A DNA stretch of 64,000 bases from the NCBI GenBank assembly GCA_018303115.1, contig JAGVYT010000001.1:10279-74278 (forward strand), written 5' to 3'. The DNA is from Candidatus Woesearchaeota archaeon (GTDB lineage Archaea > Nanobdellota > Nanobdellia > Woesearchaeales > UBA10216). The stretch's first letter is position 1. Each line of letters begins with the position of its first letter. The notes under the pieces are model-generated. The model was not told where the DNA came from. It worked only from the letters and a program-made list of their open reading frames with translations, and searched no databases. Both the position numbers and the translations under genes were made by a program. Shown piece by piece: positions 1 to 64,000 of this stretch.

Positions 1-548
1 CAAAATACAAGGCAGAATGCGAAAAGGCACTGCAAAAAGAGGAAATGGAATGGGTTGTCATCAGACCGGCAACAGTATGCGGTTATGCGCGCAGGCTAAG
101 GCTTGACCTGGCAGTCAACATACTCACGGTCAACGCGCTCGTGAACAGAAAAATCAAAATCTTCGGGGGAAACCAGCTAAGGCCCAACATAAACATCAAG
201 GATATGGCAAGGTGCTATGAAGCCCTGCTAACAGCGCCCTCTGAAAAAATAAACCACCAAGTATTCAATGCAGGATACCAAAACCTCTCCATCAATAAAA
301 TTGCCAGAGCAGTCAAGAAGCTCTGCGGAGAAGACATTGAAATGGAAGTTGTCCCAACGGATGACAACAGGTCATACCACATCAACTCGGACAAAATTGC
401 AAGAATCCTCAGCTTCAAGCCGGAATTCACAGTAGAAGAGGCAATACAAAGCATCATAGACGCCTTCAAAAAGGGGCTGATTAAAGACGGCCTTAATAAT
501 CCAATATACCACAACATAAAAAGAATGAAAGAGCTTAATCTCAAGTAA
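1..548 (+). CDS. NAD-dependent epimerase/dehydratase family protein, C-terminal part (5' end outside window)
   Basis: ORF 45..548 reads like the C-terminal substrate-binding half of a GalE/RmlB-type SDR enzyme; reading frame is open to position 1. Confidence 0.6.
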   Translation, partial: KYKAECEKALQKEEMEWVVIRPATVCGYARRLRLDLAVNILTVNALVNRKIKIFGGNQLRPNINIKDMARCYEALLTAPSEKINHQVFNAGYQNLSINKIARAVKKLCGEDIEMEVVPTDDNRSYHINSDKIARILSFKPEFTVEEAIQSIIDAFKKGLIKDGLNNPIYHNIKRMKELNLK

Positions 549-2376
549 TCTCAAGAATCCTGTGGTCTTCATCTTCATACAAAACTCTCGCGTGCTCCCG
601 CATCAACCCCTCCATAAGGGACTCGCGGTGCTCAACATTTCCAAGCAAATCCCTTGCCAAATCTGTTTTTCCAAACAGGATGTGAGTGATGCCAAAACCC
701 TTCAATCCTGCATAAAGCTCACCTGCTGAAGAAAACTCATCAAAATCCAGCGTCTGCTGAAAATAGGTATCTGAAAGAAAATACTTACGCTCAAGATGAT
801 AGCTCCTTGTCTCCCGGAAGAAGAGAACATACGCCTCCTCAGAAAGGTTGTTGTTTGCAAACTGCAACGCCTTAAAAGGATTTGAATCCTCTCCGCCAGC
901 AAGGTAATTTTCCTTTGACACAACCCCAAACGCAGCAGGCATGCGCTTTGCAGCAATGCCAGCCCATACCGGAACAGAGAACAGCAGCACAAGAAGAACC
1001 AAGGCGGCAATGACAAGGCGATACCTTGACTTCTCAAGCACCCAAAACACAGAATAAGCAGCCGGCGGCATCAAGACTGCCATGACTGGAAGAAGATAGC
1101 GCAGCCCGGGATTTGTGAACTGCCACGCGAACATTGAAATAAAAAAGATGAGGACTGCATAGCCGGCAAACAGCCGCTTCCCGCCAGGAATGGCACGGGG
1201 GATGAAAAGGGGGAGAAAAACAAGGAAAAAAGGGGTAATGCCCAGAACGCTGTCAAACTTGACAGGGTTAAATGTTATTAGCACAGGAAGGACGGCAAAC
1301 TTTAAAATCCCCTTAACATTGAATGCGTTAAACCCGCTGTCCTCAGCAACTAGGCCTTCCATATGCCGGTTAAGCTCCACAGCCAGGGGGTCGCGAGTGA
1401 TTTTTGACAGGAACGGGTAAACAGGGTCGCCTGTGTTTGAGTAAACCCATGCGAACCATGGCGCTGCAACAAGCAGCATAACAGCACCTGCTGTTAAAGA
1501 ATACCTGGCGAACAGCTTGAAGTTGCTTCTATAACGCAGAATCAGCCACACAACAAAAGCCATAGCGAAAGCAACAGACGCAAATAAAGCGGTTATCTTG
1601 TAAAAAGCAAGCGAAGACGCAAAAACAGAAAACAACAACACCCACTTCATGCCCTGCCTTTCAGAAAAGGAAAGCAGGGAGTAAAAAGCCAGAATGGAAA
1701 AAAAGGCTATTGGAAGGTCTACGAGCGGCTGGGACGCCCACTCAATAAAAACAGGCATGCTGGCAAATGCCAAGCCGGCAAACCATGCCGCCTTTCTGGA
1801 GAAAAAGCGGTAAGTCGCTGCAGCAACAGCCAAAGCAGCCAACGAGCTAATAGTAGCTGCTAAAAGGCTCGGCACTTGCTCACCAACCCCAAATAATTCC
1901 GGCAGCACGTAGAGCATGCTAAAGCCATGGGGAATGCTGGCATGAATGTTATTCGGCATTTCAGAAACAGCGTGCTGCTGCGCGTAAAATTTTGCTATAG
2001 GAAGGTGGTAGTTAAGGGCGTCTATGCTGAACACAGGGGCAAGGGACATAACGAAATTGCCAATAAGAAGGAGCGCCAGGGCAAAAAACAGGAATGCGTT
2101 CAAATCCCACTTTACAGAAAGCCTTATTTTTCCCCAGCTTTTTATTTCACTTACAGAAAGAAGCAGGATAACAAAAGCCACTGCCACGAAAACCGGGCGG
2201 TAAAGCAGCCCGAGCAAGCCAAGATAAAAAATTCCCAGAGTTGCTAAAACAGTTCCCAGCCCGACAGAAAACAAAGCCTTCTCATACCATGCAAGCCCCA
2301 GCTTTGAAAGAACCCTTGAGCCAAGCAAATAAAAAATGGCTACCAAAGCAAGCCAAAAAAATATTTCAGCAATCAT
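541..2376 (-). CDS. integral membrane glycosyltransferase, GT-C fold (polyprenol-phosphate-sugar dependent, ArnT/PMT-like), family uncertain
   Basis: ~610 aa with >10 predicted TM helices followed by a soluble C-terminal domain. Start chosen at internal ATG (MIAEIFFWLAL...) because the upstream extension is Cys/Pro-rich and non-TM. Sits in a glycan cluster. Confidence 0.5.
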   Translation of the reverse strand: MIAEIFFWLALVAIFYLLGSRVLSKLGLAWYEKALFSVGLGTVLATLGIFYLGLLGLLYRPVFVAVAFVILLLSVSEIKSWGKIRLSVKWDLNAFLFFALALLLIGNFVMSLAPVFSIDALNYHLPIAKFYAQQHAVSEMPNNIHASIPHGFSMLYVLPELFGVGEQVPSLLAATISSLAALAVAAATYRFFSRKAAWFAGLAFASMPVFIEWASQPLVDLPIAFFSILAFYSLLSFSERQGMKWVLLFSVFASSLAFYKITALFASVAFAMAFVVWLILRYRSNFKLFARYSLTAGAVMLLVAAPWFAWVYSNTGDPVYPFLSKITRDPLAVELNRHMEGLVAEDSGFNAFNVKGILKFAVLPVLITFNPVKFDSVLGITPFFLVFLPLFIPRAIPGGKRLFAGYAVLIFFISMFAWQFTNPGLRYLLPVMAVLMPPAAYSVFWVLEKSRYRLVIAALVLLVLLFSVPVWAGIAAKRMPAAFGVVSKENYLAGGEDSNPFKALQFANNNLSEEAYVLFFRETRSYHLERKYFLSDTYFQQTLDFDEFSSAGELYAGLKGFGITHILFGKTDLARDLLGNVEHRESLMEGLMREHARVLYEDEDHRILEIT

Positions 2377-2476
2377 GCGTAAAACCCCAGAATTTGAATT
2401 GAGCGGATAACCAGGAAAGCAGCTATAGCTACGACAATCCACAGCAGCAATAACAAGTCAAGCCCTTTACCCATTT

Positions 2477-3139
2477 TCATTCAAAGTAAATAAACTCGTA
2501 ATCGCCCGTATAGCCAAGGCGCTCAAAAAGCCACACCCACTCCTCAGGCCTGAAAAAAGACTCTGCAGTCAGCGCCCAGCACTCAAGGTTAAACAGCTCA
2601 AGCTCATTCCTGTAAGATTCCATTGTAACATACTTATTCCTGCCAACCCTTTCAATCTCACTCAATGCAGTCTGCAATTCAGGGAGGGTAAGGTTATGCA
2701 GGGTGTTAAGGGATATAACCAAATCAAACTCCTTGTCCCCAAACCCGTAAGGCTCCTGCGCCCTGTGCACGAAAAGACTGCTTTTAACCTCCTCCTTGGC
2801 ATTTTTTATGGCATATTCCGAAATGTCAAACCCCTTAACTTCGCATTTTGGAAGCAGCTTCTTAAACTCATAAAGAAGAAACGCCTTTCCGCACCCAACA
2901 TCCAGTATTTTTGCGTTTTCCTGAAGGTTGTAAGCCTCAATAAGCTTTTTCGCGACAGTCTCCCACCTTCCGTCATACCTGTAGCCGCCATAGCCGTATC
3001 TCCTATCCCCGTCCCAGTATTCCCGGCCATACTTCCTGGATATTTTCATGCACTCAACTTTATCATCATTCATTCTTCCGATACAATCCCTTTTCGACCT
3101 TTTATGCAGCGGCGTTATAATAGCCAACAGTTTTCCCAT
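2477..3139 (-). CDS. class I SAM-dependent methyltransferase
   Basis: Motif I LDVGCGKAF, acidic residue at GFDIS, motif II FDLVIS. The ORF caller's start is a GTG; first ATG (MGKLL) used. Confidence 0.65.
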   Translation of the reverse strand: MGKLLAIITPLHKRSKRDCIGRMNDDKVECMKISRKYGREYWDGDRRYGYGGYRYDGRWETVAKKLIEAYNLQENAKILDVGCGKAFLLYEFKKLLPKCEVKGFDISEYAIKNAKEEVKSSLFVHRAQEPYGFGDKEFDLVISLNTLHNLTLPELQTALSEIERVGRNKYVTMESYRNELELFNLECWALTAESFFRPEEWVWLFERLGYTGDYEFIYFE

Positions 3140-3159
3140 ACTTAACACCTCACAACACC

Positions 3160-4080
3160 TCACGGCTTTTTCATAAGCTTTCTTATTTCTGCCAACAGGC
3201 TTCCAGCACTAACCGAATATTTTTCCATCAGACTCGCCTGAGAGCCATAACCATCCGGAAAAATGTCAGGGATGCCGATAATTCTGAACAGCTTGCCAAG
3301 ATTGGCTTCTGCTATGACTTCGGCTACAGCGCTTCCGAGCCCCCCGATAATGCTGTGCTCCTCAATGGTGATTATGCCCGACACTTTCCCGGCATACTTG
3401 AGAATGCTCTCCCTGTCTAAAGGTTTTATAGTGGGAACATGGAGTATCGAAACGTCAATCCCCTCATTTTTAATGGAATCTGCAGCTTCCTTAGCAAGCC
3501 CAAGCGTGATGCCAGTTGTTACAACCAGCACATCCTTTCCCTCCCTCATTGGAATGGCTCTGCCAATCTCAAAAGAATCATTGGAAGTGACTATGGGGTC
3601 AAAGCCCTTGGCAAGCCTTATGTAAATAGGGCCTGGGTAATCAACAGTTAGCGGCATCACCCTGCGCATTTCATCAGCATCAGCAGGGGCTATCACAGTC
3701 ATGTTCGGTATTGCACGCATAATAGCAATATCATCAATCGCCTCATGGGTTGGGCCAAGGGGGGCATACACAAGTCCACCGCCATTGCCAATAAGGCGGA
3801 CAGGCAGGTTATGCAGGCACAAGTCCAGAACAATCTGCTCAAAACAGCGCCTTGTTATAAAAGTTGCAATTGTGTTAACATAAACTATCTTGCCCTCAAG
3901 GGCAAGCCCTGCAGCCATCCCGATAATATTCTGCTCTGACACGCCCTCCATGAAAAAGCGATCAGGCATCTCCTTCTTGAACCTGTCAAGCGTGCCTGCG
4001 CCAAGGTCAGAGCCTATAAAGAATATTCTCCTGTCTTTTTTTGCCAGTTCGTAAACCATTTCCAAGCTTGTCTTGCGCAT
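3160..4080 (-). CDS. transketolase, C-terminal subunit (pyrimidine-binding and C-terminal domains)
   Basis: FFMEGVSEQN..GMAAGLALEGK, GPTHEAIDDIA and the MRAIPNMTVIAPAD block are typical of split transketolase subunit B. 1-nt overlap with upstream subunit. Confidence 0.85.
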   Translation of the reverse strand: MRKTSLEMVYELAKKDRRIFFIGSDLGAGTLDRFKKEMPDRFFMEGVSEQNIIGMAAGLALEGKIVYVNTIATFITRRCFEQIVLDLCLHNLPVRLIGNGGGLVYAPLGPTHEAIDDIAIMRAIPNMTVIAPADADEMRRVMPLTVDYPGPIYIRLAKGFDPIVTSNDSFEIGRAIPMREGKDVLVVTTGITLGLAKEAADSIKNEGIDVSILHVPTIKPLDRESILKYAGKVSGIITIEEHSIIGGLGSAVAEVIAEANLGKLFRIIGIPDIFPDGYGSQASLMEKYSVSAGSLLAEIRKLMKKP

Positions 4081-4892
4081 CAGTATTCCTCCAGCCCCCT
4101 GTAAAGTTCCTTAATTTCACCGTCGTTCAACCCGCTCTTGTGATGCCATTCCATGTTGCCCTCTGCAAACTTAATGCCCTTGCCCTTCATAGTATGACAA
4201 ATGACAACGCTGGGCTTACCCGCATCTACAGGCAGGTTTGAGAACGCAGACTTAAGCTCATCCAAATCATGACCATCCACTTCCCTGACGCCAAACCCAA
4301 AACTCCTCCACTTATCAGCCAAAGGCTCCAGGTCCTGAATGCCAACTGTCGGGCCATAAGACTGATACTTGTTATAATCCATAACAACAACGAGATTGTC
4401 AAGCTTATGCTTCCCGGCAGACAAGGCAGCCTCCCACACGCTGCCCTCATCTGCCTCACCATCTCCAATGACGACAAAAGTGCGGTAACCTGCTTTTTCA
4501 TAGCGCGCATTAAGGGCCATGCCTATCCCCACAGGAAAGCCGTGTCCCAAACTGCCTGTTGAAAACTCAACGCCGGGTATTTTAGGCTCAGGATGACCCC
4601 CAAGAATGCCATCAATCTTACAGAATTTCCATAACTCTGATTCAGGGAAAAACCCTTTCTCTGCAAGAACTGCGTAAAGCGCAAGACAGCCATGACCTTT
4701 GCTGAGGATGAACCTGTCCCGCCCCTCCCATCCGGGGTTTTCGGCTTTGTAACGCAGAACATCATCATACAAAACCCTGATAATTTCCACCAGGGAAAAG
4801 GCAGAGCCCAGGTGCCCGCGCCTGCTGCACTCCAAAATCCTGATTATTGTCCTTCGCAGTTCCTTTGATTTAGCGTCAAGAGGCATCGTCAC
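4080..4892 (-). CDS. transketolase, N-terminal subunit (TPP-binding)
   Basis: GHLGSAFS, SKGHGCLALYA, GSLGHGFPVGIGMA and GDGEADEGSVWEA thiamine-diphosphate motifs. Confidence 0.85.
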   Translation of the reverse strand: MTMPLDAKSKELRRTIIRILECSRRGHLGSAFSLVEIIRVLYDDVLRYKAENPGWEGRDRFILSKGHGCLALYAVLAEKGFFPESELWKFCKIDGILGGHPEPKIPGVEFSTGSLGHGFPVGIGMALNARYEKAGYRTFVVIGDGEADEGSVWEAALSAGKHKLDNLVVVMDYNKYQSYGPTVGIQDLEPLADKWRSFGFGVREVDGHDLDELKSAFSNLPVDAGKPSVVICHTMKGKGIKFAEGNMEWHHKSGLNDGEIKELYRGLEEY

Positions 4893-5950
4893 AACCCATA
4901 AGGAAAGTTCTTATAAACCAGAGAAACTTCGTCAAGAAGCACCCTTGCCTTAACAAGCTGCTCAGCCTGCACCTCCTCTGCCACCAGCGGTTCTCCATAA
5001 GCGAACTGCCTCCTGAGAAAATGCTCGGCAAGGAACTCGTTCAGGATGATAAGGCACCACTTGAGGCCGAAGAGAGGAAAAACAATCCTCAACCTTGCTT
5101 CAAGGGAGCTGTCTTCAGGAAAGCACGAAAGGACATTCCTGACAAAATGTTCCTTAAGCCCGGAACTAAGATTCATCTCCGGGTGAAGCAGAAAATCAGA
5201 AATTGTTTTTGCAGGGTCATCCCAGCCAAAATGCTCAAAATCAAGGAAAACGATAGAGCCGTCGCCTTTCCTCAATGCGTTATGGAATCCGAAGTCAGAC
5301 GGGCTTAGAACCATCCTTCTTTTCTTTATGAAAGAGCCGTATTCCAATTCGCTCCCAAAAAACTCCAGCTCTGACCTGCACCACCTGACAACTGAATTAA
5401 ACAAAGGCAGAAACTCCTCCTCAAGAAACCCGCTCAGGCCGACATCCTCTGAAATCTCAGCCAGCCGGTTATACCTTTTTTCCAAGTTTCCAACTACATC
5501 GCCAACCGAAAAAAAGGCCTCAGAAGCCGGAGAAATGCCGACAGCCTTCTGCCTCAGAGCATTAATCCTCTTAAGAAAATCAGAGGCATAGTCTATATCC
5601 CTCTCTGTTATACCCTGAGAACCAACCTTTGCCCCGTCAATATACTCGTAAATTGCAAAGCGTTGCTCATTATGAATGAAAATAGGCTCAGGGACGTTCC
5701 TTATCCCGTTATTCCAAAGAAAGCGCAAGGCGGAAAACTCCACGCCCATCCTGTCCCTGAAATCAAGCTCATTGGAAAAATAGAATTTACACGCGTATTT
5801 TTTAGAATCATTACACCTAACAAGATAAATCCTGCTGTTACGGCCCTTGGCGATTCTCTCAAAAGAACGCACGCCACTCCCCACTATAGGAAGTATAAGT
5901 GAAATCCTCTTCTGGAAGAACTTATCTTCCTGACCTGAATAAGTGCCCAT
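4889..5950 (-). CDS. aminoglycoside-phosphotransferase-fold kinase (APH/choline-kinase family), probable sugar kinase
   Basis: Catalytic-loop-like SDFGFHN and FLDFEHFGWDDP motifs of the APH/ChoK/AmgK fold. 4-nt overlap with transketolase gene. Confidence 0.6.
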   Translation of the reverse strand: MGTYSGQEDKFFQKRISLILPIVGSGVRSFERIAKGRNSRIYLVRCNDSKKYACKFYFSNELDFRDRMGVEFSALRFLWNNGIRNVPEPIFIHNEQRFAIYEYIDGAKVGSQGITERDIDYASDFLKRINALRQKAVGISPASEAFFSVGDVVGNLEKRYNRLAEISEDVGLSGFLEEEFLPLFNSVVRWCRSELEFFGSELEYGSFIKKRRMVLSPSDFGFHNALRKGDGSIVFLDFEHFGWDDPAKTISDFLLHPEMNLSSGLKEHFVRNVLSCFPEDSSLEARLRIVFPLFGLKWCLIILNEFLAEHFLRRQFAYGEPLVAEEVQAEQLVKARVLLDEVSLVYKNFPYGL

Positions 5951-6545
5951 TTATGCCATCCCAGCTCCTGAAAACCTTAACGCCGTCCAAATGCCCCTGC
6001 CCTCCATAAGGGTCATACAAAATCTTCTCGACCCATTCAGGGAACAGCCTGTCACAAAACGTTTCCTCAAGGTCGTCTATGAAATGCGTGCAGCCAAGCT
6101 GCCTGATTCGCTGCAGCTTCCCTTCCCTTGTAGACTCAAAGTGAACATCCGCTCTTGAAACAGCCAACCCCCCCTCTTTAAAAAAGTTGTTTCTTTCCAT
6201 CCAATCAAGCGCAGCTTTCCTGAAGTTGGAACCGCCCCCGAAGTAATTCGAGAACTCAGTCTTATGGCTGATTATAAAAACCTTAACCCTATTATCCTTA
6301 CACAGCCTGAAAAACCGCTCAACACCGTCTATAAGCTCAGCTTCCCCCATCCTCTGCCCGTAAATAACAGCCTGCACCTCCTGCCATTTTTCATCCCCGT
6401 GAACCTGCCTGACGGCATCGCGGATATGCCTTTTGACCTTCTTAATGCCCTCGCTGACTAAACCCATCTCCAGGGCAACCTTGTGTATCAGGGCATCATA
6501 GCTCACAATAGTGTTGTCCAAGTCCACTCCAATAACATAATCCAT
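5922..6545 (-). CDS. HAD-superfamily phosphatase
   Basis: N-terminal DxD motif (MDYVIGVDLDNTIV) and later FIISHKT / FIDD motifs. Start set at first ATG (ORF caller start is TTG). Confidence 0.6.
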   Translation of the reverse strand: MDYVIGVDLDNTIVSYDALIHKVALEMGLVSEGIKKVKRHIRDAVRQVHGDEKWQEVQAVIYGQRMGEAELIDGVERFFRLCKDNRVKVFIISHKTEFSNYFGGGSNFRKAALDWMERNNFFKEGGLAVSRADVHFESTREGKLQRIRQLGCTHFIDDLEETFCDRLFPEWVEKILYDPYGGQGHLDGVKVFRSWDGINGHLFRSGR

Positions 6546-6643
6546 TGTGTTTTGGTTGAAAAGCAAATCTATATAAATATTCTGACATTCCTCTGCAAAG
6601 GGGTTTAAGCAAAAGCCGCGAATATAAAACAGGCTATAACAAA

Positions 6644-7525
6644 ATGCCTAACGAAATAGACAGGATTGTAATCTTCGGGCACACCGGATTCATAGGCAGG
6701 CATCTTGAGAGGTTCCTGAAAGAAAAACACCCTGAACTGGAAATAATAGGGGCTTCGCTTCCATCAGTTGACCTTACCAAGGACAGTGCTCCCGTAAAAG
6801 GGCTTTTTGGAATGAAAACAGCAGTCATCATGCTGTCTGCGCTTAAGAGGGAACACGGCGACAACCTGGACAATTTCTTAAAGAATGTAAAAATGGCTGT
6901 GAATGTCTGCAAGCAAATTGAAAACAATCCTGTCAAGCGATTCATTTACTTCAGCTCAGCAGCAGTTTACGGGGAGGACGTCCAAAATTTAAGCATCAAC
7001 GAGGACAGCCCGGTAACCCCGACAACATATTACGGGATAGCGAAACACAGCTGTGAAAGACTGCTTAGAAAAGCCACAGGCTCCGGAAAAGGAAGCGCTC
7101 TCACTATTTTGAGGCCGCCGATAATATACGGGCCAGGAGACAACTCAGGCTACAGCCCTTCCGGGTTTGCAAAAACAGCGATGAGAGGCGAAACCATAAA
7201 ATTGTGGGGGGACGGCACTGAAAAAAGGGAGTTTATATTCGTGGAGGATGTTGCGAGGGCAGTAGAGAAGCTTGTCTTAAACAACCACGATTGCACGTTG
7301 AACCTGGCAAGCGGCAAAAGCTACACTTTCGCTGAAATAATAGACGAGCTGTCAAAACTGACTAATTCAGAAATAAAAGTCGAATCAAGGAAGAGAACGA
7401 AAGAAAAGGCTGACCACGGATTTGAAAACACTGCGCTGCTGAAGGTGTTCCCGGAATTTTCGTTCACGCCGTTAAGCGAAGGCCTTAAGAAAACAATTGA
7501 CGCGATAAAAGGGGGAACAGAATGA
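6644..7525 (+). CDS. NAD(P)-dependent sugar epimerase/reductase (SDR family, RmlD/GDP-fucose-synthase-like)
   Basis: N-terminal GHTGFIGRHL Rossmann motif, YGIAKHSCE (YxxxK) active site. TATA-like GAATATAAAA ~22 nt upstream. Confidence 0.65.
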   Translation: MPNEIDRIVIFGHTGFIGRHLERFLKEKHPELEIIGASLPSVDLTKDSAPVKGLFGMKTAVIMLSALKREHGDNLDNFLKNVKMAVNVCKQIENNPVKRFIYFSSAAVYGEDVQNLSINEDSPVTPTTYYGIAKHSCERLLRKATGSGKGSALTILRPPIIYGPGDNSGYSPSGFAKTAMRGETIKLWGDGTEKREFIFVEDVARAVEKLVLNNHDCTLNLASGKSYTFAEIIDELSKLTNSEIKVESRKRTKEKADHGFENTALLKVFPEFSFTPLSEGLKKTIDAIKGGTE

Positions 7526-9264
7526 GGCGCCGCACCTGCCGAAGCTGCCGAAGCGATGAAGTAAGAACCATGCTGGATTTCGGGATGCAGCCCCTTTCCA
7601 ACAGGTTCCTGAAATCCCCTGAAAAAAATGAGCCAAGGCACAGGCTTGCAATCGGGTTCTGCCATGCCTGCGGCGTTTTACAGCTAACTGATACGTTCCC
7701 GGCGAATGAGCTTATACCCCCTCACAAGTGGCTTTCCTACACAGAGCCTGAAAAGCACCTTGACAAACTTGCTGATGCGCTATCAAAACTGCCGGGAATT
7801 GAAAAGGATGCTCCAATATTCGCCATAAGCTACAAAGACGACTCCCTGCTGAGGAGAATGGAGAAACTTGGATTCAAGAACGTGGCCAGGCTTAACCCAA
7901 GAGAAGACTTGGGCGCTGAAGGCGATTACGAAGGGGTTGAGCTTATCCAAAACCTGTTTAGCGCAGAGAAGGCAAGGGGGATTGCAGAAAAAAAGGGGAA
8001 ATTCGGCATAGTCATAGCAAGGCACATCCTGGAACACTCTTACGACACACTAGATTTCATGAATGGGATAAAGGAACTGCTAAAGCCGGGAGGGCACGCT
8101 GTTTTTGAAGTGCCTGACTGCACCCTTTCCATGGAAAAACTTGATTACTCAATGGTCTGGGAAGAGCACCCGTTATACTTAACCCCTGAAACCTTCAGGA
8201 ACTGCCTAGCCATGAGCGGGTTTTCAACCGACAGGCTGGAAACATACCACTACCCGCTGGAGAATTCCCTTGTTGCAATAACAAAAGCAGGCAATACGGC
8301 GTTTTCGCCAGACAAAGAAGCCATCCAAAAAGAAGAGAAAAGGGCAAAAGCGTTTGCGCAGGAATTTGAAAAAAGAAAGGCAATGCTCAAATCGTTCTTT
8401 TCCGGTTACAACGGAAAGATAGCGGTTTTCGGCGCAGGCCACAGCGCAAGCGCCATCATCAACCTTTTCGGGCTGGAAAACATTGCATGCGTTGCAGACG
8501 ACAATGAAAAAAAGCATGGGCTTCTGATGCCAGGCTCACACCTGCCGATAGTCAGTTCAGACGTCCTTGAAAAGGACATCGACCTTTGCGTGCTTAGCGT
8601 CAACCCGGAAGCTGAAGAAAAGATAATAGCCAAGAAAAACCGGTTCAGGGGAAGCTTTCTGTCATTCTCGCCGGCAAGCAGGCGCTCAATATATGCAAAC
8701 CTCGCACACCTTGGAAACCCCGCCAAGTTCAGGGAGGTCAGCAAGGAAGTATACTACACAACAGAAAGCAGTGCCAAGCTCTACAAGGAGGACATAAGCC
8801 TCTTCAAGGAAAAATCAAGGAATAACGAGAGGGGGAAAAGCAGAATATGCACCCACGAAAGCACTGAAAACAAGCTCCATGAGATGTTCATCGTATTCAG
8901 GAAAGGCGCTTACGTAAGGCCGCACAAGCACCTTGACAAGCTGGAGTCGTTCCACGTTGTTGAAGGCAGCGCTTACGTTGTAACCTTTGATGAGCAAGGC
9001 GGAATAACAAACCTGTTTGAAATAGGCGAGTACCAGTCAGGGAAGAATTTTTACTGCAGGATGGCAGGGCCAGCTTACCACACCCTCATAATAAAATCAG
9101 ACTACCTGGCATTCCACGAAGCCACAACAGGGCCTTTCAGGAAATCTGATACTGTCCATCCGGCATGGTCTCCGGAAGAAGGCGACAAAGAAGGCATCAA
9201 AAAATTCATGGATAAGTTAGAGGCTTCGGTTAAGAGGCTTTTAGAGGACAGGAAAAATGGGTAA
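7522..9264 (+). CDS. sugar C-methyltransferase (TylCIII/NovU-like) fused to a C-terminal cupin domain
   Basis: N-terminal Zn-ribbon CRSCRS...CHACG, class I MTase core, a C-methyltransferase C-terminal domain. Last ~150 aa form a cupin-like module (PHKH...FHVVEGSAYVV...YHTLII), WbuC/RmlC/FdtA-like. ATGA overlap with upstream gene. Confidence 0.6.
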   Translation: MRRRTCRSCRSDEVRTMLDFGMQPLSNRFLKSPEKNEPRHRLAIGFCHACGVLQLTDTFPANELIPPHKWLSYTEPEKHLDKLADALSKLPGIEKDAPIFAISYKDDSLLRRMEKLGFKNVARLNPREDLGAEGDYEGVELIQNLFSAEKARGIAEKKGKFGIVIARHILEHSYDTLDFMNGIKELLKPGGHAVFEVPDCTLSMEKLDYSMVWEEHPLYLTPETFRNCLAMSGFSTDRLETYHYPLENSLVAITKAGNTAFSPDKEAIQKEEKRAKAFAQEFEKRKAMLKSFFSGYNGKIAVFGAGHSASAIINLFGLENIACVADDNEKKHGLLMPGSHLPIVSSDVLEKDIDLCVLSVNPEAEEKIIAKKNRFRGSFLSFSPASRRSIYANLAHLGNPAKFREVSKEVYYTTESSAKLYKEDISLFKEKSRNNERGKSRICTHESTENKLHEMFIVFRKGAYVRPHKHLDKLESFHVVEGSAYVVTFDEQGGITNLFEIGEYQSGKNFYCRMAGPAYHTLIIKSDYLAFHEATTGPFRKSDTVHPAWSPEEGDKEGIKKFMDKLEASVKRLLEDRKNG

Positions 9265-10486
9265 ATACACCAGGCGCGGCACGTGCAGGCTCTGCAGCTC
9301 AAAAGAGCTTGAACTTGCCTTTCAGCTTGCGCCAACGCCAATAGGAGATGCATACCTTCCAGTGAAGCAAAAACTAGAAAGCTATCCGGTTGAGCTTTTT
9401 TTGTGCAGAAGCTGCGGCCTTGCGCAACTGCTTGATGTTGTTGAGCCTGAAGAAGTATACCGCCCATACATATACAGGACAGCCGACTCACTGGGGCTGG
9501 TGGAACACTTCAGAAAATACGCTGATGAAGTAATGAAAGCCGTGAATCCCAAAAAAGGCGGCTTAGTGGTTGACATAGGCGGCAATGACGGCTCATTCCT
9601 GAAGTTTTTCAGAAATCATGGCATGAAAGTCCTTGGCGTTGACCCTGCAACCAAAATAGCCCGCGAAGCAACTGAATCCGGAATAAAAACACTGCCTGCC
9701 TTCTTCACGCCAGAACTCGCAAGCGAAATAAGGAAAGAGAACGGGAATGCCTCCATCATAACCGCAAACAACACAATGGCAAACATAGACGACCTGCAAG
9801 GCATGATGGACGGGGTAAAAAAGCTTTTAGCCCCTGACGGGGTGTTTGTGTTTGAAACAGGTTATGTGCTTGACCTGCTGCAGAAAAAAATCATTGACAA
9901 CATCTACCACGAGCACATAAGCTATTTCTCAGTAAAACCCCTTGAAAACTTTTTTCGGAATAATAGCCTGGAGCTCATAGACGCAAAGCGGGTGGCGACA
10001 AAAGGAGGCTCATTGAGATGCACAGTGCAGCTTAAAGGAGGTCCAAGGAAGCGCTCACCAGCAGCAGACGAGCTGATTAAGCTTGAGGCAGAAAGCAGAA
10101 TACACAACCACGAAACGTTCAGGGCATTTGCTTCCGAGCTGGAAAACATAAAAAACGAGCTGACTAAGCTGCTAAACGGGTTAAAGGCAAAAGGCAAGCT
10201 CATTGCAGGGTATGGGGCATCAGTAGGGGTAACCACCATACTGCATAATTTCGGACTAAACAAAAACCTGATAAGCTTCCTTGTTGATGACAACCCAAAC
10301 AGACAAAACTTATATAGCCCGGGCTTAAACATCCCAGTATTGAACCCAAAAGCGTTATACGAGAAAAAGCCGGACTACGTGGTCATCCTGGCCTGGCAAT
10401 ACGCAAAACCAATATTGGACAAGAACAAGGCTTATCTTAAACATGGGCGTTTCATAAACATAATCCCGAAAGTAGAGGTGGCATAA
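9257..10486 (+). CDS. sugar C-methyltransferase paralogue (TylCIII-like), no cupin
   Basis: Same architecture as the upstream gene: Zn-ribbon CRLCSS...CRSCG, MTase core VVDIGGNDGSF, C-terminal C-MT domain. 8-nt overlap with upstream gene. Confidence 0.65.
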   Translation: MGKYTRRGTCRLCSSKELELAFQLAPTPIGDAYLPVKQKLESYPVELFLCRSCGLAQLLDVVEPEEVYRPYIYRTADSLGLVEHFRKYADEVMKAVNPKKGGLVVDIGGNDGSFLKFFRNHGMKVLGVDPATKIAREATESGIKTLPAFFTPELASEIRKENGNASIITANNTMANIDDLQGMMDGVKKLLAPDGVFVFETGYVLDLLQKKIIDNIYHEHISYFSVKPLENFFRNNSLELIDAKRVATKGGSLRCTVQLKGGPRKRSPAADELIKLEAESRIHNHETFRAFASELENIKNELTKLLNGLKAKGKLIAGYGASVGVTTILHNFGLNKNLISFLVDDNPNRQNLYSPGLNIPVLNPKALYEKKPDYVVILAWQYAKPILDKNKAYLKHGRFINIIPKVEVA

Positions 10487-10487
10487 G

Positions 10488-11573
10488 ATGGGCAACAAAA
10501 TCAGCTGGTTCAGGAATTCATTCGGCGAGGAAGAGCTGAAAAAGCTGGGCGAGTCTGTAGCCCAAGAGCACATAAGCCTTGGCCCTGTCACAGCAGAGCT
10601 TGAAGCACAGTTTGCAAAGGAACTGAACATCCCTTACGCAGTGGCTGTGCCAAGCGGCAGCGTCGCACTCCTCATCTCCCTAATTGCATGCGGAATCTCG
10701 CCTGAGGATGAGGTCATCATGCCGAACCGAAGCTGGATTGCCACGGCAAACGCCCCGATTATCCTCGGAGCAAAAGCTGTCCTCGTGGATGTGCAGGAAG
10801 ACCTGCCACTAATCGACGCATCGCAAATCAGGGAAAAAATCACCCCAAAAACCAAGGCAATAATACCTGTGCACCTGAACGGCAGAAGCTCGGACATGGA
10901 AGCCATCAACAAAATAGCAAAAGAACACAGCCTGTTTGTAATAGAAGACGCATGCCAGGCAATGTTTTCAAAAAATTCCTCCGGATTCCTGGGGACACAG
11001 TCTGACATGGGATGCTATTCCCTTGGGGTAACAAAGCTTATCTCAACAGGCCAGGGAGGGATGATTGTAACAAGGAACAAAGAGCTTTACGAAAAACTAA
11101 AACTAATCCGCAACAACGGAACACCAGACCATTTCATCCCGGAATACACCACAGTAGGACTAAACTTTAAGTTCACAGACATGCTCGCTTCAATCGGCCT
11201 TGTGCACCTGTCACAATTAAAGGAAAGACTAAAGCACGTCAATAAGGTGTATGAAAAATATGCAGAGGCGCTCAAGGAAATGCCATACCTCAAAATGATT
11301 CCAGTAAACGTAAAACAGGGAGAGGTGCCAATCTATGTTGAAGTCCTGTGCGAGAAACGCGATGAGCTAATCAGTTTCCTCGCTTCAGAAGGCATTGAAA
11401 CCAGGCCATTCCTCCCAAACCTTGAAATGGCGCCTTACATTGAAAGCGGATATTTCCCAAACTCAAAGATTTTCGAGGAACAGGGCCTGTTCCTTCCTTC
11501 CGGCCCCTCACAGCCACTTGAGAATGTTGACAAGGTGATAGAAGCGTTAAAGCAGTTCGGGAGAGAATTATGA
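10488..11573 (+). CDS. DegT/DnrJ/EryC1/StrS-family PLP-dependent sugar aminotransferase
   Basis: Fold-type I sugar aminotransferase pattern with the lysine-containing GVTKLISTGQGG motif and IIPVHLNG block. Confidence 0.8.
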   Translation: MGNKISWFRNSFGEEELKKLGESVAQEHISLGPVTAELEAQFAKELNIPYAVAVPSGSVALLISLIACGISPEDEVIMPNRSWIATANAPIILGAKAVLVDVQEDLPLIDASQIREKITPKTKAIIPVHLNGRSSDMEAINKIAKEHSLFVIEDACQAMFSKNSSGFLGTQSDMGCYSLGVTKLISTGQGGMIVTRNKELYEKLKLIRNNGTPDHFIPEYTTVGLNFKFTDMLASIGLVHLSQLKERLKHVNKVYEKYAEALKEMPYLKMIPVNVKQGEVPIYVEVLCEKRDELISFLASEGIETRPFLPNLEMAPYIESGYFPNSKIFEEQGLFLPSGPSQPLENVDKVIEALKQFGREL

Positions 11574-12520
11574 AATTCATAGTCTTGGGAACAACAGAAT
11601 TCACGCTAAGATGCGCCCAGGCCCTTCTGGACAGCGGGGCTGAATTGCGCCTTCTTGTCTCAATGCCTGAACGCTCACGCCCAATCAATTCAGCAGACGT
11701 TTCGGGTTTTGCGCAATCCCATAAAATCCTCTACCATGAAACGGAAGACATAAACTCGCCCGAATCCTTATCTGCAATAAAGAAACAACAGGCAGATTAC
11801 ATCCTGGCATCCTGGCCAGCCATAATAAAAAGGGAAGTTCTAGGGGCAGCAAGGATGTGCATAGGCTCGCACCCTACAGACCTGCCGCACAACAGGGGCA
11901 GGCACCCCTTGCACTGGCTGATAACGCTAGGATTCAAGGAGTCAAAACTAAGCTTTTTCAGAATGAATGAAGGCATAGACTCGGGAAACATACTGCTTAA
12001 GATTCCATTCAGGATTGGCAAAAAGGACTCCATCATGGAGGTTGTTGCAGAACTGAACGATGCAGCATACAAGGGAACAAAGGGGCTTTACAGGCTGCTA
12101 AAGCGGTCAGTGCCCGAAGGAACAGAACAGGAGCATAAAGAAGCCAATTACTGGAGGAAAAGAAGCGTGCATGACGTGATTCTGGACTTAAGAATGCCAT
12201 CAGACACGATAATCAGGACTGTAAGGTCGTTTTCAACGCCATACCCATGCGCCAAGCTTATCTTTGAAGACAGCATCATTGCAGTATCAAAGGCAGAAGT
12301 TGCGCAAACACCGCTTTCTAAAGAGGAAATAATGAGGACAGAACCTGGAAAAATCATCAGCGCTGAAGGAAAAAGAATGCTGGTTAAAGCAGAAGACAAA
12401 ATCATGCTTTTAGAAACTGACGGGCTTCCACAGAAGATATTAGAGGCAAAATACATCCACCCCCCGTCAAAATACATTGCCGGATGGTCGCAGAATCAGC
12501 TCAAAAGACTAGAAAACTAG
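11570..12520 (+). CDS. sugar N-formyltransferase (formyl_trans_N family, QdtF/FdtF/ArnA-N-like)
   Basis: SHPTDLPHNRGRHPLHW matches the formyltransferase HxSLLPxxRG-type catalytic motif. 4-nt overlap with the aminotransferase gene. Confidence 0.7.
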   Translation: MKFIVLGTTEFTLRCAQALLDSGAELRLLVSMPERSRPINSADVSGFAQSHKILYHETEDINSPESLSAIKKQQADYILASWPAIIKREVLGAARMCIGSHPTDLPHNRGRHPLHWLITLGFKESKLSFFRMNEGIDSGNILLKIPFRIGKKDSIMEVVAELNDAAYKGTKGLYRLLKRSVPEGTEQEHKEANYWRKRSVHDVILDLRMPSDTIIRTVRSFSTPYPCAKLIFEDSIIAVSKAEVAQTPLSKEEIMRTEPGKIISAEGKRMLVKAEDKIMLLETDGLPQKILEAKYIHPPSKYIAGWSQNQLKRLEN

Positions 12521-12584
12521 AAGCACTAAGCCAGTATCTCCGAAAGCAGCTGTTCGCTGGCTGCGCCCAAGCTGCTTGCTTTGT

Positions 12585-12626
12585 TTAGCTTCTCTCCACT
12601 TAACTTGCGTAGGGGAGAGAAGCTAA
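12585..12626 (+). repeat. hairpin family member a (13-bp perfect stem TTAGCTTCTCTCC/GGAGAGAAGCTAA, loop ACTTAACTTGCGTAGG)
   Basis: Read directly. Lies between convergent gene ends. An additional 8-bp hairpin AAGCAGCT/AGCTGCTT at 12544-12577. Confidence 0.7.
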
Positions 12627-12737
12627 GTTAGGAGAACCTCAGCCAGCAAATGGGCACTTGAAAAGTTTACTTAACACAAGGGGAAAGAAGAAAAAGCAGA
12701 AAGAACAACAGTCATCACATAACTTCACTTTACCAAA

Positions 12738-13766
12738 TCAGCACATCTTGATTACGCATCTAATAACCCTGCCTTCGCGAAGTTCCTGTATTGCGGCATT
12801 AATCTCACCCAGACTGCATACCTTTGTCACCATCTTTTCAAGGCTAAACCTGCCAGACTCCTGCAGCCTCAGCAGCCTTGGTATGTCATACGCTGGATTG
12901 CTGTCCCCGCCGTGAGAACCGGTTATCTTCTTTTTGAAGTGCAACTTAAATGAATCTATGCACATCTTTTCCCCCGCTTTTGGAACGCCAACAAGAATTG
13001 TGCGCCCCTCCCTGCCGCTGACTTCGTAAGCAAGCTCCCTGATTTCCTTAATCCCAGTCGTATCAACGGCAACGTCGGCATCAGAGGAAAGATACTCGCT
13101 GATTTTCTGCCTTGCGTCTTCCCTTGAAGAATTAATGACATGCGTAGCGCCAAACCGTCTGGCATTTTCCAACTTAAAATCATTAATGTCAACCGCAATT
13201 ACCGGGTATGCTGAAGCCAAAGAGGAGGCAAGAATGATTGATGTCCCGGTGCCGCCTGCCCCAAAAACAACCAAGGACTCCCCGCTTTTCACGCCAGCAT
13301 CGTTCTGAACCACCCCAAAACCAGTAGTAACTGCACAGCCGTAAAGGGAAGCCAGCTTCATGTCAAAACTTTTTGGAATAGGGGTTATGCGATTTTCCGA
13401 AACGACAGCAGACTCATTAAAAGTAGTAACCCAGCCTGCATTAACCGTCCTGCCGCCAAGCTTATACACAGGGGTGGAAGACTCGACCCCCTTTCCTTTC
13501 CTCCAGTGCAAGACCACATGGTCGCCTTCCTTTACATTGGTGACGCCAGGGCCAACGCCTTCCACAACCCCGCTTCCCTCGTGCCCAAGAAGATGCGGCA
13601 GGAACCTATCAGGGCCCTTAACGCCTTCAATCTCATTAATCTGCGAGCCGCACAGCCCGCTGTAGTGCACCTTAACAAGAACCTGGCCGTAATGAAGAAC
13701 CTCAGGAATTTGAACTTCATCAACCACCAGAGGGGATTTCTGCTTCACTAAAATAGCCGCTTTCAT
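12738..13766 (-). CDS. zinc-dependent alcohol dehydrogenase (MDR family)
   Basis: GHEGSGVVEGVG and CGSQ zinc-ligand motifs, GAGGTG nucleotide-binding motif. Confidence 0.8.
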   Translation of the reverse strand: MKAAILVKQKSPLVVDEVQIPEVLHYGQVLVKVHYSGLCGSQINEIEGVKGPDRFLPHLLGHEGSGVVEGVGPGVTNVKEGDHVVLHWRKGKGVESSTPVYKLGGRTVNAGWVTTFNESAVVSENRITPIPKSFDMKLASLYGCAVTTGFGVVQNDAGVKSGESLVVFGAGGTGTSIILASSLASAYPVIAVDINDFKLENARRFGATHVINSSREDARQKISEYLSSDADVAVDTTGIKEIRELAYEVSGREGRTILVGVPKAGEKMCIDSFKLHFKKKITGSHGGDSNPAYDIPRLLRLQESGRFSLEKMVTKVCSLGEINAAIQELREGRVIRCVIKMC

Positions 13767-13879
13767 ATTTTACTCCAAACTCCTTAACATTTGGCAAAGC
13801 AGGCAGTTTAAAAAATTTTTGCAACATCAGTAAGCGACAAAAATAAGTCGCAGCATTGCCTTCACACGCCAAGGAAAAA

Positions 13880-13887
13880 TTTAAATA
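13880..13887 (+). promoter_or_regulatory. archaeal TATA box (TTTAAATA) 23 nt upstream of ATG 13911; leaderless-type promoter
   Basis: Same octamer and spacing recur at 20275-20282 (ATG 20305), 29812-29819 (ATG 29843) and 51957-51964 (ATG 51989). Variants occur at 17688-17695, 22685-22692 and 55695-55702. Confidence 0.55.
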
Positions 13888-13910
13888 GACTCTTCTTCCG
13901 CCAAAGAAAA

Positions 13911-14900
13911 ATGGGCAAGATTGTTGTAATCGGGAGCAATTCCTTTGCAGGCTCACATTTTATAGACTACCTTTTGTCAAACACGGACAGCTCCATCATA
14001 GGCATAAGCAGAAGGGATGAGAAAAAAGACGTATTTCTCCCGTATAAGAAAAACAGGAACCTTGAGCGGTTCAGGTTCCAAAGGTTCGACCTTAACAAGA
14101 ACATGGCTGAGCTTCTGAAATTCCTGGACGATGAAAAGCCGGAGGTAATTGTCAACTATGCCGCGCAAAGCGAAGTGGCGCCAAGTTGGGAAAACCCGCT
14201 TAACTGGTATGACACAAATGTTTCGGCTGTTGTAAAGCTGACTAACCATTTGAAAGGCCAGAAATACCTGAAGAATTACGTGCATGTCTCATCACCTGAA
14301 ATATACGGAACATGCTACATGGAAGTTTACGAGGACCACTCATACAACCCCAGCACCCCTTACGCCGCTTCAAAGGCAGCCGGGGACATGTTCATACAGC
14401 TGCTTGCCAAAAACTTCAATTTCCCTGCTATTATTGTCAGGCCGACAAACTATTACGGTCCATGCCAGCAGCTTTTCAAGATAATACCAAAGTCAATAAT
14501 ATACCTCAAGAAAGGCGAAAAGATTCCTCTTCACGGGGGAGGCAGGGCAGTAAAATCATTCATTCACATAAGAGACGTGTGCGACGGCATGCTTAAAATA
14601 GTGGAAAAGGGGAAAGCAGGAGAGATTTACCACCTCTCCCAATCTTCAGGCTACTCTGTCAGGAAGATAGTAGAAAAAATCTGCAGTAAAATGGGGAAAA
14701 AATTCAATGAAGCAACTGACATCGTTGAAGAGCGGCTTGGCCAGGATGCATCCTACATAATAAGTTCCTACAAAGCAAGAAAGCTGAACTGGGAGCCCAA
14801 AATAGGAATAGACGAGGGCCTTGCAGAATGCATCAAATGGGTGGAAGACAACTGGAGCGAAATAAAAACTGAACCCCTCAAATACATACACGAGGCGTGA
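13911..14900 (+). CDS. NDP-hexose 4,6-dehydratase (RmlB-like SDR)
   Basis: GSNSFAGSHF Rossmann motif, YAASKAAGD (YxxxK). TTTAAATA box at 13880-13887, 23 nt upstream of the ATG. Confidence 0.7.
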   Translation: MGKIVVIGSNSFAGSHFIDYLLSNTDSSIIGISRRDEKKDVFLPYKKNRNLERFRFQRFDLNKNMAELLKFLDDEKPEVIVNYAAQSEVAPSWENPLNWYDTNVSAVVKLTNHLKGQKYLKNYVHVSSPEIYGTCYMEVYEDHSYNPSTPYAASKAAGDMFIQLLAKNFNFPAIIVRPTNYYGPCQQLFKIIPKSIIYLKKGEKIPLHGGGRAVKSFIHIRDVCDGMLKIVEKGKAGEIYHLSQSSGYSVRKIVEKICSKMGKKFNEATDIVEERLGQDASYIISSYKARKLNWEPKIGIDEGLAECIKWVEDNWSEIKTEPLKYIHEA

Positions 14901-16114
14901 TAAAAATACCTGCAAAGAAGGAAATAACACAGCACTGGTATTTCGAGAAAAAGGGAATCATTTCACAACACCGCAACCTAAAATCGCAAAGCGACCTTGA
15001 TTCCTACGAGCAGGAAAGAAGAGACCTGTTTACAGATAAGCTTGCGCTGCCGCCAAGCGCCTTTACCAACTCGCAATTGCTTGAGTTCGGGCCTTCTGCA
15101 GGGGAAAACGCCATTGTGTTTGCAATGTGGGGGGCTTCATGCACGCTTGTTGAGCCAAACCTCAAAGCACACCCCTGCATCAAAAAATATTTCGAGCAGT
15201 TCAAACTTGCACAAAAGCTTGTCGAAGTAGACGGCTCAACACTGGAAAGCTACTCCAAACGCCAAATACCTGACAAGAAATTTGACTTCATAGTTGCCGA
15301 AGGATTCATCTACCTAGTGAAGCCAGACCCCATGTGGATTGGCTTCTTTTCCAGAATCATAAAGAACAACGGGTTTGTCATCCTGAACTACTGCGAGACA
15401 TTCGGCAACTTTCAGGAGCTGTTCCTGAAAGCAATTCACAGCAGAATGTGCAAACTCACAGGGATGGGCTCTGTGGAAGCTGCGGGGAAATGGTTTGGAG
15501 CCAAGTGGAATTCCATACCGCACACCACAACAATGGAGTCCTGGGTGGCTGACGTTTTAGACAACCCAACTGTCCGGCTAGCGCGATTTTACGAACTGAA
15601 AGAGCTGTGCACAAACCTCTGCAACTCTGGATTTTACCTATACTCTTCCTGGCCACCGTATAAGAACAGCCTTGAGGTGTATTGGGCCAAGAAAATGCCA
15701 AAACCAAAAGAGCAGCTTGAATCACAGAACGAATTTATCGAAAGAAGCAGGCTTAGCCACATGTTCGGCAGGAAGCATTTCCTTCTAAAGACTGGCCCAG
15801 AAATGGAACCCTCCATTAAAGAGCTTCTTACCCTCACAGACAGCCTGATAGACGAATTTGACAGGGACAAGGCAGAGAAATGCATCGAGCACCTTGGCAG
15901 CATAGAGAGGCTCATAGGCTCGGACGCAGTAATTTCAGAGCCCAAAGACGTTAAAGAAACGCTTAACGCGATTAAAAGCATAAAGCACATCCTTAACCTG
16001 CTTATTGCAGGAAACGCAGACGACATAGCAGCATTCTGCAGCAGCGACAAGGCATTCATCAAAAGCTGGGGAATGCCCACGCATTACGCTGTCTTCAGAA
16101 AAGGAAGCGAATAG
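14897..16114 (+). CDS. hypothetical protein with N-terminal class I methyltransferase-like domain
   Basis: LEFGPSAGENAI (GxG), FDFIVAEGF and NNGFVIL resemble MTase motifs I-III. C-terminal ~200 aa helical and unassigned. ATGA overlap upstream. Confidence 0.35.
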   Translation: MIKIPAKKEITQHWYFEKKGIISQHRNLKSQSDLDSYEQERRDLFTDKLALPPSAFTNSQLLEFGPSAGENAIVFAMWGASCTLVEPNLKAHPCIKKYFEQFKLAQKLVEVDGSTLESYSKRQIPDKKFDFIVAEGFIYLVKPDPMWIGFFSRIIKNNGFVILNYCETFGNFQELFLKAIHSRMCKLTGMGSVEAAGKWFGAKWNSIPHTTTMESWVADVLDNPTVRLARFYELKELCTNLCNSGFYLYSSWPPYKNSLEVYWAKKMPKPKEQLESQNEFIERSRLSHMFGRKHFLLKTGPEMEPSIKELLTLTDSLIDEFDRDKAEKCIEHLGSIERLIGSDAVISEPKDVKETLNAIKSIKHILNLLIAGNADDIAAFCSSDKAFIKSWGMPTHYAVFRKGSE

Positions 16115-16805
16115 ACTTCAAGCGCACCCTGAAGAACAGCCTAAAAACCGTGCTTACGATTCCAAAAACATTCCTGAGGCGCAGGGCAGTAGTTGAGCTG
16201 GTTTCCTGCAGCGCCATAATTGGAACTTCCTTTACAGAATGCCCCGCCTTCACGAGCCGTATAAGAATCTCAGGATAAACCCCGAAGCTGCTGGTTGTGA
16301 TGCTCACTTTCCCAACAAGGCTTTTTTCATACATCTGCATGCCAAAATAATACTTCAGGCGAAGTCCGAACAAAAGGTTCAGGAAAGCGGAAACAACAGC
16401 GGAAATGACCCGGCGGTGAAGAAGCCTGACCTTCTTGTTTCCGCTGTAGGAAATAACAACATCCGCCTGACCAATCTTGCCCATGTAATTCTCAAGAGAA
16501 TCCGGGGTCAGGCTGTCAGGGCCTGGAAGCAGCATCACGTATTCCTTGGAAGCGTGCCTAATGCCAAGAGCGTAGCTGTAACCAACATTCATGTTCCTCC
16601 TGTTATGAAACACCCTTATCCTGGAATTCCTTTTTGCAAGCCTGTCAACAATTTCCCCTGTCCTGTCACTGCTCCCGTCCTCAAAAATAAGCAGCTCGTA
16701 ATCTGAAAACAGCTTAGCGGCAATTCTACTGACACCCCTTACAGAAGATGCAATAGTCTGCTCATCGTTATACGCCGGTATTATGATGCTGACTGACTTT
16801 TTCAT
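16095..16805 (-). CDS. GT2 glycosyltransferase (ArnC/DPM1-like polyprenol-phosphate sugar transferase candidate)
   Basis: SIIIPAYNDEQTI and the FEDGSSD (DxD-type) motif. Start at internal MKKSVSIII. Confidence 0.7.
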   Translation of the reverse strand: MKKSVSIIIPAYNDEQTIASSVRGVSRIAAKLFSDYELLIFEDGSSDRTGEIVDRLAKRNSRIRVFHNRRNMNVGYSYALGIRHASKEYVMLLPGPDSLTPDSLENYMGKIGQADVVISYSGNKKVRLLHRRVISAVVSAFLNLLFGLRLKYYFGMQMYEKSLVGKVSITTSSFGVYPEILIRLVKAGHSVKEVPIMALQETSSTTALRLRNVFGIVSTVFRLFFRVRLKSIRFLF

Positions 16806-17182
16806 GCCCACACCGCGGAGTAGCCCATCATTGCCACCCCAAACACTATGGCGGCTATCCCAAGCCACTTATACTTATTCATGCGCTCCCCCAAAAACCT
16901 CACCGACAGCAGCGAAACCCAAACAAAAGTCAAGGCATTTGTGGGAAAGACAACCGCCAGGTCCGCATTTTTTAACGCCCACAAGTAAAAGGGCATAGGC
17001 AGCAGGTAAAAAAAGACGCCAAGCATAAGCTTATAGTTACGCAGCTGCTCAGCAACGCTAAAAGAAAACTTCACCGAGCCAAGCTTAAAAAACAGGGCAC
17101 CAAAAGCCACTGAAACCGTCAAAACCGCCACAATGCCAACTACAACGATTGTCTCAACCATGTTCAGCACCATAACCAACAA
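16802..17182 (-). CDS. small EamA/SMR-like 4-TM protein (ArnE/ArnF-like flippase subunit candidate)
   Basis: 126 aa, four hydrophobic helices, 4-nt overlap with the GT2 gene. Confidence 0.55.
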   Translation of the reverse strand: MLVMVLNMVETIVVVGIVAVLTVSVAFGALFFKLGSVKFSFSVAEQLRNYKLMLGVFFYLLPMPFYLWALKNADLAVVFPTNALTFVWVSLLSVRFLGERMNKYKWLGIAAIVFGVAMMGYSAVWA

Positions 17183-17513
17183 GGCTTATCCCCGCAGCAA
17201 TAAAAAATATGCCAAGCCAGTTAATCAAAAGCAGCACTTCATTCAAAACAAACAGGGCTACCAAAGCCACCCATACGTAACTTAATGCAAAAAAAGGGTA
17301 TGCGACAGACAATTCCGCCTTTTTAAGAGCAAAAAGCACAAGCATAGCCCCAAGGGCGTAAAAAAACAGTCCAAGAAATATGTTATAGTTGGTTATTATG
17401 GCCTGCACATTCAGCTCAAGAGCGGCTGCCCCTGTCTTATAGAAGTATTGGGCTGCTACAGAAAATACGGTAAAAATAACAATAAGCAAAATTGCTGCAG
17501 GACTGGTTTTCAT
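17154..17513 (-). CDS. small EamA/SMR-like 4-TM protein, second subunit
   Basis: ~120 aa from MKTSPAAILLIV, four TM helices, overlaps the partner gene. The longer ORF-caller start includes a non-TM extension that overlaps hairpin element e. Confidence 0.5.
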   Translation of the reverse strand: MKTSPAAILLIVIFTVFSVAAQYFYKTGAAALELNVQAIITNYNIFLGLFFYALGAMLVLFALKKAELSVAYPFFALSYVWVALVALFVLNEVLLLINWLGIFFIAAGISLVGYGAEHG

Positions 17514-17578
17514 CAAAAAGCGGAAACGCGACATGTTTTTAAAGATTTGCGTTGACTGGTTCCAAATCTGAACATATT

Positions 17579-17622
17579 CCACTTTCCTCACCCTAATCCA
17601 GTTAAGGGGGAGGAAAGTGAGG
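17579..17622 (+). repeat. hairpin family member e (stem CCACTTTCCTCACCC/GGGGGAGGAAAGTGAGG with one mismatch, loop TAATCCAGTTAA)
   Basis: Read directly, in divergent region between EamA gene (-) and pfkB kinase gene (+). Confidence 0.65.
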
Positions 17623-17717
17623 AAGCAGCAGGGCAAAGCAAATTGCATCGCAAGCTAACTTTTCAATAGCGCCAGAGAAGGATTAAATTTAAAAAGTAAC
17701 AGGGAATCGTTCTAAAC

Positions 17718-18758
17718 ATGGAAGAATCGTATATTGAGGGAATTAAAAGAAAGTATTCTATTGAAAAGCTGAAGGAAGCGCTGTCACAATTTAAAAGAAT
17801 AAAAATCCTCGTGATAGGCGACACCATAATTGATGAATACCATTTTACACGCCCGAAAGGCAGGGCAACCAAAGACCCGATTCTTTCAGTTGACTATGTC
17901 AACCATGAGGTTTACGGAGGGGGCATACTGGCTGTTGCAAATCATGTAAGCAATTTTGCAGATGAAGTAACATGCATTACGGCAATTGGAGACAGGAACG
18001 ACCGGAAAGACTTCATCACCGGCGCCCTCAACAAAAACGTAGACTTGAAACTTCTCGTAAAAAAGGACTCGCCAACTACAATAAAAAAGAGGTATTTGGA
18101 CAACATAAGGAATGAAAAACTGTTCAAGGTAGAGTTCATTAACGAAGCCCCAATTGATGAAGAAACTGAAAAAAAGCTTATTGGATTCCTAGAGCAGGAG
18201 CTGCCTAAAAACGACTTGGTCCTCCTTGGAGACTTCGGGCACGGCTTAATAACTGAAAAGGTCATAAAGCTACTGGAAGAAAAGTCAAAATACCTGGCAG
18301 TAAATGCGCAATGCAACAGCGCAAACCTCGGCTTTAATTTTGTAACCAAGTATAGCAAACCAAAATACATAACCATGGACATTACCGAACTGCAGTATGC
18401 TGTTTCGGACCGCTTCAGCACAGTGGATGTCCTGATGAAAAAGCTCAGGGACAAAACAGGCTTCAGCAATTTCCTGGTAACAATGGGAAAGGAAGGCGCA
18501 GGATACTTCAACAACAACAACATTAGATTCAGCCCTGCCTTTGTCACAAGGCCAAAGGACACAGTAGGGGCAGGGGACGCCGTCTTCAGCGTCACTTCCC
18601 TTTTTTCCTGCCTTGGAATGAAAGAGCTAATCCCGTTCATAGCAAACTGCGCAGGCGGCATTGCAGTGTCGTACCTCGGTAACAAGGAGAGCATAAATAA
18701 AGAGAAACTTCTGGAGTTCATCAGCCAGGCATACAATGGCGAGATTAAAGCAGTGTAG
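17718..18758 (+). CDS. pfkB-family sugar kinase, HldE kinase-domain-like (heptose 7-phosphate kinase candidate)
   Basis: ILVIGDTIIDEY N-terminal motif and GAGDAV near the C-terminus as in RfaE/HldE domain I. TTTAAAAA box 22 nt upstream. Confidence 0.65.
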   Translation: MEESYIEGIKRKYSIEKLKEALSQFKRIKILVIGDTIIDEYHFTRPKGRATKDPILSVDYVNHEVYGGGILAVANHVSNFADEVTCITAIGDRNDRKDFITGALNKNVDLKLLVKKDSPTTIKKRYLDNIRNEKLFKVEFINEAPIDEETEKKLIGFLEQELPKNDLVLLGDFGHGLITEKVIKLLEEKSKYLAVNAQCNSANLGFNFVTKYSKPKYITMDITELQYAVSDRFSTVDVLMKKLRDKTGFSNFLVTMGKEGAGYFNNNNIRFSPAFVTRPKDTVGAGDAVFSVTSLFSCLGMKELIPFIANCAGGIAVSYLGNKESINKEKLLEFISQAYNGEIKAV

Positions 18759-19815
18759 AAAACTCTTTCTTCATAGCCTCATAGCTTTTGCTGTTAACGT
18801 CAATAAATTCGGCATTGATGTTTTCAGCCAGTTCAGCATCATTTCGGCTGTCGCCAATAACAACAGCCATATCAAAATCACCGGGAGTCATGTTAAGCTC
18901 CTTCAGAGCCTGAAGAACCATTCCAGGGCTAGGCTTTCTCATGGCCTTATCCTTTACAAAGTCAGGATTAAACTGAACCCCATTTGCCGAAGCCGCATAC
19001 ACTTTATCAACGTCAGGGCAGAACTGCCAGTTATCTATAACAACACCCTTCTCCCTTAAAAATTCCGCAATGCAGCCGTTAACATCAGCCACAGTCTTAA
19101 GCGCAAAATAATTGCGCGCTACGCCCTGCTGATTTGAGATAACAATCTTGACAGTGTCATACTTTGTCTGAACATAAGAAATTAGGTCTATAACAGGCTT
19201 CTGCAGCTTAACCTGCCCCATCCAGTTCTCATCCCTGCCAAGAAAATCAACGTGCTCCACAAGAGTGCCGTCCCTGTCTATTACAAGAAGGATTTTTTCG
19301 CGCTTAACGTTATCCTTTATGTGGTTTATTATTTCAGTTGATGAAAATTTCTGGTCTGCCGTGTATTTCACCTCTCCGCCAGCCGCCTCAATAGCCCTGC
19401 GCTCTGCAGTTATGCCGGGGGTTGTCTTATTGACAAAATCAGGCCCCTTTATGTAAAATGATGGCTTAAGCCTCTCCACGACGTGAACAGCCCGCTCAAA
19501 ATCGCTGACGACCACGAAGTCAACAAAATTAAGGGCTGCTACGGAGTAGGCGCGCAAAAGCTCTGAAAAAATTGGCCTGCCGCTGCCCTTCCTTGCCGTT
19601 ACAAACCTGTCAGAAGTTATTGAAACAAACAAATAATCGCACAACTTCGCTGCAGACTCAAGATGCTTAATGTGCCCGGGATGGAGCAGGTCAAAACCCC
19701 CATGGCAAAGCCCAACAGTTTTATTCGCCTGTTTGAACTCTGAAATTTTCTTAACAGCAGCGCCAAAACCGATAATTTTGTCCGAGCTGAAATCGTTATC
19801 TTCCGCCTTAAACAT
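18745..19815 (-). CDS. bifunctional cytidylyl/adenylyltransferase-like domain (HldE domain II-like) fused to a GmhB-like HAD phosphatase
   Basis: N-terminal GLCHGGFDLLHPGHIKHL (nucleotidyltransferase HxGH-type motif). C-terminal LVIDRDGTLV ... IGDSRNDAELA HAD motifs as in heptose-1,7-bisphosphate phosphatase. Start 19815 preferred over 19875 because a TTTTATAT box lies ~30 nt upstream on the coding strand. Confidence 0.6.
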   Translation of the reverse strand: MFKAEDNDFSSDKIIGFGAAVKKISEFKQANKTVGLCHGGFDLLHPGHIKHLESAAKLCDYLFVSITSDRFVTARKGSGRPIFSELLRAYSVAALNFVDFVVVSDFERAVHVVERLKPSFYIKGPDFVNKTTPGITAERRAIEAAGGEVKYTADQKFSSTEIINHIKDNVKREKILLVIDRDGTLVEHVDFLGRDENWMGQVKLQKPVIDLISYVQTKYDTVKIVISNQQGVARNYFALKTVADVNGCIAEFLREKGVVIDNWQFCPDVDKVYAASANGVQFNPDFVKDKAMRKPSPGMVLQALKELNMTPGDFDMAVVIGDSRNDAELAENINAEFIDVNSKSYEAMKKEFSTLL

Positions 19816-20159
19816 GTTAACCAATGCCAGAGGCAACCCGGAAGAGAATATAAAAGTTTTGCTATAGCGGAACATTCACAGTGACCATTACCAGTCAATT
19901 TCCTGCTTAACTTGGGACTCCCTGCTAAGCCAGACAAGGGTCTTCAGGGGTTGTCCTGAATCCTGTTCGTGTAGCTACTGCATACCCTCAAACCTGTTCT
20001 CCAAAACTTCTATGACCACTCTATGACTCACATACGGCAGAGCAGGAGGGAGGGAAGTAGAAAGGAAGCGATAAACATGCGAGAAAGCCCTTTTAGGACA
20101 GCGCCGGGTCTTCAGGCATTGTTGAAAGTCTTGCCTGCTTGCTTATTCGCCCTTTCTTT

Positions 20160-20200
20160 TTTTCCTTCTCCCCTTAACTTGTTAGAGGGGGGAAGGAAAA
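20160..20200 (+). repeat. hairpin family member b (stem TTTTCCTTCTCCCC/GGGGGGAAGGAAAA with one T-G, loop TTAACTTGTTAGA)
   Basis: Read directly, in the 430-bp divergent region upstream of the surface protein gene. Flanked by further imperfect pairing (TTATTCGCCC / GGGCAAATAA). Confidence 0.7.
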
Positions 20201-20274
20201 TTGGAGGAAGAAGCGACAGCAGCAAAACGGGCAAATAACGACTTTTTCAACAGAGCCCCGGGTCTTCAGCAACA

Positions 20275-20282
20275 TTTAAATA
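20275..20282 (+). promoter_or_regulatory. archaeal TATA box (TTTAAATA) 22 nt upstream of the surface protein ATG
   Basis: Read directly. No SD-like sequence between box and ATG. Confidence 0.55.
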
Positions 20283-20304
20283 GTTATAAAACGGTTTTGC
20301 GGTT

Positions 20305-22677
20305 ATGAAAAAGAGGTTAATGGCAGTCCTGTCAATGCTGCTGTTTTTTGCAACAGTAAAGCCGGCAATTGCCGCAATCTCAATAACCTCCCCGGAATTC
20401 GGAGTAGCACAGGAACTCACTTTTGACCTTGAACTGAATACAGACTCAAGCGTATCGTGCAGGTTCAGCACCACCTTTGCAAAACCGTTCAATGAAATGG
20501 ATGAAGTCACCACAACAGGAAACACTCTTCACACAATAGAAGGCATCACACTGCCTGCGTTTGGAACAGAATACAACTACTTCATTAACTGCTCGTCCGG
20601 AACTGAAGCGTCGGATATCAAACTAAAAGCGGACAACACAGAGCCTTCAATTCTAAATGCTGTTGCAGAGCCTGAAAAGGTTCTGCAATCCCCGCTTGAA
20701 ACAACACTCAGTGTAAAAACAGGCGAGAATACAAGCTGCAAATACGACCAAACTTTTGAAGAGTATGACAGCATGGCCAATTTTTTTATCGGAAGCGACA
20801 GCGACAAAAACAACTACAAAAACTCACACGAAAAGCCCCTTACACGCCTTAGCGACAACACTGACTACACTTTCAACGTGATGTGCCGCGACTTATCAGG
20901 AAGGAAAACGACCCTTGCAAAAATCAGTTTCAAAGTCAACACAAGCACAGAGCCGGAAATAATTGACTTTACGCCAAAAGACGGCTCTTACAAGGGTGAG
21001 GAGAACGTTGTCATTTCCATAACCACAAACAAAAACAGCATTTGCAAATACGGAAGCGAATCGCCTCCAACAAGGGAGTCGGGAAATTTCAATGTCCAGG
21101 GAACACTGCACGAAACAACACTGCAGCTGGATGAAGGAAGCCACACTTATTATTTCAAGTGCGTGTTTGAAGGCCCTAAAGAACGCACAGCACAAACAAC
21201 ATTCACGATAGACAAGACAAAACCGGCAGTTTTGCTTGTGGATGACGACCAGAAACTTGACGATGCGCCTGACGGCTACACATACTACACAAACAGGCTA
21301 AAAGCAAGGTGGGAAGCAAAAGACAACGAATCAGGCATTAAAGACTACAATTACTCAATAATCTCGGGGAGCATGACGGTAGTAAACTGGAGCACAACAA
21401 CATCTGACGAAGTAACCGCAAGAGACCTTGAGCTGCAGGACGGAAGGGAGTATGTTTTCAGGGTTAAGGCGCGAAACAACGCAGGGCTATGGAGCGAGAC
21501 AAAGGAAAGCGACGGGGTAAGGGTTGACATAAGCCTGAACGCAGAGCAGGCCTGCAAGAACGAAGTAAAAGACGGGGACGAAACAGACGTGGACTGCGGA
21601 GGAAGCTGCGCAAGAAAATGCTTACTGAAAGAAAGCTGTGAAATCACTGACGACTGCTCAAGCGGATACTGCTCAGAGGGAAAATGCGCAAAGGGAAGCT
21701 GCGATGACGGCGTAAAAAACCAGGACGAAACAGACGTGGACTGCGGAGGAAGCTGCGAGGCCTGCCTTGAAGGGGATAAGTGCAAAGAAAGCATTGACTG
21801 CGAAAGCGGCATATGCGCAGAAGATATATGCATCTCAAAAGGCCCGTGCTACAACGGGGTGCTTGACCCAAAAGAAACAGACGTGGACTGCGGAGGGGTT
21901 TGCGCTGAACTGAAATCCATAAAATGCCAGCTAGGCAAAAAATGCTCTGGTGACGAAGACTGCAGAAGCAGAACTTGCGGCATAGACGGAAAGTGCGCTG
22001 CCATGAATGACGGGGATTATGATTCAGTAGTTGACGATAAAGACAACTGCCAGCGGGCTTACAATCCAAAACAGGAAGACACTGACAAAGACGGCTTTGG
22101 AGACTCATGCGATGACGACAGCGATAACGACGGCATGGCAGATGAGTGGGAGAAGAGCTACGGCCTTAATTTCATGAGCCCTGGCGACGCACTGCTTGAC
22201 AACGACGGCGACACGCTTTCAAACCTTAAAGAATCACACCTGAAAACAAACCCGCTGATGGCTGACAGCGACAGGGACGGGTATGACGACGCAGAAGAGG
22301 TTGAAAAAGGAACAGATCCAAACGATGCAGGGTCAAAGCTAAAGAAAAGCAGGCTGCTGACATTCTTTGCATGGATGCTTTTGTTCCTTGCAATATTTGC
22401 AGCAATAGCTTACTTTTATTACAGAAAGCTTACAGGCCCTGTGCTGGAAACAAAAAGGGAACAGGAAAGAAGGGCATCCCATTACGAACCGCCAAGAGCC
22501 GTTCAAGAACCCAAGCAAGAGCGCAAATACAGGCCAGAGCCGATATACAGGCCAACACCTCCTGAAAGAAGGCACACCACAGGAGACCTTGACGAAATCA
22601 GAAGGCACCACTCAAGCCTTTCAGGGGAAGAAGTGTTTGAAAGGCTAAAAAGGCATACGAGAAGGAGGCGACACTAA
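20305..22677 (+). CDS. surface (S-layer-like) glycoprotein candidate: signal peptide, Ig-like region, three Cys-rich repeats, TSP3-like Ca-binding repeats, C-terminal TM anchor with basic tail
   Basis: N-terminal MKKRLMAVLSMLLFFATVKPAIA. Three ~45-aa repeats with ETDVDCGGxC. D-rich DxDxDG repeats. TM helix LLTFFAWMLLFLAIFAAIAYFYY then a Pro/Arg/Glu-rich cytoplasmic tail. Many N-x-S/T sequons. TTTAAATA box at 20275-20282. Confidence 0.6.
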   Translation: MKKRLMAVLSMLLFFATVKPAIAAISITSPEFGVAQELTFDLELNTDSSVSCRFSTTFAKPFNEMDEVTTTGNTLHTIEGITLPAFGTEYNYFINCSSGTEASDIKLKADNTEPSILNAVAEPEKVLQSPLETTLSVKTGENTSCKYDQTFEEYDSMANFFIGSDSDKNNYKNSHEKPLTRLSDNTDYTFNVMCRDLSGRKTTLAKISFKVNTSTEPEIIDFTPKDGSYKGEENVVISITTNKNSICKYGSESPPTRESGNFNVQGTLHETTLQLDEGSHTYYFKCVFEGPKERTAQTTFTIDKTKPAVLLVDDDQKLDDAPDGYTYYTNRLKARWEAKDNESGIKDYNYSIISGSMTVVNWSTTTSDEVTARDLELQDGREYVFRVKARNNAGLWSETKESDGVRVDISLNAEQACKNEVKDGDETDVDCGGSCARKCLLKESCEITDDCSSGYCSEGKCAKGSCDDGVKNQDETDVDCGGSCEACLEGDKCKESIDCESGICAEDICISKGPCYNGVLDPKETDVDCGGVCAELKSIKCQLGKKCSGDEDCRSRTCGIDGKCAAMNDGDYDSVVDDKDNCQRAYNPKQEDTDKDGFGDSCDDDSDNDGMADEWEKSYGLNFMSPGDALLDNDGDTLSNLKESHLKTNPLMADSDRDGYDDAEEVEKGTDPNDAGSKLKKSRLLTFFAWMLLFLAIFAAIAYFYYRKLTGPVLETKREQERRASHYEPPRAVQEPKQERKYRPEPIYRPTPPERRHTTGDLDEIRRHHSSLSGEEVFERLKRHTRRRRH

Positions 22678-22714
22678 CAAAACTTTTATAATAATGCCAG
22701 ATTAACTGCGGCAT

Positions 22715-24454
22715 ATGCAAAAGCTTGACGCTGCAGCTGTGCTTGTTTTGGCGATTTTTTCTGCCATTCTTCTAAACGTTTCAGCGCAAAACTCAGCCAC
22801 CTTCGAGGAAAACAACCACCTCTCAACAGGCTATTACTTTCTGCTGACAAACGATTACCGCCTTGGGCCTGGCCACCCGCCCCTCACTTACAAGCTGGCT
22901 GCGGCACCGCTGCTTTTTTCAGGAGCAGACTTCCCTTTTGAAAACGATTACTGCAAAAACTTTCTTTATTACGGCTGCGCGCAGGAACTTCTATACAACT
23001 CAGGACTTAACAGCCAGCTTTTAACATTTCTAGGAAGACTCCCATTCACAGCGCTGGCTGCACTTACAGGGCTTGTAGTTTACCTCTGGTCAAAGCAGCT
23101 TTACGGAAGGAAGGCAGGCGTTCTTTCACTCCTCCTTTACTCCTTTAGCCCAGCAGTGCTCGGATGGTCTGCGCTGATAATGACTGACTTTTCTGCTGCA
23201 GCCTTTGCATTCACCAGCGTTTACTTTCTCTGGCGGCTTATGAGAAAGCCAAACACGCTCAACCTGCTTCTTACAGGGCTTTTCTTCGGCCTTGCCGTAT
23301 CGTCAAAATTCACTGCCGTTTTGTTCTTACCAATATACCTCTGCATAGCAGTTTTCTGGTTCTTTTCAGGAAAACCCTACAGCTTTTCCAGGCTGAAAAG
23401 GCATTTGCCAAAAATACTGCGCAACAGAGAAGCCTCATTTATAGCAAGCATAACAATAATAGCCGGTATTGCGTTCCTCGTTGTCTGGGCTGTTTACGGG
23501 TTTGACACAGGAAGCTACTCAAGCGGGGCTCCTGAGCGCTACACAGACTTGGTTTACGAAAACGTTCCTGCAAAGTTTGAGAACACGGCATCCTTCCTGA
23601 TTGAAAAAATGCCTTTGCCTTTCCCATCACTCTTTGTGGGAGTTTCCCAGCAAATATTTACGTCAGCAACAGGCTCAAAGCCATCCTTCCTTTTAGGCAA
23701 CACTTACGAAGGCGGCGTCTGGTACTTCCACATCATAGAGTTCCTCGTCAAGGTTCCAGCGGCATTCATTATCCTGCTTTTGCTCAGCATTTCAATGCTT
23801 TTAATCAACAGGAAAAGCTACCAAAACGACACCCTGTTCCTGCTTGTCCCTGCACTGACATACTACGCTGCTTTTGCCGTGATAATAAACATTGGCTCAG
23901 GCATACAGCACATACTTCCGGTTTTCCTTTTCCTGTTTGTCTTTGTTGGAAGAACAGCACTATCAAAAAAGCCGATGCAATGGCTTGTATACGGACTTGC
24001 CGCCTGGTATGTCATAGCATCATTATCAGCATTCCCACACTACATCTCATACTTCAACGAGTATGTTGACGATGACGAGGGCTACAAATACTTTCTTGGA
24101 GCAAACCTCGACATGGGACAGGACCTGAAAGCCCTTTCCACTTATGTGAAAGAAAATAACCTGGACATAAAACTCAGCTATTTCGGGACAACCGACCCCG
24201 CAGCCTATCTTGACTATGAATACCTGCCCTCACCGTTTTTCCAGGCATGGGCGCCTGGGTTCGCACATTCAAAAAATGACTTGAATGCCAATTACACTGA
24301 AAACTGCGGCAGGACAGAAGGCATCATAGCCGTCAGCATAACCAACAGGGAAGGGGCTTTTATGCTTAACAGCTCATGCTACGACTGGCTTAAAGAATAC
24401 GAGCCAACAGAAGTCATAGGGCACACAATATTCGTTTACAACATTACGCAATGA
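22715..24454 (+). CDS. GT-C membrane glycosyltransferase, PMT_2 / GT39-GT83 (ArnT-like) family
   Basis: Multi-TM protein with the conserved first-loop GHPPLTYKL motif typical of the ArnT/PMT family. TATA-like TTTTATAA 22 nt upstream. Confidence 0.65.
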   Translation: MQKLDAAAVLVLAIFSAILLNVSAQNSATFEENNHLSTGYYFLLTNDYRLGPGHPPLTYKLAAAPLLFSGADFPFENDYCKNFLYYGCAQELLYNSGLNSQLLTFLGRLPFTALAALTGLVVYLWSKQLYGRKAGVLSLLLYSFSPAVLGWSALIMTDFSAAAFAFTSVYFLWRLMRKPNTLNLLLTGLFFGLAVSSKFTAVLFLPIYLCIAVFWFFSGKPYSFSRLKRHLPKILRNREASFIASITIIAGIAFLVVWAVYGFDTGSYSSGAPERYTDLVYENVPAKFENTASFLIEKMPLPFPSLFVGVSQQIFTSATGSKPSFLLGNTYEGGVWYFHIIEFLVKVPAAFIILLLLSISMLLINRKSYQNDTLFLLVPALTYYAAFAVIINIGSGIQHILPVFLFLFVFVGRTALSKKPMQWLVYGLAAWYVIASLSAFPHYISYFNEYVDDDEGYKYFLGANLDMGQDLKALSTYVKENNLDIKLSYFGTTDPAAYLDYEYLPSPFFQAWAPGFAHSKNDLNANYTENCGRTEGIIAVSITNREGAFMLNSSCYDWLKEYEPTEVIGHTIFVYNITQ

Positions 24455-24489
24455 GCAGCGTTAGCCACTAACTGCTGCGGTTATTGTGA

Positions 24490-25446
24490 TTAAACAACTA
24501 AGGAACTGCTTTCCCTATACCACTTTACGAATTCTTCCATTCCCTGCTCAACAGAAACCGAAGGCTTAAAGCCAATAAGAAGGGAAGCCTTGCTTATGTC
24601 CGCATAAGTCGCTTTCATATCGCCGGGCTGCTCGCCTTCAACAGCAACATCTGCTTTCTTCCCAAGAAGCTTCTCTATAACACCTATAAAATCAACAAGC
24701 TTAAGCGGCTTTGAACTGCCAATGTTAATCACCTCAAAACCCATATCAGCTTCCATTGCCTTTACCAAGCCGGCAACAGCATCCTTAACATAAGTGTAGT
24801 CCCGCATGCTAGAGCCATCGCCAAAAACCCTGACAGGCAGCTGCCTGCTGATTCTGTCTGTAAAAATATAAGGAGCCATGTCAGGCCTTCCACGAGGCCC
24901 GTAAACTGTAAAGAACCTCAGACAAACAGACTTAATACCGTAAAGGTTATGGTAAATCCTGCAGATATGCTCTGCTGCAAGCTTGCTGACGCCATAAGGC
25001 GAATCAGGAACAGTCAAGCCGCTTTCCGAAAATGGAATCCTCGCAGAGCCGTAAACGCTTGACGAGGATGCAAACACAAACTTTTTTACTTTGCTTTTGA
25101 CGCACGCGTCAAGAACATTTATTGTGCCGTTAACATTTGTGCCAAAATAAGATACCGGGTCATTAACAGAAGGCCTAACCCCTGTTTTTGCAGCTATATG
25201 AAAAACATAATTTATCTTATGCTGCCGAAATACACCACTAACATCTTCTTTTTTCCTTACGTCACCCTCCACCAAAACAAAATTCTTATCGTCCAACAGC
25301 CCTCTTATGTTGGCTTCCTTTACGGATTTAGGATAGTTTTCCTCAAAATTATCAAAGCACACTACTTTCATCCCCCTGCCCAGAAGTTCCTCGCATAAGT
25401 GAGAGCCTATAAAGCCCGCACCGCCGGTTACAAGAGCTGTTTCCAT
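24490..25446 (-). CDS. NAD-dependent nucleotide-sugar epimerase (GalE/WbpP-like)
   Basis: [10 protein letters not shown] Rossmann motif, YGVSKLAAE (YxxxK). Confidence 0.75.
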   Translation of the reverse strand: METALVTGGAGFIGSHLCEELLGRGMKVVCFDNFEENYPKSVKEANIRGLLDDKNFVLVEGDVRKKEDVSGVFRQHKINYVFHIAAKTGVRPSVNDPVSYFGTNVNGTINVLDACVKSKVKKFVFASSSSVYGSARIPFSESGLTVPDSPYGVSKLAAEHICRIYHNLYGIKSVCLRFFTVYGPRGRPDMAPYIFTDRISRQLPVRVFGDGSSMRDYTYVKDAVAGLVKAMEADMGFEVINIGSSKPLKLVDFIGVIEKLLGKKADVAVEGEQPGDMKATYADISKASLLIGFKPSVSVEQGMEEFVKWYRESSSLVV

Positions 25447-25555
25447 AACCAGCAGGGTTTCAGCAGGGTATAAATATGTTTTTCTTTCCGATAAAGTATC
25501 TACGAACCTACAAACTCGAAAGCATATTAAATATCGTTTTTTACCCTAATCAACG

Positions 25556-25586
25556 CCATTAAGCGAATATTTATCTCGCTTAATGG
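25556..25586. repeat. perfect 11-bp palindromic hairpin CCATTAAGCGA-N9-TCGCTTAATGG at left edge of AT-rich island
   Basis: Read directly. Confidence 0.7.
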
Positions 25587-25656
25587 GTGTTATGCTCAAT
25601 TCAGAATTCAGGTTTGAAGCGTTACATTTATATCTTTAAAGATTTTCAAGTTAAAT

Positions 25657-26043
25657 ATGAAACCAGAAGATTACTTCAGAAATGGCAAAGTGTATGTTTG
25701 GAAAGAAACTTTTGCCGTTGTGAAATCAAAGAAAACATATCTCAATGCTTTTGCTAATATCATTGATAAGAATGAAACAACTGTAATTATTGACCAATCC
25801 AAATTCAATGAGAAAGACGCAATTGAAATTGAAAGAGATTGGAAGATATTAACTTTTGATATGGTTTTACCATTTGGATTGGTAGGATTTATGGCAAAAG
25901 TTTCTCAAGCCCTCGCAGATGAAAAAATATCTATTTTTGCCATTTCTGCCTATTCAACAGACCATATTCTTGTGAAAGAAAAAGACGTAACAAAAGCAAT
26001 AAAGAAACTTGAAAATCTTGGTTGCATCGTTGAAAAGAAGTAA
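25657..26043 (+). CDS. ACT-domain-like small protein (function unknown)
   Basis: 128 aa, weak resemblance to ACT/RAM-type ligand-binding folds. Located in the AT-rich island. Confidence 0.3.
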   Translation: MKPEDYFRNGKVYVWKETFAVVKSKKTYLNAFANIIDKNETTVIIDQSKFNEKDAIEIERDWKILTFDMVLPFGLVGFMAKVSQALADEKISIFAISAYSTDHILVKEKDVTKAIKKLENLGCIVEKK

Positions 26044-26060
26044 CGCCCGAATTCTGAACT

Positions 26061-26098
26061 CGAAATTTTTGCCTTCGGCATCGTTGCACTAAATTTTA
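26061..26098 (+). repeat. island direct repeat A, copy 1 (CGAAATTTTTGCCTTCGGCATCGTTGCACTAAATTTTA)
   Basis: 38-nt exact match with 27730-27767. Contains UUCG-loop hairpin TGCC-TTCG-GCA. Confidence 0.8.
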
Positions 26099-26122
26099 TT
26101 CCTAACGGAGAGCATAACACGC

Positions 26123-26767
26123 ATGCGATACGTTAAGTTCAATAATTTCAGGGGCTTTACGATAATGGGGCGGTTTTCAATTCGAAATATTTTAACACCT
26201 ATTCAATATTTTAAAATTATGGATAGTAAGAATAAGCCAAAATACGAATTTACTAATAAAATTACCGGTTCTTCTCTTCCCACTGATACTTTTCTAGAAA
26301 AATTAAGAGAATTCCTAACCAATAATAGCTTTTCTTGTTCTCAGACAAAAGAAAAGACTGGAGAAGCAAAAACCACAGGAGTCGGAGTAACAATGGAAGG
26401 AGACTTGGGTGGAGGTATTGCTCATTCAGATATTATCACAAATAAATGGAATCCGTTTAATATTAAATGCGGTGGAAAAACATGTTCTTTCTTAGGTAGA
26501 TTTAAAGGAAATATTAAACTGACAGAAATGGCTAAATATAGTAAAAAGAAAAGAGATATACATTATGAATTAAAAGATTACAATTTAACAGGCAATATTG
26601 ATTTTTCACCATACGGTTTTTGGATGTTTATTTTATTCTGCGTAGGTATATACCTCAGTTTTAAATTTTCAACTGGTTTTTGGATTGGGAAAAAGAGTTT
26701 ATGGAAAGATGGATACCTTGGGCTTTTGGAGTTGCTTCTATACTATTCGCTTTTGTTGGTGGAATGA
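26123..26767 (+). CDS. hypothetical protein with C-terminal TM segment
   Basis: AT-rich ORF. C-terminal hydrophobic stretch. 3' end overlaps the next ORF by 88 nt in another frame (possible frameshift). Confidence 0.3.
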   Translation: MRYVKFNNFRGFTIMGRFSIRNILTPIQYFKIMDSKNKPKYEFTNKITGSSLPTDTFLEKLREFLTNNSFSCSQTKEKTGEAKTTGVGVTMEGDLGGGIAHSDIITNKWNPFNIKCGGKTCSFLGRFKGNIKLTEMAKYSKKKRDIHYELKDYNLTGNIDFSPYGFWMFILFCVGIYLSFKFSTGFWIGKKSLWKDGYLGLLELLLYYSLLLVE

Positions 26768-26868
26768 CTATAAGAGATATAGTTGGTCTGATAAAGGATA
26801 AGCATGAAAAATTATTAAAAGATGCTGTAAAAGAGATAGACAAAGAAACCAAACGTTCAACAAAATAA
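26680..26868 (+). CDS. small membrane protein (single TM)
   Basis: 62 aa with WIPWAFGVASILFAFVGG helix and a charged tail. May be the displaced C-terminus of the upstream ORF. Confidence 0.3.
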   Translation: MDWEKEFMERWIPWAFGVASILFAFVGGMTIRDIVGLIKDKHEKLLKDAVKEIDKETKRSTK

Positions 26869-26881
26869 TAAAACGACTGCT

Positions 26882-26906
26882 CACTAACTTTACAGTCCTT
26901 CGGACA
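26882..26906 (+). repeat. island repeat C, copy 1 (CACTAACTTTACAGTCCTTCGGACA; GTCC-TTCG-GAC tetraloop hairpin)
   Basis: Shares CAGTCCTTCGGACA with 27622-27635 and CTAACTTTACAG with 29783-29794. Confidence 0.65.
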
Positions 26907-26915
26907 TTTACAAAA

Positions 26916-27314
26916 TCAATCCATCTTAACCAATTCTTCCGTAGAATAAACCCGAATTGTATTTTGCTTTTCTTTCAAATCCCTATCATTGCTCCACAAA
27001 TTGCATCTTAATTTTAGGGCAAGAGCCAAATATGGGACATCTTTTGGGTCTGGAGAAATCTTTTCGGCTTTTTCGATGAAAGGCTCAATTTCTTTTTTTG
27101 GCATTAGCATAACATTTCGTTCAAACAAATCAAAAAGGTCGTTAAAATTTTCCTCATTCCTTTTGGTCTTTCCTTCCAGATAGTCCTTGTATTTTCTGAA
27201 TTCCTCAAAAATAAATTCAGGTGCATAGAGTTTATGCTTAAACAGAATGTCTGATGTTCCGCTTTCTTTCAGCAAAGCTGCAAAAAGAACATTTGAATCT
27301 ATCACTAAATCCAT
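26916..27314 (-). CDS. vapC: PIN-domain ribonuclease toxin (VapC-like)
   Basis: N-terminal VIDSNVLFAAL with conserved Asp, later acidic residues (PDPKDVPYLALAL, SNDRD). Confidence 0.7.
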   Translation of the reverse strand: MDLVIDSNVLFAALLKESGTSDILFKHKLYAPEFIFEEFRKYKDYLEGKTKRNEENFNDLFDLFERNVMLMPKKEIEPFIEKAEKISPDPKDVPYLALALKLRCNLWSNDRDLKEKQNTIRVYSTEELVKMD

Positions 27315-27316
27315 GA

Positions 27317-27556
27317 TTAAGCCTTTTTGTATCTTTTAGCTAGATTTTTGTTTAGTTCTCTTCCTAATCTTAATGCATCTTCCTCAGTCAGAGTACTATC
27401 GGACTTGAATTTTTTCAAAAATTCCAAATCCTTTATTCTTTGCATAAATGCTTGCCTGGCTATCTCAGACCAATTCATCTCTGGGAATGTTTCCATTTTA
27501 TGTTTCAGTTCTGATGGAACTGCTAAAGTCATAGTTGTCATGTTCTTTACCTCCAA
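27317..27556 (-). CDS. vapB: VapB-like antitoxin
   Basis: 79-aa ORF immediately upstream of the PIN gene on the same strand (2-nt gap). Confidence 0.5.
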   Translation of the reverse strand: MEVKNMTTMTLAVPSELKHKMETFPEMNWSEIARQAFMQRIKDLEFLKKFKSDSTLTEEDALRLGRELNKNLAKRYKKA

Positions 27557-27613
27557 TTATGTGTAAATATGTATAATATGTTCAAATATATAAAACTTAC
27601 TATTTCTGCCCCT

Positions 27614-27635
27614 CAACTTTTCAGTCCTTCGGACA
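27614..27635 (+). repeat. island repeat C, copy 2 (CAACTTTTCAGTCCTTCGGACA); followed by a third UUCG hairpin TCTGC-TTCG-GCAGA at ~27643-27656
   Basis: Read directly. Confidence 0.65.
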
Positions 27636-27729
27636 GCTACTCTGCTTCGCAGAAATTCATGCAATTCGGTGACAATCTTTAAAAAATAATAAAAACGGCT
27701 GTCCCGCCGTCCTAAAGTTCGCTTTAACC

Positions 27730-27767
27730 CGAAATTTTTGCCTTCGGCATCGTTGCACTAAATTTTA
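27730..27767 (+). repeat. island direct repeat A, copy 2
   Basis: Exact 38-nt repeat of 26061-26098. Confidence 0.8.
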
Positions 27768-27844
27768 GTCCCTGCAAGTATTCGGGAGAGATTAACAGCG
27801 ATCGCATACGTTCAACGCAATAAAATTTAAGTTTCCTAGAAAAC

Positions 27845-27879
27845 GGGAATTCTCAGAGGTCATTCGCAAACTTCAGTTA
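27845..27879 (+). repeat. island direct repeat B, copy 1 (GGGAATTCTCAGAGGTCATTCGCAAACTTCAGTTA)
   Basis: 35-nt exact match with 29616-29650. Confidence 0.8.
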
Positions 27880-28115
27880 AGTCCGATTTTTGCGGACAAC
27901 TCAAAACCCTCTTCAGTAAGCCTTGTTTTCAGGTCAGAGCATTACTTTCTTGCCCTTCCGCTTTCTGTCAATGCTTCTACAATGTCTACTACTGAGAACC
28001 ACCATCCATCATTAAACCAAGTTCTTCTGATTTTTTTGCCTTAAAATACTACTAGAGCATTATTTTGGTTAGTCATTTTATTACTTCAACTGCATTATTT
28101 CCATTCATAGCATTA

Positions 28116-28991
28116 TCAATCTGCCTCAGAAAATATTTGGCTAATGATTTCATTTTCTTTTTGCGTAAAAGGTATATCTGGATTGTCATGGAAATAAAGA
28201 GAACGATTAGAACGATTATTAATAAGGTGGGTGTATCCAACTATTAGGTTCACTCTTCTATAAACTTCTTTTTGCTCAAAGAATCCTTTTTCCCTTCTAT
28301 TCCCATCTATGTATCCAATTTGCCGGCCATCTTTTTCAATTTGGCAATAACCCTTTATAGCATTTCGAAGGCTAGACACATCAGCAAATAATGTATTTAT
28401 AATAAGAATATTCTTAAATCCTTTTCTCAATTGCCGTGTTTTTCCTTTTAATAAATCATACAGTCTATAACAATCACTATTTTGTGTTACCTCATTGACT
28501 ACAAAATGCCCGCTTAATTTATTTCCCGATTTAAATTCTTCTAACATTGCAGTAATCTTATCTGTTACATGTTTATCTTCATTTAATACAGCTACCTCTA
28601 CTATAATATCCTCTTGGTCTAGTTTTATCAAGAAATCAGGGTTTTTATCAAAACCATCTATTTTTGGCTGATAACAAACATAAGGAATATTAATCTTCTT
28701 TAAATAAGCCCAAACATCAATTTCTGATATTATTCCGTATACTTGCGCAACTCCTCCTTTAAGATATTCAAGTATATGTTTCTTATGCGGATTAATTTCA
28801 TCTGCACCCAAATCATTTAAGTTACTTTCTAAATGCTGTAACTTTGGTTCTCTGTGTTTTATCAACCAGATTAAAGCTGATGGTTTATTTTTTCCTGATT
28901 CTTCATTAATCCAATTATCAGTGATAAGACTTTTTAGTAAGGGTAAACTATTTACATTAATATTAATTGTTTGTTTATCAAATTGGTTCAT
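28116..28991 (-). CDS. hypothetical protein, co-transcribed downstream of the RelE/AbrB pair
   Basis: 291 aa, AT-rich, no recognisable motif. ATGA-type 4-nt overlap with the RelE gene. Confidence 0.4.
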   Translation of the reverse strand: MNQFDKQTININVNSLPLLKSLITDNWINEESGKNKPSALIWLIKHREPKLQHLESNLNDLGADEINPHKKHILEYLKGGVAQVYGIISEIDVWAYLKKINIPYVCYQPKIDGFDKNPDFLIKLDQEDIIVEVAVLNEDKHVTDKITAMLEEFKSGNKLSGHFVVNEVTQNSDCYRLYDLLKGKTRQLRKGFKNILIINTLFADVSSLRNAIKGYCQIEKDGRQIGYIDGNRREKGFFEQKEVYRRVNLIVGYTHLINNRSNRSLYFHDNPDIPFTQKENEIISQIFSEAD

Positions 28992-29233
28992 TTGTAAACA
29001 TCCTTTCGGTGATCAAAACAATTTATTATGATACTATCTTTTTCTAATCTGTAAATTATCCTATAAGGGGGAATTCTTATACTTCGATGCCCTTTTAGCT
29101 GATACTGCAATGGTTTTCCTGATTCTGGAAGTTCGCCCAGTTTCCTAATATTTTTAATGAGTTTCAATCTCGTAGGCTTATCTTTAATCTTTCTGAATTC
29201 TTTCTTAAATTCTTCAGAAAATATTATCTGCAT
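28988..29233 (-). CDS. RelE/ParE-family toxin
   Basis: YRIIYRLEKDSIIINCFDHRKDVY matches the RelE/ParE C-terminal signature. Confidence 0.75.
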   Translation of the reverse strand: MQIIFSEEFKKEFRKIKDKPTRLKLIKNIRKLGELPESGKPLQYQLKGHRSIRIPPYRIIYRLEKDSIIINCFDHRKDVYK

Positions 29234-29234
29234 T

Positions 29235-29519
29235 TTAAGCCATCAACAAATCGTCTATATCTTCATCACTCATTTTAGTATCTATTTTAACTACTCTGCC
29301 TTTCTTAATTTGTTCTTCGCTTCTCTTAATTTTATCTATTAATACCATATCTTCTCTTAAAGCTTCTTTTTTAACTTGCTTTAACATAATATTCCCACCT
29401 TCATTAAATACAATAAACTTAGTTGATGGCTTTATGCCTGCATCTTTCCTTATTTCAGATGGTATTACAATCTGCCCATTCTGAGATATCCTAGTCATAG
29501 CAACTTCCATTTTTATCAC
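29235..29519 (-). CDS. AbrB/MazE/SpoVT-type antitoxin
   Basis: ISQNGQIVIPSEIRK swapped-hairpin motif. 1-nt spacing to the RelE gene. Confidence 0.65.
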   Translation of the reverse strand: MIKMEVAMTRISQNGQIVIPSEIRKDAGIKPSTKFIVFNEGGNIMLKQVKKEALREDMVLIDKIKRSEEQIKKGRVVKIDTKMSDEDIDDLLMA

Positions 29520-29615
29520 CTACAATATATTTTAATATTAAAACATATTTTATATATAAACCTTTTGGTTTTTGGGCTCCAAATTCTATTGTTCCTGGGC
29601 AACCTCCGCTCACGA

Positions 29616-29650
29616 GGGAATTCTCAGAGGTCATTCGCAAACTTCAGTTA
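29616..29650 (+). repeat. island direct repeat B, copy 2
   Basis: Exact 35-nt repeat of 27845-27879. Confidence 0.8.
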
Positions 29651-29651
29651 T

Positions 29652-29757
29652 ATCAAGTTGAGTAAATAGAGGAACTTGATTGCATCCATTGTTGCTACCG
29701 GACTCAACTTGATTATTAGGAAGTTGACCATGAAGTTCCAATATTTCGTCAACTTCC
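29652..29757. repeat. cluster of inverted repeats built on a CAACTTGA-like core (ATCAAGTTGAG/CTCAACTTGAT 29652-62/29703-13; GGAAGTTGAC/GTCAACTTCC 29719-28/29748-57)
   Basis: Read directly. Lies at right edge of AT-rich island, upstream of the GT2 gene at 29843. Confidence 0.6.
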
Positions 29758-29842
29758 CATAAGTCCGATGTTATACCAGTCGCTAACTTTACAGCTCACG
29801 TATTCCAAAAATTTAAATACTCTCCCAAGACACCGCTGCAAG

Positions 29843-30772
29843 ATGGCAACCGAGCTCTCTGTTGTAATCCCGGCGTATAACGAACAGGATAACATCCAGC
29901 CCCTCACTCAGGAGCTCATAAGCGTTCTTAATTCATACGGAAAGCCTTACGAAATAATTTTTATTGACGACGGCAGCACTGATGCCACTGCCGAGAAAAT
30001 CGCACTCCTCCATGAAAAAAACAGGAACATCCGCCTAATACAGTTCAGGAAAAACTTCGGGCAAACCGCAGCCCTTGATGCAGGCTTTAAGAATGCCAAC
30101 GGAAAGATTATCATTCCGATGGATTCGGACCTGCAAAACGACCCTGCAGACATACCAAGGCTTCTTTCAGGGCTTAACAATTCAGATGCCGTTGTCGGAT
30201 GGCGCAAAGACAGAAAAGACGCATTGCCAAAACGCCTTTTTTCAAGGCTGGCGAACGCCATGCGAAAGGCGCTTACAGGCGAGCGCATACACGACTCAGG
30301 GTGCACGCTGAAAGCCATCCGGAAGGAAGCAGTGGAGGAGCTTGACCTTTACGGGGAAATGCACCGCTTCATCCCTGCACTGCTTATGTGGAAGGGCTTT
30401 AAGGTTACGGAAGCTGTTGTCAGGCACCGCCCGCGCCATTCAGGAAAAACAAAATACAACTTCAAGCGCCTGCTCAAGGGATTCCTGGACTTGCTTGTGG
30501 TAAAGTTCTGGATGCAATACTCAACCAGGCCGATACACCTCTTCGGGGGATTGGGCATGTTTTTCAGCCTGCTTGGCGTTATCATGGGGCTACACTTAAC
30601 ATTCCTTAAAATATTCAGGGGGGAGCAGCTGGCAAACAGGCCAATGCTTTTGCTGGCAGTGCTACTCGTTGTCCTTGGAACTCAGTTCGTTCTTTTCGGC
30701 TTTATAGCAGACATACTGATAAAAACGCACTACAAGGGAAAGCCGCCTTACTCAATCAAGAGAACGCTCTGA
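29843..30772 (+). CDS. GT2 polyprenol-phosphate hexose synthase (GtrB/DPM1/ArnC-like) with two C-terminal TM helices
   Basis: VVIPAYNEQDNI and the IFIDDGSTD (DxD-type) motif, C-terminal TM pair. TTTAAATA box at 29812-29819. Start at MATELS. Confidence 0.75.
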   Translation: MATELSVVIPAYNEQDNIQPLTQELISVLNSYGKPYEIIFIDDGSTDATAEKIALLHEKNRNIRLIQFRKNFGQTAALDAGFKNANGKIIIPMDSDLQNDPADIPRLLSGLNNSDAVVGWRKDRKDALPKRLFSRLANAMRKALTGERIHDSGCTLKAIRKEAVEELDLYGEMHRFIPALLMWKGFKVTEAVVRHRPRHSGKTKYNFKRLLKGFLDLLVVKFWMQYSTRPIHLFGGLGMFFSLLGVIMGLHLTFLKIFRGEQLANRPMLLLAVLLVVLGTQFVLFGFIADILIKTHYKGKPPYSIKRTL

Positions 30773-30783
30773 CTCCGGTTAAG

Positions 30784-31392
30784 ATGAAACTATTCAATAT
30801 TCTGCGAAACCTCCCAATAGACTTGGGACAGGAGGGTATGCGCTCAAAAACCAAAGGGAAGATTATAGCGCGAAGCCTTGTTCCACAAGCAAAAGAAGGG
30901 CAAACTGCACTTGACTTAGGCTGCAGGGAAGGGACACAGTCAAAATGGCTTGAGAAAAAGGGCTACAAGGTAACAAGCATCGACATAGAAAAAAATTACG
31001 AAAAATGCCTGATAGTTGACTGCAATAAGAAACTGCCATTCAAAACAGGCAGCTTTAACCTCGTCTGGTGCAGCGAGGTCGTTGAACACCTTGAAAACCC
31101 CGGAAAATCCGTTAAGGAAATGAAGCGAGTCCTGAAACCCGGCGGATTGCTTTTGGTTACAACCCCGAACAGCAGGTGCTGGTTTTACAGAATACTATCC
31201 CTGGCGGGCTTTAAGCCGAAAAAAATACAGAACCCCGACCACAAACACTTTTTTGGGGAAAAAGACGTGAAAAGCCTCTTCCAGGACGCAAAAATACTCG
31301 GCTACTTCCCGTATGCGATTTACAAAGCAACCATCGGGAGAAGCCTTAATTTTTTAACACCCACCTTCGTAGTTATTTGGAGAAAATCGTGA
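30784..31392 (+). CDS. class I SAM-dependent methyltransferase (Methyltransf_11-like)
   Basis: ALDLGCREG motif I, VVEHLENP, LKPGGLLLVTTPN. Confidence 0.7.
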   Translation: MKLFNILRNLPIDLGQEGMRSKTKGKIIARSLVPQAKEGQTALDLGCREGTQSKWLEKKGYKVTSIDIEKNYEKCLIVDCNKKLPFKTGSFNLVWCSEVVEHLENPGKSVKEMKRVLKPGGLLLVTTPNSRCWFYRILSLAGFKPKKIQNPDHKHFFGEKDVKSLFQDAKILGYFPYAIYKATIGRSLNFLTPTFVVIWRKS

Positions 31393-31793
31393 GAGAAATG
31401 AAAAGATACCTCATTTTCCTTATGGGAGGAGGAATAGGCTTTCTTCTTACAATCCTTACCACGACTATGCTGACAGAAGTTTTCAGCCTCTGGTATGCGC
31501 TCTCTTATGCGTTTGGGCTTGCTGTTGGAACCATTTTCAAGTTCCTATACCACCGAAGGATAACCTTTAACAAGCCGAGCAAATGGAAAACCCGCTTCCT
31601 GAAGTTCATAATGCTTGTTGCTATTATGACCATAGTAAACTGGCTGTTGGTATATGCCAGCTCAGAAACATTGGCAAGAATCTTCCAAGGAGAGGTAAAA
31701 ACACTGCATTACTTGGCAAGCATCTTTTTTGTCAGCGGACTCCTGTCCCTTGTCAACTTCTGGTTTAACAAGCACTGGGTATTCAGGAGCTAA
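31377..31793 (+). CDS. GtrA-family 4-TM protein (lipid-linked sugar flippase-like)
   Basis: Small 4-TM protein with [11 protein letters not shown] and [10 protein letters not shown] motifs typical of GtrA. Alternative start at 31398 (MKRYL) avoids the overlap. Confidence 0.65.
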
Positions 31794-32709
31794 ACCACTC
31801 AATGGTCTTCTTCAAGCCCTCGTCAACGCCAACCTCGGGCTCCCATTTGAGGAGCTGTTTTGCCCTGCTTATGTCAGGGCACCTTGTCTTAGGGTCGTCC
31901 GCAGGCAAAGGCCTGAAAACTATCCTGCTTTTAGAGCCGGTTAATTCAATAATTTTTTCAGCCAAATCAAGAATAGTGAACTCATCCGGGTTCCCGATAT
32001 TGACGGGCTCGTTAACATCCGACAGCATCAGTTTGTAAATGCCTTCAATCATGTCGGAAATATAACAAAAGCTTCTGGTCTGCGAGCCGTCGCCGTAAAC
32101 AGTAATCGGCCTGTTTGCAAGAGCCTGCGTTATGAAATTGGGAACAGCCCTGCCGTCCTTTTTCCTCATCTGGGGACCGTAAGTGTTGAAAATGCGGGCA
32201 ATCTTTGCATCCGTATTATGCACCCTGTGGTAAGCGACAGTAAGGGCTTCAGCATAACGCTTCGCCTCGTCGTACACTCCGCGAGGTCCAATGGCATTAA
32301 CATTTCCCCAATAGCTCTCAGGCTGCGGATGAACTTTGGGGTCGCCGTAAACCTCAGACGTTGAGGCAAGCATGAAAACAGCCTTCTTGGAGCGGGCAAT
32401 CCCCAGGGCATTATGGGTTCCCAAAGCGCCAACCTTCAGTGTCTGGATGGGAAGCTGGGCATAATCAACAGGAGAAGCAGGACTCGCGAAGTGCAAAACG
32501 TAATCAACATCTTCTTTCAGCTCTAAAGGAAGCGATATGTCGTGGACAATCAATTTGAAATTCGGATTTGATTTAAAGCCTTCAATATTAGCCCTGTCGC
32601 CGGTAAGAAAGTTATCAACGCAAATTATTCTGTAACCTTTTTCAAGCAGGAACCTGCACAAATGGCACCCGATAAATCCTGCACCGCCGGTGATAAGGGC
32701 TGTTTTCAT
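31783..32709 (-). CDS. uxs: UDP-glucuronate decarboxylase (UDP-xylose synthase)
   Basis: [42 protein letters not shown] closely follow the UXS pattern. Confidence 0.8.
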
Positions 32710-33440
32710 TCTCCAAACCCCTGCCTCGCCTCTTCCAGAGCCTCAATCCAGCCAATGTCAAACCACCTCTCAAAATAAACGTGGCCGTAAACCTTTTCCA
32801 GATTCATCAGCCATGCAAGGAAGTAGCCCATCTTGTCAGCATTGTTCTTTTCATCAATGTAACGCTTAATCAACTCCAGTTTTTTCTGCGGAAAAAAGTA
32901 AATTCCCAAGGAAAGCAGCGTTGACTTCGGATTGGAGGCCTTTTCCATAAACTCTGAAAAGGAGTTGTCATCGTTCAAAACGACAGAGCCGGACTCGCGG
33001 GCAGCCTTGTAGGACTTTGACTCCCACAGCGGATTTATTATATTTGAAGCGCTTTTGAAAACATTAAAAGCGGGAACCAGGGAGAAATCAAAAATGTTGT
33101 CGCCGGCAACAACAAGAACGTCATCGTTAATGCCCCCCTTCTCAATGACGAACTGTATATCGCCAACCTGACCAAGCCGGTCGTCATTGCTTGCAGTGCC
33201 GTCATTCAGAATCTCAACAGGCACCTTAAAGGATTTGCCCTGAAGCCACTTCTCAAAATTTTTGTAAAACTTATCATTGGTAACAATGTAAATTCCATCA
33301 ACTTCGGGAATCTCAACAACCTTGTCTATAATGTGCTCAACAATCGGCCTGCCATTTACTTCAAGCAGGGGCTTTGGAGTCTCCTTTGTCAAAGGCCAAA
33401 GCCGTGATGCATAACCAGCGCAAGTCAGAACAGCTTTCAT
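32706..33440 (-). CDS. sugar-1-phosphate nucleotidylyltransferase
   Basis: N-terminal [14 protein letters not shown](K) nucleotidyltransferase G-loop. VVAGDNIF. Confidence 0.7.
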
Positions 33441-34735
33441 CGCCCCACCCCGATATAATTGAAACCCCTAGACTTCAAATCCTCAGGCTCGTAAATGTTC
33501 CTGCCGTCAATAATGTTAGGAACTGCCATCAGCGCCTTCATCTTTTCCTTGTCCAACTCACGGAACAAATCCCATTCAGTCGCAATAACAAGGGCGTGCG
33601 CATTTTCCAAAGCGCCCAAGGGGGTCTCCGAGAAAGCCACGCCCTTAACAACCTTCTTGGCTGTCTGCTCAGCGACAGGGTCAAAAGCGGTAATCACCGC
33701 CCCCAGCTTCTGCAGCTCATTAATAACGGTGATTGAAGGGGCTTCCCTCATGTCATCCGTTTTCGGCTTGAAGGACAAACCCCAAACAGCTATTTTTTTG
33801 CCATTCAAGTCAGGAACAAGCTTCTTAACTTTTGGAATAAGCGAAAGCTTCTGCCTTTCATTAACAGATTCGATGGCATTAAGCATGTCAGCATTGCAAC
33901 CATGCTCTTTAAAGATCTGTGTTAAAGCCCTGAGATCCTTCGGAAAGCAGCTTCCCCCGTAACCGGCGCCAGCCTGCAAAAACCTCGGGCCAATCCTGTT
34001 ATCCAAGCCAACCCCGCGGGCAACCATCTTGACATCCGCCCCGACCCTCTCGCACAAATGCGAAAGCTCATTCATGAAAGAAATGCGCGAGGCGAGCATG
34101 GCGTTGCTTGCATACTTTATAAGCTCTGACGTCTTAACATCTGTAAAGAAAATAGGCCTGCCGGTTCTTTCAATCGCCTTGTAAAGCGAATTCATGGTTT
34201 CCTTTGCCTTGCCATTGTCTGCGCCGATAACAATCCTGTCAGGAACCATGAAGTCCTGGACAGCCTCGCCCTCGCGCAAAAACTCGGGGTTGGAAACAAC
34301 GTCAAACTCATGCTTTTGCTTCATCTTTTCTTTTAAGCGCTCCTTAAGCTTGTGAGAAGTGCCAACGGGAACTGTGCTCTTCATAACAACAACCTTGTAG
34401 CCGTTAATGAACCTCGCTATGTCATCCGCAACCTGAAATACGGCAGACAAATCTGCCTTTCCATCACTATCAGAAGGCGTGCCGACAGCTATGAAAATAA
34501 TCTCCGAATTCTCAATAGCCAGCTGCGAATCAGTTGTGAACATAAGCCGTTTCTGAGCAGTGTTAGTCTCCACAATTTCGCGAAGCCCAGGCTCAAAAAA
34601 GGGCATGACGCCTCTCCTCAGATTGGAGATGCGCTCATCGTCGATGTCAACACAAATAACGTCATTTCCAAGGTTGGCAAGGCAGGCGCCTGTGACCAGC
34701 CCGACATAACCGGTTCCAACAACAGAGATTTTCAT
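33437..34735 (-). CDS. ugd: UDP-glucose 6-dehydrogenase
   Basis: MKISVVGTGYVGLVTGACLA N-terminal Rossmann, GGSCFPKD catalytic-Cys block. Confidence 0.85.
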   Translation of the reverse strand: MKISVVGTGYVGLVTGACLANLGNDVICVDIDDERISNLRRGVMPFFEPGLREIVETNTAQKRLMFTTDSQLAIENSEIIFIAVGTPSDSDGKADLSAVFQVADDIARFINGYKVVVMKSTVPVGTSHKLKERLKEKMKQKHEFDVVSNPEFLREGEAVQDFMVPDRIVIGADNGKAKETMNSLYKAIERTGRPIFFTDVKTSELIKYASNAMLASRISFMNELSHLCERVGADVKMVARGVGLDNRIGPRFLQAGAGYGGSCFPKDLRALTQIFKEHGCNADMLNAIESVNERQKLSLIPKVKKLVPDLNGKKIAVWGLSFKPKTDDMREAPSITVINELQKLGAVITAFDPVAEQTAKKVVKGVAFSETPLGALENAHALVIATEWDLFRELDKEKMKALMAVPNIIDGRNIYEPEDLKSRGFNYIGVGR

Positions 34736-34830
34736 GGCGAGACAGAATATAAACGGTCAATATAAATATCTTACCATTATCCTACCTTATCCGATAAGTT
34801 TATATATTATTGGTGTATAACACTTTCCGG

Positions 34831-34925
34831 AGCTGCCACGATTCAGCTTAGCTGAATTTATTTTCTCCCCCTTAACCAGTTAGAGAGGGGGAAAATAAGC
34901 CTTGCGCAGCAAGGGCGTGGCAGCT
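34831..34925 (+). other. 95-nt four-helix (cloverleaf-like) structured element, probable 5' leader of the gene at 34943; contains hairpin family member c
   Basis: Outer stem AGCTGCCACG/CGTGGCAGCT (34831-40 / 34916-25) encloses three hairpins: ATTCAGC-TTA-GCTGAAT (34841-57), TTATTTTCTCCCCC-loop-GGGGGAAAATAA (34858-98), CCTTGC-GCA-GCAAGG (34901-15). TTTATATA box at ~34798-34805 places a transcription start near 34830. Confidence 0.45.
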
Positions 34926-34942
34926 AAAGGGGAGAAGCAATC

Positions 34943-35740
34943 ATGAAACGCAAAATCAGTGTAACTCTTGACGAGAACATCCTGAAGGCCGTAGACGGGA
35001 TGATAGACAACATAATCATAAGAAACCGCTCGCAGGCGCTTGAGTTTCTTGCGAAAAATGCCCTTGGCGAGAACAAGACAGCAGTGATTCTTAGCGGAGG
35101 GGAGGAGTCAAGGCTGGAAATATCCCGGGGCGAATACAGGATTACAGCCAGAATAAAAAGCTCCACAGTGATAGAGCGCTCAATCAAGAAACTGCGTGAG
35201 AACGGCTTCAAGGAGATTTATGTCATAGCGAGGAAAAACGTCCTGACCAAAGTTTTTGACGTTGTAAAAGACGGCAGCGATTACAGCGTCAAGGTCAACT
35301 ACGTAGAGGAAAAGGAAAGCAAGGGAAGCGCTGACTCGCTGAAGCTTGCAAAGGGAAAGATAAACAACGACTTTCTCGTAGTTTACGGGCACGTTCTTTT
35401 TGAGAAAATAAACCTGGAAGCTTTATGGGGCAAGCACATGAAGCAGAATTCAGTAGCCACCTTAATGCTTACCACAGCAGCAAACCCGAGCGAGAAAGGC
35501 ACGGTGGCAATGGAAGGGGACAAGATACTGGAGTTCAAGCAGAAGCCCAGGAAGACAGACGTTTACCTTGTTTTTTCGGCGATATTCGCGGCAAGCCCTG
35601 ACATTTTCAACTACACCGAAGGAAGCCTTGAATACGATGTTTTCCCGCTGCTTGCCAGCAGGGGCCTGCTGTCAGGCCACGTCTCTGCAGAAAAGGAACT
35701 GCACATACACAGCGCAGATGACGTGAGGAAAGTGAAATAG
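34943..35740 (+). CDS. ribbon-helix-helix (CopG-like) DNA-binding domain fused to a sugar-phosphate nucleotidyltransferase-like domain
   Basis: N-terminal KISVTLDENILKAVDGMIDN..NRSQALEFLAK RHH pattern, then AVILSGGEESRL nucleotidyltransferase-like G-loop. Confidence 0.5.
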   Translation: MKRKISVTLDENILKAVDGMIDNIIIRNRSQALEFLAKNALGENKTAVILSGGEESRLEISRGEYRITARIKSSTVIERSIKKLRENGFKEIYVIARKNVLTKVFDVVKDGSDYSVKVNYVEEKESKGSADSLKLAKGKINNDFLVVYGHVLFEKINLEALWGKHMKQNSVATLMLTTAANPSEKGTVAMEGDKILEFKQKPRKTDVYLVFSAIFAASPDIFNYTEGSLEYDVFPLLASRGLLSGHVSAEKELHIHSADDVRKVK

Positions 35741-35790
35741 CCGTCAGATGCCAGAAAGGTTTTTATATAAGTTACCACTATTAAGTTAAT

Positions 35791-36543
35791 ATGAATCTTG
35801 GGGGCGTTGTTGCGGACGAGCAAAAGCAGCAGAGGAGCAAAACACTAGCGTTGTTTGACATAGGCGCAGTGCTCCTTGAATTGGATTATAGCACGTTTTT
35901 CAGGGAAGCCGCAAAGCTGTCAGCAGACGGCAAAAGCCCTGAAGATTTTAAGGAAGCCTACATAGCTGCAAATTTAGAGCCGAGATTTCACGCCGGCCAG
36001 ATGAGCAGCGGGAGCTACTTGAATGAGCTTCAAAGGCTTATAAACCCTGGCAGGAATCTATCTGAGGAAGAGCTGACAGCACTTGTTGGGATGCGGTACA
36101 CAGGAGCAATAGATGAAGTAGTTGAAATAAAAAGAAGGGCGCATGAGGCAGGCTATGCAGTTGGCTTGTTTTCAACCACATGCGAACTTGATGTGCGAAT
36201 ATTTAATGCGAGATATCCGGAAATGATGGAAACCTTCAGGCCGTCAAATCCGAGAATATTCTCTTTTAATGCAGGTTCCTGCAAGCCTGAACCACCAATG
36301 TATCAACGAGTTCAAGAGTTTGGGTTTGAGCGGGTTATTTTTATAGACGACAAACCAAGCCATATAAGGGCAGGCGTGGAAGAGTTTGGCTGGAAGGGAA
36401 TCCTGTTCACGCCTTATGTTGACCAGGCAGAGGCGATGAGGGCTGTCCACAGCGACACAACAATGCCCCAAAAGGATTTCAGAGTGGCTGACTCGGTAGG
36501 GGAATTAATTGACGCCTTAAGGTGTTTTGGAGTTGAGGTTTAA
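35791..36543 (+). CDS. HAD-superfamily hydrolase
   Basis: LFDIGAVLLE (motif I), SCKPEP (motif III Lys), FIDDKPS (motif IV). Confidence 0.55.
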   Translation: MNLGGVVADEQKQQRSKTLALFDIGAVLLELDYSTFFREAAKLSADGKSPEDFKEAYIAANLEPRFHAGQMSSGSYLNELQRLINPGRNLSEEELTALVGMRYTGAIDEVVEIKRRAHEAGYAVGLFSTTCELDVRIFNARYPEMMETFRPSNPRIFSFNAGSCKPEPPMYQRVQEFGFERVIFIDDKPSHIRAGVEEFGWKGILFTPYVDQAEAMRAVHSDTTMPQKDFRVADSVGELIDALRCFGVEV

Positions 36544-36544
36544 G

Positions 36545-37342
36545 ATGAGAGAGTCTGCGTATGGAAGGCAGGTTGTCTTCTACTGGGAAGGCCTGAAAGG
36601 AATTGATGATGTAGTAATAACGCCAGTGGCTTCGACACTGACACATACAGGTGAAGAACAAAAAGAGATAGATGCAAAAGCAAAAGAGCTTCAGGAAGAC
36701 CCTTTTAGGTTTAACGGTTATTTGTGGAGATTTGAAGGCGTAAACGAAACAGGCAGGAAACTCATGCTAAAGGTAAGCCCGATAAGGTATGCAGAACACG
36801 ATGCGTTAAGAAGGAAGAAACTGGCAATGAAAGACTATCCAAATCCGCTTGGAGTAACTGTTGGCCAGGAAACAGCTGACGGATACTTCCCGTTAGGGGT
36901 GCAAGGAACAGGCGATAACAGGGAACTGGTCTTATTGGGCTCCGGGTTTATAGAAAGGACAAAGGATGGAACCAGTTTAGAGGCTGCAGTAAGAAGGGAA
37001 TGCTTCTCAGAAGAAACAAGCTATGGCGGCAACAAATTTTATGACGCACCTGAATTCCTTGAAAACACTGCACAGGTGGTGGCTATAACTTTTGGCTCAA
37101 GAAAGGACACCGGAGTGGTTATGCGCCTACCACTACCTGTAACGAGTAGGGAAGTAGGATTAGGCGATGAAGAACATTCAGACCTGCTTTTCTTACCTAA
37201 TAGTCCTGCCATAGTCACGGAAGTTATGGGAAATGGAAGTTATAAAAGTATTCCTGCCACAGACCAGTTAATAGGCTTTCTAGAAAGGTATTCTAGCCTG
37301 AAAGAAACTGGAAGATTAGTAAGTGCTTATCAGCATCAATAA
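36545..37342 (+). CDS. hypothetical protein
   Basis: Start set at ATG directly after the upstream stop. No recognisable motifs. Confidence 0.4.
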   Translation: MRESAYGRQVVFYWEGLKGIDDVVITPVASTLTHTGEEQKEIDAKAKELQEDPFRFNGYLWRFEGVNETGRKLMLKVSPIRYAEHDALRRKKLAMKDYPNPLGVTVGQETADGYFPLGVQGTGDNRELVLLGSGFIERTKDGTSLEAAVRRECFSEETSYGGNKFYDAPEFLENTAQVVAITFGSRKDTGVVMRLPLPVTSREVGLGDEEHSDLLFLPNSPAIVTEVMGNGSYKSIPATDQLIGFLERYSSLKETGRLVSAYQHQ

Positions 37343-37379
37343 CAGTTAATTTTATAAATCAGCCGAGAATCCTGTGTCC

Positions 37380-37498
37380 TGATGAACGGCCATGGCCGCC
37401 CGGGTACACCCGATCCCATTTCGAACTCGGAAGTTAAGCGGGCGCACGTTCCTAAGTGTACTGCACATCGTGTGGGAAATTAGGATCGCTGTTCATCA
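37380..37498 (+). rRNA. rrf: 5S ribosomal RNA
   Basis: Terminal helix TGATGAAC.../...GTTCATCA. Internal CCCGATCCCATTTCGAACTCGGAAGTTAAGC matches the universal 5S loop B/helix III core. ~119 nt. Not adjacent to 16S/23S in this window. Confidence 0.8.
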
Positions 37499-37520
37499 CT
37501 TATTTTCTAAAGAAACACAA

Positions 37521-38519
37521 TCACTTGACAGCGTGGAATGCTGTCATGCCAGCATAAACCATGCCCTCGTCAAAGCGGGCTTCCAGGCCAGCACGAATCT
37601 CAGACGACAGCTGAGGTTCGGATTCCTTTAGTTCCCTGTAAGAATCGGGGTGAAGCTGCCTAACCCAGGAAAACAAATCAGCGAGATAAAAATCTGCTGT
37701 ACTTACTGCCTCTGCAAAGCCAAATTCTCTTTTGAAATGAACCGGCGAAACGACTGAAAAGCCTGCATGGTTAAGGCCGGAGATAACAAGGCGCTCTATG
37801 GCTGAAGAGGGTATCGGCTCCTTCCTTACTTTATCCAGTGAGGGGAGGTTAAATACCCTTCCAAAGGCCTGGGCTATCGGGTATATGCAGTCGTCCTCCT
37901 CAGGGAGCCAGTCACCGCCTAACGTAAGCGGAAGGTCAAAAAGGAACTCGCCACCGGGCTTTAAAACAGCATGGACGCTATTAAAAACAGAAGGCTGGTC
38001 TTGCAGGCGCACATAGCGCATCCCGGACTTCATAAAAACAAGGTCTGCAGGCGGAAGCTGCAAACTTTGTAAATCCTCCACACGCGCTTCAAGGTATTCA
38101 ATGCGGGTTTTACCGCCAACCTCTGCCAGATGCCCCTTTGCCACTTCAAGTGCTTCGGGAGCGCTATCTATGAGGATTAACCTCTCGGGCCTCAGAAAAT
38201 TCAAAACAACAGCTGAAGAATAGCCTGGCCCGCTGCACAAATCAACAGCAACTTCAGGTTGCTTGTTTTTGAGCAGGTAATAAAACAGTCCGAGCATCTG
38301 GGAAGTTCTTCCCAATTCCTTGCTGCGCTTCAGAAAATCTGCAAAGTACTCCCGCATATCAATAAAAGGCCTGACAGTGGAATAATGACTTGCAGCAGCG
38401 TCGCTGCCGATAGCTCTCGTCTCGTCGTAAAACCTGAGCGCCTCCAGAACAGCAGCCTCAGCTGAAGGCGAAAGAATTATTTTTTCCTCTGGTTTCGTAA
38501 TTTGCGCCATAGCAAACAA
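37521..38519 (-). CDS. class I SAM-dependent methyltransferase (substrate unknown)
   Basis: VAVDLCSGPGYSS motif I, LILIDSAPEAL, DLVFMKSG, LKPGGEFLFD. Confidence 0.6.
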   Translation of the reverse strand: MFAMAQITKPEEKIILSPSAEAAVLEALRFYDETRAIGSDAAASHYSTVRPFIDMREYFADFLKRSKELGRTSQMLGLFYYLLKNKQPEVAVDLCSGPGYSSAVVLNFLRPERLILIDSAPEALEVAKGHLAEVGGKTRIEYLEARVEDLQSLQLPPADLVFMKSGMRYVRLQDQPSVFNSVHAVLKPGGEFLFDLPLTLGGDWLPEEDDCIYPIAQAFGRVFNLPSLDKVRKEPIPSSAIERLVISGLNHAGFSVVSPVHFKREFGFAEAVSTADFYLADLFSWVRQLHPDSYRELKESEPQLSSEIRAGLEARFDEGMVYAGMTAFHAVK

Positions 38520-38551
38520 GCAAACCTATAATCAAATAAAAAACTATGTAT

Positions 38552-38676
38552 CGGGTAAAGTCAAGTTAAATGTGTTTTGTCTGCCTACTGTTATTTTCCC
38601 TCTCCTTGCCTAGTCGAGGAGAGGAGAAAATAAGCAGTGGGCTGGGAAAGTAACACCGGTTAGTTGACTTTACCCG
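38552..38676 (+). repeat. hairpin family member d embedded in a 125-nt nested inverted repeat (outer 13-bp stem CGGGTAAAGTCAA/TTGACTTTACCCG)
   Basis: Inner hairpin TTATTTTCCCTCTCC-TTGCCTAGTCGA-GGAGAGGAGAAAATAA at 38591-38633. A TATA-like CTATAATCAAATAAAAAAC lies just upstream (~38524-38546), so the element may be transcribed as the leader of the gene at 38704. Confidence 0.6.
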
Positions 38677-38703
38677 CCTATCGCAAATGTTAAATATCAC
38701 CTA

Positions 38704-39249
38704 GTGCCTAAAACCGGTATGGCTTTTGTAAGGGTTAAAAGAATAAGCGGAGGGGAATACGCTTACCTTGTGGAGAACTCATGGACTGAAAAGGGGGCAA
38801 GGCAGAAAGTCGGGAAGTATTTGGGCAAGGTTCACAAGCCGGAGAAGGTGAAAAGTGAGGGTTTAGGGGCGTTTTTGGGCATTCCTGACGTTGGAAAGCA
38901 CGTGCGCAGCAGCGACTTTAAAAGGGTAGCAGCTGACCTGATAAGGCTTGAGCTGCACAACCACGACGTGAAAAGTGATGAAATAACTGCGGATTTTGAG
39001 GGTTTTAGCGTTAAAAACCGCAGCGGCAAGAATGTTGTGGTAGCGATGAACAACGGCTTCCTGTGCAGCCACACAATGAAAAGCCTAGCAGGGTATGATG
39101 CTGACAAGGACTATTCAGGCTATCTTCTGGCTGACCTGATAACAGCTGCCGGAATAGTCCCGGAACAGGACGTGTTCATAGAACTTTACGGCAAATTCAG
39201 GGCAAAGCATGAAGCTGCAGCAGCAAGGAAGTTTGAGTTTTACTACTGA
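38704..39249 (+). CDS. hypothetical protein
   Basis: 181-aa ORF preceded by the 125-nt nested inverted-repeat element d. No motifs recognised. Confidence 0.4.
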   Translation: MPKTGMAFVRVKRISGGEYAYLVENSWTEKGARQKVGKYLGKVHKPEKVKSEGLGAFLGIPDVGKHVRSSDFKRVAADLIRLELHNHDVKSDEITADFEGFSVKNRSGKNVVVAMNNGFLCSHTMKSLAGYDADKDYSGYLLADLITAAGIVPEQDVFIELYGKFRAKHEAAAARKFEFYY

Positions 39250-39294
39250 AGTTTTTGCAAAGATATTAAAGGGCAAATCAATTCTCGAATACAC

Positions 39295-39600
39295 ATGACA
39301 TGGAACTGGCTGAAGGGTTATGGTGGCTGGCTTTTGCCTCGCGCTTATACTCCTGAAACTGGAGATGCGGAGAGGCTGCTGGGCAGTTCAGGACGCCTCT
39401 TGCGAATGCAGCGAGAAACCGGGCTGGGGGATAGTGACTTTGAAGAGTATTTGGGGCATTTGGAAGCTCGCAGGGCTTTGGCAAATCAACTCGGAAAAAG
39501 CCCTGACTCAGAACTTGAAGCTAAGATAAGAGAAACAGACGAAAAGATTGACAGACTATTACGGTTTGGTGCTGCCATGCAGCCTTTTCCGCGCTATTAA
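39295..39600 (+). CDS. hypothetical small protein
   Basis: 101-aa ORF, Gly/Arg/Glu-rich. Weak. Confidence 0.25.
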   Translation: MTWNWLKGYGGWLLPRAYTPETGDAERLLGSSGRLLRMQRETGLGDSDFEEYLGHLEARRALANQLGKSPDSELEAKIRETDEKIDRLLRFGAAMQPFPRY

Positions 39601-40697
39601 AAATCCATTGTTATCTTCCCTGTTTTCTCGTCTACAAACTTGATTCTGCGGTTGTCTTTCTGAAGCTGTTTTACAGCCTCCCAGCCGCCTTGCTTTCTGG
39701 CTGCGTTCACTGCTTCCAGAAGCTGTTTTATTTCTTGGTAATTCTCGTAAATTAATTCGCCGCTGCGACGGTTTTTTTCAATAAGATTCTTTGAAGCAGC
39801 GATAGCTTCCTCCTGGTGCTGTATGACGGCTTTCAGGCGGGAAATTTCCGAGTCATAGCGGGAAGGCATCTCAGCGGCAGTTGCGGAGAAGAAATCTTCC
39901 AAGGCTTCGCTGTAGCTGTCGAAGCTCTTTTTTTCGTAATTTTCATAGTATTTGAGACTGATGGGAACAGCGTCAATCGCTGCCTTGTTTTCGTAAATTA
40001 CCAACGGAAAAGGCTTGCTGTTCAGGAGCTTTTTGAGCGACTGGAGGATTTTTTGGGCGCTAGCAGATGTAACTGTGGCAGGCGCTGTTTTTTTGTTGAG
40101 CCCTGAGAGAAGGCAAAGCTCCTCGGCATACAAACCGCCTAAGGATAATTCAAGGGCAAAAAACCTGACCAAGTCTGTTTTGTTAGTGGATTTCAGCATC
40201 TGCAACAGCTGTTCATCACTGAAAGCCCTTGGGTCTGCAACAGCAGGGGGAAGCTTGTAAGGCCTTCCTGCAGCCATCTCGCGGGTGCTCCAGGCCTGTT
40301 TTTCTGCTACTGCAAGTATTTTCCCCTCATGGACGAGAATGATGTTACCCTTGCTGAAAAGCTCCAAAAACAGGCTAAAAAGGCTGTTTTTTGAGGAAAA
40401 ATCGAGCTGCAGGATTCTCTCAAAACCCGGCTGGCTCAGTGCTTTCAGGGTGCTGTTATTGAGTTTTTTCCGCAATAGCGAACAAAAGCCGGCTGCAGCA
40501 GACTGCTCCTTCTCTGAAGCCACATAACAGGCGTATGGAACCCTCACTTTTAGCATTGCGCGGCCCTTGCCTGTCATGTAAAACTGCAGAATAAGCCCCT
40601 TTCTGCCCTGCTGGTATATCTGGCTAAGCCTCGCCTTTATAAGCTTCTGCAGCTCACTAGCCAAATAAAGTATTTCAACAGCTGAAAATTGCTTCAT
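39597..40697 (-). CDS. NFACT-family protein (FbpA/Rqc2/Tae2 homologue, ribosome quality control)
   Basis: N-terminal FSAVEILYLASELQKLIKARLSQIYQ...LILQF is the NFACT-N signature, followed by coiled coil and NFACT-R-like region. Confidence 0.65.
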   Translation of the reverse strand: MKQFSAVEILYLASELQKLIKARLSQIYQQGRKGLILQFYMTGKGRAMLKVRVPYACYVASEKEQSAAAGFCSLLRKKLNNSTLKALSQPGFERILQLDFSSKNSLFSLFLELFSKGNIILVHEGKILAVAEKQAWSTREMAAGRPYKLPPAVADPRAFSDEQLLQMLKSTNKTDLVRFFALELSLGGLYAEELCLLSGLNKKTAPATVTSASAQKILQSLKKLLNSKPFPLVIYENKAAIDAVPISLKYYENYEKKSFDSYSEALEDFFSATAAEMPSRYDSEISRLKAVIQHQEEAIAASKNLIEKNRRSGELIYENYQEIKQLLEAVNAARKQGGWEAVKQLQKDNRRIKFVDEKTGKITMDF

Positions 40698-40738
40698 AAA
40701 ACCTCACTTTTGACTCATAGGAAAGTATTTAAATAAGT

Positions 40739-41332
40739 TTGCCCTTAAAAAGCTGCATGTGGAATCCTTTACGGGTATTCTTTGAGCATGACTACCGCTG
40801 GAACGAGCTTGACAAAACCCTCACAGACGCCTTTGAAAAAGTGAAGGCTGAGCGAAGCCTTGTTTTTTCCTGGCTGAATTATTTCAGGAAAAAGGACAAT
40901 GAAAATGAAAAACTGCAGCAGAAGGTGCAATACGCCCTTGGAAAGCACGATGCGGAAATTGATGCAATAAAAAATGAGATAAAAGGGCTTAAAGAAGCGG
41001 TAAAATCAGCCAAAATCAGTCCGTTTCCGGACCAAATCCGGACTAAGTCCGGACTAGAAAGCGGACTAGTTTCCGGACCTAAATTCCAGGGCGGCTTTGT
41101 GAACAGGATTGTGGCAATGGTAAGGCCCCAAAGGAAGGAATTTGTAATGCAAAAGATACTTGACATGGTTGAAAAAGGGGCATATACGACAAAGCAAGTT
41201 GAGACGGTAATTGTTCGCGAAAAGGGCCTTTGCGGGAGAACCGCGTTCTACGATTACATGAAAGAGCTAAAATACCAGAACCTGGTAAGGACTGCGCAGA
41301 AAAAGGGGAGAAAAATACTGATTTCTGAATAA
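40739..41332 (+). CDS. hypothetical coiled-coil protein with C-terminal winged-helix-like domain; contains an in-frame CCGGAC tandem-repeat array
   Basis: N-terminal heptad-rich region. Linker encoded by repeat array 41018-41079. C-terminal RIVAMVRPQRKEF..ILDMVEKGAYTTKQVE resembles wHTH. Confidence 0.4.
   Translation: MPLKSCMWNPLRVFFEHDYRWNELDKTLTDAFEKVKAERSLVFSWLNYFRKKDNENEKLQQKVQYALGKHDAEIDAIKNEIKGLKEAVKSAKISPFPDQIRTKSGLESGLVSGPKFQGGFVNRIVAMVRPQRKEFVMQKILDMVEKGAYTTKQVETVIVREKGLCGRTAFYDYMKELKYQNLVRTAQKKGRKILISE
41018..41079. repeat. tandem ~11-nt iteron-like array containing palindromic TCCGGA/GTCCGGAC cores (5 units), inside the CDS
   Basis: agtccgtttccggac|caaatccggac|taagtccggac|tagaaagcggac|tagtttccggac, read directly. 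Confidence 0.7.
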
Positions 41333-41337
41333 TTTTC

Positions 41338-41392
41338 AAGTCCGTTTCCGGACTAGTTTCCGGACTAAGTCCGGACCGAACCCGGACTAAAG
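41338..41392. repeat. second copy of the CCGGAC iteron-like array, filling the convergent intergenic space
   Basis: aagtccgtttccggac|tagtttccggac|taagtccggac|cgaacccggac. Shares a 15-nt exact block and unit order with the copy at 41018. Confidence 0.7.
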
Positions 41393-41902
41393 CTTTTTGA
41401 TGCGGTTAGCAAGCTTTTTGATGTCTGTTTCCTTAACTTTTGTCGCATCAAATTTGATTATGCGATGAGCTTTTTCTGTTGTCTCAACCAAGATAACATC
41501 AAATATTTCAGCATCAAGGTTTTCCCTTACCTTGGCCCTGCCATAGCCCCTTTTGGTGAGCCTGCGCTTAAGCTCCGGGATACTGCAGCTCAGCACAACA
41601 CAGGCAGATACCGCCTTATTAGGGAGAAAGTGAGAAAGGTGGGAATCCACAATAAGGCCCTTTTTGCCCTTTTTGGCAGCCGAATCCCTCACTTTCAGGA
41701 CTGCACGAGTGAAAAGTGAGGGGTCTACTATGGCGGTTTTACGCCTTTTATCGTATTTCTCAGCCAAATTGGCTTTTTTTATGAGCGCTGAGCCGGATAA
41801 GTACGCATAATCCAGAAAAAGTGAGAGTCTTTTTGCTATTACAGACTTGCCTGTGCCTGGAGTTCCTGTTACAACTATCACTTTTAGGCTGTTTTTGGCC
41901 AT
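41387..41902 (-). CDS. Fap7/adenylate kinase isoenzyme 6-like nucleoside-triphosphatase
   Basis: P-loop VTGTPGTGKS, LIVDSHLSHF, and VLSCSIPELKRRLTKRGY...KVRENLDAEIF resemble AK6/Fap7. Confidence 0.6.
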   Translation of the reverse strand: MAKNSLKVIVVTGTPGTGKSVIAKRLSLFLDYAYLSGSALIKKANLAEKYDKRRKTAIVDPSLFTRAVLKVRDSAAKKGKKGLIVDSHLSHFLPNKAVSACVVLSCSIPELKRRLTKRGYGRAKVRENLDAEIFDVILVETTEKAHRIIKFDATKVKETDIKKLANRIKKL

Positions 41903-41908
41903 TTTGCC

Positions 41909-42313
41909 TTATTTTCCCACCAATTCCACGATTATACGCCGTTCCTGCCTTGGGCCGTCAAACTCGCAGAACATAATCGCCTGCCACTTACCAAGAACAA
42001 GGGCGCCATCTTTAAAAGTTAGCGTTTCACTAGGTCCTAGCATGGCTGATTTGATGTGGGCAGCTGCGTTGTTGTCAACCTTGTCATGCTTGTAATCAGC
42101 GTGTTTAGGCACCATGCGGGAAAGTGAGAGCAGAATGTCTTCGCATATGTTACGATCCCAGTTTTCATTCACAATTACGGCTGCTGTAGCGTGCGGTGTA
42201 TAGACTAAACACAGCCCTGCCTTCAATTTTGACTGCCTCACTATGCCGTTTACCCTGCCTGTGATGTCTATCATCTCCTCGCTCCTCGTGGTTGAAAGGC
42301 TGAATTCAGACAT
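41909..42313 (-). CDS. YjbQ/UPF0047-family protein (secondary thiamine-phosphate synthase-like)
   Basis: IDIT..V...G.C.VY.PHATAA..INEN.D......D, AAHIKSAMLG, LVLGKWQAI, EFDG match the UPF0047 pattern. Confidence 0.7.
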   Translation of the reverse strand: MSEFSLSTTRSEEMIDITGRVNGIVRQSKLKAGLCLVYTPHATAAVIVNENWDRNICEDILLSLSRMVPKHADYKHDKVDNNAAAHIKSAMLGPSETLTFKDGALVLGKWQAIMFCEFDGPRQERRIIVELVGK

Positions 42314-42366
42314 TTTGAGCGGGTAATACGATTAAATATTTATAATTAAGCAGAATCTTTGCTTTT

Positions 42367-42693
42367 ATGAGATTTTTCTTATTAATAATACTTGTAGTTT
42401 TACTTGTAGTTTTAGCAACAATTACAGCCGGTTGCAGGAGTGAAAATGGGGATGACACCCCTGATGTGAACTCGGAGGCTGAATGCAACAGCGATGGTGA
42501 CTGCGCAACTGCAGGGTGTTCGGGACAGCTTTGCGTTAAAGCCGAAGATGCAGCCGGTATAATAACAACGTGCGAATACAAGGAAGAATACCGCTGCCTT
42601 CAGCTCACAAGCTGCGGCTGCAATGATGGAAGCTGCGGATGGGCGCAAACAGACGAATACATATCATGCCTGAAAGATTATCAGAAAAAATAA
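42367..42693 (+). CDS. small secreted/lipobox-like cysteine-rich protein
   Basis: N-terminal hydrophobic helix ending ITAGC (lipobox-like), then 10 Cys in ~80 aa. Confidence 0.45.
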   Translation: MRFFLLIILVVLLVVLATITAGCRSENGDDTPDVNSEAECNSDGDCATAGCSGQLCVKAEDAAGIITTCEYKEEYRCLQLTSCGCNDGSCGWAQTDEYISCLKDYQKK

Positions 42694-42725
42694 ATAACAA
42701 AGGCTGCTAAAGGAACAGGAGTTCT

Positions 42726-43175
42726 ATGAACTGCGACATGTGTGGCAAGGAAGCAGAAATGTATAAGTCAATCATAGAAGGCACTGAGCTTACTGTGTGC
42801 ATCAACTGCAGCAAATACGGGAAGCTTATAGGGAAGGCAACGCCTGCTGAAGCATTCAGGGAAAAGATTCCTGTTCTTGAACGCCAGCCTGAAATGGCGG
42901 AAACGGTTGCAAGCAACTTTGGCGAACTCCTGAAAAGGAAAAGGGAGGGGCTCGGGCTGAAGCAGAAGGAGTTTGCAAAGAAGATAGCAGAGAAGGAATC
43001 AACACTCCATAAGCTTGAAACCGGAACCATTAAGCCTACGCTGGAAAGGGCGAGGAAACTGGAAAAAATGCTTGGCTTGAAGCTTGTTGAGGAGCTTAAA
43101 GAAGAGCCTGTTGAGCAGAAAAAGGACAGCTCTGTGATGACGCTTGGGGACGTGGTCAAAATAAAAAAAAGGTGA
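42726..43175 (+). CDS. mbf1: archaeal multiprotein bridging factor 1 (Zn-ribbon + HTH_XRE)
   Basis: N-terminal CDMCG...CINCS zinc ribbon, C-terminal LLKRKREGLGLKQKEFAKKIAEKESTLHKLETG HTH. Confidence 0.7.
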   Translation: MNCDMCGKEAEMYKSIIEGTELTVCINCSKYGKLIGKATPAEAFREKIPVLERQPEMAETVASNFGELLKRKREGLGLKQKEFAKKIAEKESTLHKLETGTIKPTLERARKLEKMLGLKLVEELKEEPVEQKKDSSVMTLGDVVKIKKR

Positions 43176-43209
43176 TTAATTTATTGGCATAGAAACTTCT
43201 TCTGCAATT

Positions 43210-43899
43210 ATGGATTATGGGGATTTAACAGTAATAATACCAACGCTGAATGAAGAAAGAAACATAAAGGAGCTAATTAAGATAATCCGTAATAGTTATA
43301 AGGGAATAAAAGTGGTTGTAGCTGACGACGGTTCAACTGACAATACTGCCGCAATTGTTAAAAAATTCGGCATGAGCGATAAAAATATAAAACTGCTTGA
43401 CAGGGGCAGAGAAAAGACGCATGGATTGACGGCAAGCGTCATAGATGCAGTGAAAAATACGAAAACAGGGCTTCTCATCGTCATAGACGGCGATTTGCAG
43501 CACCCGCCAGAAAAAATAGCAGAGATAACTGCAAAGCTAAGGGATGGAAATGATTTGGTCATAGGGACAAGGGAAAAGGTGGAGGGGGAATGGCCGCTGC
43601 AGCGCAGGCTGATGTCAGTTATTGCCACAAACATTGCAAGGCTAAGGCTTATGAAGGCTGTTAAGGACCCGATGTCAGGGTTTTTCGGGGTAAGGAGCGA
43701 GCTTTTCAAAAAGGCGCTGGCAGCCAAGGAAAAAAGGTTTGAGAAAAGGGGCTACAAGGTCATGTTTGACCTGCTCAAGTGCGCTCCAATGGCAAGAACG
43801 GCAAACGTTTACTACACTTTCGGGAAGCGCAGTGGGGGGGAGTCCAAGATAGGGGTAAAGCAGGTTATTTGCTTCCTTAAGTCAGTTGCAAAGCCATAG
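43210..43899 (+). CDS. GT2 glycosyltransferase, dolichyl-phosphate mannose/glucose synthase-like (soluble)
   Basis: TVIIPTLNEERNI, VVVADDGSTDNT, VIDGDLQHPPE. Confidence 0.7.
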   Translation: MDYGDLTVIIPTLNEERNIKELIKIIRNSYKGIKVVVADDGSTDNTAAIVKKFGMSDKNIKLLDRGREKTHGLTASVIDAVKNTKTGLLIVIDGDLQHPPEKIAEITAKLRDGNDLVIGTREKVEGEWPLQRRLMSVIATNIARLRLMKAVKDPMSGFFGVRSELFKKALAAKEKRFEKRGYKVMFDLLKCAPMARTANVYYTFGKRSGGESKIGVKQVICFLKSVAKP

Positions 43900-43968
43900 C
43901 GCCTGCCTGGCTGCATTAACAGAACTTTTAAAAACTAACTGTTTCACTGAATTGCTAGGTGCAAAGGC

Positions 43969-45207
43969 ATGTCTGGAAACCTGCTTACTTACGCGGCATT
44001 GTATTTCGGCCTATTCACAGCGCTTTTCTTCATGGTAACCTTTTTTGAAAACAGCGGCAGACTCAAAAACCCGGAGCCAAGGATGTTCCCAAAGGTTACG
44101 GTAGCCGTGGCTGTCTACAACGGCGAAGACCACATAAGCAAGACCGTTGAATCGCTTCTCAACATTGACTGGCCAAGGGAAAAGCTTGAGGTAATCATCG
44201 TGGATGACGGCAGCACGGACAACTCCTACACGGCTGCCAAAAAATACGCCAGTGACAAAAGAGTGGTGCTGCTGCAACAGGAAAACAGGGGGAAGAACAA
44301 GGCGGTCAATGTTGCGCTAAAGCTGGCGACAGGCGAGTTCTTCGGGGTCCTAGACGTTGACTCCTTCGTGGAAAGGGACTGCCTGCGAAAGATGATGGGC
44401 TACTTTGAAAACGAGCGCGTCATGGCAGTTACACCATCCCTTAAGGTTTACGGCGCAAAGACGTGGCTGCAGAAAATCCAGATGATGGAGTTCCTGCTGG
44501 GGGTTTACCTGAGGAAGGTGTTCTCCTTCCTGGGGGCAATTCACGTAACCCCGGGCTGCTTTTCAATCTACAGAAAGGCCTTCTTTGACCGGACAGGGCC
44601 TTACGATGAGGAAAACCTCACTGAGGACATAGAGGTTGCATGCAGGATACAGTGCAATGACTACGCCATAGAGAACGCAATAGACGCCAACGTTTATACG
44701 CAGGGGTTCAAAAAATTCGGGCTGCTGTATAACCAACGGCTCAGGTGGTATAAGGGCTTCATTGACAACGTGATAAGCTACAAGAGAATGCTGCACCCGA
44801 AGTTCGGCAATCTTGGAATGTTCGTCCTTCCATCGGCATTCCTTTCAGTTTTCCTCACCTCACTTTTGTCGGCATACATGCTGGTAAAACTCGGGCAGGG
44901 CCTCTGGAAACAGTTCACAGTCCTGAAGTATACCGGTTTCGACCTGACACAATACCTGCACTATGACTTTGACCTGTTCTATATTTCAAACTTCAACGCA
45001 ATCCTGATACTGAACCTGATAGCACTCGCCTGGAGCATAACGGCCGTATACCTCGCCAAGAAACACTCGGGGGAAAAGAGTTCCATAATCCTCCCATTTG
45101 TAATATTCATGTTCACGTATGTTTTCCTCTACCCATTCTGGTGGGCCGGCGCAGGGTACTGCCGATTAACTGGAAAAAAGATACGCTGGGGAAACAGATA
45201 CCTATGA
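43969..45207 (+). CDS. membrane-embedded processive GT2 synthase (cellulose/chitin/hyaluronan-synthase-like; QxxRW motif)
   Basis: N-terminal TM, VIIVDDGSTDNS, VLDVDSF, QRLRWYKG (Q-x-x-R-W), multiple C-terminal TM helices. Confidence 0.7.
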   Translation: MSGNLLTYAALYFGLFTALFFMVTFFENSGRLKNPEPRMFPKVTVAVAVYNGEDHISKTVESLLNIDWPREKLEVIIVDDGSTDNSYTAAKKYASDKRVVLLQQENRGKNKAVNVALKLATGEFFGVLDVDSFVERDCLRKMMGYFENERVMAVTPSLKVYGAKTWLQKIQMMEFLLGVYLRKVFSFLGAIHVTPGCFSIYRKAFFDRTGPYDEENLTEDIEVACRIQCNDYAIENAIDANVYTQGFKKFGLLYNQRLRWYKGFIDNVISYKRMLHPKFGNLGMFVLPSAFLSVFLTSLLSAYMLVKLGQGLWKQFTVLKYTGFDLTQYLHYDFDLFYISNFNAILILNLIALAWSITAVYLAKKHSGEKSSIILPFVIFMFTYVFLYPFWWAGAGYCRLTGKKIRWGNRYL

Positions 45208-45959
45208 ACGAGCGCAGAATCAACAAGCACAAATACGCAGCAGTGTTTGCCATAACAACGCTGATTTTCATCCTTGGAATTGCTGCCGGGAATTACTACA
45301 GCGGCAAAAAGCTTTCAGAGCTCTCCGAGCTTTCACAGGCCATCCAGTTGGACACGCTTGGAGCAGAGCTGCAGTTCCTGCTAATAGCCTATGAGCCATG
45401 CAGACTGTTTAACGTAACTACGCTTGGCAACGAACTTTATTCAATAGGAAGCAAGGTTGACTTCATGGAAAGTGAGCTTGGCAGCGACAACAAGGAATTG
45501 CTTGGCCTGAAGGCATACTACAACCTGCTTGAGCTGAGGCACTGGCTCCTGCTTAAGCAGGCAGGCGGGCAGTGCAACCAGAAGTTTGACCGCATCCTTT
45601 ACTTCTACTCAAACAAGGGGGACTGCGACAGGTGCGAAGACGAGGGAGGCGTGCTTACTTACCTGCGCCGCAAGCACCCAACGCTCAGCATATACTCTTT
45701 TGACATCAACATAGACAACCCAGCCCTGCTCACAATAAAGCAGCTTTACAACGTAGGCGGAGAGCTGCCAGTGCTTGTCATAAACGATAAGACCTACAAC
45801 GGGTTCATGGACAGCAAAGAAATTGAGGAAGGGCTCTCAATTAGCACGCTGCAGCAGCGGGCCGTGCCGGAAGGAATCACTTCCCCCAGCTTCCAACAAA
45901 AACAAGCGCAATCATTTTCTCTTCTCCCATTGAGAACTGCATTTTTGAGGAAAGCTTAA
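45204..45959 (+). CDS. membrane-anchored thioredoxin-like (CxxC) protein, translationally coupled to the GT2 synthase
   Basis: ATGA overlap with the synthase. N-terminal TM helix. YFYSNKGDCDRCEDEGG (CxxC) in a Trx-fold-like context. 3' end overlaps convergent Trm14 gene by ~80 nt, so the exact end is uncertain. Confidence 0.4.
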   Translation: MNERRINKHKYAAVFAITTLIFILGIAAGNYYSGKKLSELSELSQAIQLDTLGAELQFLLIAYEPCRLFNVTTLGNELYSIGSKVDFMESELGSDNKELLGLKAYYNLLELRHWLLLKQAGGQCNQKFDRILYFYSNKGDCDRCEDEGGVLTYLRRKHPTLSIYSFDINIDNPALLTIKQLYNVGGELPVLVINDKTYNGFMDSKEIEEGLSISTLQQRAVPEGITSPSFQQKQAQSFSLLPLRTAFLRKA

Positions 45960-47031
45960 AATCATGCTTGGCGGCAGCCTCGGTTAATGCATCTGCATCA
46001 TGAGCAGCCACTACTATTCTGCCTTTCTTTGACAAGATAAGGCTTGCCTGATAGAAAAATTCCGGATAAAGCCGTTTTATTTTCGATGCGTCAGTGCTTT
46101 TTGACAACAAAGGCGGATAGGAAACAATATCGTCAACAGTGCCGTGTTCAAACTTCAGCTCAAGCCACTCCAGGTCAACCCTTGCAAAATTTATCACCTT
46201 GTTTATGCCGGCTATCTTGGCGTTTTTTTCTGATGAACGCACATTGGCGATGGAGGGGCTGTAGTTGAAAATCTTCAGCTTTTCAGTTTCAATTTTTTTA
46301 TCAACTGCTGCAAAAAAACTTTTGAAATTTATTGGCGAAAAAGGCTTTAGATTCAGGAACGAAAAGGAGTCTTTGCGATAGTAGTTTACAGGAAATCCTG
46401 AGCCAAACAAGGCTGCCTCAATCGCTATCGCTCCAGAACGGCAAAAAGGGTCCAAAAGGGCTGTGCTGCGCTTGAAGCCAGCCATCCTAAGCATGGCGTA
46501 AGCCACCGTGGCTTTCAAGTCAGATGAATGGCCGAAAATCCTGTAATCGCGCTTGCTTAAATCAAATCCTGCAACATCAATACCAAAAAAGCCCTTGTTG
46601 TCATTTATGCAGCAGAAAAATCGCAGCGATGGCGATTTGAAGTTAACATTGTCATTGCCGCTGATTTCAGAAATCAGGTTATTCGCAGCAATAGAAAAAT
46701 CGTGACTGTTAAAATCATGCTTTCCACGGCGCTCGCACTCAACAACAAAATCCTTTTCAGCCCAATCGCTGATTTTGAAATTCCGTAGTTTTAGTTTTAG
46801 ATTTTTAATAGCGGCAACAAGAGACGTTGCTGCTTCAAATTCACAAATTGAATAACAAAGCCTTGACAGTGACTGTGAACGGTAAGCCAACACACAGAAG
46901 TCCTTGAAATCCTTAATATCAAAAGTTACTACGCTGCTACTGCCACGAATATTTGCAGCAATAACGAGTTCTTTAATTTCAGCAGCGGCTATATCCTCAA
47001 TACCCGCGTTAGTAAGTGCAAATGCGTTCAT
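45877..47031 (-). CDS. THUMP-domain tRNA (guanine-N2) methyltransferase-like (Trm14/TrmN family)
   Basis: N-terminal ferredoxin-like/THUMP region, then class I MTase core (LLDPFCRSGAIAIEAA, ..SYPP.. DPPY-type motif). Confidence 0.55.
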   Translation of the reverse strand: MNAFALTNAGIEDIAAAEIKELVIAANIRGSSSVVTFDIKDFKDFCVLAYRSQSLSRLCYSICEFEAATSLVAAIKNLKLKLRNFKISDWAEKDFVVECERRGKHDFNSHDFSIAANNLISEISGNDNVNFKSPSLRFFCCINDNKGFFGIDVAGFDLSKRDYRIFGHSSDLKATVAYAMLRMAGFKRSTALLDPFCRSGAIAIEAALFGSGFPVNYYRKDSFSFLNLKPFSPINFKSFFAAVDKKIETEKLKIFNYSPSIANVRSSEKNAKIAGINKVINFARVDLEWLELKFEHGTVDDIVSYPPLLSKSTDASKIKRLYPEFFYQASLILSKKGRIVVAAHDADALTEAAAKHDFKLSSKMQFSMGEEKMIALVFVGSWGK

Positions 47032-47066
47032 AAAAAACGGAAAATAAGTTTAGTTTAAAAGGTTAA

Positions 47067-47588
47067 TCATGCGGATTTAACAGCAAGGCATGCATACGAG
47101 TAATCGGTAAGCCTTTCAATTTTACCTTTGAAACCTGTTTTTCCTAACAGGGCTTCAAGTTTTTGCGGAGAGCTCCTGCCGCACTTCACATCAACGCCTT
47201 CATCGCTGCGTACATGAACATAATCATCAGTTGTTTCAACAACATGGGGAAAACCCACACTAGCGCAGTGCTCTAATTGAACATCAAGGGCATTCTCAGA
47301 CCACGTAGTAACAATAAGCCTTCCATCAGGAACTAATAATTGGTTTACACTCCCTAGAACCTCTAATTGCGACTCCCCAGATGGTTCATTTAAGGAGTTA
47401 ATGGTGTTATAGGAAATAATCACTAAATCATACCAATTATAAGGCAAAGGAGGCCTACGAGCATCGCCAAGGACTAAAGCAGTTTTGTCTCTATATTTAG
47501 CAGTGTTTCTGGCTGCTTCCTCAAATTGTACACGGCTGTAATCTAAACCAGTGAAATGAGCTGCATGCGCAGCTAAAACCTTCAGCAA
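47067..47588 (-). pseudogene. class I methyltransferase fragment lacking SAM-binding motif I (5'-truncated or unconventional TTG start)
   Basis: Begins (TTG) at ...LKVLAAHAAHFTGLDYS, which is the post-motif-I region. An in-frame stop lies immediately upstream. Motifs II/III present (LVLGD, LLVPDGRLIV). Confidence 0.4.
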
Positions 47589-47629
47589 AAGTCATCAGCT
47601 ATCACTTAAAGAGATTAAAAAAAGAAAGG

Positions 47630-47941
47630 GTGATTCTGGGTTACCGTCCAAGGATTAACAACGAGCTGCTGGGTTTTAGTTCTTACAAAGTTTTTTTCTA
47701 TCTTAAAAATGTTTCAAAAGAAAGCTTTGTAAAGTTTAAAAATTATTTGAAGTCGCTGCCTGAAACAATATACATACTAGAGGAAGTCGGCATTACAGAT
47801 GTTGACATAGAGCTTATGCTGCCTACCGGAGAAAGTGTTTTTCAGTTTGTAGATAAAATTCGCTTTGATTTCCCAACGCTAATAAGGGATTACGAAGCAT
47901 TCTCGATAAAAAACTTAAAAGTAGAACTCCTGCCGTTTTAA
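47630..47941 (+). CDS. stand-alone Lrp/AsnC C-terminal (RAM) ligand-binding domain protein
   Basis: 103 aa matching the regulatory beta-alpha-beta-beta-alpha-beta part of Lrp/AsnC without the HTH. Confidence 0.45.
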   Translation: MILGYRPRINNELLGFSSYKVFFYLKNVSKESFVKFKNYLKSLPETIYILEEVGITDVDIELMLPTGESVFQFVDKIRFDFPTLIRDYEAFSIKNLKVELLPF

Positions 47942-48027
47942 GAAGCGGTATCACTTACTCTTTCGTCATCCCGCAACACAGAGCCAACCGCAAACTTTAA
48001 ATATCAGTTGATAACTATAGTTATCAA

Positions 48028-48555
48028 ATGATAACTGAAGATAACAATTTAAGGGCGGTAAGGCTTTTTTTTGAAAGCCCTGAAAAGAAGTTCCACATAA
48101 GGCAGATAGCCAGGCTCACGGGCATGTCCAGCACAGGCGTAATTAAAATAGTAAAGAGGCTAAAAAAATGCGGTTTGTTGAAATCAAAGAAGGAACGGAT
48201 GGTTGAAGAGGTTGAAGCAGACTTTGAAGGAAGGTTTCTGCAGCTGAAAAGGGCTTACAACCTTCTTTCTGTTTACGATTGCGGCTTAGTGAAGATGCTG
48301 AGGGATTTCTATGAAGAACCGCAGTCAATCGTGCTTTTCGGCAGCTATGGGGAAGGGACAGACACCTCAAAAAGCGATATAGATATAGCGGTTGTAACAA
48401 AAAAAAATGAACTTCCAAACGTGGATAAATTTGAAAAAAAACTCCGCAGAAAGATAAAGCTCATGGCCGTATCTCTGGAAAAGTCCACGCCGGAATTTAA
48501 AAATTCTCTCAGCAACGGGATTGTCCTGAGCGGATATTTGGAAGCGATAAAATGA
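48028..48555 (+). CDS. wHTH + minimal nucleotidyltransferase (MNT) protein, antitoxin-like
   Basis: N-terminal HTH (IARLTGMSSTGVIKIVKRL), then LFGSYGEGTDTSKSDIDIAV (GS...DxD of minimal nucleotidyltransferases). Confidence 0.65.
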   Translation: MITEDNNLRAVRLFFESPEKKFHIRQIARLTGMSSTGVIKIVKRLKKCGLLKSKKERMVEEVEADFEGRFLQLKRAYNLLSVYDCGLVKMLRDFYEEPQSIVLFGSYGEGTDTSKSDIDIAVVTKKNELPNVDKFEKKLRRKIKLMAVSLEKSTPEFKNSLSNGIVLSGYLEAIK

Positions 48556-48998
48556 CGCGCGAGTTTGAGTATTATCTGGAAAAGAACTTGGCAAAGAGGT
48601 CTGTTATAAATCGGTCTTTAGCAAAATCGCTTATGGAAAAAGCAGAACTCAGGCTCAAGCTATTGAACGAGGACAAGATAACAGATGAGATGGCTTCAAT
48701 AATGTTTGAGGAAGCGTATGAAGCTGTAAGGGAAGCCTCACAGTCACTAATGCAGGTTAAAGGATTTAAGCCATATTCGCATGATGCATTGATAGCGTTT
48801 TTAATAAAAGAAAAACTGATGCCCGAGCAGTTTATAAAATCATTTGACAGGTATAGGATATTAAGAAACAAATCGGTTTACGAAGCACAAAGGGTATCAA
48901 TAGAAACTTGTAAAGAAGCGCTTCAATTTGCAAAAAGGCGTATTCCTGAAGTTAAAAACAAGCTTTTTTCGCTATTAAACTCCAATATTATGCAGTAG
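48552..48998 (+). CDS. HEPN-domain protein, partner of the MNT gene
   Basis: ATGA overlap with the MNT gene. Helical 148-aa protein with R-x(4-6)-[HY]-like RNKSVYE segment. Confidence 0.5.
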
Positions 48999-51435
48999 AA
49001 TCAGTGTTGTTGTTCTCCTTCGCTATCTTCGCAACCGCAACAACCTCATCATTTTCTCCAAGGCGCATTATCCTTGCTCCCTGGGTGTTCCTTCCGATAA
49101 CTGAAATGTCCTTGGAGGGAACTCTAATCATGATGCCGTGCCTGCTCATGAACATAATCCCGTCATCATCAGAAACAGAAGCGATGCCAACCACCTTGCC
49201 GTTTCTCTCAGAAGTTTGTATGTTTATTACGCCATAGCCGCCACGGTTAATCAAGCGGTAGTCAGATACCGGAGTTCGCTTGCCATATCCCATTCTGCAG
49301 ACTGTAAGAAGGCTTTTTTGCTCTTCTGCAACAACCATGCCGATTACAGCATCCCCTCTCAGCTTAATGCCTCTAACCCCCTTTGAAGAACGGCCTGTAA
49401 TCCGGATGTCCGATTCCTTAAACCTCACTGCATAACCGTTCTGAGTTGCAAGAATAATCTGCTTTGTGCCGTCAGTCAGCTTAACGCTAACCAATTCATC
49501 ACCCTCGTCAAGCGTGATTGCAATTATACCACCTTTTCTTGGGTTTGAGTAAGCGTCCAGCCTTGTCTTCTTTATAGTGCCGTTCTTTGTTGCCATGACA
49601 ACATAGCCCTTGAAGTCTGCTACAGGAACAAATGCCGTAACCTGCTCGCCCTCACTAAGGTTGAGAAGGTTCACGATAGCCTTGCCTCTAGCATTGCGCC
49701 CTGCGTCAGGAATCTCATAAACCTTCAGCCAGTGCACCACACCGTGGTTTGTGAAGAAAAGAATGAAGGAATGCGTGTTTGCAACAAAAAGGTGCTCTAC
49801 AAAATCGTCCTCCCTAGTTGAAGCAGCAATAACCCCCTTTCCGCCGCGGTGCTGCTGCCTGTATTCAGTTAGCAAAGTGCGCTTGGCGTAGCCGGAATGG
49901 CTGACTGTTATGGCAACCTCCTCAGGCTTTATAAGGTCCTCATGCACGAAATCATCCTCCTTAACATCCTCTATCTGAGTCCTTCTTCCATCGCCATACT
50001 TATCCTTAATCTCCCTTAGCTCTGATTTTATTATGTCCAGTATCTTCTGGGGCGAGCCAAGAATGTCCCTGAGCTCTGCTATTTGGGATTTAAGCTGCGA
50101 GTCCTCATCGCGCAAAGCCAGCTGCTCAAGTGAGGAAAGCTTCTGCAGCCTCATCTCAAGAACTGCAACAGACTGCTTCTCGCTAAGAGTGAATTTTTGC
50201 ATCAGCGAAGTTTTGGCAGCAGCAGCATCCCTGGATTCTTTTATTGCCTTTACAACAGCGTCTATGTTCTTCAACGCAGCAACAAGGCCCTCAACTATGT
50301 GGAGCCTTTCCAAAGCACGGTTAAGCTCAAACTCGCATCTTTTTGTAACAACGCTTTTTCGGTGCCCTATAAACCCCAAGAGAAGCCTGTCCAGGCTTAC
50401 GGTCATTGGCATTCCGTCGACCAGACAAATCAGCGCAACAGAGATTGTTAATTCGAGCCGGGAATGGCTGAAGAGCTGATTCAAAACAACAGCTGAATTG
50501 GAGTTTTTCTTCAGCTCTATAACTATGCGCATGCCCTCCCTGTCGCTCTCATCCCTTATGTCTGAAATATCGCGCACTGTCCTATTCTTGACAAGCTCTG
50601 CAATCTCCTCAAGAAGAAGGGACTTGTTAACCTGGTAGGGAATCTCTGAAACTATTATGCACTCATGGTCCTTTTTCACCTCTACGAAAGTGCGCCCCCT
50701 TACCTTTAGCAGGCCCCTGCCTGTGCTGTATGCAGCCATTATTCCGGACCTGCCCCTGATTACGCCTCCTGTAGGAAAATCAGGGCCTGGCATAACATTC
50801 ATAAGCTCGTTAATCGGGGCATCAGGCCTGTCAATCTTCATAATCACAGCATCAGTAGCTTCAGAAAGGTTGTGCGGCGGTATGTTTGTAGCCATGCCAA
50901 CAGCTATGCCAGAGCTGCCGTTAACTAACAGGTTTGGGAACTTTGAGGGCAGGACAACCGGCTCTGTAACTGAGTTGTCAAAGTTAGGAACAAAGTCTAC
51001 TGTCTTTTTGTCAATATCCAAAAGAAGCTCTTCTGAAAGCGCTCTAAGGCGGGCTTCTGTATAGCGAAACGCAGCTGCCCTATCCCCATCAATAGAACCC
51101 CAATTGCCCTGCCCGTCAACCAAAGGGTATCTCAAAGAGAAGTCCTGCGCCATCCTCACAAGCGCATCGTAAATGGCAGCATCCCCGTGCGGATGATAGC
51201 GAGCCATGGCGTTGCCAATAATAGTAGCGGACTTGCGGAACGCTTTGCTATGCAGCAATCCAAGCCTGTACATGGTATACAAAACGCGCCTTTGGACAGG
51301 CTTCAGGCCATCCCTTATGTCAGGCAAGGCTCTGGAAACCAGCACAGACATAGCGTAATCTAGGTAAGAAACCTTCATCTCGTCTTCAATTTCACGATGC
51401 AAAACCCTCTGGTTCTGTTCTGTTTGAGGCGCCAT
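48988..51435 (-). CDS. gyrA: DNA gyrase subunit A
   Basis: [34 protein letters not shown], active-site AAFRYTE, six C-terminal beta-pinwheel repeats. Start at MAPQTEQN. Confidence 0.9.
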
Positions 51436-51571
51436 TTTTAAGCCAAAAATTAGGTGGAAAAACAGCCGTTTTCCCGACGACAAACATAAAGGAAGGGGTG
51501 TTTAAAAAGGTTTGGGTAATTTAAGCAGTTTTGCGTTCATTTTCAGCAACGACCGCGGCAATGGCAGAAAA

Positions 51572-51718
51572 TCACTCAAAAATCTCACGTAAAACAGACT
51601 TCCTTACATCCATGCTGAAATTGCAGTAAACACAGGCCTTGCGCTTGCCGATAACGCTTGAGTTAGTCTGGTATTTCATCCGGTTGCCGCATCGCTGGCA
51701 CTTAAGGAGGAACATCAT
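51572..51718 (-). CDS. 48-aa zinc-ribbon small protein (unannotated in ORF track)
   Basis: MMFLLKCQRCGNRMKYQTNSSVIGKRKACVYCNFSMDVRKSVLREIFE has two CxxC pairs ~18 aa apart. Below the 60-aa ORF cutoff. Confidence 0.4.
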   Translation of the reverse strand: MMFLLKCQRCGNRMKYQTNSSVIGKRKACVYCNFSMDVRKSVLREIFE

Positions 51719-51788
51719 GGAAAGAACACTGGGCGCATGGGTTTTTAATTTTAATTAAAAACTGGCATGCAGATATCCTGGGCTTGCT

Positions 51789-51830
51789 CAAATTTCTCCA
51801 CCCTTGCCTTGGCGTTGGTGGAGAAATTTG
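51789..51830 (+). repeat. hairpin family member f (14-bp perfect stem CAAATTTCTCCACC/GGTGGAGAAATTTG, loop CTTGCCTTGGCGTT)
   Basis: Read directly, in the 500-bp divergent region between gyrA and the gene at 51989. Confidence 0.7.
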
Positions 51831-51988
51831 GTATTGGACAATGGGCAGGATACAGGAATAGCCAAACAGCAAAGGGTTACTAAGCCTAAAAAACACAGGC
51901 ACAGAAGGCAGGCTTCTGCATTAAGCAATAGTGGTATATATTCTATATACAACAGGTTTAAATAGCAGGGTTTACAGTTTCTACTCTC

Positions 51989-52333
51989 ATGGGACAACAA
52001 ACATACCAGTATGGTGTATTAATGCGGACTTATGGCGATGCAAAAAAGGCTTCTGCTGAAGGAAATACCAGAATTGCTGAGCTTTTATACCCGGAAACAC
52101 TTAGAATGGCTCAAGAGAGACTGAAGTTTCTTGGAAGGGAAAGGGCTCCCCACCTGGTTCAAGAAAGAAAAGACCTTGGGCTGTTAATTGAAGCCCTGGG
52201 AAGAAGGTATGAAGAGGGATATAGGTTACCGGATTTAACCGAGGAGTCTAGAGAAGACTCCCCCCTAGACGCGCTTACAAGAAAGGAAATAAAACACTTA
52301 GTTGCAATGTCAACCTTTCCTAAGGAGATGTAG
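51989..52333 (+). CDS. hypothetical protein
   Basis: 114-aa ORF with TTTAAATA box at 51957-51964, 24 nt upstream. Confidence 0.4.
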   Translation: MGQQTYQYGVLMRTYGDAKKASAEGNTRIAELLYPETLRMAQERLKFLGRERAPHLVQERKDLGLLIEALGRRYEEGYRLPDLTEESREDSPLDALTRKEIKHLVAMSTFPKEM

Positions 52334-52955
52334 TCCTATCGCTGCCCTGCGCTTTCCCTGAATAATTTCTTTCTTCAGAATCCCGGCTTTCGCCCTCTGG
52401 AGAAACTTGCTGAACGTTTTCAGAAGAAGCTGCTTGGGGCTCCCCTTTTGCCTCTTCCACCCTGAACTTTTCCTTAACCTCCTCAGCGTTTCTCAGGTCA
52501 AAGTAGTTGAAGAAGCGCTCAGTCAGCCTGAGCAGCTTGGTTCTGCCGTGCTTTTCCCTTGAGATGAAACCAGAACTTTCCAATTCGCGAAGGTGGTCGT
52601 AAGCCTTGTTTGTCCTTACTTTAATAATGCCGGACTGCAAAACAGGCGCCTTCCATGCTATAACTGCAAGCGTTTCCATCATTGTTTTCGTAAGCTCTGT
52701 CTCTGCCACTATTTTCCTAACTACGCTTGAGTATTGCTCTCTTACAGTGAGCTTCCAGCCATCGCCCTCGTCAATAAGCAGCAGTGAGGAATTTTTAGAG
52801 TCGTAATCATTTTTTAATTCTTGCAGTTGCTGTATGATAGTAACGGCAGTAGTGCGACATAGCCTTGCTATTTCCTCTACGCTCATCTTTTTGCCTGAGG
52901 AGAACAACACGGCCTCAACCTTGTTTTTCAGCTCTTCCATTTTGGATTCGTGCAT
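52320..52955 (-). CDS. scpB: segregation and condensation protein B
   Basis: Two winged-helix repeats (EAVLFSSGKKMSVEEIARL..., ETLAVIAWKAPVLQSGIIKVRTNKAYDHLRELESSGFI). Start at MHESKMEE. Confidence 0.7.
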   Translation of the reverse strand: MHESKMEELKNKVEAVLFSSGKKMSVEEIARLCRTTAVTIIQQLQELKNDYDSKNSSLLLIDEGDGWKLTVREQYSSVVRKIVAETELTKTMMETLAVIAWKAPVLQSGIIKVRTNKAYDHLRELESSGFISREKHGRTKLLRLTERFFNYFDLRNAEEVKEKFRVEEAKGEPQAASSENVQQVSPEGESRDSEERNYSGKAQGSDRTTSP

Positions 52956-52965
52956 TTTCGTTCTG

Positions 52966-53364
52966 TTAATGGCGTTTAGTTTTAATTTTTTGCTTATCAG
53001 AACGATTAACTCTGGAGCGCTTTGCATCCTTTAGAATTTTTCTTAGTTTCTGCTTAAGCCCCGGCAAGTCTTTCTTGATAACATCCCAAGTCAAATCAAG
53101 GTCTATCCCAAAATACATGTGGATTAATATATCCCTAAAACCTGCAATTTGGCGCCAGCTTATTTCTGGATACTTATCCCGAAAATTTTTGGGAATGTTT
53201 TTAGCCGCCTCTCCAATAATTTCCAAATTTCTAATAACAGCATCCTGAATTATTTTTGATTTAAGAAACCCCTGCCTCGAAATTCCCTCAGTATATTTTT
53301 CTGCTTTCTGAATGCTGTCCAAAATGTGCCCTACGAAAACAGCAGGGTCTTTAGGAAGATTCAT
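52966..53364 (-). CDS. hepT: HEPN/DUF86 toxin (HepT-like)
   Basis: RQIAGFRDILIHMYFGIDLD contains R-x4-H. 4-nt overlap with upstream MNT gene. Confidence 0.7.
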   Translation of the reverse strand: MNLPKDPAVFVGHILDSIQKAEKYTEGISRQGFLKSKIIQDAVIRNLEIIGEAAKNIPKNFRDKYPEISWRQIAGFRDILIHMYFGIDLDLTWDVIKKDLPGLKQKLRKILKDAKRSRVNRSDKQKIKTKRH

Positions 53365-53654
53365 AATAGCCTAACCTCTTCCTTAAGCACCCTTTTTCTA
53401 AGCAGCGGATGGACGGACTTATAGGTTAAAACGTCAACTTCCCTCCTTAAACTGTCCTCCAGCTCCTGCTTCAGTCTTATAAGGTCCAGCAAAGTCTTTC
53501 TTCCCTTAAACCTGATTAAAACATCAACATCACTGCCTTTTTTAGCAGAGCCTCTCGCGTGAGAGCCGAACAATCCCGCTTTTGCCACTTCATGCCTGTT
53601 TAACACCGAAATGATAGCACTCTTCAAGTCGGATTTTTTAATCTGCTTTCCCAT
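53361..53654 (-). CDS. mntA: minimal nucleotidyltransferase antitoxin (MntA-like)
   Basis: GLFGSHARGSAKKGSDVDVLI (GS-x9-DxD). Confidence 0.7.
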   Translation of the reverse strand: MGKQIKKSDLKSAIISVLNRHEVAKAGLFGSHARGSAKKGSDVDVLIRFKGRKTLLDLIRLKQELEDSLRREVDVLTYKSVHPLLRKRVLKEEVRLL

Positions 53655-53816
53655 TCAAATCACCTGCCAACAATAATGCAACAGCCTATTTAAAAGTTTG
53701 CCTGAAAATTTTAGAGCAACGCAGGACAGCAACAGTTTTCTAACTACTAGCAAGTACTAAAACAAAAAGTTTATAAATGCCTTCTTTTTTCTTTTACAAA
53801 CAGGTACGGCTACAAA

Positions 53817-54707
53817 ATGGCAACAATACTTGACAATCCCAGAACAAAAGCAGGGCTTAACGACCCGTCAACCTCCTATTATGAAGGGTTTCTGGGAAGC
53901 CACAATTGGCAGATGCCCTTGCTTATCGATGCAGGCATGACACCGATTTCTTTCAAAGGCGTGTGGCAAAGGCGCTTGGAGGTTATCAGAAGGCTTAAGG
54001 AAGCCTTGGAAATGCATGAGCCAGAAGAACGAATAAAGGCGTGGGAAAGCCTGCAAACTGAATGGGTTGACACACACATTGGTTCTGGAGATGGCGCTGT
54101 AAGGCACAGCAGCGGCAGCGCAAAGATAGCGCCTGATGCGAATTACTTGAGACTTCTTACGCCTGAAACTCCGCTTAGAAACGGCAGTGTGCGATTAAGT
54201 GGCGGGGACTTCATAAGGTTGTATGGAGAACACTTCACCCCAGGACAAGTTGAAAGATACTTTGAGAAGTCATTAACAAGAGAAGAAGTCAAAGAAAGCC
54301 CGGTATGGCGCGCCTTAATGAGGGGAGACCAAGCACTGCTTAACCACGTTGCTGACACTGCTTTCGCACAAGCCGAAGAAAGGTTCCCGTACAGACCTAG
54401 ATATGACAGAGATGAAGGCAAGATGATGAGAGTTTACATTCAGAATGCTCCAAGCGAAGGCGCAGCCGGGCGCCTGTGGACTGCGAGCAGTCTTGTCAAC
54501 AACGCCTACGCCGGTAGCAGACGCTTAGACGATGTTGGGTGGTTGGTCGCGGTAGCGTCTGCGCCGAAGGCGCGTGTCGAAACAGGGGTTACGCTTGAGC
54601 AAAGAGTGAAGGCAGTTCTTGCAGCAACCAAGGGGCAAATTGGAATAGAAAACCTAGCCGGATACGAAATGCAAGTGCGTGACGCCCTACGGATTCTTGA
54701 GCAGTAA
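53817..54707 (+). CDS. hypothetical protein (compositionally GC-richer than surroundings)
   Basis: 296-aa ORF, Arg/Ala/Gly-rich, no motif recognised. Confidence 0.4.
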   Translation: MATILDNPRTKAGLNDPSTSYYEGFLGSHNWQMPLLIDAGMTPISFKGVWQRRLEVIRRLKEALEMHEPEERIKAWESLQTEWVDTHIGSGDGAVRHSSGSAKIAPDANYLRLLTPETPLRNGSVRLSGGDFIRLYGEHFTPGQVERYFEKSLTREEVKESPVWRALMRGDQALLNHVADTAFAQAEERFPYRPRYDRDEGKMMRVYIQNAPSEGAAGRLWTASSLVNNAYAGSRRLDDVGWLVAVASAPKARVETGVTLEQRVKAVLAATKGQIGIENLAGYEMQVRDALRILEQ

Positions 54708-54863
54708 AACAAAGGATTGGAATACATTTTTATAACTCGGATTTCTTCCAGTTTAAGTCCCAGCGTGCAACCGAGCAATGAGTTGTTTAGCTTGGACCTA
54801 CACGCCTCCATGCCAGGGCAGCTTTGCCTGCCATGAAATACAGCCGCGACAGAAATTAAGCGG

Positions 54864-55457
54864 TTAACTACACTTCTCCCAAAGCTCGCCGCTCTTCCTT
54901 ATCAGCCCCTCTTTTGTAAATGCCTGCATGAACGGCTCAAGCTGCTCGGGCTTTATGCCGACAAGTTTTGATACTTCTCCAATGGGTTTTCTGCCTGAGC
55001 TGAGCATTATCAGCAGGAAGTTTTTCAGGAGGTTTGCAGAGTTTCTCTCAAGAAGCTGGTTGGCAGCGTTAACGTCCTTAAGCTTGAAGTCAATGCCATG
55101 AAGCATTGCAAGCGTATCGCTGACAAAGTTCGACAGCTCAAGCGAAGACATCTTGAAATTTTCAGGCTTAACAATTTCAAGAGAAGATGGAAGGTAGTCG
55201 AAGCATATCCTTGTCAGGACAACGAAATCCTTAAACAGCAGTTCCACCTCCGCGAATGTTGAGAAAAGCTTGTCCTTTTCCTCTGCAGGGTGAACCTTGT
55301 CAGAGATAACATCGACGTCTTTTTCCTCCCTTAACTTCTTAAGAACCAGAGCGAGAGTGCCCTCAACGTGCTGCTTTGGGGCGCCGAGGATCTCAATCAT
55401 TATGCGGCAATGCAAATAACCCTTGTCCAGCTTCTCGTCAATAGCCTCCTGCTCCAT
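54864..55457 (-). CDS. hypothetical protein with C-terminal winged-helix-like segment
   Basis: EVSKLVGIKPEQLEPFMQAFTKEGLIRK resembles a wHTH. Remainder unassigned. Confidence 0.35.
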   Translation of the reverse strand: MEQEAIDEKLDKGYLHCRIMIEILGAPKQHVEGTLALVLKKLREEKDVDVISDKVHPAEEKDKLFSTFAEVELLFKDFVVLTRICFDYLPSSLEIVKPENFKMSSLELSNFVSDTLAMLHGIDFKLKDVNAANQLLERNSANLLKNFLLIMLSSGRKPIGEVSKLVGIKPEQLEPFMQAFTKEGLIRKSGELWEKCS

Positions 55458-55728
55458 AACCAGATGACAATTATAAGGTGTTTTTATAGTTTGCTGAAAA
55501 TAAAGAGTGTCAGAAATCGAAGATTTCTGAGCATGCTCAGAAGCTTCGCTTCTGACATCCCGGCAGCGGCATAATAATACTTCCCAAATAGTTCGGATGC
55601 GTCAATCCTGAAGAAAATAGCTACACACTCTCTGCACAGGTTATACAAAAAGGCGACGGATTATAAAAAGCTTTCCCTCAAGGCAATGATTAACTTTATA
55701 TAACATCAGAAATCCTGATTTCTTTTTA

Positions 55729-56790
55729 ATGGCTAAGCTAATACTAAGCGACAACACAACATTTGAAGGGAAACCCTTCGGCGCTGACGCTTCTGTCTTT
55801 GGAGAGGTCGTGTTCAACACCGGCATGGTTGGCTATCCCGAGAGCCTGACAGACCCGAGCTATCGCGGCCAAATACTGGTGCTTACATACCCCCTGATTG
55901 GAAACTACGGCGTTCCCGGCGATGAAAAGGACGAATTTGGGCTGGTGAAAAATTTTGAATCGGAAAAGATACAGGTCTCCGGATTGATAATTTCCGATTA
56001 CTCAGAGAAATACAGCCACTGGAACGCGAAAAAATCCCTTTCTGACTGGCTGAAAGAGCATAATGTCCTTGGAATTTACGGAATAGATACGAGAATGCTT
56101 ACGAAGAAATTGAGGGAAAATGGCGTAATGCTCGGGAAAATAATTAACGGCAGCGGTTACGTTGAGCTTTCCGACCCGAACCTGAGAAATTTGGTCGCAG
56201 AAGTGTCTGTAAAGGACAAGACGGTGTATAATAAAGGCGGAGGCAAAAAAATAGTGCTGGTTGACTGCGGTGCAAAGCTGAACATAATAAGGAGCCTGAT
56301 AAAAAGGGGCTGTGAAGTAATAAGGGTGCCGTGGAATTACGATTTTCCTAAGGAAGAGTTTGACGGGCTTCTAATCAGCAACGGCCCCGGAGACCCCAAA
56401 ATGGCAGATATTACAATAAAGAACGTTGCTGCTGCAATGGAAAAAGACATTCCGGTATTTGGCATCTGCCTTGGAAATCAGATAATGGCGCTGGCAGCGG
56501 GAGGAAATACCTACAAGATGAAATACGGCCACAGGAGCCAGAACCAGCCGTGCATAGAGAACGGAAGCAAGCGCTGCTACATCACAACGCAAAACCACGG
56601 CTATGCGGTTGACATGAAAAGCCTTGGCAACGGCTGGGAAGAATGGTTTGTTAACGCAAATGACGGAACGAATGAAGGGCTTAGGCACAGGACAAAGCCT
56701 TTCATGTCAGTGCAGTTCCACCCTGAAGCGGCCCCTGGCCCTGTTGATGCAGAATGGATTTTTGACAAGTTCCTGGAGATGGTGAAATGA
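55729..56790 (+). CDS. carA: carbamoyl-phosphate synthase small (glutaminase) subunit
   Basis: N-terminal CPSase_sm domain, GIC(L)GNQ catalytic Cys, HPEA. TTTATATA box 26 nt upstream. Confidence 0.9.
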   Translation: MAKLILSDNTTFEGKPFGADASVFGEVVFNTGMVGYPESLTDPSYRGQILVLTYPLIGNYGVPGDEKDEFGLVKNFESEKIQVSGLIISDYSEKYSHWNAKKSLSDWLKEHNVLGIYGIDTRMLTKKLRENGVMLGKIINGSGYVELSDPNLRNLVAEVSVKDKTVYNKGGGKKIVLVDCGAKLNIIRSLIKRGCEVIRVPWNYDFPKEEFDGLLISNGPGDPKMADITIKNVAAAMEKDIPVFGICLGNQIMALAAGGNTYKMKYGHRSQNQPCIENGSKRCYITTQNHGYAVDMKSLGNGWEEWFVNANDGTNEGLRHRTKPFMSVQFHPEAAPGPVDAEWIFDKFLEMVK

Positions 56791-57287
56791 GCGAGGAAAT
56801 GATTGATGTTTTGGATGAGGAAGACAAATTTGTAAGAAAAGCCTCTAGAGGCGATGTCAGGAAAAATGCGTTATTGCACAAGACAATTCACGTGGTTATT
56901 TTGAATGAAAAAGGGAAATTCTTTGTTCAAAAAAGGGCTGCCAACAAAGACATTTGGCCAAGATTTTATGAGGTAGGGGTTGGAGAGACTGTCATTGCCA
57001 ACGAGGATTATGATGAAGCTGCCGAGAGGGGGCTAAGGGAAGAAATAGGGATAAATGCAAAGCCGCAATTACTGTTTGAAACAAAGTTTCGCTCAGAAGA
57101 AAACAATGCAAACATAAGGGTCTATAAGTGCGTCATTAAAGAAGGCGTAACGTTTGTAGATAAAGAAGTCAGCGAAGGCTTTTTTGTTTCTGAAGAAAAG
57201 CTCAGAGGGATGGTTGAAGGAAAAGACTTTACACCGGATAGCGTGCATGTGATGAAAAAATACTGGGGGCTGAAAAATGCACGATAA
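56787..57287 (+). CDS. Nudix hydrolase
   Basis: Nudix box GETVIANEDYDEAAERGLREEIGI. ATGA overlap with carA. Confidence 0.75.
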   Translation: MSEEMIDVLDEEDKFVRKASRGDVRKNALLHKTIHVVILNEKGKFFVQKRAANKDIWPRFYEVGVGETVIANEDYDEAAERGLREEIGINAKPQLLFETKFRSEENNANIRVYKCVIKEGVTFVDKEVSEGFFVSEEKLRGMVEGKDFTPDSVHVMKKYWGLKNAR

Positions 57288-57774
57288 ATACGTCGCTATT
57301 GCTGACGAGGACGACAACGTCATAGGCAAAGCCACCTGGAAAGAGGCTCATGAGAAAGGCATGATTACAAGGGCTGCTAACGTGCTGGTGTTCAACTCAA
57401 AAGGCGAGCTTTTAGTGCACAAAAGAAGCCGGAGCCTCCCGACATTTCCGGGAATGTATGACATAAAGCTTGGCGGGGTGGTCGACGATGGCGAGGGTTA
57501 CGAGGAAACCGCCCTGCGGGAACTGAAAGAGGAGGCGGGGATAGAAAATGCCAAGCTGAAATTCTTATTTTACTTCAAATACAGAAGCGACGAATACAAA
57601 AATAACAGGAAAGTTTACAGCTGCATATACAACGGCAAAGTCAGGCTTCAGGAAGAGGAGATTGAGGAAGGAAAGTTCGTGACGCTGGATGAGGCAAAGA
57701 AGCTTGTTGCGGGAAGTGATGTTTCACCGTCAGCTGCAGAGGTGTTTTGGGAGTTTTTGAAAAGAAATGAATAA
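57277..57774 (+). CDS. Nudix hydrolase (paralogue)
   Basis: Nudix box GGVVDDGEGYEETALRELKEEAGI. Confidence 0.75.
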   Translation: MHDKYVAIADEDDNVIGKATWKEAHEKGMITRAANVLVFNSKGELLVHKRSRSLPTFPGMYDIKLGGVVDDGEGYEETALRELKEEAGIENAKLKFLFYFKYRSDEYKNNRKVYSCIYNGKVRLQEEEIEEGKFVTLDEAKKLVAGSDVSPSAAEVFWEFLKRNE

Positions 57775-60700
57775 GCCAAAGAAGGTTTTGGTGCTTGGAA
57801 GCGGCGCCATAAAAATTGGGGAAGCCGGGGAGTTTGATTTTTCAGGCTCGCAAGCCCTCAAAAGTTTGCGGGAGGAGAGGATTGAAACGGTGTTGGTGAA
57901 TCCAAATATCGCGACAATTCAGACTGACAGCAGGATTGCTGACAGAATCTACTTCCTGCCGGTAACGCATTACTTTGTCGAAAAGGTAATAGAGAAGGAA
58001 AAGCCAGACGGGATACTGCTGGGCTTCGGCGGGCAGACTGCACTGAACTGCGGCGTTGAACTTTACGACAGCGGAGTGCTGAAAAAACACGGGGTGAGGG
58101 TGCTTGGAACGCCTGTTGAGACGATAAAAGCCACTGAGGACCGCGAGCTGTTCGTAAAAAAACTTACTGAAATTGAATTGAAAACGCCAAAAGGAATAGC
58201 TGTTGACGGCATTGGGCTTGCATTGAAAGCAGCAGAGGTAATAGGCTATCCGGTCATGGTAAGGTCTGCCTATGCGCTTGGAGGCTTGGGAAGCAGGCTC
58301 TGCCGCAACAGCGGCGAATTAAAGGAGGCTGCAGAGATGGCTTTTTCTCACACCAAGCAAATCCTCGTGGAAGAATACCTGAACAAGTGGAAAGAGGTTG
58401 AGTATGAGATTGTCCGCGATGCGTATGACAACTGCATCACTGTGTGCAACATGGAAAACCTTGACCCGATGGGAATACACACCGGCGACAGCATAGTGGT
58501 TGCTCCATCGCAGACGCTTACCAACAACGAGTATCACAAGTTAAGGGCTATTTCAATCAAGCTGATAAGGCATCTCGGAATAGTCGGGGAATGCAATATA
58601 CAATTTGCGCTGGAGCCTTCAAGCGATGACTACCGAATTATTGAAGTGAACGCGCGACTCTCAAGAAGCTCTGCCCTGGCGAGCAAGGCGACAGGCTATC
58701 CGCTTGCATTTGTAGCTGCAAAGCTGGCATTGGGATACTCGCTCACTGAAATAAAGAATTCAATCACAAAAAAAACCATTGCCTGCTTTGAGCCATCCCT
58801 TGATTACGTTGTTGTGAAAATGCCAAGGTGGGACTTGAAAAAATTCAGGAACATCTCGCGCAGAATAGGAAGCCAGATGAAATCAGTTGGGGAAGTAATG
58901 GCTATCGGAAGGAAATTTGAGGAAGCGCTGCAAAAGGCAGTCAGAATGACTGATATAGGGGCGCATGGAATCGTCTGCAATGACTTCAGCTACGACATTG
59001 AAAGGGAGCTTGCAGAGCCAAGCGATGAAAGGATATTTGCGGTAGCGGAGGCAGTCAAAATCGGCTATAGCTGCGAGGAAATATCAAAGCTTACAGGCAT
59101 AGACGAGTGGTTTCTGCACAAAATAAAAAACATCACCGAGTTTGAAGAAAAGCTAAGAAAAAATGATTTTGACGGAACCGGCAGGGAGCTTCTTCTTCAG
59201 GCCAAGCAGCTGGGCTTTTCAGACAAGCAGCTTTCAATAATCTTCAATGTAAGCTACCTCGATGTGAAGAGGAAAAGGGACGAGTTAGGGATAAGGCCTG
59301 CGGTTAAGCAGATAGACACCCTTGCAGCAGAATACCCTGCACAGACAAACTACCTCTACCTGACTTACAATAGCGATGAGGACGACGTCAAATTCGAGGA
59401 AAAGAAGAAAGTAATTGTCCTTGGCAGCGGCGTTTACAGAATTGGGAGCAGCGTTGAGTTTGACTGGTGCTGCGTGAATGCAGTGCTAACGCTGAAGGAT
59501 TTGGGATACACAACTATCATGATAAACTACAACCCTGAAACAGTCTCAACAGACTATGACGTCTGCGACAAGCTCTACTTTGAGGAGATAAGCTTTGAAA
59601 CTGTGATTGAAATCTATGAAAAAGAGAATCCTGACGGGATTATTGTTTCCATGGGCGGCCAGATACCAAACAATATTGCAGTAAAGCTTGAGAATTATGG
59701 CGCAAAAATAATCGGAACACCTGCCAAGAGCATAGACAACGCAGAGGACCGCTACAAGTTTTCAAAACTTCTTGACGAACTGGGAATAGCGCAGCCTGAA
59801 TGGAAGGGGCTGACCAATTATGAAGAAGCCAGGGGCTTTGCAAACAGGGTTGGCTACCCTATACTTGTAAGGCCTTCCTATGTTTTGAGCGGTGCTGCCA
59901 TGAACGTTGCTTTCACTGATGCCGACCTTGAGACATACCTGACACGAGCCTCAAAAGTCAGCCAGGAACACCCTGTTGTCATAAGCAAATTCATGGTCAA
60001 TTCAAAGGAGATAGAGATAGATGCCGTAGCAAAAAACGGGGAAATCGTTGCCGAGGCAATAACAGAGCACGTGGAAAATGCAGGGGTTCATTCAGGAGAT
60101 GCCACCATGGTTTATCCAGGGCATGAGCTTTATGAGGACAGTGTTGAAAAGGTGAAAAGCATATCTGCGGCCATTGCAGGCAGGCTGAGGATAACCGGGC
60201 CTTTTAACATCCAGTTCCTAGCCAAGGAAAATGAGGTGATGGTGATAGAGTGCAACCTGCGCGCTTCAAGAAGCTTTCCGTTTGTATCAAAAGTCGGGAA
60301 GAACAACATGATAGAAACAGCGACAAAGGTAATGATGGGCGTAGATGTGAACTGCAAAGCCGCTGACATTAAGCATGTAGGCATAAAATCCCCCCAGTTT
60401 TCCTTCTCAAGGCTTACAGGAGCAGACCCAATCTCGACAGTTGAAATGGCATCAACCGGAGAAGTTGCCTGCCTTGGCGATGACGTGAACGGGGCTTTTC
60501 TTAAGGCGCTGATGGCAGCCGGGTTCAAACTGCCGAAGAAGAACGTGCTGCTCAGTTTAGGAGGTGAAGTCAACAAAGAGAAGTTACTGGAAAGCGCGAA
60601 GAAGCTGGAAGGAATGGGCTACAACCTTTTTGCAACGCACAAAACCTCAACATTTCTCAAAGAGAATAATATAGAAAACACCATGCTCCACAAAATAGGC

Positions 60701-60937
60701 GAGGACACCTCTCCAAACATAAAGGAATACCTAAGCAAAGACAAGCTGGACCTCATAATAAACATTCCAATAGAGTATACTGCCAGCGAGCTGGCAGACG
60801 GCTACACAATGAGAAGGAAGGCTGCAGACTTCGCAATACCCCTGATTACAAACAGGCAGCTGGCAAGGCTTTTCGTGGATGCGCTAAGCAGCAAAAAGAT
60901 TGAGGAGCTGGACATAAAGGCGTGGAATGAATACTGA
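57767..60937 (+). CDS. carB: carbamoyl-phosphate synthase large subunit
   Basis: Duplicated ATP-grasp halves, oligomerisation and MGS-like domains, 1056 aa. Confidence 0.9.
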   Translation: MNKPKKVLVLGSGAIKIGEAGEFDFSGSQALKSLREERIETVLVNPNIATIQTDSRIADRIYFLPVTHYFVEKVIEKEKPDGILLGFGGQTALNCGVELYDSGVLKKHGVRVLGTPVETIKATEDRELFVKKLTEIELKTPKGIAVDGIGLALKAAEVIGYPVMVRSAYALGGLGSRLCRNSGELKEAAEMAFSHTKQILVEEYLNKWKEVEYEIVRDAYDNCITVCNMENLDPMGIHTGDSIVVAPSQTLTNNEYHKLRAISIKLIRHLGIVGECNIQFALEPSSDDYRIIEVNARLSRSSALASKATGYPLAFVAAKLALGYSLTEIKNSITKKTIACFEPSLDYVVVKMPRWDLKKFRNISRRIGSQMKSVGEVMAIGRKFEEALQKAVRMTDIGAHGIVCNDFSYDIERELAEPSDERIFAVAEAVKIGYSCEEISKLTGIDEWFLHKIKNITEFEEKLRKNDFDGTGRELLLQAKQLGFSDKQLSIIFNVSYLDVKRKRDELGIRPAVKQIDTLAAEYPAQTNYLYLTYNSDEDDVKFEEKKKVIVLGSGVYRIGSSVEFDWCCVNAVLTLKDLGYTTIMINYNPETVSTDYDVCDKLYFEEISFETVIEIYEKENPDGIIVSMGGQIPNNIAVKLENYGAKIIGTPAKSIDNAEDRYKFSKLLDELGIAQPEWKGLTNYEEARGFANRVGYPILVRPSYVLSGAAMNVAFTDADLETYLTRASKVSQEHPVVISKFMVNSKEIEIDAVAKNGEIVAEAITEHVENAGVHSGDATMVYPGHELYEDSVEKVKSISAAIAGRLRITGPFNIQFLAKENEVMVIECNLRASRSFPFVSKVGKNNMIETATKVMMGVDVNCKAADIKHVGIKSPQFSFSRLTGADPISTVEMASTGEVACLGDDVNGAFLKALMAAGFKLPKKNVLLSLGGEVNKEKLLESAKKLEGMGYNLFATHKTSTFLKENNIENTMLHKIGEDTSPNIKEYLSKDKLDLIINIPIEYTASELADGYTMRRKAADFAIPLITNRQLARLFVDALSSKKIEELDIKAWNEY

Positions 60938-60976
60938 CAAAATAATTTATAAAAGCGGGAAATTAACGATTCGGAG

Positions 60977-61852
60977 TTGGGAAAAATGGCTGACATCGGA
61001 GTGAATCTTTGCGGGCTGAAGCTTGCGAATCCCACTGTGCTGGCTTCAGGAATTGTAGGAATAAGCAAGGCTTCGGTAAGCTATGCTGTAAAAAACGGGG
61101 CAGGGGGGGTAATACTCACTTACGAAGGCGGAATGCTGAATTCAGTCGGATACCCAAACCCTGGCATAGACAACATAGCAGAAGAGTTTTCCAACCTGAA
61201 AAGCGTGGGAGCGCCTGTGATAGGAAGCATAACAGGGAAAAATGCAGAAGAATTTGCGATGCTTGCAGGGAAGATAAACAAAATGGACTTTGCGGCAATA
61301 GAAATTGTAATGAGCTGCCCCCACACCCCGGGCTACGGCACAATGGCAGGGCAAAGCACGCCTGAGATAACCGAGGAAATAACAAAAGCAGTAAGGGCAA
61401 AGGTTACCAAACCGCTGTTTGTAAAACTTTCCCCAAACGTGATGGCAATATCAGAGATTGCAAAAGCTGCTGAAAAAGGAGGGGCTGATGCGATAACAGC
61501 TGTTAACACGCTAGGCCCAGGAATGGTTATAGACATAAAAAGCCGAAAGCCGGTTCTTGGAGGAAAAATAGGAGGGCTGAGCGGAGATGCGTTAAGGCCT
61601 GTTGCTGTCAGGTGCGTTTACGACATTTACAAGTCTGTAAAGATTCCAATCATAGGAACAGGCGGAGTGCTAACAGGGGAGCACGCGGTTGAGATGATAA
61701 TGGCAGGGGCAACAGCTGTGGGAATAGGAACTGGCGTTTACAACCGCGGAATAAGCGTTTTCAGGAAGGTTACTAGGGAGATTACGGCTTTCATGAAAGA
61801 GAATAACTACTCCACTTTGGAAGAAATGAGGGGGAAGGCGCATGAAGAATGA
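60977..61852 (+). CDS. pyrD: dihydroorotate dehydrogenase 1B catalytic subunit
   Basis: TIM-barrel DHOD motifs (GIVGISKAS, NTLGPGM, IIGTGGV). Confidence 0.85.
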   Translation: MGKMADIGVNLCGLKLANPTVLASGIVGISKASVSYAVKNGAGGVILTYEGGMLNSVGYPNPGIDNIAEEFSNLKSVGAPVIGSITGKNAEEFAMLAGKINKMDFAAIEIVMSCPHTPGYGTMAGQSTPEITEEITKAVRAKVTKPLFVKLSPNVMAISEIAKAAEKGGADAITAVNTLGPGMVIDIKSRKPVLGGKIGGLSGDALRPVAVRCVYDIYKSVKIPIIGTGGVLTGEHAVEMIMAGATAVGIGTGVYNRGISVFRKVTREITAFMKENNYSTLEEMRGKAHEE

Positions 61853-62648
61853 GATGCCTGTAACAGTGCCAATAAAGAAAGTGATAGACGAAGCTAATGG
61901 GATAAAAAGCGTAATTCTCCCTTACAGGCTTAATGCAAAGCCAGGGCAGTTTGCAATGATATGGCTGCCGGGGGTGGATTTAAAACCTGTTGGTGTTTCT
62001 TACCAGGACGAAAGCTCTTTTGGAATAACGGTATCTGCTGTAGGGGCATGGTCGAAAAAGATTTGTGAAATGAAGGCGGGAGAGCTTCTTGGGGTCATGG
62101 GGCCTTACGGAAAAGCATTCAAGCTTGAGGGAAAAAATATCGTCCTTATAGGAGGCGGGTACGGGGCTGCATCGCTGATGATGTTGGCAGAGAGAGCGCT
62201 TAAGGAAGAAACTAACGCCACTATGATTATTGGCGCCCGCAGCAGTGATTGCTTGATTTACAGAGAGCGTGTTAAACAGCTTGGTTTGAAAACAATCTTC
62301 ACAACAGACGACGGCAGCTTCGGGGAGAAAGGCTTTACTACAGATGTCCTGCAGAAAATCCTGAAAGAAGAGAAAGCGGATAAGGTCTTTGCAGTTGGAC
62401 CTGAACTGATGGAGAAGAGAGTAGCGGAGATTTGCCTCGAGAATAATGTGCCTTGCGAGATAAGCATTGAGAGGTATATGAAATGCGGCTTCGGGGTTTG
62501 CGGGGCGTGCAGCGTTGATGACGAAGGCAAACGCGTCTGCGTTGAAGGAACTGTCTTTAGCGGCGAGGAAGCGCTTAAAATAAGGGAATTTGGAAAATAC
62601 CATCGTGACGGAAGCGCACTAAAAAAAGAGTTTGGAGGGAAAAAATGA
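61842..62648 (+). CDS. pyrK: dihydroorotate dehydrogenase electron-transfer subunit
   Basis: FAD/NAD-binding fold plus C-terminal CGFGVCGAC 2Fe-2S ligands. Confidence 0.8.
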   Translation: MKNEMPVTVPIKKVIDEANGIKSVILPYRLNAKPGQFAMIWLPGVDLKPVGVSYQDESSFGITVSAVGAWSKKICEMKAGELLGVMGPYGKAFKLEGKNIVLIGGGYGAASLMMLAERALKEETNATMIIGARSSDCLIYRERVKQLGLKTIFTTDDGSFGEKGFTTDVLQKILKEEKADKVFAVGPELMEKRVAEICLENNVPCEISIERYMKCGFGVCGACSVDDEGKRVCVEGTVFSGEEALKIREFGKYHRDGSALKKEFGGKK

Positions 62649-63568
62649 GCTTTGAAGGCCGTCACATACTGGCAATAAGCGATTTTACAAAAGAAGAGCT
62701 GCTCAGGATAATAAAAGTTGCAGGCGAGGTGGACAAAGACAGGGAAAAGCATAAGGACCTGCTAAGAGGAAAAATAGCTGCCACGCTCTTCTTCGAGGCA
62801 TCCACAAGGACAAGAATGTCATTCCAGGCGGCAATGCAGCGCCTAGGCGGCTCAATAATAGGCTTCTCCGACGTCTCAATGACGTCAATAAAAAAAGGAG
62901 AGAGCCTCCCTGACACAATCAAGATAGTGAGCGGCTATTGCGACGTAATTATAATGAGGCACCCCGAATCCGGAAGCGTTGCAGAGGCTGCAAAGGATGC
63001 AGCAGTTCCCGTAATCAACGCTGGAGACGGCACAAACGAGCACCCCACCCAGACAATCCTCGACCTTTACACCATAAAGAAGGAGCTTGGAAGACTTGAA
63101 GGGCTAAAAGTGGGCTTTGTGGGAGACTCAAAGTACGGAAGGACAGTCCACTCACTAGTAAGGGCGCTCAGCAATTTCAACCCGGAGTTTTATTTCATTT
63201 CCCACCCTTTGTTAAAAATGCCTGAAGAGTATCTGGAAGGGCTTAACAAAAAAGGCATAAAATACTTTGAGGAAACTGACTTGTTCAAAGTAAGCAAAGA
63301 GCTTGACGTCCTTTACGTAACAAGAATACAGAAAGAGAGGTTTGAAAGCGAAGAAGAATACAAAAAGGTAAAAGGGGCTTACCGGCTCGGCAAGTCTCTT
63401 GCAAAACACATAAGAAGCGACGCAAAAATACTGCACCCCCTTCCAAGAGTGGATGAACTGGACCCAGAACTGGACGAGCTTCCCCAAAGCATATACTTCA
63501 AGCAGGCCCATAACGGCATTCCAGTCAGGATGGCGCTGCTCGGGCTGGTGCTTGGGAAATTAAAATGA
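62645..63568 (+). CDS. pyrB: aspartate carbamoyltransferase catalytic subunit
   Basis: STRTR, HPTQ, HPLP motifs. Confidence 0.9.
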   Translation: MSFEGRHILAISDFTKEELLRIIKVAGEVDKDREKHKDLLRGKIAATLFFEASTRTRMSFQAAMQRLGGSIIGFSDVSMTSIKKGESLPDTIKIVSGYCDVIIMRHPESGSVAEAAKDAAVPVINAGDGTNEHPTQTILDLYTIKKELGRLEGLKVGFVGDSKYGRTVHSLVRALSNFNPEFYFISHPLLKMPEEYLEGLNKKGIKYFEETDLFKVSKELDVLYVTRIQKERFESEEEYKKVKGAYRLGKSLAKHIRSDAKILHPLPRVDELDPELDELPQSIYFKQAHNGIPVRMALLGLVLGKLK

Positions 63569-63786
63569 GCGAAAAGCTTAAGTTAACTTCAGCAGAGAAG
63601 AAAAAATACCTTTTGCCGACAAAGGCTGATTTTGAAATTTTAGACAAATGCAAACAACTTGAAAAATCGGGCTTGACGAAATATGACCGATTCTTGGCGA
63701 ATTTCATCAAAACCCAGTTAGAGAAGGACTGGAGAAAAACGCTGCTAAAAGAACTGAACAGGCTTTTGAGAAAATACAAAAGGTAA
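63565..63786 (+). CDS. hypothetical small basic helical protein in the position usually occupied by pyrI
   Basis: 73 aa, ATGA overlap with pyrB, no Zn-binding Cys as in PyrI. Confidence 0.35.
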   Translation: MSEKLKLTSAEKKKYLLPTKADFEILDKCKQLEKSGLTKYDRFLANFIKTQLEKDWRKTLLKELNRLLRKYKR

Positions 63787-63802
63787 CCAATTGTTGTGAA
63801 AG

Positions 63803-64000
63803 ATGACGTTAGCAATTGTCAACGGAAAAGTAATGGTAAACGGAAAGCTGGAAGACAAAAACATATTGATAGAAAATGGAAAGATAACTAAAATTACTGC
63901 GGATAAAATCAGCAGCAGCGATAGACTTGACGCTTCTGGAAAGATTGTGCTGCCAGGGCTGATTGACGTGCATGTTCACCTTCGCGAACCGGGACTTACG
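63803..64000 (+). CDS. pyrC: dihydroorotase, N-terminal part (3' end outside window)
   Basis: GLIDVHVHLREPG metal-binding HxH motif. Confidence 0.8.
   Translation, partial: MTLAIVNGKVMVNGKLEDKNILIENGKITKITADKISSSDRLDASGKIVLPGLIDVHVHLREPGLT

Follow-up and report, generated by a model that had tools for sequence, protein, structure and literature searches.

Two candidate three-component lipid-carrier glycosylation systems, one of them on a variable island, in a Woesearchaeota archaeon

Bacterial three-component systems consist of a GT2 enzyme that loads a single sugar onto polyprenyl phosphate, a small membrane protein that flips the product and a GT-C enzyme that transfers the sugar outside (PMC11127046). 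Those compared here are GtrB/GtrA/Gtr*, CsbB/GtcA/YfhO and the Citrobacter pentofuranose system. In archaea, AglD/AglR/AglS of Haloferax volcanii offer a precedent in which a Dol-P-monosaccharide is synthesized and flipped and its sugar is transferred outside the cell by a separate enzyme (PMC3871713), with transfer by AglS taking place after or apart from AglB. We analyzed 64,000 nt of Candidatus Woesearchaeota archaeon (GCA_018303115.1 JAGVYT010000001.1:10279-74278; hereafter, the window) and, on balance, consider it probable that this region of a DPANN genome encodes two lipid-carrier systems of the three-component type, A and B. System B (GT2b, GtrA and GTC2) matches the bacterial systems family by family, whereas system A matches them in logic: its GT2 is devoid of TM helices and reads PGPDS rather than DADLQ, its flippase candidate is a half-size EamA pair, its donor sugar is apparently a heptose with extensive tailoring, and its host is a DPANN archaeon. 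The haloarchaeal precedent differs as well: AglR resembles Wzx/MATE proteins rather than an EamA pair, AglD has membrane domains, and mannose is transferred to an N-linked tetrasaccharide. System A would be a variant of a mechanism already known from bacteria and haloarchaea and no copy of the bacterial Arn system.

System A occupies a variable, swappable island of ~25 kb, running from the surface-protein gene at 20305 leftward past 541 to GmhA, an end that falls just outside the window's left edge (Table 1). Beyond this edge, the source contig carries a second SDR gene and then a SIS/GmhA gene, and a locus ~100% identical to the window (L095) runs on through two SDRs, of 323 and 362 aa, and a SIS protein of 195 aa. 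The island is collinear over its whole length in GCA_016185705.1. By contrast, the marine relative L178 is collinear with the window only from 22707 onward, beginning exactly at the GTC2 gene; everything to the left, including the surface protein, is missing, whereas GtrA is present at the matching place. Every gene family listed in the first-pass annotation lies where it was placed, except that the surface protein is not rich in sequons, and the synteny in relatives on which its reading depended was found.

Table 1. Features of the island (system A), of the canonical module (system B) and of the adjoining flank
Feature	Coordinates	Strand	Basis
SDR epimerase/dehydratase gene, 3' part, cut by window edge	1..548	+	Pfam Epimerase
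GTC1, GT-C glycosyltransferase, PMT_2/GT39-like, ~13 TM	541..2376	-	PMT_2 31.4 bits (gathering score 26)
SAM methyltransferase	2477..3163	-	Pfam; co-travels with short-GT2 family
Split transketolase-like TPP enzyme (C half 3160-4080, N half 4080-4892)	3160..4892	-	Pfam Transket_pyr, Transketolase_C, Transketolase_N
APH-type kinase (4889-5950) and 214-aa protein (5922-6566)	4889..6566	-	Pfam APH
Overlapping operon, five genes, SDR to N-formyltransferase	6644..12520	+	Pfam, NCBIfam
Operon: SDR	6644..7525	+	
Operon: C-methyltransferase with WbuC cupin	7522..9264	+	
Operon: second C-methyltransferase	9257..10486	+	
Operon: DegT-family aminotransferase	10488..11573	+	Pfam 282 bits
Operon: N-formyltransferase, N and C domains	11570..12520	+	Pfam
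Zn-dependent alcohol dehydrogenase, possible ketoreductase	12738..13766	-	Pfam; co-travels with short-GT2 family
NDP-sugar 4,6-dehydratase-like SDR (13911-14900) and 405-aa methyltransferase (14897-16114)	13911..16114	+	SDR: NCBIfam dTDP-glucose 4,6-dehydratase 210 bits, below cut-off; methyltransferase: Pfam Methyltransf_23
Short GT2, proposed dolichyl-phosphate glycosyltransferase	16095..16805	-	Family profile, AF2 fold
EamA-2, half-size DMT protein, 119 aa, 4 TM, predicted N-out	16802..17161	-	Pfam EamA 40 bits; best NCBIfam match ArnE
EamA-1, 119 aa, 4 TM, predicted N-in, EamA-2 paralog	17154..17513	-	Pfam EamA
PfkB kinase, HldA/HldE domain I-like (heptose-7-phosphate kinase)	17718..18758	+	NCBIfam rfaE_dom_I 131 bits (best NCBIfam match, yet below cut-off)
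HldC-like nucleotidyltransferase and GmhB-like HAD phosphatase, fused	18745..19875	-	NCBIfam rfaE_dom_II 108 bits
Type-I membrane surface protein, island-carried, candidate acceptor	20305..22677	+	Sequence, TM prediction
GTC2, GT39/PMT-like GT-C, FEE and HPPL motifs	22715..24454	+	Pfam PMT_2 50.5, PMT 30.3
GalE-like NDP-sugar epimerase	24490..25446	-	NCBIfam galE 202 bits, below cut-off
Low-GC (33-35%) insertion splitting canonical module	25500..29750 (approximate bounds)	.	Composition
GT2b, canonical GtrB/ArnC-type Pren-P glycosyltransferase	29768..30772	+	NCBIfam ArnC model 181 bits, full length
Methyltransferase of canonical module	30784..31392	+	Pfam; same position in L085, L178
GtrA-family small membrane protein, flippase candidate	31377..31793	+	Pfam GtrA_DPMS_TM 57 bits, gathering 26.1
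UDP-glucose dehydrogenase (Ugd)	33437..34735		

By its gene content, system B is predicted to consist of a GtrB-like GT2, GtrA, a GalE-like epimerase and the PMT-like GTC2, and it is kept in relatives that have no island. GT2b (334 aa) has a DSDLQN motif and two C-terminal TM helices and also matches the PgfS model (140 bits). The GalE-like epimerase adjoins GTC2 and GT2b in L085 and L178; the low-GC insertion, which has internal direct repeats and genes for ACT and PIN_2 proteins, is found in neither. In GTC2, the motif GPGHPPL corresponds to residues 52-58, and P55 and P56 are invariant in 20 homologs; E32, D158 and K198 are invariant as well. The first-pass annotation had grouped GTC2 with GTC1 as GT-C transferases of a single pathway. 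Both enzymes are genuine PMT_2 matches and the HPPL motif is present, but that grouping overlooked GT2b and GtrA. Judged by conserved synteny, GTC2 would belong to system B, which leaves GTC1 as the more likely partner for the short GT2.

The short GT2 is a protein of 236 aa without a predicted TM helix; its start codon agrees with gene calls on identical metagenome contigs. When compared with the PDB, the family profile aligned over its full length only to ArnC (4e-28) and PfDPMS (7e-23), whereas the match to GtrB (1e-21) covered positions 5-167 and those to other GT2s only the N-terminal 105-133 positions. The 15 top PDB neighbours of the AF2 model (pLDDT 88.5) are exclusively ArnC, DPMS and GtrB (TM 0.71-0.79, versus 0.53-0.66 for other GT2s), and the likeness includes two membrane-interface helices. 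R127, R131 and S135 are invariant across the core family; the last two align with R137 and S141 of ArnC in the profile comparison, and the equivalent residues bind lipid phosphate in ArnC (PMC12690121) and PfDPMS (PMC5526996). Profile and fold thus agree with the polyprenol-phosphate type assigned earlier. The acceptor half of the family, searched alone against the PDB, gave no match, so that the case for homology to Pren-P GTs is made by the profile path over the full length and by the predicted structure. This result would also suit a reading that we regard as unlikely, in which the short GT2 is no polyprenyl-phosphate transferase and the tailored sugar goes to another phosphorylated or lipid-linked acceptor, either a growing Dol-P(P)-oligosaccharide bound for AglB or a small phospho-compound from the co-travelling kinase/TPP enzymes, with the EamA pair carrying a different substrate. 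The lack of a TM helix and the non-canonical DXD point in the same direction: the first Asp of DADLQ, the proposed catalytic base in ArnC (PMC12690121), is Pro throughout the family, and the metal-binding Asp has moved by one position in the clade to which the window belongs (PGPDS). The most specific genomic partner, moreover, is not a GT-C but the TPP pair, found beside short-GT2 orthologs at 13 of the 19 family loci but at none of 101 background loci. However, the exclusively Pren-P GT folds with both interface helices, the invariant Arg/Arg/Ser triad, the overlap with membrane-protein genes in a conserved block, a GT2::PMT_2 fusion in a relative (L102) and recurring GT-C neighbours argue for a polyprenyl-phosphate transferase. 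Anchorless catalytic GT2 units also have precedent: PfDPMS keeps both its activity and its access to the membrane when the TM domain is removed (deletion 230-352), and human DPM1 depends on DPM2 and DPM3 (PMC5526996). These resemble the short GT2 in their interface helices and in having small, separately encoded membrane partners (PMC5526996), although DPM2 and DPM3 serve as anchors with two TM helices and are no DMT transporters, and DPM1 retains a canonical DXD.

The paired, overlapping 4-TM EamA proteins described in the first-pass annotation are borne out. They share 36% identity, their best NCBIfam matches are ArnE/ArnF (35-43 bits versus cut-offs of 92-99), and neither matched SMR/Multi_Drug_Res in the Pfam and NCBIfam searches. 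The K+R bias of EamA-2 (7 vs 1) is opposite in EamA-1, which suggests opposite membrane topologies. Relatives of EamA-2 are almost all 106-130 aa long, and one representative among the EamA relatives is a DegT aminotransferase::EamA fusion. Start and stop codons of EamA-1, EamA-2 and the short GT2 overlap (ATGGTTGA and ATGA overlaps), and the GT2 is translationally coupled to the pair. The EamA-EamA-GT2 block is common to three Woesearchaeota lineages including that of the window, with 65-79% identity in L085 and L180 and rearranged flanks in one of these. Since it is kept in two other lineages and the island is collinear in GCA_016185705.1, the arrangement goes beyond chance. No GT-C or surface protein was found within 10 kb of the block in L180. 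Bacterial orthologs of the short GT2 have no EamA pair, its place being taken by LPG_synthase_TM proteins or by small membrane proteins of other kinds, and they are accompanied by TPP enzymes, not by aminotransferase/formyltransferase genes.

GTC1, which NCBI names a GT39 family protein, is proposed to be the extracytoplasmic transferase of the island. The best PDB match of its AF2 model (pLDDT 85.5) is ArnT (5F15), all 46 top matches are GT-C enzymes, and D119 in the first outer loop is invariant. Its orthologs accompany short-GT2 orthologs in L094 and L089. A large polytopic protein, in several cases with PMT_2 or YfhO matches, lies within 6 kb in 16 of the 19 family loci, only modestly more often than in background GT2 loci (62 of 101).

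The sugar genes of system A would make up an NDP-heptose route whose tailoring includes a TPP-dependent step and the introduction of C-methyl, amino and formyl groups. In the HldC-GmhB fusion, the HAD-IIIA and histidinol-phosphatase domain models of NCBIfam score above cut-off. The TPP pairs of the short-GT2 family are of transketolase or E1 alpha/beta type. The SAM methyltransferase recurs in seven further loci (L007, L009, L014, L027, L087, L093 and L180) and the alcohol dehydrogenase in four (L009, L014, L093 and L180). The 214-aa protein, in which a DLDNT HAD-like motif can be read, is fused with the APH kinase into a single protein of 541-550 aa in L087 and L094. TPP pairs, ketoreductases and methyltransferases beside NDP-sugar dehydratase genes are likewise found in the two-carbon branched sugar pathways of AviB1/AviB2, Pau11/Pau12 with ketoreductase Pau7, and YerE (PMC4753412). 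Here, however, the TPP pair is transketolase-like, not E1-like, and might supply a ketose phosphate instead.

The locus had been read as Arn-like carrier logic. Its genes for a DegT aminotransferase and an Fmt/ArnA-N-type formyltransferase are clustered with those for a GT2 resembling Pren-P GTs, for two 4-TM DMT proteins paired like a heterodimer and for a GT-C with ArnT as best fold match, so that the Pfam families of ArnB, ArnA-N, ArnC, ArnE/F and ArnT are all present, and the window also encodes a UDP-glucose dehydrogenase. A true archaeal Arn counterpart would load a 4-formamido pentose on the carrier, deformylate it, flip it by ArnE/F and add it to a membrane lipid, changing surface charge. 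We consider this very improbable, as it is already contradicted by the heptose-type activation genes and by the model scores. No component reaches its Arn equivalog cut-off (score/cut-off: ArnB 172/631, ArnA 86/777, ArnC 41/529, ArnE 35-43/92), the aminotransferase scores better with LegC and PseC models, and the formyltransferase matches Fmt (86 bits) as well as ArnA, both far under cut-off. There is no ArnD-like deacetylase among the scanned ORFs and no ArnA decarboxylase domain, and the sugar would come via NDP-heptose rather than from UDP-GlcA to Ara4N. L180 has no formyltransferase though it keeps the block, the Ugd gene lies in a conserved flank also present in the island-less L178, and the acceptor cannot be lipid A. 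What stands of the earlier reading is its overall scheme of a Pren-P GT-like GT2, a paired flippase candidate and a GT-C apart from AglB; the Arn analogy does not.

The product of system A appears to be an elaborate seven-carbon sugar that is loaded on a carrier, flipped outward and put on the cell surface. The analysis establishes families, folds, gene overlaps, synteny and the limits of the island; the carrier lipid, the flipping, the pairing of each GT-C with a GT2 and the identities of sugar and acceptor are inferred. GmhA, the PfkB kinase and the HldC-GmhB fusion would build an NDP-heptose, to be tailored by 4,6-dehydration, a TPP-dependent two-carbon step with ketoreduction, C-/O-methylation, transamination and N-formylation. 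The anchorless GT2 would then move the sugar onto the carrier at the inner membrane face; since the host is a DPANN archaeon, dolichyl phosphate would serve as this carrier. An antiparallel EamA-1/EamA-2 heterodimer, on which the GT2 probably sits or to which it passes its product, would flip the Dol-P-sugar outward, and the ArnT-like GTC1 would put the single sugar on a surface acceptor, for which the membrane protein encoded in the island, or the glycan on it, is the obvious candidate. The acceptor is the sole point at which this mechanism departs from an alternative to which we give a low probability, an ordinary AglB-dependent N-glycan cluster whose nucleotide sugar feeds a lipid-linked oligosaccharide, while the GT-Cs only cap an already N-linked glycan in the manner of AglS or modify lipids, not protein. 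Such capping is known from Hfx. volcanii, where the final mannose is attached by AglD/AglR/AglS once AglB has done its transfer (PMC3871713), and AglB may sit elsewhere in the genome, as 64 kb were covered. Against it, the island has no cytoplasmic oligosaccharide-building GT set, and a search of all six frames of the window found no WWDYG-like (AglB) motif, as had been noted before. The surface protein has six N-X-S/T sequons in 790 aa, which would suit N-glycosylation, yet it is not sequon-rich as previously described: this is 7.6 per 1000, against 8.0-8.3 per 1000 in its cytoplasmic neighbours. Its role as acceptor in system A is conjecture. The protein is membrane-anchored, as first proposed, with a signal peptide, Cys-rich and TSP3 repeats (TSP3 and fn3 matches being weak), a basic tail and a single TM helix at the C terminus, and its ortholog in L085 shares 55% identity.

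The best-supported model for this region is that it encodes two three-component systems, each of which, to judge from sequence, appears to combine a polyprenyl-phosphate glycosyltransferase (Pren-P GT, the class of ArnC, DPMS and GtrB), a small flippase candidate and a GT-C protein in a conserved arrangement. System A occupies a variable island of ~25 kb that runs leftwards from a surface-protein gene to GmhA, and System B lies in the flank of this island. ORF listing and Pfam/NCBIfam scans recovered every gene family named in the first-pass annotation, each where it had been placed. The observation is largely confirmed; its interpretation, an Arn-like lipid-carrier route modifying the surface protein, is partly supported.

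Coordinates and properties of the features discussed; numbers without prefix refer to the window, L-numbers to related loci
Feature	Coordinates	Properties
GTC1, GT-C protein	541-2376	Pfam PMT_2 31.4 bits (gathering 26.1)
DegT aminotransferase	10488-11573	
Formyltransferase	11570-12520	two domains
Short GT2	16095-16805	236 aa, minus strand
EamA2	16802-17161	119 aa, minus strand
EamA1	17154-17513	119 aa, minus strand
Surface protein	20305-22677	790 aa; signal peptide, Cys-rich and TSP3 repeats, one C-terminal TM helix, basic tail
GTC2, GT-C protein	22715-24454	Pfam PMT_2 50.5 bits (gathering 26.1), PMT 30.3
GT2b	29768-30772	334 aa, DSDLQN, two C-terminal TM helices; ArnC model 181 bits full length, PgfS model 140 bits
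GtrA-family protein	31377-31793	Pfam 57 bits, above gathering
Paired 3-TM proteins, usually directly downstream of bacterial GT2	L093:10696-11705, L099:2113-3179, L101:3120-4129, L098:5652-6811, L092:5658-6709	
Single such protein (not paired)	L007:11270-11797	

Archaeal synteny was obtained from exact-protein look-ups. The woesearchaeal genome GCA_016185705.1 has the entire island in collinear order with the window, at 55-79% identity between the proteins compared. The order is methyltransferase, GT2b, epimerase, GTC2, surface protein, HldC/HAD, PfkB, EamA, EamA and GT2, followed by tailoring genes, a transketolase-like TPP enzyme (TK), methyltransferase, GTC1, SDRs, GmhA and RPA. In a third lineage (L180/L181), EamA-EamA-GT2 is retained at 66-74% identity in a different gene order, accompanied by PfkB, nucleotidyltransferase, TK, APH, ADH and methyltransferases; this lineage has no formyltransferase, and neither a GT-C nor a surface protein within 10 kb. 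A lack of synteny in relatives, which by the first-pass annotation would have told against its reading, is not observed: the island arrangement is kept in GCA_016185705.1 and the EamA-EamA-GT2 block recurs in three lineages. The marine relative L178, with a GTC2 that is 74% identical, is collinear with positions 22707-35746 apart from a low-GC insert and contains nothing matching positions 1-22700. Therefore, everything between the surface-protein gene and GmhA, both included, forms a variable island, whereas GTC2 belongs to the conserved flank. On the left, a metagenomic contig ~100% identical to the window (L095) completes the SDR gene at 1-548 and adds a further SDR gene and one for SIS/GmhA (L095:4829-7684, left of position 1 of the window). 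Since the source contig continues with SDRs and GmhA, the island and its heptose pathway reach ~2.5 kb past the window.

The short GT2 of System A, searched as a single sequence against the PDB, matches ArnC (1e-9), PfDPMS and GtrB, as well as the nucleotide-binding half of many other GT2s. With a family profile built from 20 sequences, the only full-length PDB matches were ArnC (4e-28, positions 3-219) and PfDPMS (7e-23, positions 3-225); GtrB (1e-21) aligned over positions 5-167 and all other GT2s over the first 105-133 positions only. The best 15 PDB neighbours of its AlphaFold model (pLDDT 88.5) are all ArnC, PfDPMS or GtrB, with TM-scores of 0.71-0.79, versus 0.53-0.66 for other GT2s, and two of its helices, 129-146 and 210-233, lie in the places taken by the membrane-interface (JM/IF) helices of ArnC, DPMS and GtrB. 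With a GT-A domain, two predicted interface helices and these three enzymes as nearest relatives, the short GT2 is a probable Pren-P GT. All 13 core members of the family share residues R127, R131 and S135 without exception. In the profile alignment, R131/S135 align with R137/S141 of ArnC, and their R-x3-S spacing is the same as that of R131/S135 in PfDPMS; the corresponding ArnC and PfDPMS residues bind the lipid phosphate (PMC12690121; PMC5526996). The first interface helix thus carries a putative Arg/Arg/Ser lipid-phosphate site. The acceptor half of the family alone, searched against the PDB for an independent alignment to PfDPMS, gave no significant match, so that the residues are equated through the alignment of the full-length profile to ArnC.

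The catalytic motif is divergent. In the DADLQ[DNH] motif of Pren-P GTs, the second Asp and the Gln bind metal and the first Asp has been proposed as the base (PMC12690121). The short GT2 reads LLPGPDSL (PGPDS) here and bacterial family members read PGDxE, with the first Asp replaced by Pro in nearly all members. A Pren-P GT-like subfamily without the first DXD Asp bears on the debate whether this residue is the catalytic base. TM prediction finds no C-terminal helix that could anchor the short GT2, where Pren-P GTs carry one to four. However, such an anchor is not strictly defining: human DPM1, which has none of its own, relies on its small partners DPM2 and DPM3, and PfDPMS without its TM domain (deletion 230-352) is still active and membrane-bound (PMC5526996).

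The minus-strand genes for EamA1, EamA2 and the short GT2 overlap at their stop/start codons (ATGGTTGA, then ATGA). Both small proteins match Pfam EamA and they are 36% identical paralogs. The possibility that they are SMR efflux pumps, which would have told against a lipid-carrier route, is not borne out: no Pfam Multi_Drug_Res match was found at E≤0.01, and the PDB search gave only weak matches, to a DMT nucleotide-sugar transporter, with no EmrE-like structure among them. Counts of Lys plus Arg inside versus outside are 3 vs 1 for EamA1 (N-in) and 7 vs 1 for EamA2 (N-out); under the positive-inside rule, these opposite distributions are compatible with an antiparallel heterodimer. The best NCBIfam matches of the pair are ArnE and ArnF, but at 23-43 bits they stay below the cut-offs of 92-99; a flippase of the ArnE/ArnF heterodimer type would be consistent with the size of the two proteins, their four TM helices, their adjacency and paralogy, and their opposite charge bias. 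The best 150 relatives among 1.84 billion representatives are almost all 106-130 aa long, a half-size class. One relative of EamA2 (P0253) is a predicted 505-aa fusion of a DegT-family sugar aminotransferase to a half-size EamA; this single predicted protein may connect the subfamily to amino-sugar pathways.

Three observations led us to reject a true Ara4FN (Arn) pathway: the genes are of heptose type, the models score below threshold and ArnD is lacking. The ArnB equivalog model gives the aminotransferase 171.6 against a cut-off of 631, and LegC and PseC models score higher; the ArnA model gives the formyltransferase 86.4 against 777, over the N domain only; and the ArnC model (cut-off 529) gives 40.8 for the short GT2 and 180.7 for GT2b. 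No Pfam match to an ArnD-type polysaccharide deacetylase was found among the island ORFs or the flanking ORFs scanned. Nor is a donor derived from UDP-glucuronate (Ara4N) borne out, the activation genes of the island being HldA-, HldC- and GmhB-like, with GmhA just outside the window, and Ugd sitting in the conserved flank common to the islandless L178. Of the likeness to Arn, the shared families and logic stand, but orthology scores, sugar type, ArnD and formyltransferase conservation do not, and the analogy holds only at the former level.

The sugar is most likely of another kind. The best NCBIfam match of the PfkB kinase is rfaE domain I (131 bits), and the protein at 18745-19875 combines a match to rfaE domain II (108 bits) with a GmhB-like HAD domain. 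Together with GmhA, these proteins would complete an NDP-heptose pathway, at the level of families, because all scores fall under the equivalog cut-offs. In the HldC-like domain, no confident position was found for STTR5, the motif for nucleotide specificity in heptose nucleotidyltransferases. NDP-heptose enzymes were recently reported in archaea, without known use (PMC11461863). The tailoring set includes a 4,6-dehydratase-like SDR, two NDP-sugar C-methyltransferases (one fused to a WbuC cupin), the aminotransferase and formyltransferase, a split transketolase, an APH-type kinase, a Zn-ADH and further methyltransferases. Given heptose activation and this tailoring set, the donor is most likely a heavily modified heptose and not an Ara4N-type pentose. 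The TPP pair, Zn-ADH and methyltransferase recall how sugars with a two-carbon branch are made by AviB1/AviB2 and Pau11/Pau12-Pau7 (PMC4753412); the TPP pair may instead supply a ketose phosphate. Within 4889-6566, a 214-aa ORF without Pfam match starts with a HAD-type DLDNT motif and is fused in relatives to the APH-type kinase (541-550 aa), which suggests a kinase/phosphatase pair acting on a pathway intermediate.

Both GT-C proteins score above the PMT_2 gathering threshold and have the invariant acidic residue in the first outer loop (D119 in GTC1, E32 in GTC2). The GTC1 model (pLDDT 85.5) is closest in the PDB to ArnT and then only to other GT-C enzymes; a sequence search of the PDB with GTC2 gave no match. 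An NCBI protein from a Candidatus Woesearchaeota MAG is identical to GTC1. GTC1 lies in the island in both the window and GCA_016185705.1, and in L089 its ortholog shares one locus with a GT2 ortholog and a full heptose gene set. Its place in the island, this co-occurrence and the ArnT-like model make GTC1 the likelier partner of the short GT2. GTC2 shares the conserved flank with GT2b and GtrA and is thus best paired with them. The surface protein, as island cargo adjoining GTC2, is a reasonable candidate acceptor. Its description as sequon-rich did not survive counting, since six sequons in 790 aa equal the density in cytoplasmic proteins of the window. The reported absence of AglB is upheld, a WWDYG-type motif being absent from all frames of the window. 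In the proposed mechanism of System A, NDP-heptose would be synthesized and then tailored, the short GT2 would form a Dol-P-sugar, the EamA heterodimer would flip it and GTC1 would transfer the sugar to a surface acceptor. As every functional step derives from homology, predicted structure and gene context, we regard this mechanism overall as moderately probable.

System B, which the first-pass annotation had missed, would correspond to a canonical GtrB/GtrA/GT-C flank. It comprises GT2b, a methyltransferase and GtrA (29768-31793) with GTC2 and a GalE-like epimerase (22715-25446). GT2b, GtrA and GTC2 are collinear in the relatives L178 and L085; the order in the L178 flank is GTC2, epimerase, GT2, methyltransferase, GtrA, dehydratase, NTP-transferase and Ugd, and the same genes are found in the window. 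Only in the window is GTC2 parted from GT2b/GtrA, by a 4.3-kb low-GC insertion (~25500-29750) that is absent from L085 and L178. This insertion (GC 33-35% versus 47%) encodes an ACT-domain protein, a PIN_2 toxin and unknowns, and contains cassette-like direct repeats of 46 nt (96%, 26057/27726), 35 nt (100%, 27845/29616) and 35 nt (80%, 26877/27606). A third set, consisting of a GTC2-like PMT_2 protein, a methyltransferase, a 231-aa GT2, an epimerase and an NTP-transferase, lies ~6 kb past the island in GCA_016185705.1 (L094:17487-21833) and points to several such modules per genome.

Relatives of the short GT2 include sequences also named Woesearchaeota. Scans of genomic and metagenomic contigs with the GT2 alignment returned mostly generic GT2s; among the matches listed, at least a dozen were true members of the family, and none was a close relative from archaea. 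True members occur in Omnitrophota, Nitrospirota, CPR bacteria, Planctomycetota, Alphaproteobacteria and others. Neighbourhoods within 6 kb were compared between 19 family loci with enough flank and 101 background GT2 loci. A TPP pair (transketolase-type or E1 alpha/beta-type) accompanies 13 of the 19 family loci versus none of the 101 in the background, and a large polytopic membrane protein is found at 16/19 versus 62/101; several of the latter proteins match PMT_2 or YfhO. The link of the PGD/PGPDS GT2 family to a TPP pair was noted over L005-L010, L014, L027, L087, L089, L091-L093, L098 and L099, and in the window (TPP pair at 3160-4892); SAM methyltransferase, Zn-ADH and radical-SAM genes are often present as well. 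Since this link extends across phyla, it may reflect a pathway to branched sugars that has not been described before. In L102 (L102:9998-12337), a GT2 with 31% identity to the short GT2 is joined to a PMT_2 GT-C domain in one protein of 779 aa, a Rosetta-stone fusion that connects both kinds of enzyme. Flippase candidates vary with lineage: the EamA pair in Woesearchaeota, a single EamA/SMR-like protein in a Liptonbacterium, and LPG_synthase_TM proteins or paired 160-180-aa proteins of unknown family elsewhere. We considered the paired 160-180-aa membrane proteins beside bacterial GT2 orthologs as relatives of EamA or GtrA and rejected this, since they consist of three TM helices and a soluble C-terminal domain and have no Pfam match; they are therefore not the same component. 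Over the loci given in the table, such proteins measure 160-210 aa. Their soluble domain is conserved, with only a faint HTH_45 match in Pfam, and they may be membrane anchors or partners of the anchorless GT2.

The underlying mechanism is the well-known three-component scheme, described for bacteria (PMC11127046) and with a precedent in archaea, AglD/AglR/AglS (PMC3871713); Systems A and B would follow the same scheme. What appears to be new is that a Pren-P GT-like enzyme with a variant DXD motif and no membrane anchor is coupled to two half-size EamA proteins on a DPANN heptose island. The island sets an NDP-heptose route in a complete candidate export-and-transfer system beside a surface protein in a DPANN archaeon, and therefore offers testable candidates for the use of archaeal heptoses and for how surface glycosylation other than by AglB could work. 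A more far-reaching reading, which we consider unlikely, is that the anchorless PGPDS GT2 and the two half-size EamA proteins form a new Dol-P glycosyltransferase-flippase complex for a TPP-branched, methylated, N-formylated heptose, with the ArnT-like GTC1 glycosylating the island surface protein directly, and that the wider family beside TPP enzymes in CPR, Omnitrophota, Nitrospirota and Planctomycetota marks a widespread, unstudied lipid-linked branched-sugar pathway. If this is true, Archaea would have their first genetically defined route of protein glycosylation that does not depend on AglB, whether O-linked or of another type, and a swappable DPANN island would carry it.

Further to the right, the window contains a stand-alone 5S rRNA gene (37382-37497, Rfam 78.9 bits), with neither a 16S nor a 23S rRNA gene beside it; tRNA genes are absent from the entire window. 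Two more GT2 genes lie at 43210-45207, one of a 229-aa short form and one of a 412-aa synthase-like form (Glyco_trans_2_3 and Chitin_synth_2 matches), and near them, at 35791-37342, are 250-aa and 271-aa ORFs without Pfam match.

Follow-up and report, generated by a model that had tools for sequence, protein, structure and literature searches.

Two adjacent genes in the window, which is the whole 64,000-nucleotide stretch analysed, had been described as tandem sugar C-methyltransferase paralogues, the first one fused to a cupin domain. This raises the question of whether both encoded proteins, here termed A and B, methylate a sugar carbon, and which sugar would result. The coordinates of both open reading frames are exactly those of the preliminary description. 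The stop codon of an upstream SDR overlaps the start of gene A in ATGA, so this gene is translationally coupled to A; the A and B frames overlap by 8 nt, and a DegT aminotransferase starts 1 nt after B and overlaps a formyltransferase by 4 nt. These overlapping or abutting frames form a single translationally coupled operon (6644..12520), listed here together with the domains of A:

6644..7525, + strand: extended SDR of 293 aa, NDP-sugar epimerase/reductase-like (Pfam PF01370; 26/46 loci)
7522..9264, + strand: gene A, 580 aa, A-type TylCIII-like protein fused to a WbuC cupin
7522..7713, + strand: Cys4 zinc ribbon of A (C6, C9, C47, C50; PF08421; cysteines at least 92% conserved)
7714..8301, + strand: class-I methyltransferase-fold core of A with non-canonical motif I (sequence and structure comparison)
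8302..8691, + strand: C-MT C-terminal, nucleotide-sugar-binding domain of A (G304-A-G-H307, D326-D327, K331; PF08484 and conservation)
8734..9261, + strand: WbuC-family cupin domain of A, aa ~405–580 (TIGR04366)
9257..10486, + strand: gene B, 409 aa, predicted canonical NDP-4-keto-sugar C-methyltransferase
10488..11573, + strand: DegT/DnrJ/EryC1 PLP aminotransferase, C4-aminotransferase-like (PF01041, 8e-84; only 10/46 related loci)
11570..12520, + strand: sugar N-formyltransferase-like protein, ArnA-N/Fmt family (PF00551, PF02911; NCBIfam PRK06988, ArnA; 3/46 related loci)

Protein B was matched by PF08421 (4e-14), PF13489 (4e-18, full length) and PF08484 (2e-45), and its PDB matches to sugar C3-methyltransferases ranged from 1e-87 (MtmC) to 1e-64, with TcaB9 at 1e-68. 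It shares with the NDP-4-keto-sugar C3-methyltransferases TylCIII, EryBIII, TcaB9, KijD1 and MtmC (PDB 3NDI, 5T64 and 4RV9) the Cys4 zinc ribbon (C10/C13/C50/C53), the E/D-I-G-x-N-D-G loop (motif I, D-I-G-G-N-D-G, residues 106–112), the C-terminal nucleotide-sugar domain and the Glu-His dyad; further motifs are G-V-D-P (127–130) and Y-H-E-H (217–220). Motif I, the β2 acidic residue and the dyad are 100% conserved across 60 B-type sequences, which form an exclusive clade closer to MtmC and TcaB9 than the A-types. Protein B differs from the reference enzymes in its setting, an archaeal glycan locus instead of an actinomycete antibiotic cluster, and in Asn176, which replaces TcaB9 His181 and is a natural variant found in 36 of the 60 orthologues. 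By its sequence, B qualifies as a canonical SAM-dependent sugar C-methyltransferase of the TylCIII/TcaB9/MtmC type.

Protein A was likewise matched by PF08421 (3e-16), PF13489 (3e-11) and PF08484 (3e-13; 50 bits, cutoff 23.5), with PF13489 covering only profile positions 60–160, the second half of the methyltransferase model. Its best PDB match was MtmC (E 7e-28), and its structure model (AF2 pLDDT 92.7, pTM 0.71) gave Foldseek TMt values of 0.72–0.77 against MtmC, KijD1 and TcaB9. Pfam, PDB matches and Foldseek fold therefore agree on the architecture previously proposed for both frames (Zn ribbon, class I MTase and C-MT C-terminal domain). The finding that the preliminary description had named as fatal to it, namely that the cores of A and B belong to a non-sugar methyltransferase family, is scarcely credible. 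Weak, sub-threshold NCBIfam matches to UbiG/UbiE-type methyltransferases point that way, but every significant PDB match of either protein is a sugar C3-methyltransferase and spans all three domains, the C-MT-specific PF08421 and PF08484 score above their cutoffs, and the surrounding genes consistently point to nucleotide-sugar metabolism.

Although adjacent and alike in architecture, the two "tandem paralogues" are not a recent duplication, given an identity of only 26% and their division into two mutually exclusive deep clades, with the A-types apart from the characterised C-methyltransferases. On this sequence evidence, A is a member of an old, widespread sister family to the C-MTs, not a recent copy of B. 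With TylCIII/TcaB9-type enzymes it shares the three-domain fold, the zinc ribbon, the dyad and the His181-equivalent (E196, E215-H216, H79, H172, D326 and K331 are common to canonical enzymes), whereas the cofactor loop is rebuilt, additional charged residues are conserved, and the cupin partner is obligate. Throughout the A clade, the SAM loop G-x-N-D-G is exchanged for a conserved S/T-[YF]-K-D-D, with Ser/Thr for Gly1 in 85/89 aligned A-type sequences, Lys for Asn in 85/89 and Asp/Glu for Gly3 in 76/89. In A itself, motif I reads A-I-S-Y-K-D-D (residues 101–107, nt 7822–7842), and the remaining core motifs are R-L-N-P (123–126), A-R-H-I-L-E-H (166–172) and W-E-E-H (213–216). Asp106 of motif I is still present; the β2 residue is Asn in this window's A and acidic in 66/89 A-type sequences. 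Two C-methylations had been proposed. The one assigned to B is supported by its canonical SAM loop and its grouping with characterised C3-methyltransferases, whereas that assigned to A is unproven because the canonical Gly-rich SAM loop is replaced in essentially all members.

The Glu-His dyad is invariant in A-types, and extra acidic, His and Arg residues are near-invariant. The active-site loops where β1, β4 and β5 end carry some 25 invariant residues, most of them charged or His, and this argues that A is an active enzyme. A catalytically dead A whose only role is to bind the nucleotide sugar and hand it to the cupin would fit the remodelled cofactor motif and a cupin that is fused or adjacent in every locus, but is very improbable, as dead enzymes normally lose residues such as these, the dyad included.

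The extra module of A is indeed a cupin, assigned to the WbuC family by TIGR04366 (114.5 bits, cutoff 42), with H468, H470, K473, E475, H478 and H520 as putative metal or catalytic residues and a preceding linker (~aa 391–400) of low pLDDT. The identical 580-aa protein was found in three independent ENA assemblies, and fused A–cupin orthologues occur in at least eight other archaeal genomes, so the fusion is not an assembly artefact. SDR–A–WbuC triple fusions exist in some archaea (P0015, P0017, P0022 and P0033). Across loci with full flanks, WbuC accompanies the A-type protein in 46/46; it is fused to it in 9/80 loci and lies within 400 nt in 55/80. The enterobacterial WbuC of O-antigen clusters belongs to the same families (TIGR04366, Pfam DUF6016) but is stand-alone and of no known function, whereas here WbuC is fused to an A-type protein. 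Its gene hitch-hikes next to mcr-9 and blaCTX-M and is mentioned in the literature examined only as a marker. In the noviose pathway, a comparable triad of cupin epimerase (NovW), TylCIII-fold C5-methyltransferase (NovU) and SDR 4-ketoreductase (NovS) acts on an NDP-4-keto-6-deoxy sugar, as SDR–A–WbuC might; NovW, however, is a metal-free RmlC-type cupin, while WbuC belongs to another family of cupins, one that has a His/Glu metal motif.

The A family may not comprise methyltransferases at all. In A, the C-MT scaffold could have been turned into a 4-ketoreductase that depends on nicotinamide, or into an epimerase/isomerase that uses a metal or no cofactor; A and the cupin would form a CapF-like epimerase/reductase pair, and B alone would then add a single C-methyl group. 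We consider this rather unlikely, though several observations are consistent with it: the family-wide loss of the SAM loop, the gain of basic K105, R112 and R123 where a dinucleotide pyrophosphate or other anion could sit, and the presence of non-methylating methyltransferase-fold enzymes (the hydroxylase RdmB and the decarboxylase TamK) in the Foldseek list. In addition, 4-ketoreductase activity is also reported for MtmC, the best PDB match of A (PMC3539893, which cites work on the TylCIII homologue of S. argillaceus), and MtmC shares the R-H of the A-R-H-I-L-E-H motif in A. The obligate pairing with an epimerase-like cupin also parallels the epimerase-plus-reductase design of CapF (PMC5393024), the S. 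aureus WbjC/FnlB-type enzyme of UDP-L-FucNAc synthesis, which is among the closest known systems. Against a non-methylating A, a dedicated SDR is usual and sometimes fused to it, making a second reductase redundant; the proton-abstracting dyad is invariant, Asp106 is kept and the β2 position is mostly acidic; and the substituted Ser, Lys and Asp could still contact the amino-acid moiety of SAM.

The system is not peculiar to archaea: at least 455 species genomes, the majority of them bacterial, encode an A-type protein with its cupin, and the archaeal fusion clade nests inside a bacterial radiation. No member has been characterised so far. The order SDR–A–WbuC–B or B–SDR–A–WbuC is conserved with overlapping stop/start codons from cyanobacteria to methanogens and DPANN archaea. 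The A-types are usually accompanied by a cassette of SDR, B-type C-MT, 228-aa methyltransferase, split transketolase, APH-family kinase, HAD phosphatase and Zn-ADH. The operon order recurs in Methanoregula and Woesearchaeota, and synteny with a Woesearchaeota contig extends over the whole locus. This synteny, the named relatives of GyrA (all Woesearchaeota/Nanoarchaeota) and an RqcH_arch-like gene support an archaeal, Woesearchaeota-like host, and the Pfam and NCBIfam matches of the window's genes bear out the glycan-biosynthesis surroundings. The preliminary description had missed both the cassette (split transketolase, kinase, phosphatase, Zn-ADH and extra methyltransferase) and an Arn-like export logic. 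The following genes lie on either side of the operon:

541..2442, − strand: PMT_2-family GT-C glycosyltransferase, ArnT-like role (PF13231; syntenic in locus L009)
2477..3163, − strand: 228-aa class-I methyltransferase, most conserved cassette partner (Pfam; 42/46 loci)
3160..4892, − strand: split transketolase, C-terminal subunit 3160..4080 and N-terminal subunit 4080..4892 (Pfam; 38–39/46 loci)
4889..5950, − strand: APH-family kinase, cassette member (PF01636; 33/46 loci)
5922..6566, − strand: HAD-type phosphatase, cassette member, 214 aa (DxDxT motif 'DLDNT' read from the translation; 33/46 loci)
12738..13766, − strand: Zn-dependent alcohol dehydrogenase, class I/III-like, cassette member (Pfam, PDB; 35/46 loci)
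13911..14900, + strand: NDP-sugar 4,6-dehydratase-like SDR (TIGR01181, 210 bits, below the cutoff of 365; 19/46 loci)
14897..16114, + strand: 405-aa methyltransferase with an uncharacterised C-terminal domain (PF13489)
16095..16868, − strand: GT2 glycosyltransferase, candidate polyprenyl-phosphate sugar synthase, ArnC-like role (PF00535; 17/46 loci)
17154..17648, − strand: ArnE/ArnF-like small membrane protein, candidate flippase subunit (NCBIfam PRK15051, 4.6e-11, below cutoff)
17718..18758, + strand: PfkB kinase, heptose-7-phosphate-kinase-like, rfaE domain I (TIGR02198, 131 bits, below cutoff; 24/46 loci)
18745..19875, − strand: nucleotidyltransferase, rfaE domain II-like, fused to a GmhB-like HAD phosphatase (profile matches)

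The 228-aa methyltransferase retains 50–73% identity across domains, and the transketolase subunits scored 260 and 193 bits with the NCBIfam transketolase profile; in other archaeal loci, the N-terminal subunit is fused to the APH-family kinase. The HAD-type phosphatase had no match in Pfam or NCBIfam. The 405-aa methyltransferase, whose type adjoins WbuC in cyanobacterial loci, found no relative in the PDB search. Besides the genes for heptose-type activation and the 4,6-dehydratase-like gene, the window carries further NTP-transferase, UDP-Glc dehydrogenase and SDR genes, and A and B might act on different sugars or branches (e.g. an NDP-heptose made by the rfaE/GmhB-like genes and an NDP-6-deoxyhexose), their adjacency reflecting operon packing. 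The absence of a B-type neighbour from 11 of the 46 full-flank A–WbuC loci, by which A does not strictly require B, is in keeping with such a division. It is nevertheless unlikely in view of the gene order conserved with overlapping codons from cyanobacteria to DPANN and of the B-type gene, which in 55/80 loci is no more than 2.5 kb away from A. None of the window's genes was recognised as a SIS isomerase.

The Arn (L-Ara4N) pathway of lipid A (ArnB, ArnA, ArnC, ArnE/F and ArnT) follows the same logic with the same enzyme families, its counterparts here being the C4 aminotransferase, the N-formyltransferase, the GT2, the small EamA-type flippase-like protein and the GT-C transferase, with all Arn-like matches below equivalog cutoffs. 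The top NCBIfam families of the aminotransferase (LegC, PseC, WecE, ArnB and DesI, all below cutoff) are all C4-aminotransferases, and the PDB matches of the operon's SDR are epimerases, GDP-fucose synthase and GDP-Man 3,5-epimerase. The locus yielded no ArnD-type deformylase. The sugar must differ from the Arn product owing to the C-MT module, and the acceptor cannot be lipid A since the host is an archaeon.

Domain architecture, family membership, conservation, linkage of the genes and host taxon are observed; for the pathway, we infer substrates, modified positions, order of steps and the cofactor of A as follows. The operon would be a tailoring line acting on an NDP-4-keto-(6-deoxy) sugar. 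The Glu-His dyad of B would deprotonate the carbon adjoining the 4-keto group, and the enolate would be methylated, most likely at C3. Protein A retains parts of the C-MT scaffold (zinc ribbon, nucleotide-sugar C-terminal domain, dyad and His181-equivalent) beside its rebuilt cofactor loop, and forms an obligate unit with the WbuC-type metal cupin, usually plus the upstream SDR. Our best guess is that this unit, too, works by enolate chemistry, and on the same 4-keto sugar. The cupin would act as an epimerase, like the Zn-cupin of CapF or NovW; A would modify a carbon atom for the second time, most probably by a second C-methylation at a different position, comparable to the C5 methylation by NovU; and position 4 would be set or reduced by the SDR. 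We know of no sugar that carries two C-methyl branches. Instead of this reaction at C4, or in addition to it, the archaeal lineage of the window would transaminate and N-formylate the 4-keto group. The GT2 would then load polyprenyl phosphate, the ArnE/F-like protein would flip the product, and the PMT_2-type GT-C would attach the sugar outside the cell. This suggests a C-methyl-branched formamido deoxy sugar on a polyprenyl phosphate carrier. We hold the scheme as a whole tentatively, with a little less than even confidence: the SDR and the aminotransferase are potentially redundant at C4, and the scheme does not account for the transketolase, kinase, phosphatase and ADH that are conserved alongside.

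Precedents for deoxy or amino sugars that bear a C-methyl branch in glycans of the cell surface include kansosamine of Mycobacterium kansasii. In the lipopolysaccharide of Coxiella burnetii, virenose (6-deoxy-3-C-methyl-gulose) is a surface-glycan C-methyl sugar made with a TylCIII homologue (PMC3539893). Unlike this locus, both pathways have a single canonical C-MT, with neither an A-type/WbuC unit nor a transketolase/kinase/phosphatase cassette.

A, a 580-aa TylCIII-like protein, forms with its WbuC-type cupin a unit that represents an uncharacterised form of the TylCIII scaffold, widely distributed and set in a conserved gene neighbourhood. The preliminary description had placed A next to a second sugar C-methyltransferase (C-MT), B, and the ORF listing confirmed this pair, whose reading frames overlap by 8 nt. 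Both proteins contain the three hallmark Pfam domains PF08421, PF13489 and PF08484, with E-values of 3e-16, 3e-11 and 3e-13 in A, and 4e-14, 4e-18 and 2e-45 in B. Along with the adjoining genes, they make up a five-gene, translationally coupled operon, arranged as follows.

6644..7525, SDR gene upstream of A, its stop overlapped by the ATG of A
7522..9264, plus strand, A (580 aa)
9257..10486, plus strand, B (409 aa)
10488..11573, DegT-family aminotransferase gene, starting 1 nt after B
11570..12520, formyltransferase gene, overlapping the DegT-family aminotransferase gene by 4 nt

The fusion of A to the cupin is real, because the same fused protein turns up unchanged in three independent metagenome assemblies.

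B is a member of the known C-MT kind and is predicted to methylate an NDP-4-keto-sugar. Its Cys4 zinc-binding domain (PF08421, 53 bits vs a cutoff of 31.3) comprises C10, C13, C50 and C53, the PF13489 profile was matched over its full length, and the C-terminal domain (PF08484, 155 bits vs a cutoff of 23.5) covers profile positions 2–160 of 160. SAM motif I reads D-I-G-G-N-D-G at 106–112, and the acidic residue at the end of β2 is present within G-V-D-P at 127–130; the general pattern, [DE]-I-G-x-N-D-G plus the acidic residue in G-[VI]-[DE]-P, was found in all 60 of 60 B-type sequences, i.e. B and its orthologues. PDB sequence searches aligned B end to end with the solved C3-methyltransferases MtmC (1e-87), TcaB9 (1e-68) and KijD1 (1e-63). 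From the active-site set of TcaB9, which, with the titles of mutant PDB entries, is taken to consist of Tyr76, His181, Tyr222, Glu224 and His225, B keeps both tyrosines, the glutamate and one histidine (Y-H-E-H at 217–220); the position of His181 is occupied by Asn176, and asparagine is likewise present in 36 of the 60 B-type orthologues.

A adopts the same three-domain fold, with scores above the Pfam cutoffs for PF08421 (59.7 bits) and PF08484 (50.2 bits) and a PF13489 match restricted to profile positions 60–160. Its PDB sequence matches to the same solved enzymes were far weaker than those of B (7e-28 to 4e-21), and the model of full-length A (pLDDT 92.7, pTM 0.71) was aligned by Foldseek with MtmC, KijD1 and TcaB9 at target-normalised TM values of 0.72–0.77 over ~410 columns. 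The C-MT Pfam domains and the PDB and Foldseek matches to MtmC, TcaB9 and KijD1 bear out the earlier view that the methyltransferase (MT) cores are sugar C-MT-like, and in the face of these matches to sugar C3-MTs an origin of the cores among non-sugar methyltransferases is scarcely conceivable.

Motif I of A reads A-I-S-Y-K-D-D (aa 101–107) instead of the canonical E/D-I-G-x-N-D-G, and its β2 residue is Asn125. The case for two C-methylations is consequently weaker than had been claimed, as the canonical SAM motif I is found in B and replaced in A. Within the A-type family, the key positions of motif I hold Ser/Thr in 85, Lys in 85 and Asp/Glu in 76 of 89 sequences, and the glycine of L-G-x-D-P is an arginine in 69 of 89. 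The Glu–His dyad and the His181 equivalent are retained (E215 in 87/89; H216 and H172 in 89/89), and the dyad and H172 correspond to E224–H225 and H181 of TcaB9. Judging from these sequences, motif I of the A-types has not decayed but been replaced, and the replacement is conserved. About 25 polar residues are invariant or nearly so across the family; H79, E196, E215–H216, H172, D326 and K331 are common to the canonical enzymes, and E75, E77, D81, K105, D107, R112, R123, R167, H168, E171, D199, W213, E214, E247 and H307 are new in the family. In the model, the conserved polar residues cluster at the C-terminal ends of β1, β4 and β5 and on the dyad-carrying loop, where cofactor and substrate bind in class-I MT-fold enzymes. 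We conclude that A is predicted to be an active enzyme, still handling a nucleotide sugar and abstracting a proton beside a carbonyl. The idea of A as a decayed pseudo-methyltransferase was dropped as the leading view, given the family-wide conservation of the replacement motif and of the ~25 polar residues, and a dead scaffold is very improbable, as the active-site residues of A are invariant.

The nearest solved relative of A is MtmC, which shares the R-H of the A-R-H-I-L-E-H segment of A. Besides methylating, MtmC is reported to act as a 4-ketoreductase (PMC3539893), which provides a precedent for a cofactor switch on the C-MT scaffold.

Phylogenetic relationships were assessed with a neighbour-joining (NJ) tree, computed without support values, in which MtmC and TcaB9 were combined with sequences of the A type (88) and the B type (59) taken from related loci. 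The two types formed mutually exclusive clades, with the A-type clade exclusive for 89 of 89 sequences, and mean distances to MtmC/TcaB9 were 0.66–0.72 for B-types and 0.85–0.87 for A-types. A did not group with the characterised C-MTs, which lie nearer to the B-types; the A-types constitute a separate clade. A recent tandem duplication giving rise to A and B was rejected on the grounds of their 26% identity and separate clades.

The extra cupin module announced for A was fully substantiated. Residues 422–551 matched the NCBIfam family TIGR04366 ("WbuC family cupin fold metalloprotein") with 114.5 bits vs a cutoff of 42 over positions 4–132 of 132, PF19480 (DUF6016) is precomputed for the identical protein, and the ~405–580 segment has the cupin (double-stranded β-helix) fold. 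The suggested assignment to the RmlC or FdtA/QdtA type fell, as A gave no Pfam match to RmlC-type 3,5-epimerases (PF00908) or FdtA/QdtA ketoisomerases (PF05523). The cupin motif is R-P-H-K-H-x2-K-x-E-S-F-H-x2-E-G, followed downstream by Y-H-T; all of 17 fused homologues have H468, H470, K473 and H478, conservation of E475 and H520 among them is at least 90%, and this His/Glu pattern fits a putative metal site. When the cupin profile was compared with PDB sequences, the only matches (E~1) were to L-ribose isomerase, over its metal motif, and similarity this weak does not indicate a function. On WbuC, DUF6016, TIGR04366 and the cassette of co-conserved genes, the literature searched yielded mentions in an AMR context only, of WbuC as a passenger gene beside mcr-9 and blaCTX-M, and no functional study. 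CapF combines an NADPH-dependent SDR reductase with a Zn-dependent cupin, the latter acting as an epimerase on a 4-keto sugar nucleotide (PMC5393024). Set beside the replaced motif I, this raises the main alternative that A abandoned SAM to become a reductase or epimerase, so that A and WbuC would be a CapF-like pair and the sugar would bear a single C-methyl branch, which we consider rather doubtful while granting it some weight.

Protein searches retrieved about 40 MT–cupin fusions, many stand-alone A-type homologues of 400 aa, and SDR–A–cupin triple fusions of 830–930 aa. When one genome for each GTDB species was scanned with a pair of A-specific peptide patterns, A-type relatives were found encoded in at least 455 genomes. 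Archaeal carriers were Woesearchaeota, Nanoarchaeia, MAGs labelled Methanosarcinales, Methanoperedens BLZ2 and Methanoregula. Bacterial carriers include Omnitrophota, Verrucomicrobiota, Planctomycetota, Elusimicrobiota, Latescibacterota, Lentisphaerae, Microcoleus, a Crocosphaera watsonii plasmid, Geotalea toluenoxydans and Polynucleobacter, among others. The archaeal angle of the preliminary description was thus right as to the host and wrong as to specificity, since the relatives span bacteria too.

For linkage counts, all ORFs in 80 fetched loci were classified against the window proteins, with 46 loci having full 10-kb flanks. The cupin was fused to A in nine of the 80 loci (eight archaeal), within 400 nt of A in 55, elsewhere in the fetched locus on the strand of A in 12, and missing in four, all of them short or cut-off stretches. 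Among the 46 full-flank loci, WbuC was found in 46, the 228-aa MT in 42, transketolase C and N in 39 and 38, B-type C-MT and Zn-ADH in 35 each, APH kinase and HAD phosphatase in 33 each, SDR in 26, PfkB kinase in 24, the 4,6-dehydratase-like protein in 19, GT2 in 17, aminotransferase in 10 and formyltransferase in three. According to these counts, A and WbuC are therefore an obligate pair, and B and the others are frequent but dispensable partners. The following window genes were co-conserved with A–WbuC in about three quarters of the 46 loci, in bacteria and archaea.

2477–6566, minus strand, 228-aa MT, split transketolase, APH-family kinase and HAD phosphatase
12738–13766, minus strand, class-I/III-like Zn-ADH

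The HAD phosphatase has a DLDNT motif and no Pfam match. The order SDR–A–WbuC–B recurs as an operon in Methanoregula and Woesearchaeota, and the cyanobacterial order is B–SDR–A–WbuC–MT405, without the transketolase/kinase/phosphatase/ADH set. Nanoarchaeia and related MAGs have the APH kinase fused to transketolase-N; next to these genes, and adjoining the oligosaccharyltransferase STT3/AglB, are a PfkB–SIS fusion, a nucleotidyltransferase and a GmhB-like HAD. In these loci, B is fused to an N-terminal adh_short SDR (706–721 aa), directly after the A–WbuC gene.

Loci L004 and L005, 12787–14907, adh_short SDR–B fusion
Locus L008, 11806–13971, adh_short SDR–B fusion

This fusion hints that the product of B is reduced by a dedicated ketoreductase. 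That A and B act on different sugars is, in our estimation, quite improbable.

Other genes of the window code for GyrA, CarAB, ScpB and an RqcH_arch-like protein. The named relatives of GyrA all belong to Woesearchaeota or Nanoarchaeota, one of them, 75% identical, being on contig JACPMZ010000004.1, which also carries the closest GTDB homologue of A and is syntenic with window positions 541–18758. The host is a Woesearchaeota-like DPANN archaeon. In the A-type NJ tree, again without support values, DPANN sequences formed one clade that contains nearly all fusions and is nested among bacterial sequences, and the Methanoregula and Methanoperedens A-types branched elsewhere among bacteria. This topology fits acquisition of the DPANN A-types from bacteria and an origin of the A–WbuC fusion mainly within the DPANN clade; an alphaproteobacterial fusion lies outside it.

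Further genes of the window point to sugar activation, each with a match below the equivalog cutoff.

13911..14900, dTDP-glucose-4,6-dehydratase-like SDR
17718..18758, rfaE-domain-I-like PfkB kinase, heptose-type activation
18745..19875, fusion of an rfaE-domain-II-like nucleotidyltransferase and a GmhB-like HAD phosphatase, likewise heptose-type activation

The best family matches of the aminotransferase are all C4-aminotransferases and the formyltransferase is ArnA-N/Fmt-like, likewise below equivalog cutoffs. With a GT2, a small ArnE/F-like membrane protein and two PMT_2 GT-C transferases, they form an Arn-like set at 10488–12520, 16095–17648, 541–2442 and 22715–24454. Every match to ArnB, ArnA, ArnC, ArnE/F and ArnT fell below its curated equivalog cutoff, so the likeness to the Arn pathway is one of logic, not of orthology. 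Among the ORFs scanned in the window, there was no ArnD-like deformylase and no SIS/GmhA isomerase; a PfkB–SIS fusion exists in L004 and L008. By analogy, the Arn-like set suggests that a formylated aminosugar may be delivered via polyprenyl phosphate in an archaeon.

The scheme we tentatively propose as the likeliest, whose overall probability we place somewhat short of even, is that B would C-methylate an NDP-4-keto-(6-deoxy) sugar, which the SDR–A–WbuC unit would process further. Epimerisation would fall to the WbuC cupin and C4 to the SDR, and A would modify carbon a second time through an enolate, most probably by adding another methyl group at a different position. In this lineage, C4 transamination and then N-formylation would ensue, and the formylated sugar would be exported on polyprenyl phosphate and attached outside the cell. 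The split transketolase, the APH kinase, the HAD phosphatase, the class-I/III-like Zn-ADH and the very conserved 228-aa MT are left outside this scheme. In the lincosamide octose pathway, a higher ketose phosphate is made by a trans-aldolase or -ketolase and then undergoes isomerisation, phosphorylation at C1, dephosphorylation and nucleotide activation; one idea is that the transketolase, kinase and phosphatase genes may follow a route of this type. A more far-reaching reading, unlikely when its parts are taken jointly, is that A–WbuC is an unrecognised enzyme system of both prokaryotic domains, with the TylCIII fold having SAM swapped for another cofactor or a metal. The enolate chemistry of A on a nucleotide sugar would then proceed without methyl transfer, as epimerisation, ketoreduction or aldol-type branching with a C2 unit from the split transketolase and Zn-ADH, and the cassette of about ten genes would lead to a new branched or higher-carbon surface sugar. 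If true, a new sugar would be present on the cell surfaces of hundreds of bacterial and archaeal species.

To our knowledge, sugars with C-branches have been described almost exclusively in actinomycete antibiotics and a few bacterial glycans, and their C-MTs have passed for a single uniform family. The A-types are a second deep branch of it, with a remodelled cofactor site, a metal cupin as obligate partner and a conserved ten-gene neighbourhood, present in at least 455 species, among them Woesearchaeota, methanogens, cyanobacteria, PVC bacteria and relatives of Geobacter. Solving the A–WbuC chemistry would provide a role for WbuC, which is annotated in thousands of enterobacterial genomes and plasmids, would show if new functions can be built on the TylCIII scaffold, as the dual activity of MtmC hints, and would probably reveal a new surface sugar. 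The activity of A and the purpose of WbuC should be of interest to carbohydrate enzymologists, and several carriers can be cultivated, namely Geotalea toluenoxydans JCM 15764, Crocosphaera watsonii WH 8501 (plasmid pCW1), Microcoleus sp. ARI1-B5 and a Polynucleobacter species. The findings also suggest that DPANN cells have acquired bacterial-type sugar tailoring and an Arn-like route of lipid-carrier decoration.

The 4,6-dehydratase-like gene overlaps by 4 nt with that of a 405-aa protein (14897–16114) with an N-terminal MT domain, whose C-terminal ~230 aa have no Pfam, NCBIfam or PDB relatives. PDB sequence searches with this protein and with the APH kinase were uninformative. A homologue lies directly downstream of the cyanobacterial WbuC gene, overlapping it in locus L035 and about 1.2 kb away in L032. 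The 790-aa protein encoded at 20305–22677 showed a weak match to bacterial TSP3 repeats and sub-threshold matches to fn3 and purple-acid-phosphatase-N; adjoining a PMT_2 transferase, it is a candidate secreted or surface protein. Positions 24000–30000 constitute a low-GC island (GC 0.33–0.41 vs about 0.47 elsewhere) flanked by SDR and GT2 genes, in which the ORFs at 26123–26767 and 28116–28991 have no Pfam match, and which resembles a segment of the glycan locus that is variable or was acquired horizontally. A lone 5S rRNA gene (37382–37497; Rfam, 78.9 bits) has no 16S or 23S rRNA nearby. A second nucleotide-sugar block lies at 31783–35740; its minus strand encodes an SDR, a UDP-glucose/GDP-mannose dehydrogenase and an NTP-transferase, and its plus strand a further NTP-transferase.

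Follow-up and report, generated by a model that had tools for sequence, protein, structure and literature searches.

There are precedents for N-formylated sugars in archaea; Kandiba et al. in 2012 reportedly described 5-N-formyl-legionaminic acid in a Halorubrum-derived N-glycan. In the Arn pathway, where the transformylase domain of ArnA acts on UDP-Ara4N, formylation pulls an unfavourable transamination forward. Equally, the formylated sugar is the sole form accepted by ArnC, a polyprenyl-phosphate glycosyltransferase (PMC12690121). For the locus analysed here, which is located in a window of 64,000 nucleotides (the whole stretch of DNA under study), an earlier note had proposed another logic, that of Qdt/Fdt, in which RmlB delivers dTDP-4-keto-6-deoxyglucose, a cupin acts as 3,4-ketoisomerase, a DegT aminotransferase aminates C3 and a QdtF/FdtF-like formyltransferase completes a C-methylated 3-formamido-3,6-dideoxyhexose. 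It is reasonable to read the operon as the source of an N-formyl amino sugar with C-methylation, here in an archaeon; the specific Qdt/Fdt logic did not hold. With some reserve, we favour an ArnA-like route over one of the Qdt/Fdt type, with a C-methylated 4-formamido cell-surface sugar as its product, on a scaffold that may be a heptose.

The host is an archaeon, a member of the Woesearchaeota within the DPANN; relatives of its GyrA are named Woesearchaeota, one of them, 75% identical, being encoded by the contig that also carries the syntenic locus L001. Five genes (6644-12520), coding for an extended short-chain dehydrogenase (SDR293), a C-methyltransferase-cupin fusion, a second C-methyltransferase (CMT409), a DegT aminotransferase and a formyltransferase homologue (FTL), are translationally coupled as one unit (Table 1). 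All four junctions consist of an overlap or a 1-nt gap, with 4 nt shared between the 3' end of the SDR293 gene and the start of the fusion gene and the DegT stop and FTL start joined in an ATGA, equally a 4-nt overlap, so that DegT and then FTL form the 3' end. The aminotransferase, its coupling to a formyl_trans_N-type enzyme and the second C-methyltransferase had been recognized correctly in the earlier note, for whose genes the Pfam and NCBIfam E-values exclude a chance match by far.

Table 1. Features of the window with their coordinates, strands and principal matches
Coordinates	Strand	Feature	Match
541-2442	-	GT-C fold membrane glycosyltransferase, PMT_2 family (ArnT fold family)	PF13231 2.6e-7
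2477-6566	-	Divergent accessory operon (next five rows)	Pfam + NCBIfam
2477-3163	-	MT31, class I methyltransferase	Pfam + NCBIfam
3160-4080	-	Split transketolase, TK_C	Pfam + NCBIfam
4080-4892	-	Split transketolase, TK_N	Pfam + NCBIfam
4889-5950	-	APH-fold small-molecule kinase	Pfam + NCBIfam
5922-6566	-	HAD-like phosphatase	DLDNT HAD motif
6644-7525	+	SDR293, extended short-chain dehydrogenase (epimerase/oxidoreductase type)	PF01370 E 6.6e-37
7522-9264	+	TylC3-type C-methyltransferase (divergent; residues ~1-380) fused to WbuC/DUF6016 metallocupin (residues ~420-551)	PF08421 3.1e-16, PF08484 3.3e-13, PF13489 2.6e-11; TIGR04366 (WbuC) 114.5 bits, cut-off 42
9257-10486	+	CMT409, NDP-4-keto-sugar 3-C-methyltransferase homologue	PF08484 1.8e-45, PF13489 4e-18, PF08421 3.9e-14
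10488-11573	+	DegT/DnrJ/EryC1-family PLP sugar aminotransferase	PF01041 E 8e-84
11570-12520	+	FTL, ArnA-transformylase/Fmt-like formyltransferase fold with C-terminal OB-like subdomain	PF00551 (Formyl_trans_N) E 1.5e-11, PF02911 (Formyl_trans_C) E 2.7e-8
12738-13766	-	Zn-dependent medium-chain alcohol dehydrogenase (Zn-ADH), convergent with FTL	PF00107 3.3e-19, PF08240 2.7e-17
13911-14900	+	RmlB-like extended SDR	TIGR01181 210.1 bits, cut-off 365.1
14897-16114	+	Class I SAM methyltransferase, uncharacterised C-terminal half	PF13489 1.9e-10
16095-16868	-	GT2 glycosyltransferase	PF00535 1e-20
17154-17648	-	Small EamA-type membrane protein, ArnE/ArnF flippase subunit-like	PF00892 (EamA) 6.4e-5
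17718-18758	+	pfkB sugar kinase, resembles HldE heptose-7-phosphate kinase domain	TIGR02198 (rfaE_dom_I) 130.9 bits, E 5e-38, cut-off 345
18745-19875	-	Cytidylyl/adenylyltransferase-like (HldE domain II-like) and HAD-IIIA phosphatase (GmhB-like) fusion	PF01467 6.8e-13; TIGR02199 (rfaE_dom_II) 108.2 bits, cut-off 181.5; TIGR01656 87.6 bits, cut-off 84.15; GmhB models 53-59 bits
22715-24454	+	Second GT-C gene, PMT_2 family	PF13231 3.6e-13, PF02366 3.8e-7
29768-30772		ArnC-like GT2	ArnC 180.7 bits, E 3e-53
31783-32709		UXS/ArnA-decarboxylase-like SDR	ASTSEVYG motif
32706-33440		Generic NTP_transferase	below every RmlA cut-off
33437-34735		UDP-glucose dehydrogenase (UGDH)	
34943-35740		Generic NTP_transferase	below every RmlA cut-off

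Conservation was counted in 21 related genome loci from archaea and bacteria, with hosts that include Woesearchaeota, Methanoregula (a MAG), Omnitrophota, Dehalococcoidia, Leptospira interrogans, L. borgpetersenii, Sulfuricurvum and Pelagibacteraceae. The DegT gene was detected by tblastn in every one of them and immediately precedes FTL, with the same orientation, in 19; CMT409 has a homologue in 16/21, MT31 is present in 15/21 and TK_N in 12/21, with transketolase and MT31 occurring in L026 too. The block of SDR, C-methyltransferase, DUF6016, C-methyltransferase, DegT and FTL is equally found in L025, L026 and L027, whereas L024 has it without the SDR and with a first C-methyltransferase reduced to a fragment beside a transposase. 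An SDR293-type gene occupies the same position in L004, L005, L013, L025, L026 and L027, with a tblastn match only in L014. The operon forms the invariant part of a glycan cassette that is horizontally mobile and common to archaea and bacteria.

FTL scores below every NCBIfam cut-off (fmt, TIGR00460, 85.6 versus 201.5; ArnA 86.4 versus 777). The profile of its family scores highest with Fmt (110 bits) and the ArnA transformylase domain (97 bits) and far lower with QdtF (40), FdtF (34-41) and WlaRD (29), and Foldseek with its AF2 model (pLDDT 90.1) returns the ArnA transformylase domain on top (TM 0.78-0.82, E 4e-23). As homologues are annotated as methionyl-tRNA formyltransferase in databases, the best PDB sequence matches are Fmt (3tqq, E 2.6e-18) and Formyl_trans_C is present, a housekeeping role has to be weighed, and the earlier note had itself named grouping with Fmt together with a C-terminal tRNA-binding domain as the outcome that would speak against its reading. 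Formally, one half of this outcome was observed. However, ArnA possesses the same C-terminal subdomain, FTL bears ArnA-type motifs and lacks the catalytic Asn, and in its alignments with Fmt a gap of four residues faces part of an N-terminal Fmt loop, which we take to be the one used by Fmt for tRNA recognition. To our knowledge, archaea neither formylate initiator Met-tRNA nor use fMet. Because the fmt cut-off is missed, the gene belongs to a conserved glycan cassette, with coupling to DegT inside glycan loci in 19/21 genomes, and the host is an archaeon, FTL is not a housekeeping enzyme and this reading is effectively refuted.

The HxSLLPxxRG-type motif that had been assigned to FTL is recognizable in the peptide SHPTDLPHNRGRHPLHW (residues 100-116), but its Ser-Leu positions differ (HPTDLP) and, two residues ahead of the His, Gly99 replaces the catalytic Asn (IGSH instead of NxH). 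The HMMER alignment equates G99, H101 and D137 of FTL with N102, H104 and D140 of ArnA; of the triad, His101 and Asp137 are thus kept, Thr103 stands in place of Ser, and RGRxPLxW and RxRTPxD motifs are common to both proteins. Whereas solved formyltransferases all carry the catalytic Asn (N102 in ArnA, N108 in Fmt and N106 in GART), Gly occurs at this position in 119/120 close homologues of FTL and in 132/133 sequences that bear the motif among 148 further top-ranked relatives. As judged by alignment, FTL belongs to a large family branch without one canonical catalytic residue, comprising about 494 representative clusters at E<=1e-30, among which no solved structure was found. We predict it to be an N-formyltransferase of an amino sugar that dispenses with the canonical Asn.

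Such a substitution might on the other hand point to an enzyme that does not depend on folate and takes its acyl or formyl group from a different donor, for instance formyl phosphate, an acyl thioester or a non-folate pterin, or to a protein that is non-catalytic or serves in binding; the amine would in that case remain unmodified or receive some other modification. We consider this unlikely, though worth keeping in view. The near-universal Gly, the size of a family devoid of solved structures at that threshold and the invariant, family-specific residues N108, R111, H112 and W116 around the active-site loop are in line with it. Furthermore, members of the family are encoded by a DPANN archaeon and a Methanoregula MAG, organisms of a kind that may lack N10-formyl-tetrahydrofolate and folates. 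No folate genes were found in the 64-kb window. However, His101, Thr103, Asp137 and the whole fold including the core of the folate site are retained, hosts are mostly bacteria with folates, and N-acylation fits the strict pairing with an aminotransferase. In GART, mutagenesis is said to have shown Asn106 to be replaceable and Asp144 to be essential. Equally, the modified triad of HypX still supports formyl transfer from N10-formyl-THF (PMC6802093).

The Qdt/Fdt logic rested on the presence of all four enzyme classes, SDR, cupin, DegT and formyltransferase fold, within 8 kb, and QdtB is indeed among the relatives of DegT (128 bits). This logic failed every test that was run, the formyltransferase scores given above being the first, and we regard this route as very improbable. 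The fusion of cupin and C-methyltransferase upstream is real, with a separate cupin gene between two C-methyltransferases in most related loci, but the cupin is of the WbuC/DUF6016 type by TIGR04366. It showed no FdtA match in the Pfam scan and no phmmer match in the PDB at E<=10, and Foldseek with its model (pLDDT 96.5) retrieved generic metallocupins and the CapF cupin, with FdtA, QdtA and RmlC absent from the top 50. An FdtA/QdtA-type cupin is ruled out, although a WbuC-type cupin may be an isomerase. The supposed 4,6-dehydratase is an extended SDR with dTDP-glucose 4,6-dehydratase as its best family, but it remains far below the cut-off and reads SSPEIYG versus STDEVYG in RmlB, with Pro instead of Asp in its Asp-Glu dehydration pair, as confirmed by alignment with B. 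anthracis RmlB (169.5 bits). The same SPE is found in L001, a sister locus from Woesearchaeota and the only related locus with an orthologue of more than 40% identity. Its gene forms a separate transcription unit, parted from FTL by the convergent Zn-ADH gene and overlapping by 4 nt the class I SAM methyltransferase gene, whose product has no NCBIfam match and an orthologue in L001 only; the RmlB-like protein itself may be a 4,6-dehydratase or a C4 oxidoreductase. No protein passes an RmlA cut-off, including the two NTP_transferases that had been put forward as RmlA-type candidates, one of which (32706-33440) sits in the UGDH/UXS operon.

Concerning the position of amination, the nearest solved relatives of DegT (sugar aminotransferase 7b0m 178 bits, perosamine synthetase 168, DesV 153, ArnB 131, QdtB 128) yield similarity scores that do not discriminate between C3 and C4 enzymes. 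CMT409 is matched over its full length by MtmC (4rv9; 297.6 bits, E 1.2e-87), TcaB9 (237 bits) and the sugar 3-C-methyltransferase 5t64 (219 bits) and is a close homologue of MtmC, TcaB9 and KijD1, which methylate C3 beside a 4-keto group; the C-methyltransferase part of the fusion reaches 100.9 bits with MtmC. Since CMT409 resembles NDP-4-keto-sugar 3-C-methyltransferases and neither a 2,3-dehydratase nor a 3,4-ketoisomerase of the FdtA family was detected among the ORFs scanned, amination most likely takes place at C4. The requirement for a 4-keto group clashes with the 3-keto intermediate of the Qdt/Fdt route. SDR293, with GalE-like SSAAVYG and YGIAK motifs, no Asp-Glu dehydration pair and sugar-nucleotide epimerases and GDP-fucose synthase as nearest solved proteins, is a candidate maker of the NDP-4-keto intermediate.

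Among genes for export, the GT2 at 16095-16868 shows weak NCBIfam matches to ArnC (NF007986, 1.3e-10, below cut-off), AglJ (1.3e-8) and dolichyl-phosphate hexose transferase (1.8e-8), with the generic models PgaC and TuaG outscoring ArnC, and is tentatively assigned to the polyprenyl-phosphate (ArnC/AglJ/DPM-like) type. The neighbouring EamA-type protein matches ArnE (NF011625, 4.6e-11) and ArnF (NF002816, 2.7e-8), both below cut-off. Both genes have orthologues in the syntenic L001, the GT2 being 73% identical and the ArnE/F-like gene present in two tandem copies. The GT-C glycosyltransferase at 541-2442 is a candidate for the final transferase. A genuine Arn-type pentose pathway could be envisaged, since Ugd, ArnA-DH/UXS, ArnB, ArnA-FT, ArnC, ArnE/F and the ArnT fold family all have homologues in the window; UGDH and UXS would then provide a UDP-4-keto-pentose for C-methylation, DegT, FTL and the ArnC-like GT2. 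We deem it improbable: about 19 kb and a low-GC island intervene between the cassette and the UGDH/UXS/NTP operon, which, with GtrA-like and GT2 partners of its own, looks like a separate Dol-P-pentose module, an ArnD-type deformylase was not found, and related loci carry no UGDH and UXS beside the cassette but transketolase, MT31 and HldE-like genes instead.

An ADP-heptose-type precursor is a serious candidate for the scaffold because an HldE-like kinase, an adenylyltransferase-GmhB fusion and a split transketolase are present here and a GmhA-like SIS protein (recognized by reading the sequence, not by domain search) and GT9 in related loci; GmhA was not found in the window. Homologues of the pfkB kinase or HldE-like fusions adjoin the cassette in L001, L002, L011, L013, L015 and L021. 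In the accessory operon, the HAD domain and the kinase are fused in L001 and L016, and the kinase and a methyltransferase in L025. The Zn-ADH is an accessory gene of the cassette, with orthologues of 50-68% identity in L001, L002, L003, L005 and L006 and a Zn-ADH also in L024 and L025. The scheme proposed below does not account for the roles of the transketolase, the kinase, the HAD protein and the Zn-ADH.

In the ArnA-like route that we favour, SDR293, or possibly in this genome the RmlB-like SDR, would bring an NDP-sugar into the 4-keto state, and the metallocupin might, in the manner of the CapF cupin, epimerise or enolise beside the keto group. CMT409 would methylate C3, the second C-methyltransferase would add another C-methyl group and DegT would transaminate C4, upon which FTL would N-formylate the resulting amine, a step comparable to that of the transformylase domain of ArnA on UDP-Ara4N. 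O- or N-methyl groups may come from MT31 and MT405. This route should yield a 4-formamido-3-C-methyl sugar like N-formylkansosamine or N-formylperosamine, which the GT2, ArnE/F-like and GT-C genes would load onto dolichyl phosphate, flip and transfer to an acceptor on the surface of this archaeon.

The three genes on which the earlier note had built a Qdt/Fdt-like pathway, in which an RmlB-like dehydratase, a cupin, a DegT aminotransferase and a QdtF/FdtF-type formyltransferase lead to a C-methylated N-formyl sugar, have been recovered as open reading frames and in domain searches (see table). DegT and the formyltransferase-fold gene, here FTL, are the last members of a tightly packed plus-strand operon of five genes in the order SDR293, C-methyltransferase-cupin fusion, CMT409 (the second C-methyltransferase), DegT and FTL, in which neighbours overlap by 4, 8 and 4 nt and, at the remaining junction, stand 1 nt apart. 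The coupling of DegT and FTL is equally evident, as an ATGA is common to the stop of the former and the start of the latter, and the cited peptide SHPTDLPHNRGRHPLHW is present at FTL residues 100-116. The RmlB-like gene, on the other hand, is located outside the operon and heads a separate transcription pair with a methyltransferase gene; a convergent Zn-alcohol dehydrogenase gene (Zn-ADH) and a stable hairpin lie between it and FTL. This hairpin of nested inverted repeats (RNA fold -48.6 kcal/mol, z = -2.86) is likely of the bidirectional terminator type; a sigma-70 promoter and terminator scan has no informative value for archaeal DNA.

Features of the window with position, strand and supporting matches
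Feature	Position	Strand	Matches and remarks
PMT_2 GT-C protein, first	541-2442	-	ArnT fold family
Divergent accessory operon	2477-6566	-	split transketolase, APH-fold kinase, HAD-like protein (DLDNT), methyltransferase
SDR293	6644-7525	+	first gene of the core operon
C-methyltransferase-cupin fusion	7522-9264	+	
CMT409, second C-methyltransferase	9257-10486	+	
DegT/DnrJ/EryC1 aminotransferase (DegT)	10488-11573	+	PF01041, E 8e-84
FTL	11570-12520	+	PF00551, E 1.5e-11; PF02911, E 2.7e-8
Nested inverted repeats	12553-12650		between convergent FTL and Zn-ADH; 16-nt arms 12585-12600/12611-12626; 11-nt arms 12553-12563/12640-12650
Zn-alcohol dehydrogenase	12738-13766	-	
Extended SDR (RmlB-like)	13911-14900	+	best family dTDP-glucose 4,6-dehydratase
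Methyltransferase paired with RmlB-like gene	14897-16114		
GT2	16095-16868	-	weak matches to ArnC (1.3e-10), AglJ and dolichyl-phosphate hexose transferase, outscored by generic GT2 models
Small EamA protein	17154-17648	-	ArnE 4.6e-11; ArnF 2.7e-8
790-residue protein	20305-22677		weak thrombospondin-type-3-like repeat match
PMT_2 GT-C protein, second	22715-24454	+	ArnT fold family
Low-GC island	~24500-30000		GC 0.33-0.41 against ~0.47 elsewhere
PIN_2 toxin	26916-27314	-	
MazE-like antitoxin	29235-29519	-	
Second glycan module	29768-34735		
ArnC-like GT2	29768-30772	+	180.7 bits, below cut-off
Methyltransferase	30784-31392	+	
GtrA-like protein	31377-31793	+	
UXS/ArnA-decarboxylase-like SDR	31783-32709	-	ASTSEVYG
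NTP_transferase	32706-33440	-	
UDP-glucose dehydrogenase	33437-34735	-	
NTP_transferase	34943-35740		~45 N-terminal residues weakly match the NikR ribbon-helix-helix domain (TIGR02793, E 0.0011)
GyrA	48988-51483		831-codon ORF, intein-free
Pyrimidine cluster	55729-63568		carA, carB, dihydroorotate dehydrogenase, aspartate carbamoyltransferase

That the host is an archaeon, as had been assumed, is borne out by GyrA, whose best named relatives are almost exclusively from Candidatus Woesearchaeota and Nanoarchaeota, so that the window derives from a DPANN archaeon. A 75% identical GyrA is encoded on a 113,229-bp Woesearchaeota contig, which also carries the near-syntenic sister locus L001. Inteins are present in several near relatives from Woesearchaeota, GyrA proteins of 1100-1340 residues that include P0123, P0133 and P0178 (PF14890, some also PF14528). 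The pyrimidine cluster indicates that this DPANN genome retains de novo pyrimidine synthesis; a search for tRNA genes in the window found none.

The Formyl_trans_N fold of FTL is clear (PF00551 44.8 bits, cut-off 26.1) and is followed by a C-terminal OB-like subdomain (PF02911 34.3 bits), an arrangement that resembles ArnA residues 1-300 with the transformylase core. Among solved structures the best sequence matches of FTL are bacterial Fmt (E 2.6e-18) and next ArnA, and a family profile of 20 members scored Fmt at 110 bits, the ArnA transformylase at 97, WbkC at 80 and 10-formyl-THF dehydrogenase at 48, followed by QdtF (39.8), FdtF (41 and 33.9), WlaRD (28.9) and VioF (27). Structure agrees: in a Foldseek search with the AlphaFold (AF2) model of FTL (pLDDT 90.1), the top match was the ArnA transformylase domain (E 4e-23, TM 0.78-0.82; 2bln and 1yrw with TMq 0.78 and TMt 0.82 over ~310 columns), followed by Fmt, and FdtF and QdtF appeared no higher than rank 38. 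FTL thus does not group with the QdtF/FdtF-type enzymes. WbkC, QdtF/FdtF, WlaRD, VioF and WbtJ belong to the same superfamily and are likewise paired with a DegT aminotransferase, but QdtF, FdtF and WlaRD possess C-terminal domains other than that of FTL; nearest among the characterised sugar N-formyltransferases is WbkC, which acts on GDP-perosamine, a 4-amino sugar.

The higher score of Fmt raises the question of a housekeeping methionyl-tRNA formyltransferase, which the earlier note had thought would be indicated by grouping with Fmt together with a C-terminal domain. Both features are found, but only superficially so: ArnA carries this subdomain too, FTL comes from an archaeon and its gene resides inside a glycan cassette. 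In fact, FTL stays below all curated cut-offs (fmt TIGR00460 85.6 against 201.5; PRK06988 96.5 against 316), and the TIGR00460 miss, the Woesearchaeota host and the coupling to DegT in glycan loci (19 of 21 genomes) rule out a housekeeping Fmt. Furthermore, in HMMER alignments FTL has the motifs RGRxPLxW and RxRTPxD in common with ArnA and not with Fmt, and a 4-residue gap faces part of an N-terminal Fmt loop, presumably the one used for tRNA recognition. The ArnA transformylase domain thus provides the closest fold with the same two-subdomain architecture, and the FTL gene, as in the Arn pathway, is located 3' of a DegT/ArnB-type aminotransferase gene. On the other hand, identity to ArnA is ~21% and the fused decarboxylase is lacking; the score of 86.4 against the NCBIfam ArnA model NF005998 (cut-off 777) is to be read in this light, as the model spans the bifunctional protein.

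An Asn-His-Asp triad is the established signature of GART, Fmt, ArnA and sugar N-formyltransferases; WbkC, QdtF/FdtF, WlaRD, VioF and WbtJ all retain it. FTL retains His101 (ArnA H104) and Asp137 (D140), with the Ser after the His replaced by Thr, while Gly99 occupies the column of the catalytic Asn (ArnA N102). As the region aligns gap-free to five solved proteins, four Fmt and ArnA, an alignment artefact has been rejected. The signature I-G-[ST]-H-P-T-x-L-P-x-N-R-G-R-H-P is near-invariant in the family, where 119 of 120 homologues have the Gly, and FTL falls into a separate, Gly-defined clade. An exhaustive profile search over 1.84 billion representatives recovered 494 FTL-family proteins at E<=1e-30. 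Among 148 further top-ranked representatives, which include a sister group of ~295 residues, the motif is present in 133, with Gly in 132, Ala in one and Asn in none. One member of this sister group (L028:940-1842, on a Tara Oceans contig) carries IG[YF]HP..LP.NRGRHP[IL]IW and adjoins PIG-L deacetylase and HisF-like genes, a neighbourhood that gives a hint of amino-sugar substrates across the wider Gly clade as well. Comparison of the FTL family profile and alignments with PDB proteins found no solved structure within the clade. A large, uncharacterised formyltransferase clade that lacks the canonical Asn is therefore present in hosts which may be devoid of the folate donor. HypX, on the other hand, has a modified triad and is still proposed to transfer the formyl group from N10-formyl-THF (PMC6802093).

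Several of the remaining enzymes also argue against Qdt/Fdt chemistry. The cupin, which had been suggested to act as an FdtA/QdtA-type 3,4-ketoisomerase, passes the TIGR04366 cut-off of 42 with 114.5 bits (DUF6016 in precomputed Pfam) and thus belongs to the WbuC family, whose genes occur in L-FucNAc-type clusters. Neither an FdtA Pfam match nor a PDB sequence match at E<=10 was found. The cupin keeps His/His/Glu/His-type metal residues, and its structure, predicted with database homologues (pLDDT 96.5), resembles generic metal-binding cupins. FdtA, QdtA and RmlC are absent from its top 50 Foldseek matches; sugar-nucleotide enzymes are represented in the top matches by the CapF cupin alone, the C3-epimerase of UDP-4-hexulose in UDP-L-FucNAc synthesis, which has a weak structural likeness (TMq 0.49-0.51) but no sequence similarity. 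The RmlB-like SDR (210 bits against an RmlB-model cut-off of 365) keeps YAASK but reads SSPEIYG where RmlB has STDEVYG, as does its L001 orthologue with SPE, so that the dehydration pair lacks its Asp. With this Asp missing, a location outside the operon and an orthologue of more than 40% identity only in L001 among the related loci, it is a doubtful candidate for the 4,6-dehydratase of the pathway. SDR293 displays GalE-like SSAAVYG and YxxxK motifs with epimerases and GDP-fucose synthase as nearest proteins, the two NTP_transferases of the window reach 58-67 bits against an rmlA_long cut-off of 320, and neither a 2,3-dehydratase nor an FdtA-type isomerase was found among the window ORFs scanned. 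DegT does not decide between C3 and C4 (perosamine synthetase 168, DesV 153, ArnB 131 and QdtB 128 bits).

CMT409, in turn, matches over its full length (residues 8-404 for MtmC) the sugar 3-C-methyltransferases MtmC (297.6 bits) and TcaB9 (237) as well as a third such enzyme (219). MtmC/TcaB9-type enzymes methylate C3 of NDP-4-keto sugars via an enolate; full-length homology and the shared three-domain layout (PF08421, PF13489 and PF08484, that is Zn-binding, Rossmann and C-terminal domains) imply such an NDP-4-keto sugar as the substrate. Whereas MtmC, TcaB9 and KijD1 serve actinomycete antibiotic pathways on dTDP-2,6-dideoxy or 3-amino sugars (mycarose, tetronitrose, kijanose), the context here is that of a surface glycan with a second, divergent and cupin-fused paralogue.

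A C4 route thus fits better than the Qdt/Fdt logic. An NDP-sugar would be converted to its 4-keto form by oxidation or dehydration, the cupin would epimerise beside the keto group, C3 would be methylated with the paralogue methylating a second position, DegT would aminate C4 and FTL would N-formylate the amine. The predicted product is a 4-formamido-3-C-methyl sugar, further methylated and N-formylkansosamine-like; in this ArnA-like, C4-formamido model we have slightly better than even confidence. The earlier observation is borne out in part. Of its interpretation, the idea of an archaeal amino sugar with N-formyl and C-methyl groups survives in spirit, while the specific Qdt/Fdt pathway is abandoned. 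Kansosamine is 4-amino-4,6-dideoxy-2-O-methyl-3-C-methyl-mannose, and among known sugar types the predicted 3-C-methyl, 4-amino, N-acyl/N-formyl and O-methyl chemistry finds its counterpart in N-formyl/N-acylkansosamine of mycobacterial glycolipids (for a mention of N-acyl kansosamine see PMC4403928). This likeness stems from predicted chemistry and not from genes; the organisms are unrelated, and two C-methyltransferases and a possible heptose scaffold distinguish the system described here.

As to this scaffold, the window encodes an HldE-kinase-like pfkB protein (rfaE_dom_I 130.9 bits) and, in a single protein, an HldE-adenylyltransferase-like domain (108.2 bits) joined to a GmhB-type HAD-IIIA phosphatase, and the split transketolase could supply sedoheptulose 7-phosphate. 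Together with HldE-like fusions, GT9 heptosyltransferase-family genes and a GmhA-like SIS protein (assigned by sequence reading and not by a domain search) in related loci, these genes render an ADP-heptose-type precursor plausible, against which count the absence of GmhA from the window and scores that all lie below cut-off. Alternatively, in QncN/QncL-type systems a C2 branch or glycolyl unit is added by transketolase-type chemistry, and by analogy the transketolase could perform such an addition here. The divergent accessory operon to which it belongs is conserved with the cassette across domains; the APH-like kinase profile has a marginal match to choline kinase (E 0.003) as its sole PDB match, and the HAD-like protein a weak Pfam match (E 0.13) backed by its DxDxT motif. 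A HAD domain-kinase fusion is found in L001 and the Leptospira locus L016, and a kinase-methyltransferase fusion in L025.

A scan of one genome per species identified 21 loci with FTL relatives. Archaeal hosts are Woesearchaeota, other uncultured archaea and a Methanoregula MAG, while bacterial hosts comprise Leptospira interrogans, L. borgpetersenii, Omnitrophota, Dehalococcoidia, Nitrospirales, Sulfuricurvum, Fibrobacterota, Riflebacteria, Lachnospiraceae, Synechococcaceae and Pelagibacteraceae. By tblastn and clustering, with counts to be read as minima in view of the many short contigs, DegT is present in all 21 loci and directly 5' of FTL in 19; a CMT409-type methyltransferase occurs in 16, the 220-aa class I methyltransferase MT31 of the accessory operon in 15, the N-terminal transketolase subunit in 12, HldE-like and APH-like kinases in 6 each, Zn-ADH and SDR293 in 5 each, and the cupin as a standalone copy in 9 and methyltransferase-fused in two more. 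Three further metagenome contigs carry the same block of SDR, CMT, DUF6016 cupin, CMT, DegT and FTL; in one of these, L026, it is preceded by GT9, transketolase, MT31 and radical SAM genes. On a fourth contig, L024, the block lacks the SDR, and its first CMT is broken and lies beside a transposase. FTLs from Woesearchaeota (57% identity) and Omnitrophota (54%) are about equally distant from that of the window, which fits horizontal spread of the cassette.

Beside the bacterial cores, markers of the NCBIfam 'sporadic carbohydrate cluster', defined on Leptospira and other bacteria, have been recognised: TIGR04323 (171.6 bits) and TIGR04324 (365.5) in the Leptospira loci L016 and L017, and the glycosyltransferase TIGR04372 (211.2; the member tested derives from the uncultured bacterium of L006). 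The DegT-FTL-CMT core is shared with this cluster, but tblastn of the marker proteins against the window gave no match, and archaeal-style GT2, flippase-like and GT-C genes stand in their place. As the markers adjoin bacterial cores, the window represents an archaeal version of a cassette already noticed and uncharacterised; no description of it was found in the literature on Leptospira rfb, sugar N-formyltransferases, O-antigen clusters and ArnA residues. Many of the loci L004, L011-L015, L018, L026 and L027 add radical SAM, SPASM, B12-binding radical SAM, NUDIX hydrolase and MsbA-like ABC exporter genes, and L024 has KdsA-, KdsB-, KdsC- and SIS-like genes directly 3' of its TIGR04372-like gene. 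None of these extras, including the radical SAM genes, was found in the window. The cassette amounts to a toolkit that varies between loci and methylates heavily.

The neighbours of the core also recall the Arn (L-Ara4N) pathway, with weakly ArnC-like, ArnE/F-like and ArnT-fold proteins, of which the GT2 and the EamA protein have syntenic orthologues in L001. In the Arn pathway, the polyprenyl-phosphate transferase ArnC accepts only formylated UDP-Ara4FN, after which the product loses its formyl group, is flipped by ArnE/F and is handed on by ArnT (PMC12690121). All ArnC- and ArnE/F-type scores lie below family cut-offs and thus indicate resemblance, not orthology; an ArnD-type deformylase was sought, and no polysaccharide-deacetylase-type match was found among the window ORFs scanned, which comprised all but a few short or unmatched ones. 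DegT 5' of FTL together with these neighbours fits amine formylation followed by hand-over to a polyprenyl-phosphate carrier. However, two C-methyltransferases and a cupin 5' of DegT-FTL argue for a sugar other than Ara4N, and while the Arn pathway acts in Gram-negative bacteria, the acceptor in an archaeon cannot be lipid A. Between heptose-activation-like genes and the second GT-C gene lies the gene for the 790-residue protein, a candidate surface protein or glycosylation target.

Downstream, the low-GC island, with its toxin and antitoxin genes and ORFs lacking a family match, is probably acquired DNA inserted between two glycan modules. The second of these suggests a path from UDP-Glc via UDP-GlcA and UDP-pentose to Dol-P-pentose and would seem to stand alone as a Dol-P-pentose module, not to feed the core operon. 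The N-terminus of the NTP_transferase beyond it may represent a regulator-enzyme fusion or a mis-called start.

The system is ArnA-like amine formylation joined to TylC3-type C-methylation, both of known kinds; of real interest are the Asn-less clade and a cross-domain cassette that is also present in Leptospira genomes. An archaeal precedent is N-formyl-legionaminic acid, reportedly described by Kandiba et al. in 2012. A more far-reaching reading, which we regard as improbable, takes the Gly clade as a distinct class of enzymes in which either N10-formyl-tetrahydrofolate has given way to another donor or the mechanism of sugar-amine N-acylation has changed, and which would build an undescribed branched, possibly higher-carbon acylamido sugar. 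Such a donor or mechanism would account for the clade in DPANN archaea and a methanogen. Unlikely to the same degree, this sugar would be made with the split transketolase, a kinase-phosphatase pair and the twin C-methyltransferases, and be common to Woesearchaeota surfaces and Leptospira O-antigens.

With respect to annotation, hundreds of clade proteins are labelled methionyl-tRNA formyltransferase, even in archaea, which do not possess that function. With respect to enzymology, the clade probes the reach of the Asn-His-Asp rule for folate-dependent formyltransferases and, if the donor differs, would represent a new sugar-tailoring reaction. The cassette in L. interrogans and L. borgpetersenii stands beside 'sporadic carbohydrate cluster' genes, in loci which we take to be the rfb O-antigen loci. 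The O-antigen chemistry underlying Leptospira serovars is so far poorly defined, and a defined enzyme set offers a concrete route to the sugar. For the DPANN archaea, these genes point to a surface glycan that is elaborate, was acquired horizontally and is delivered on a lipid carrier by an Arn-like logic.
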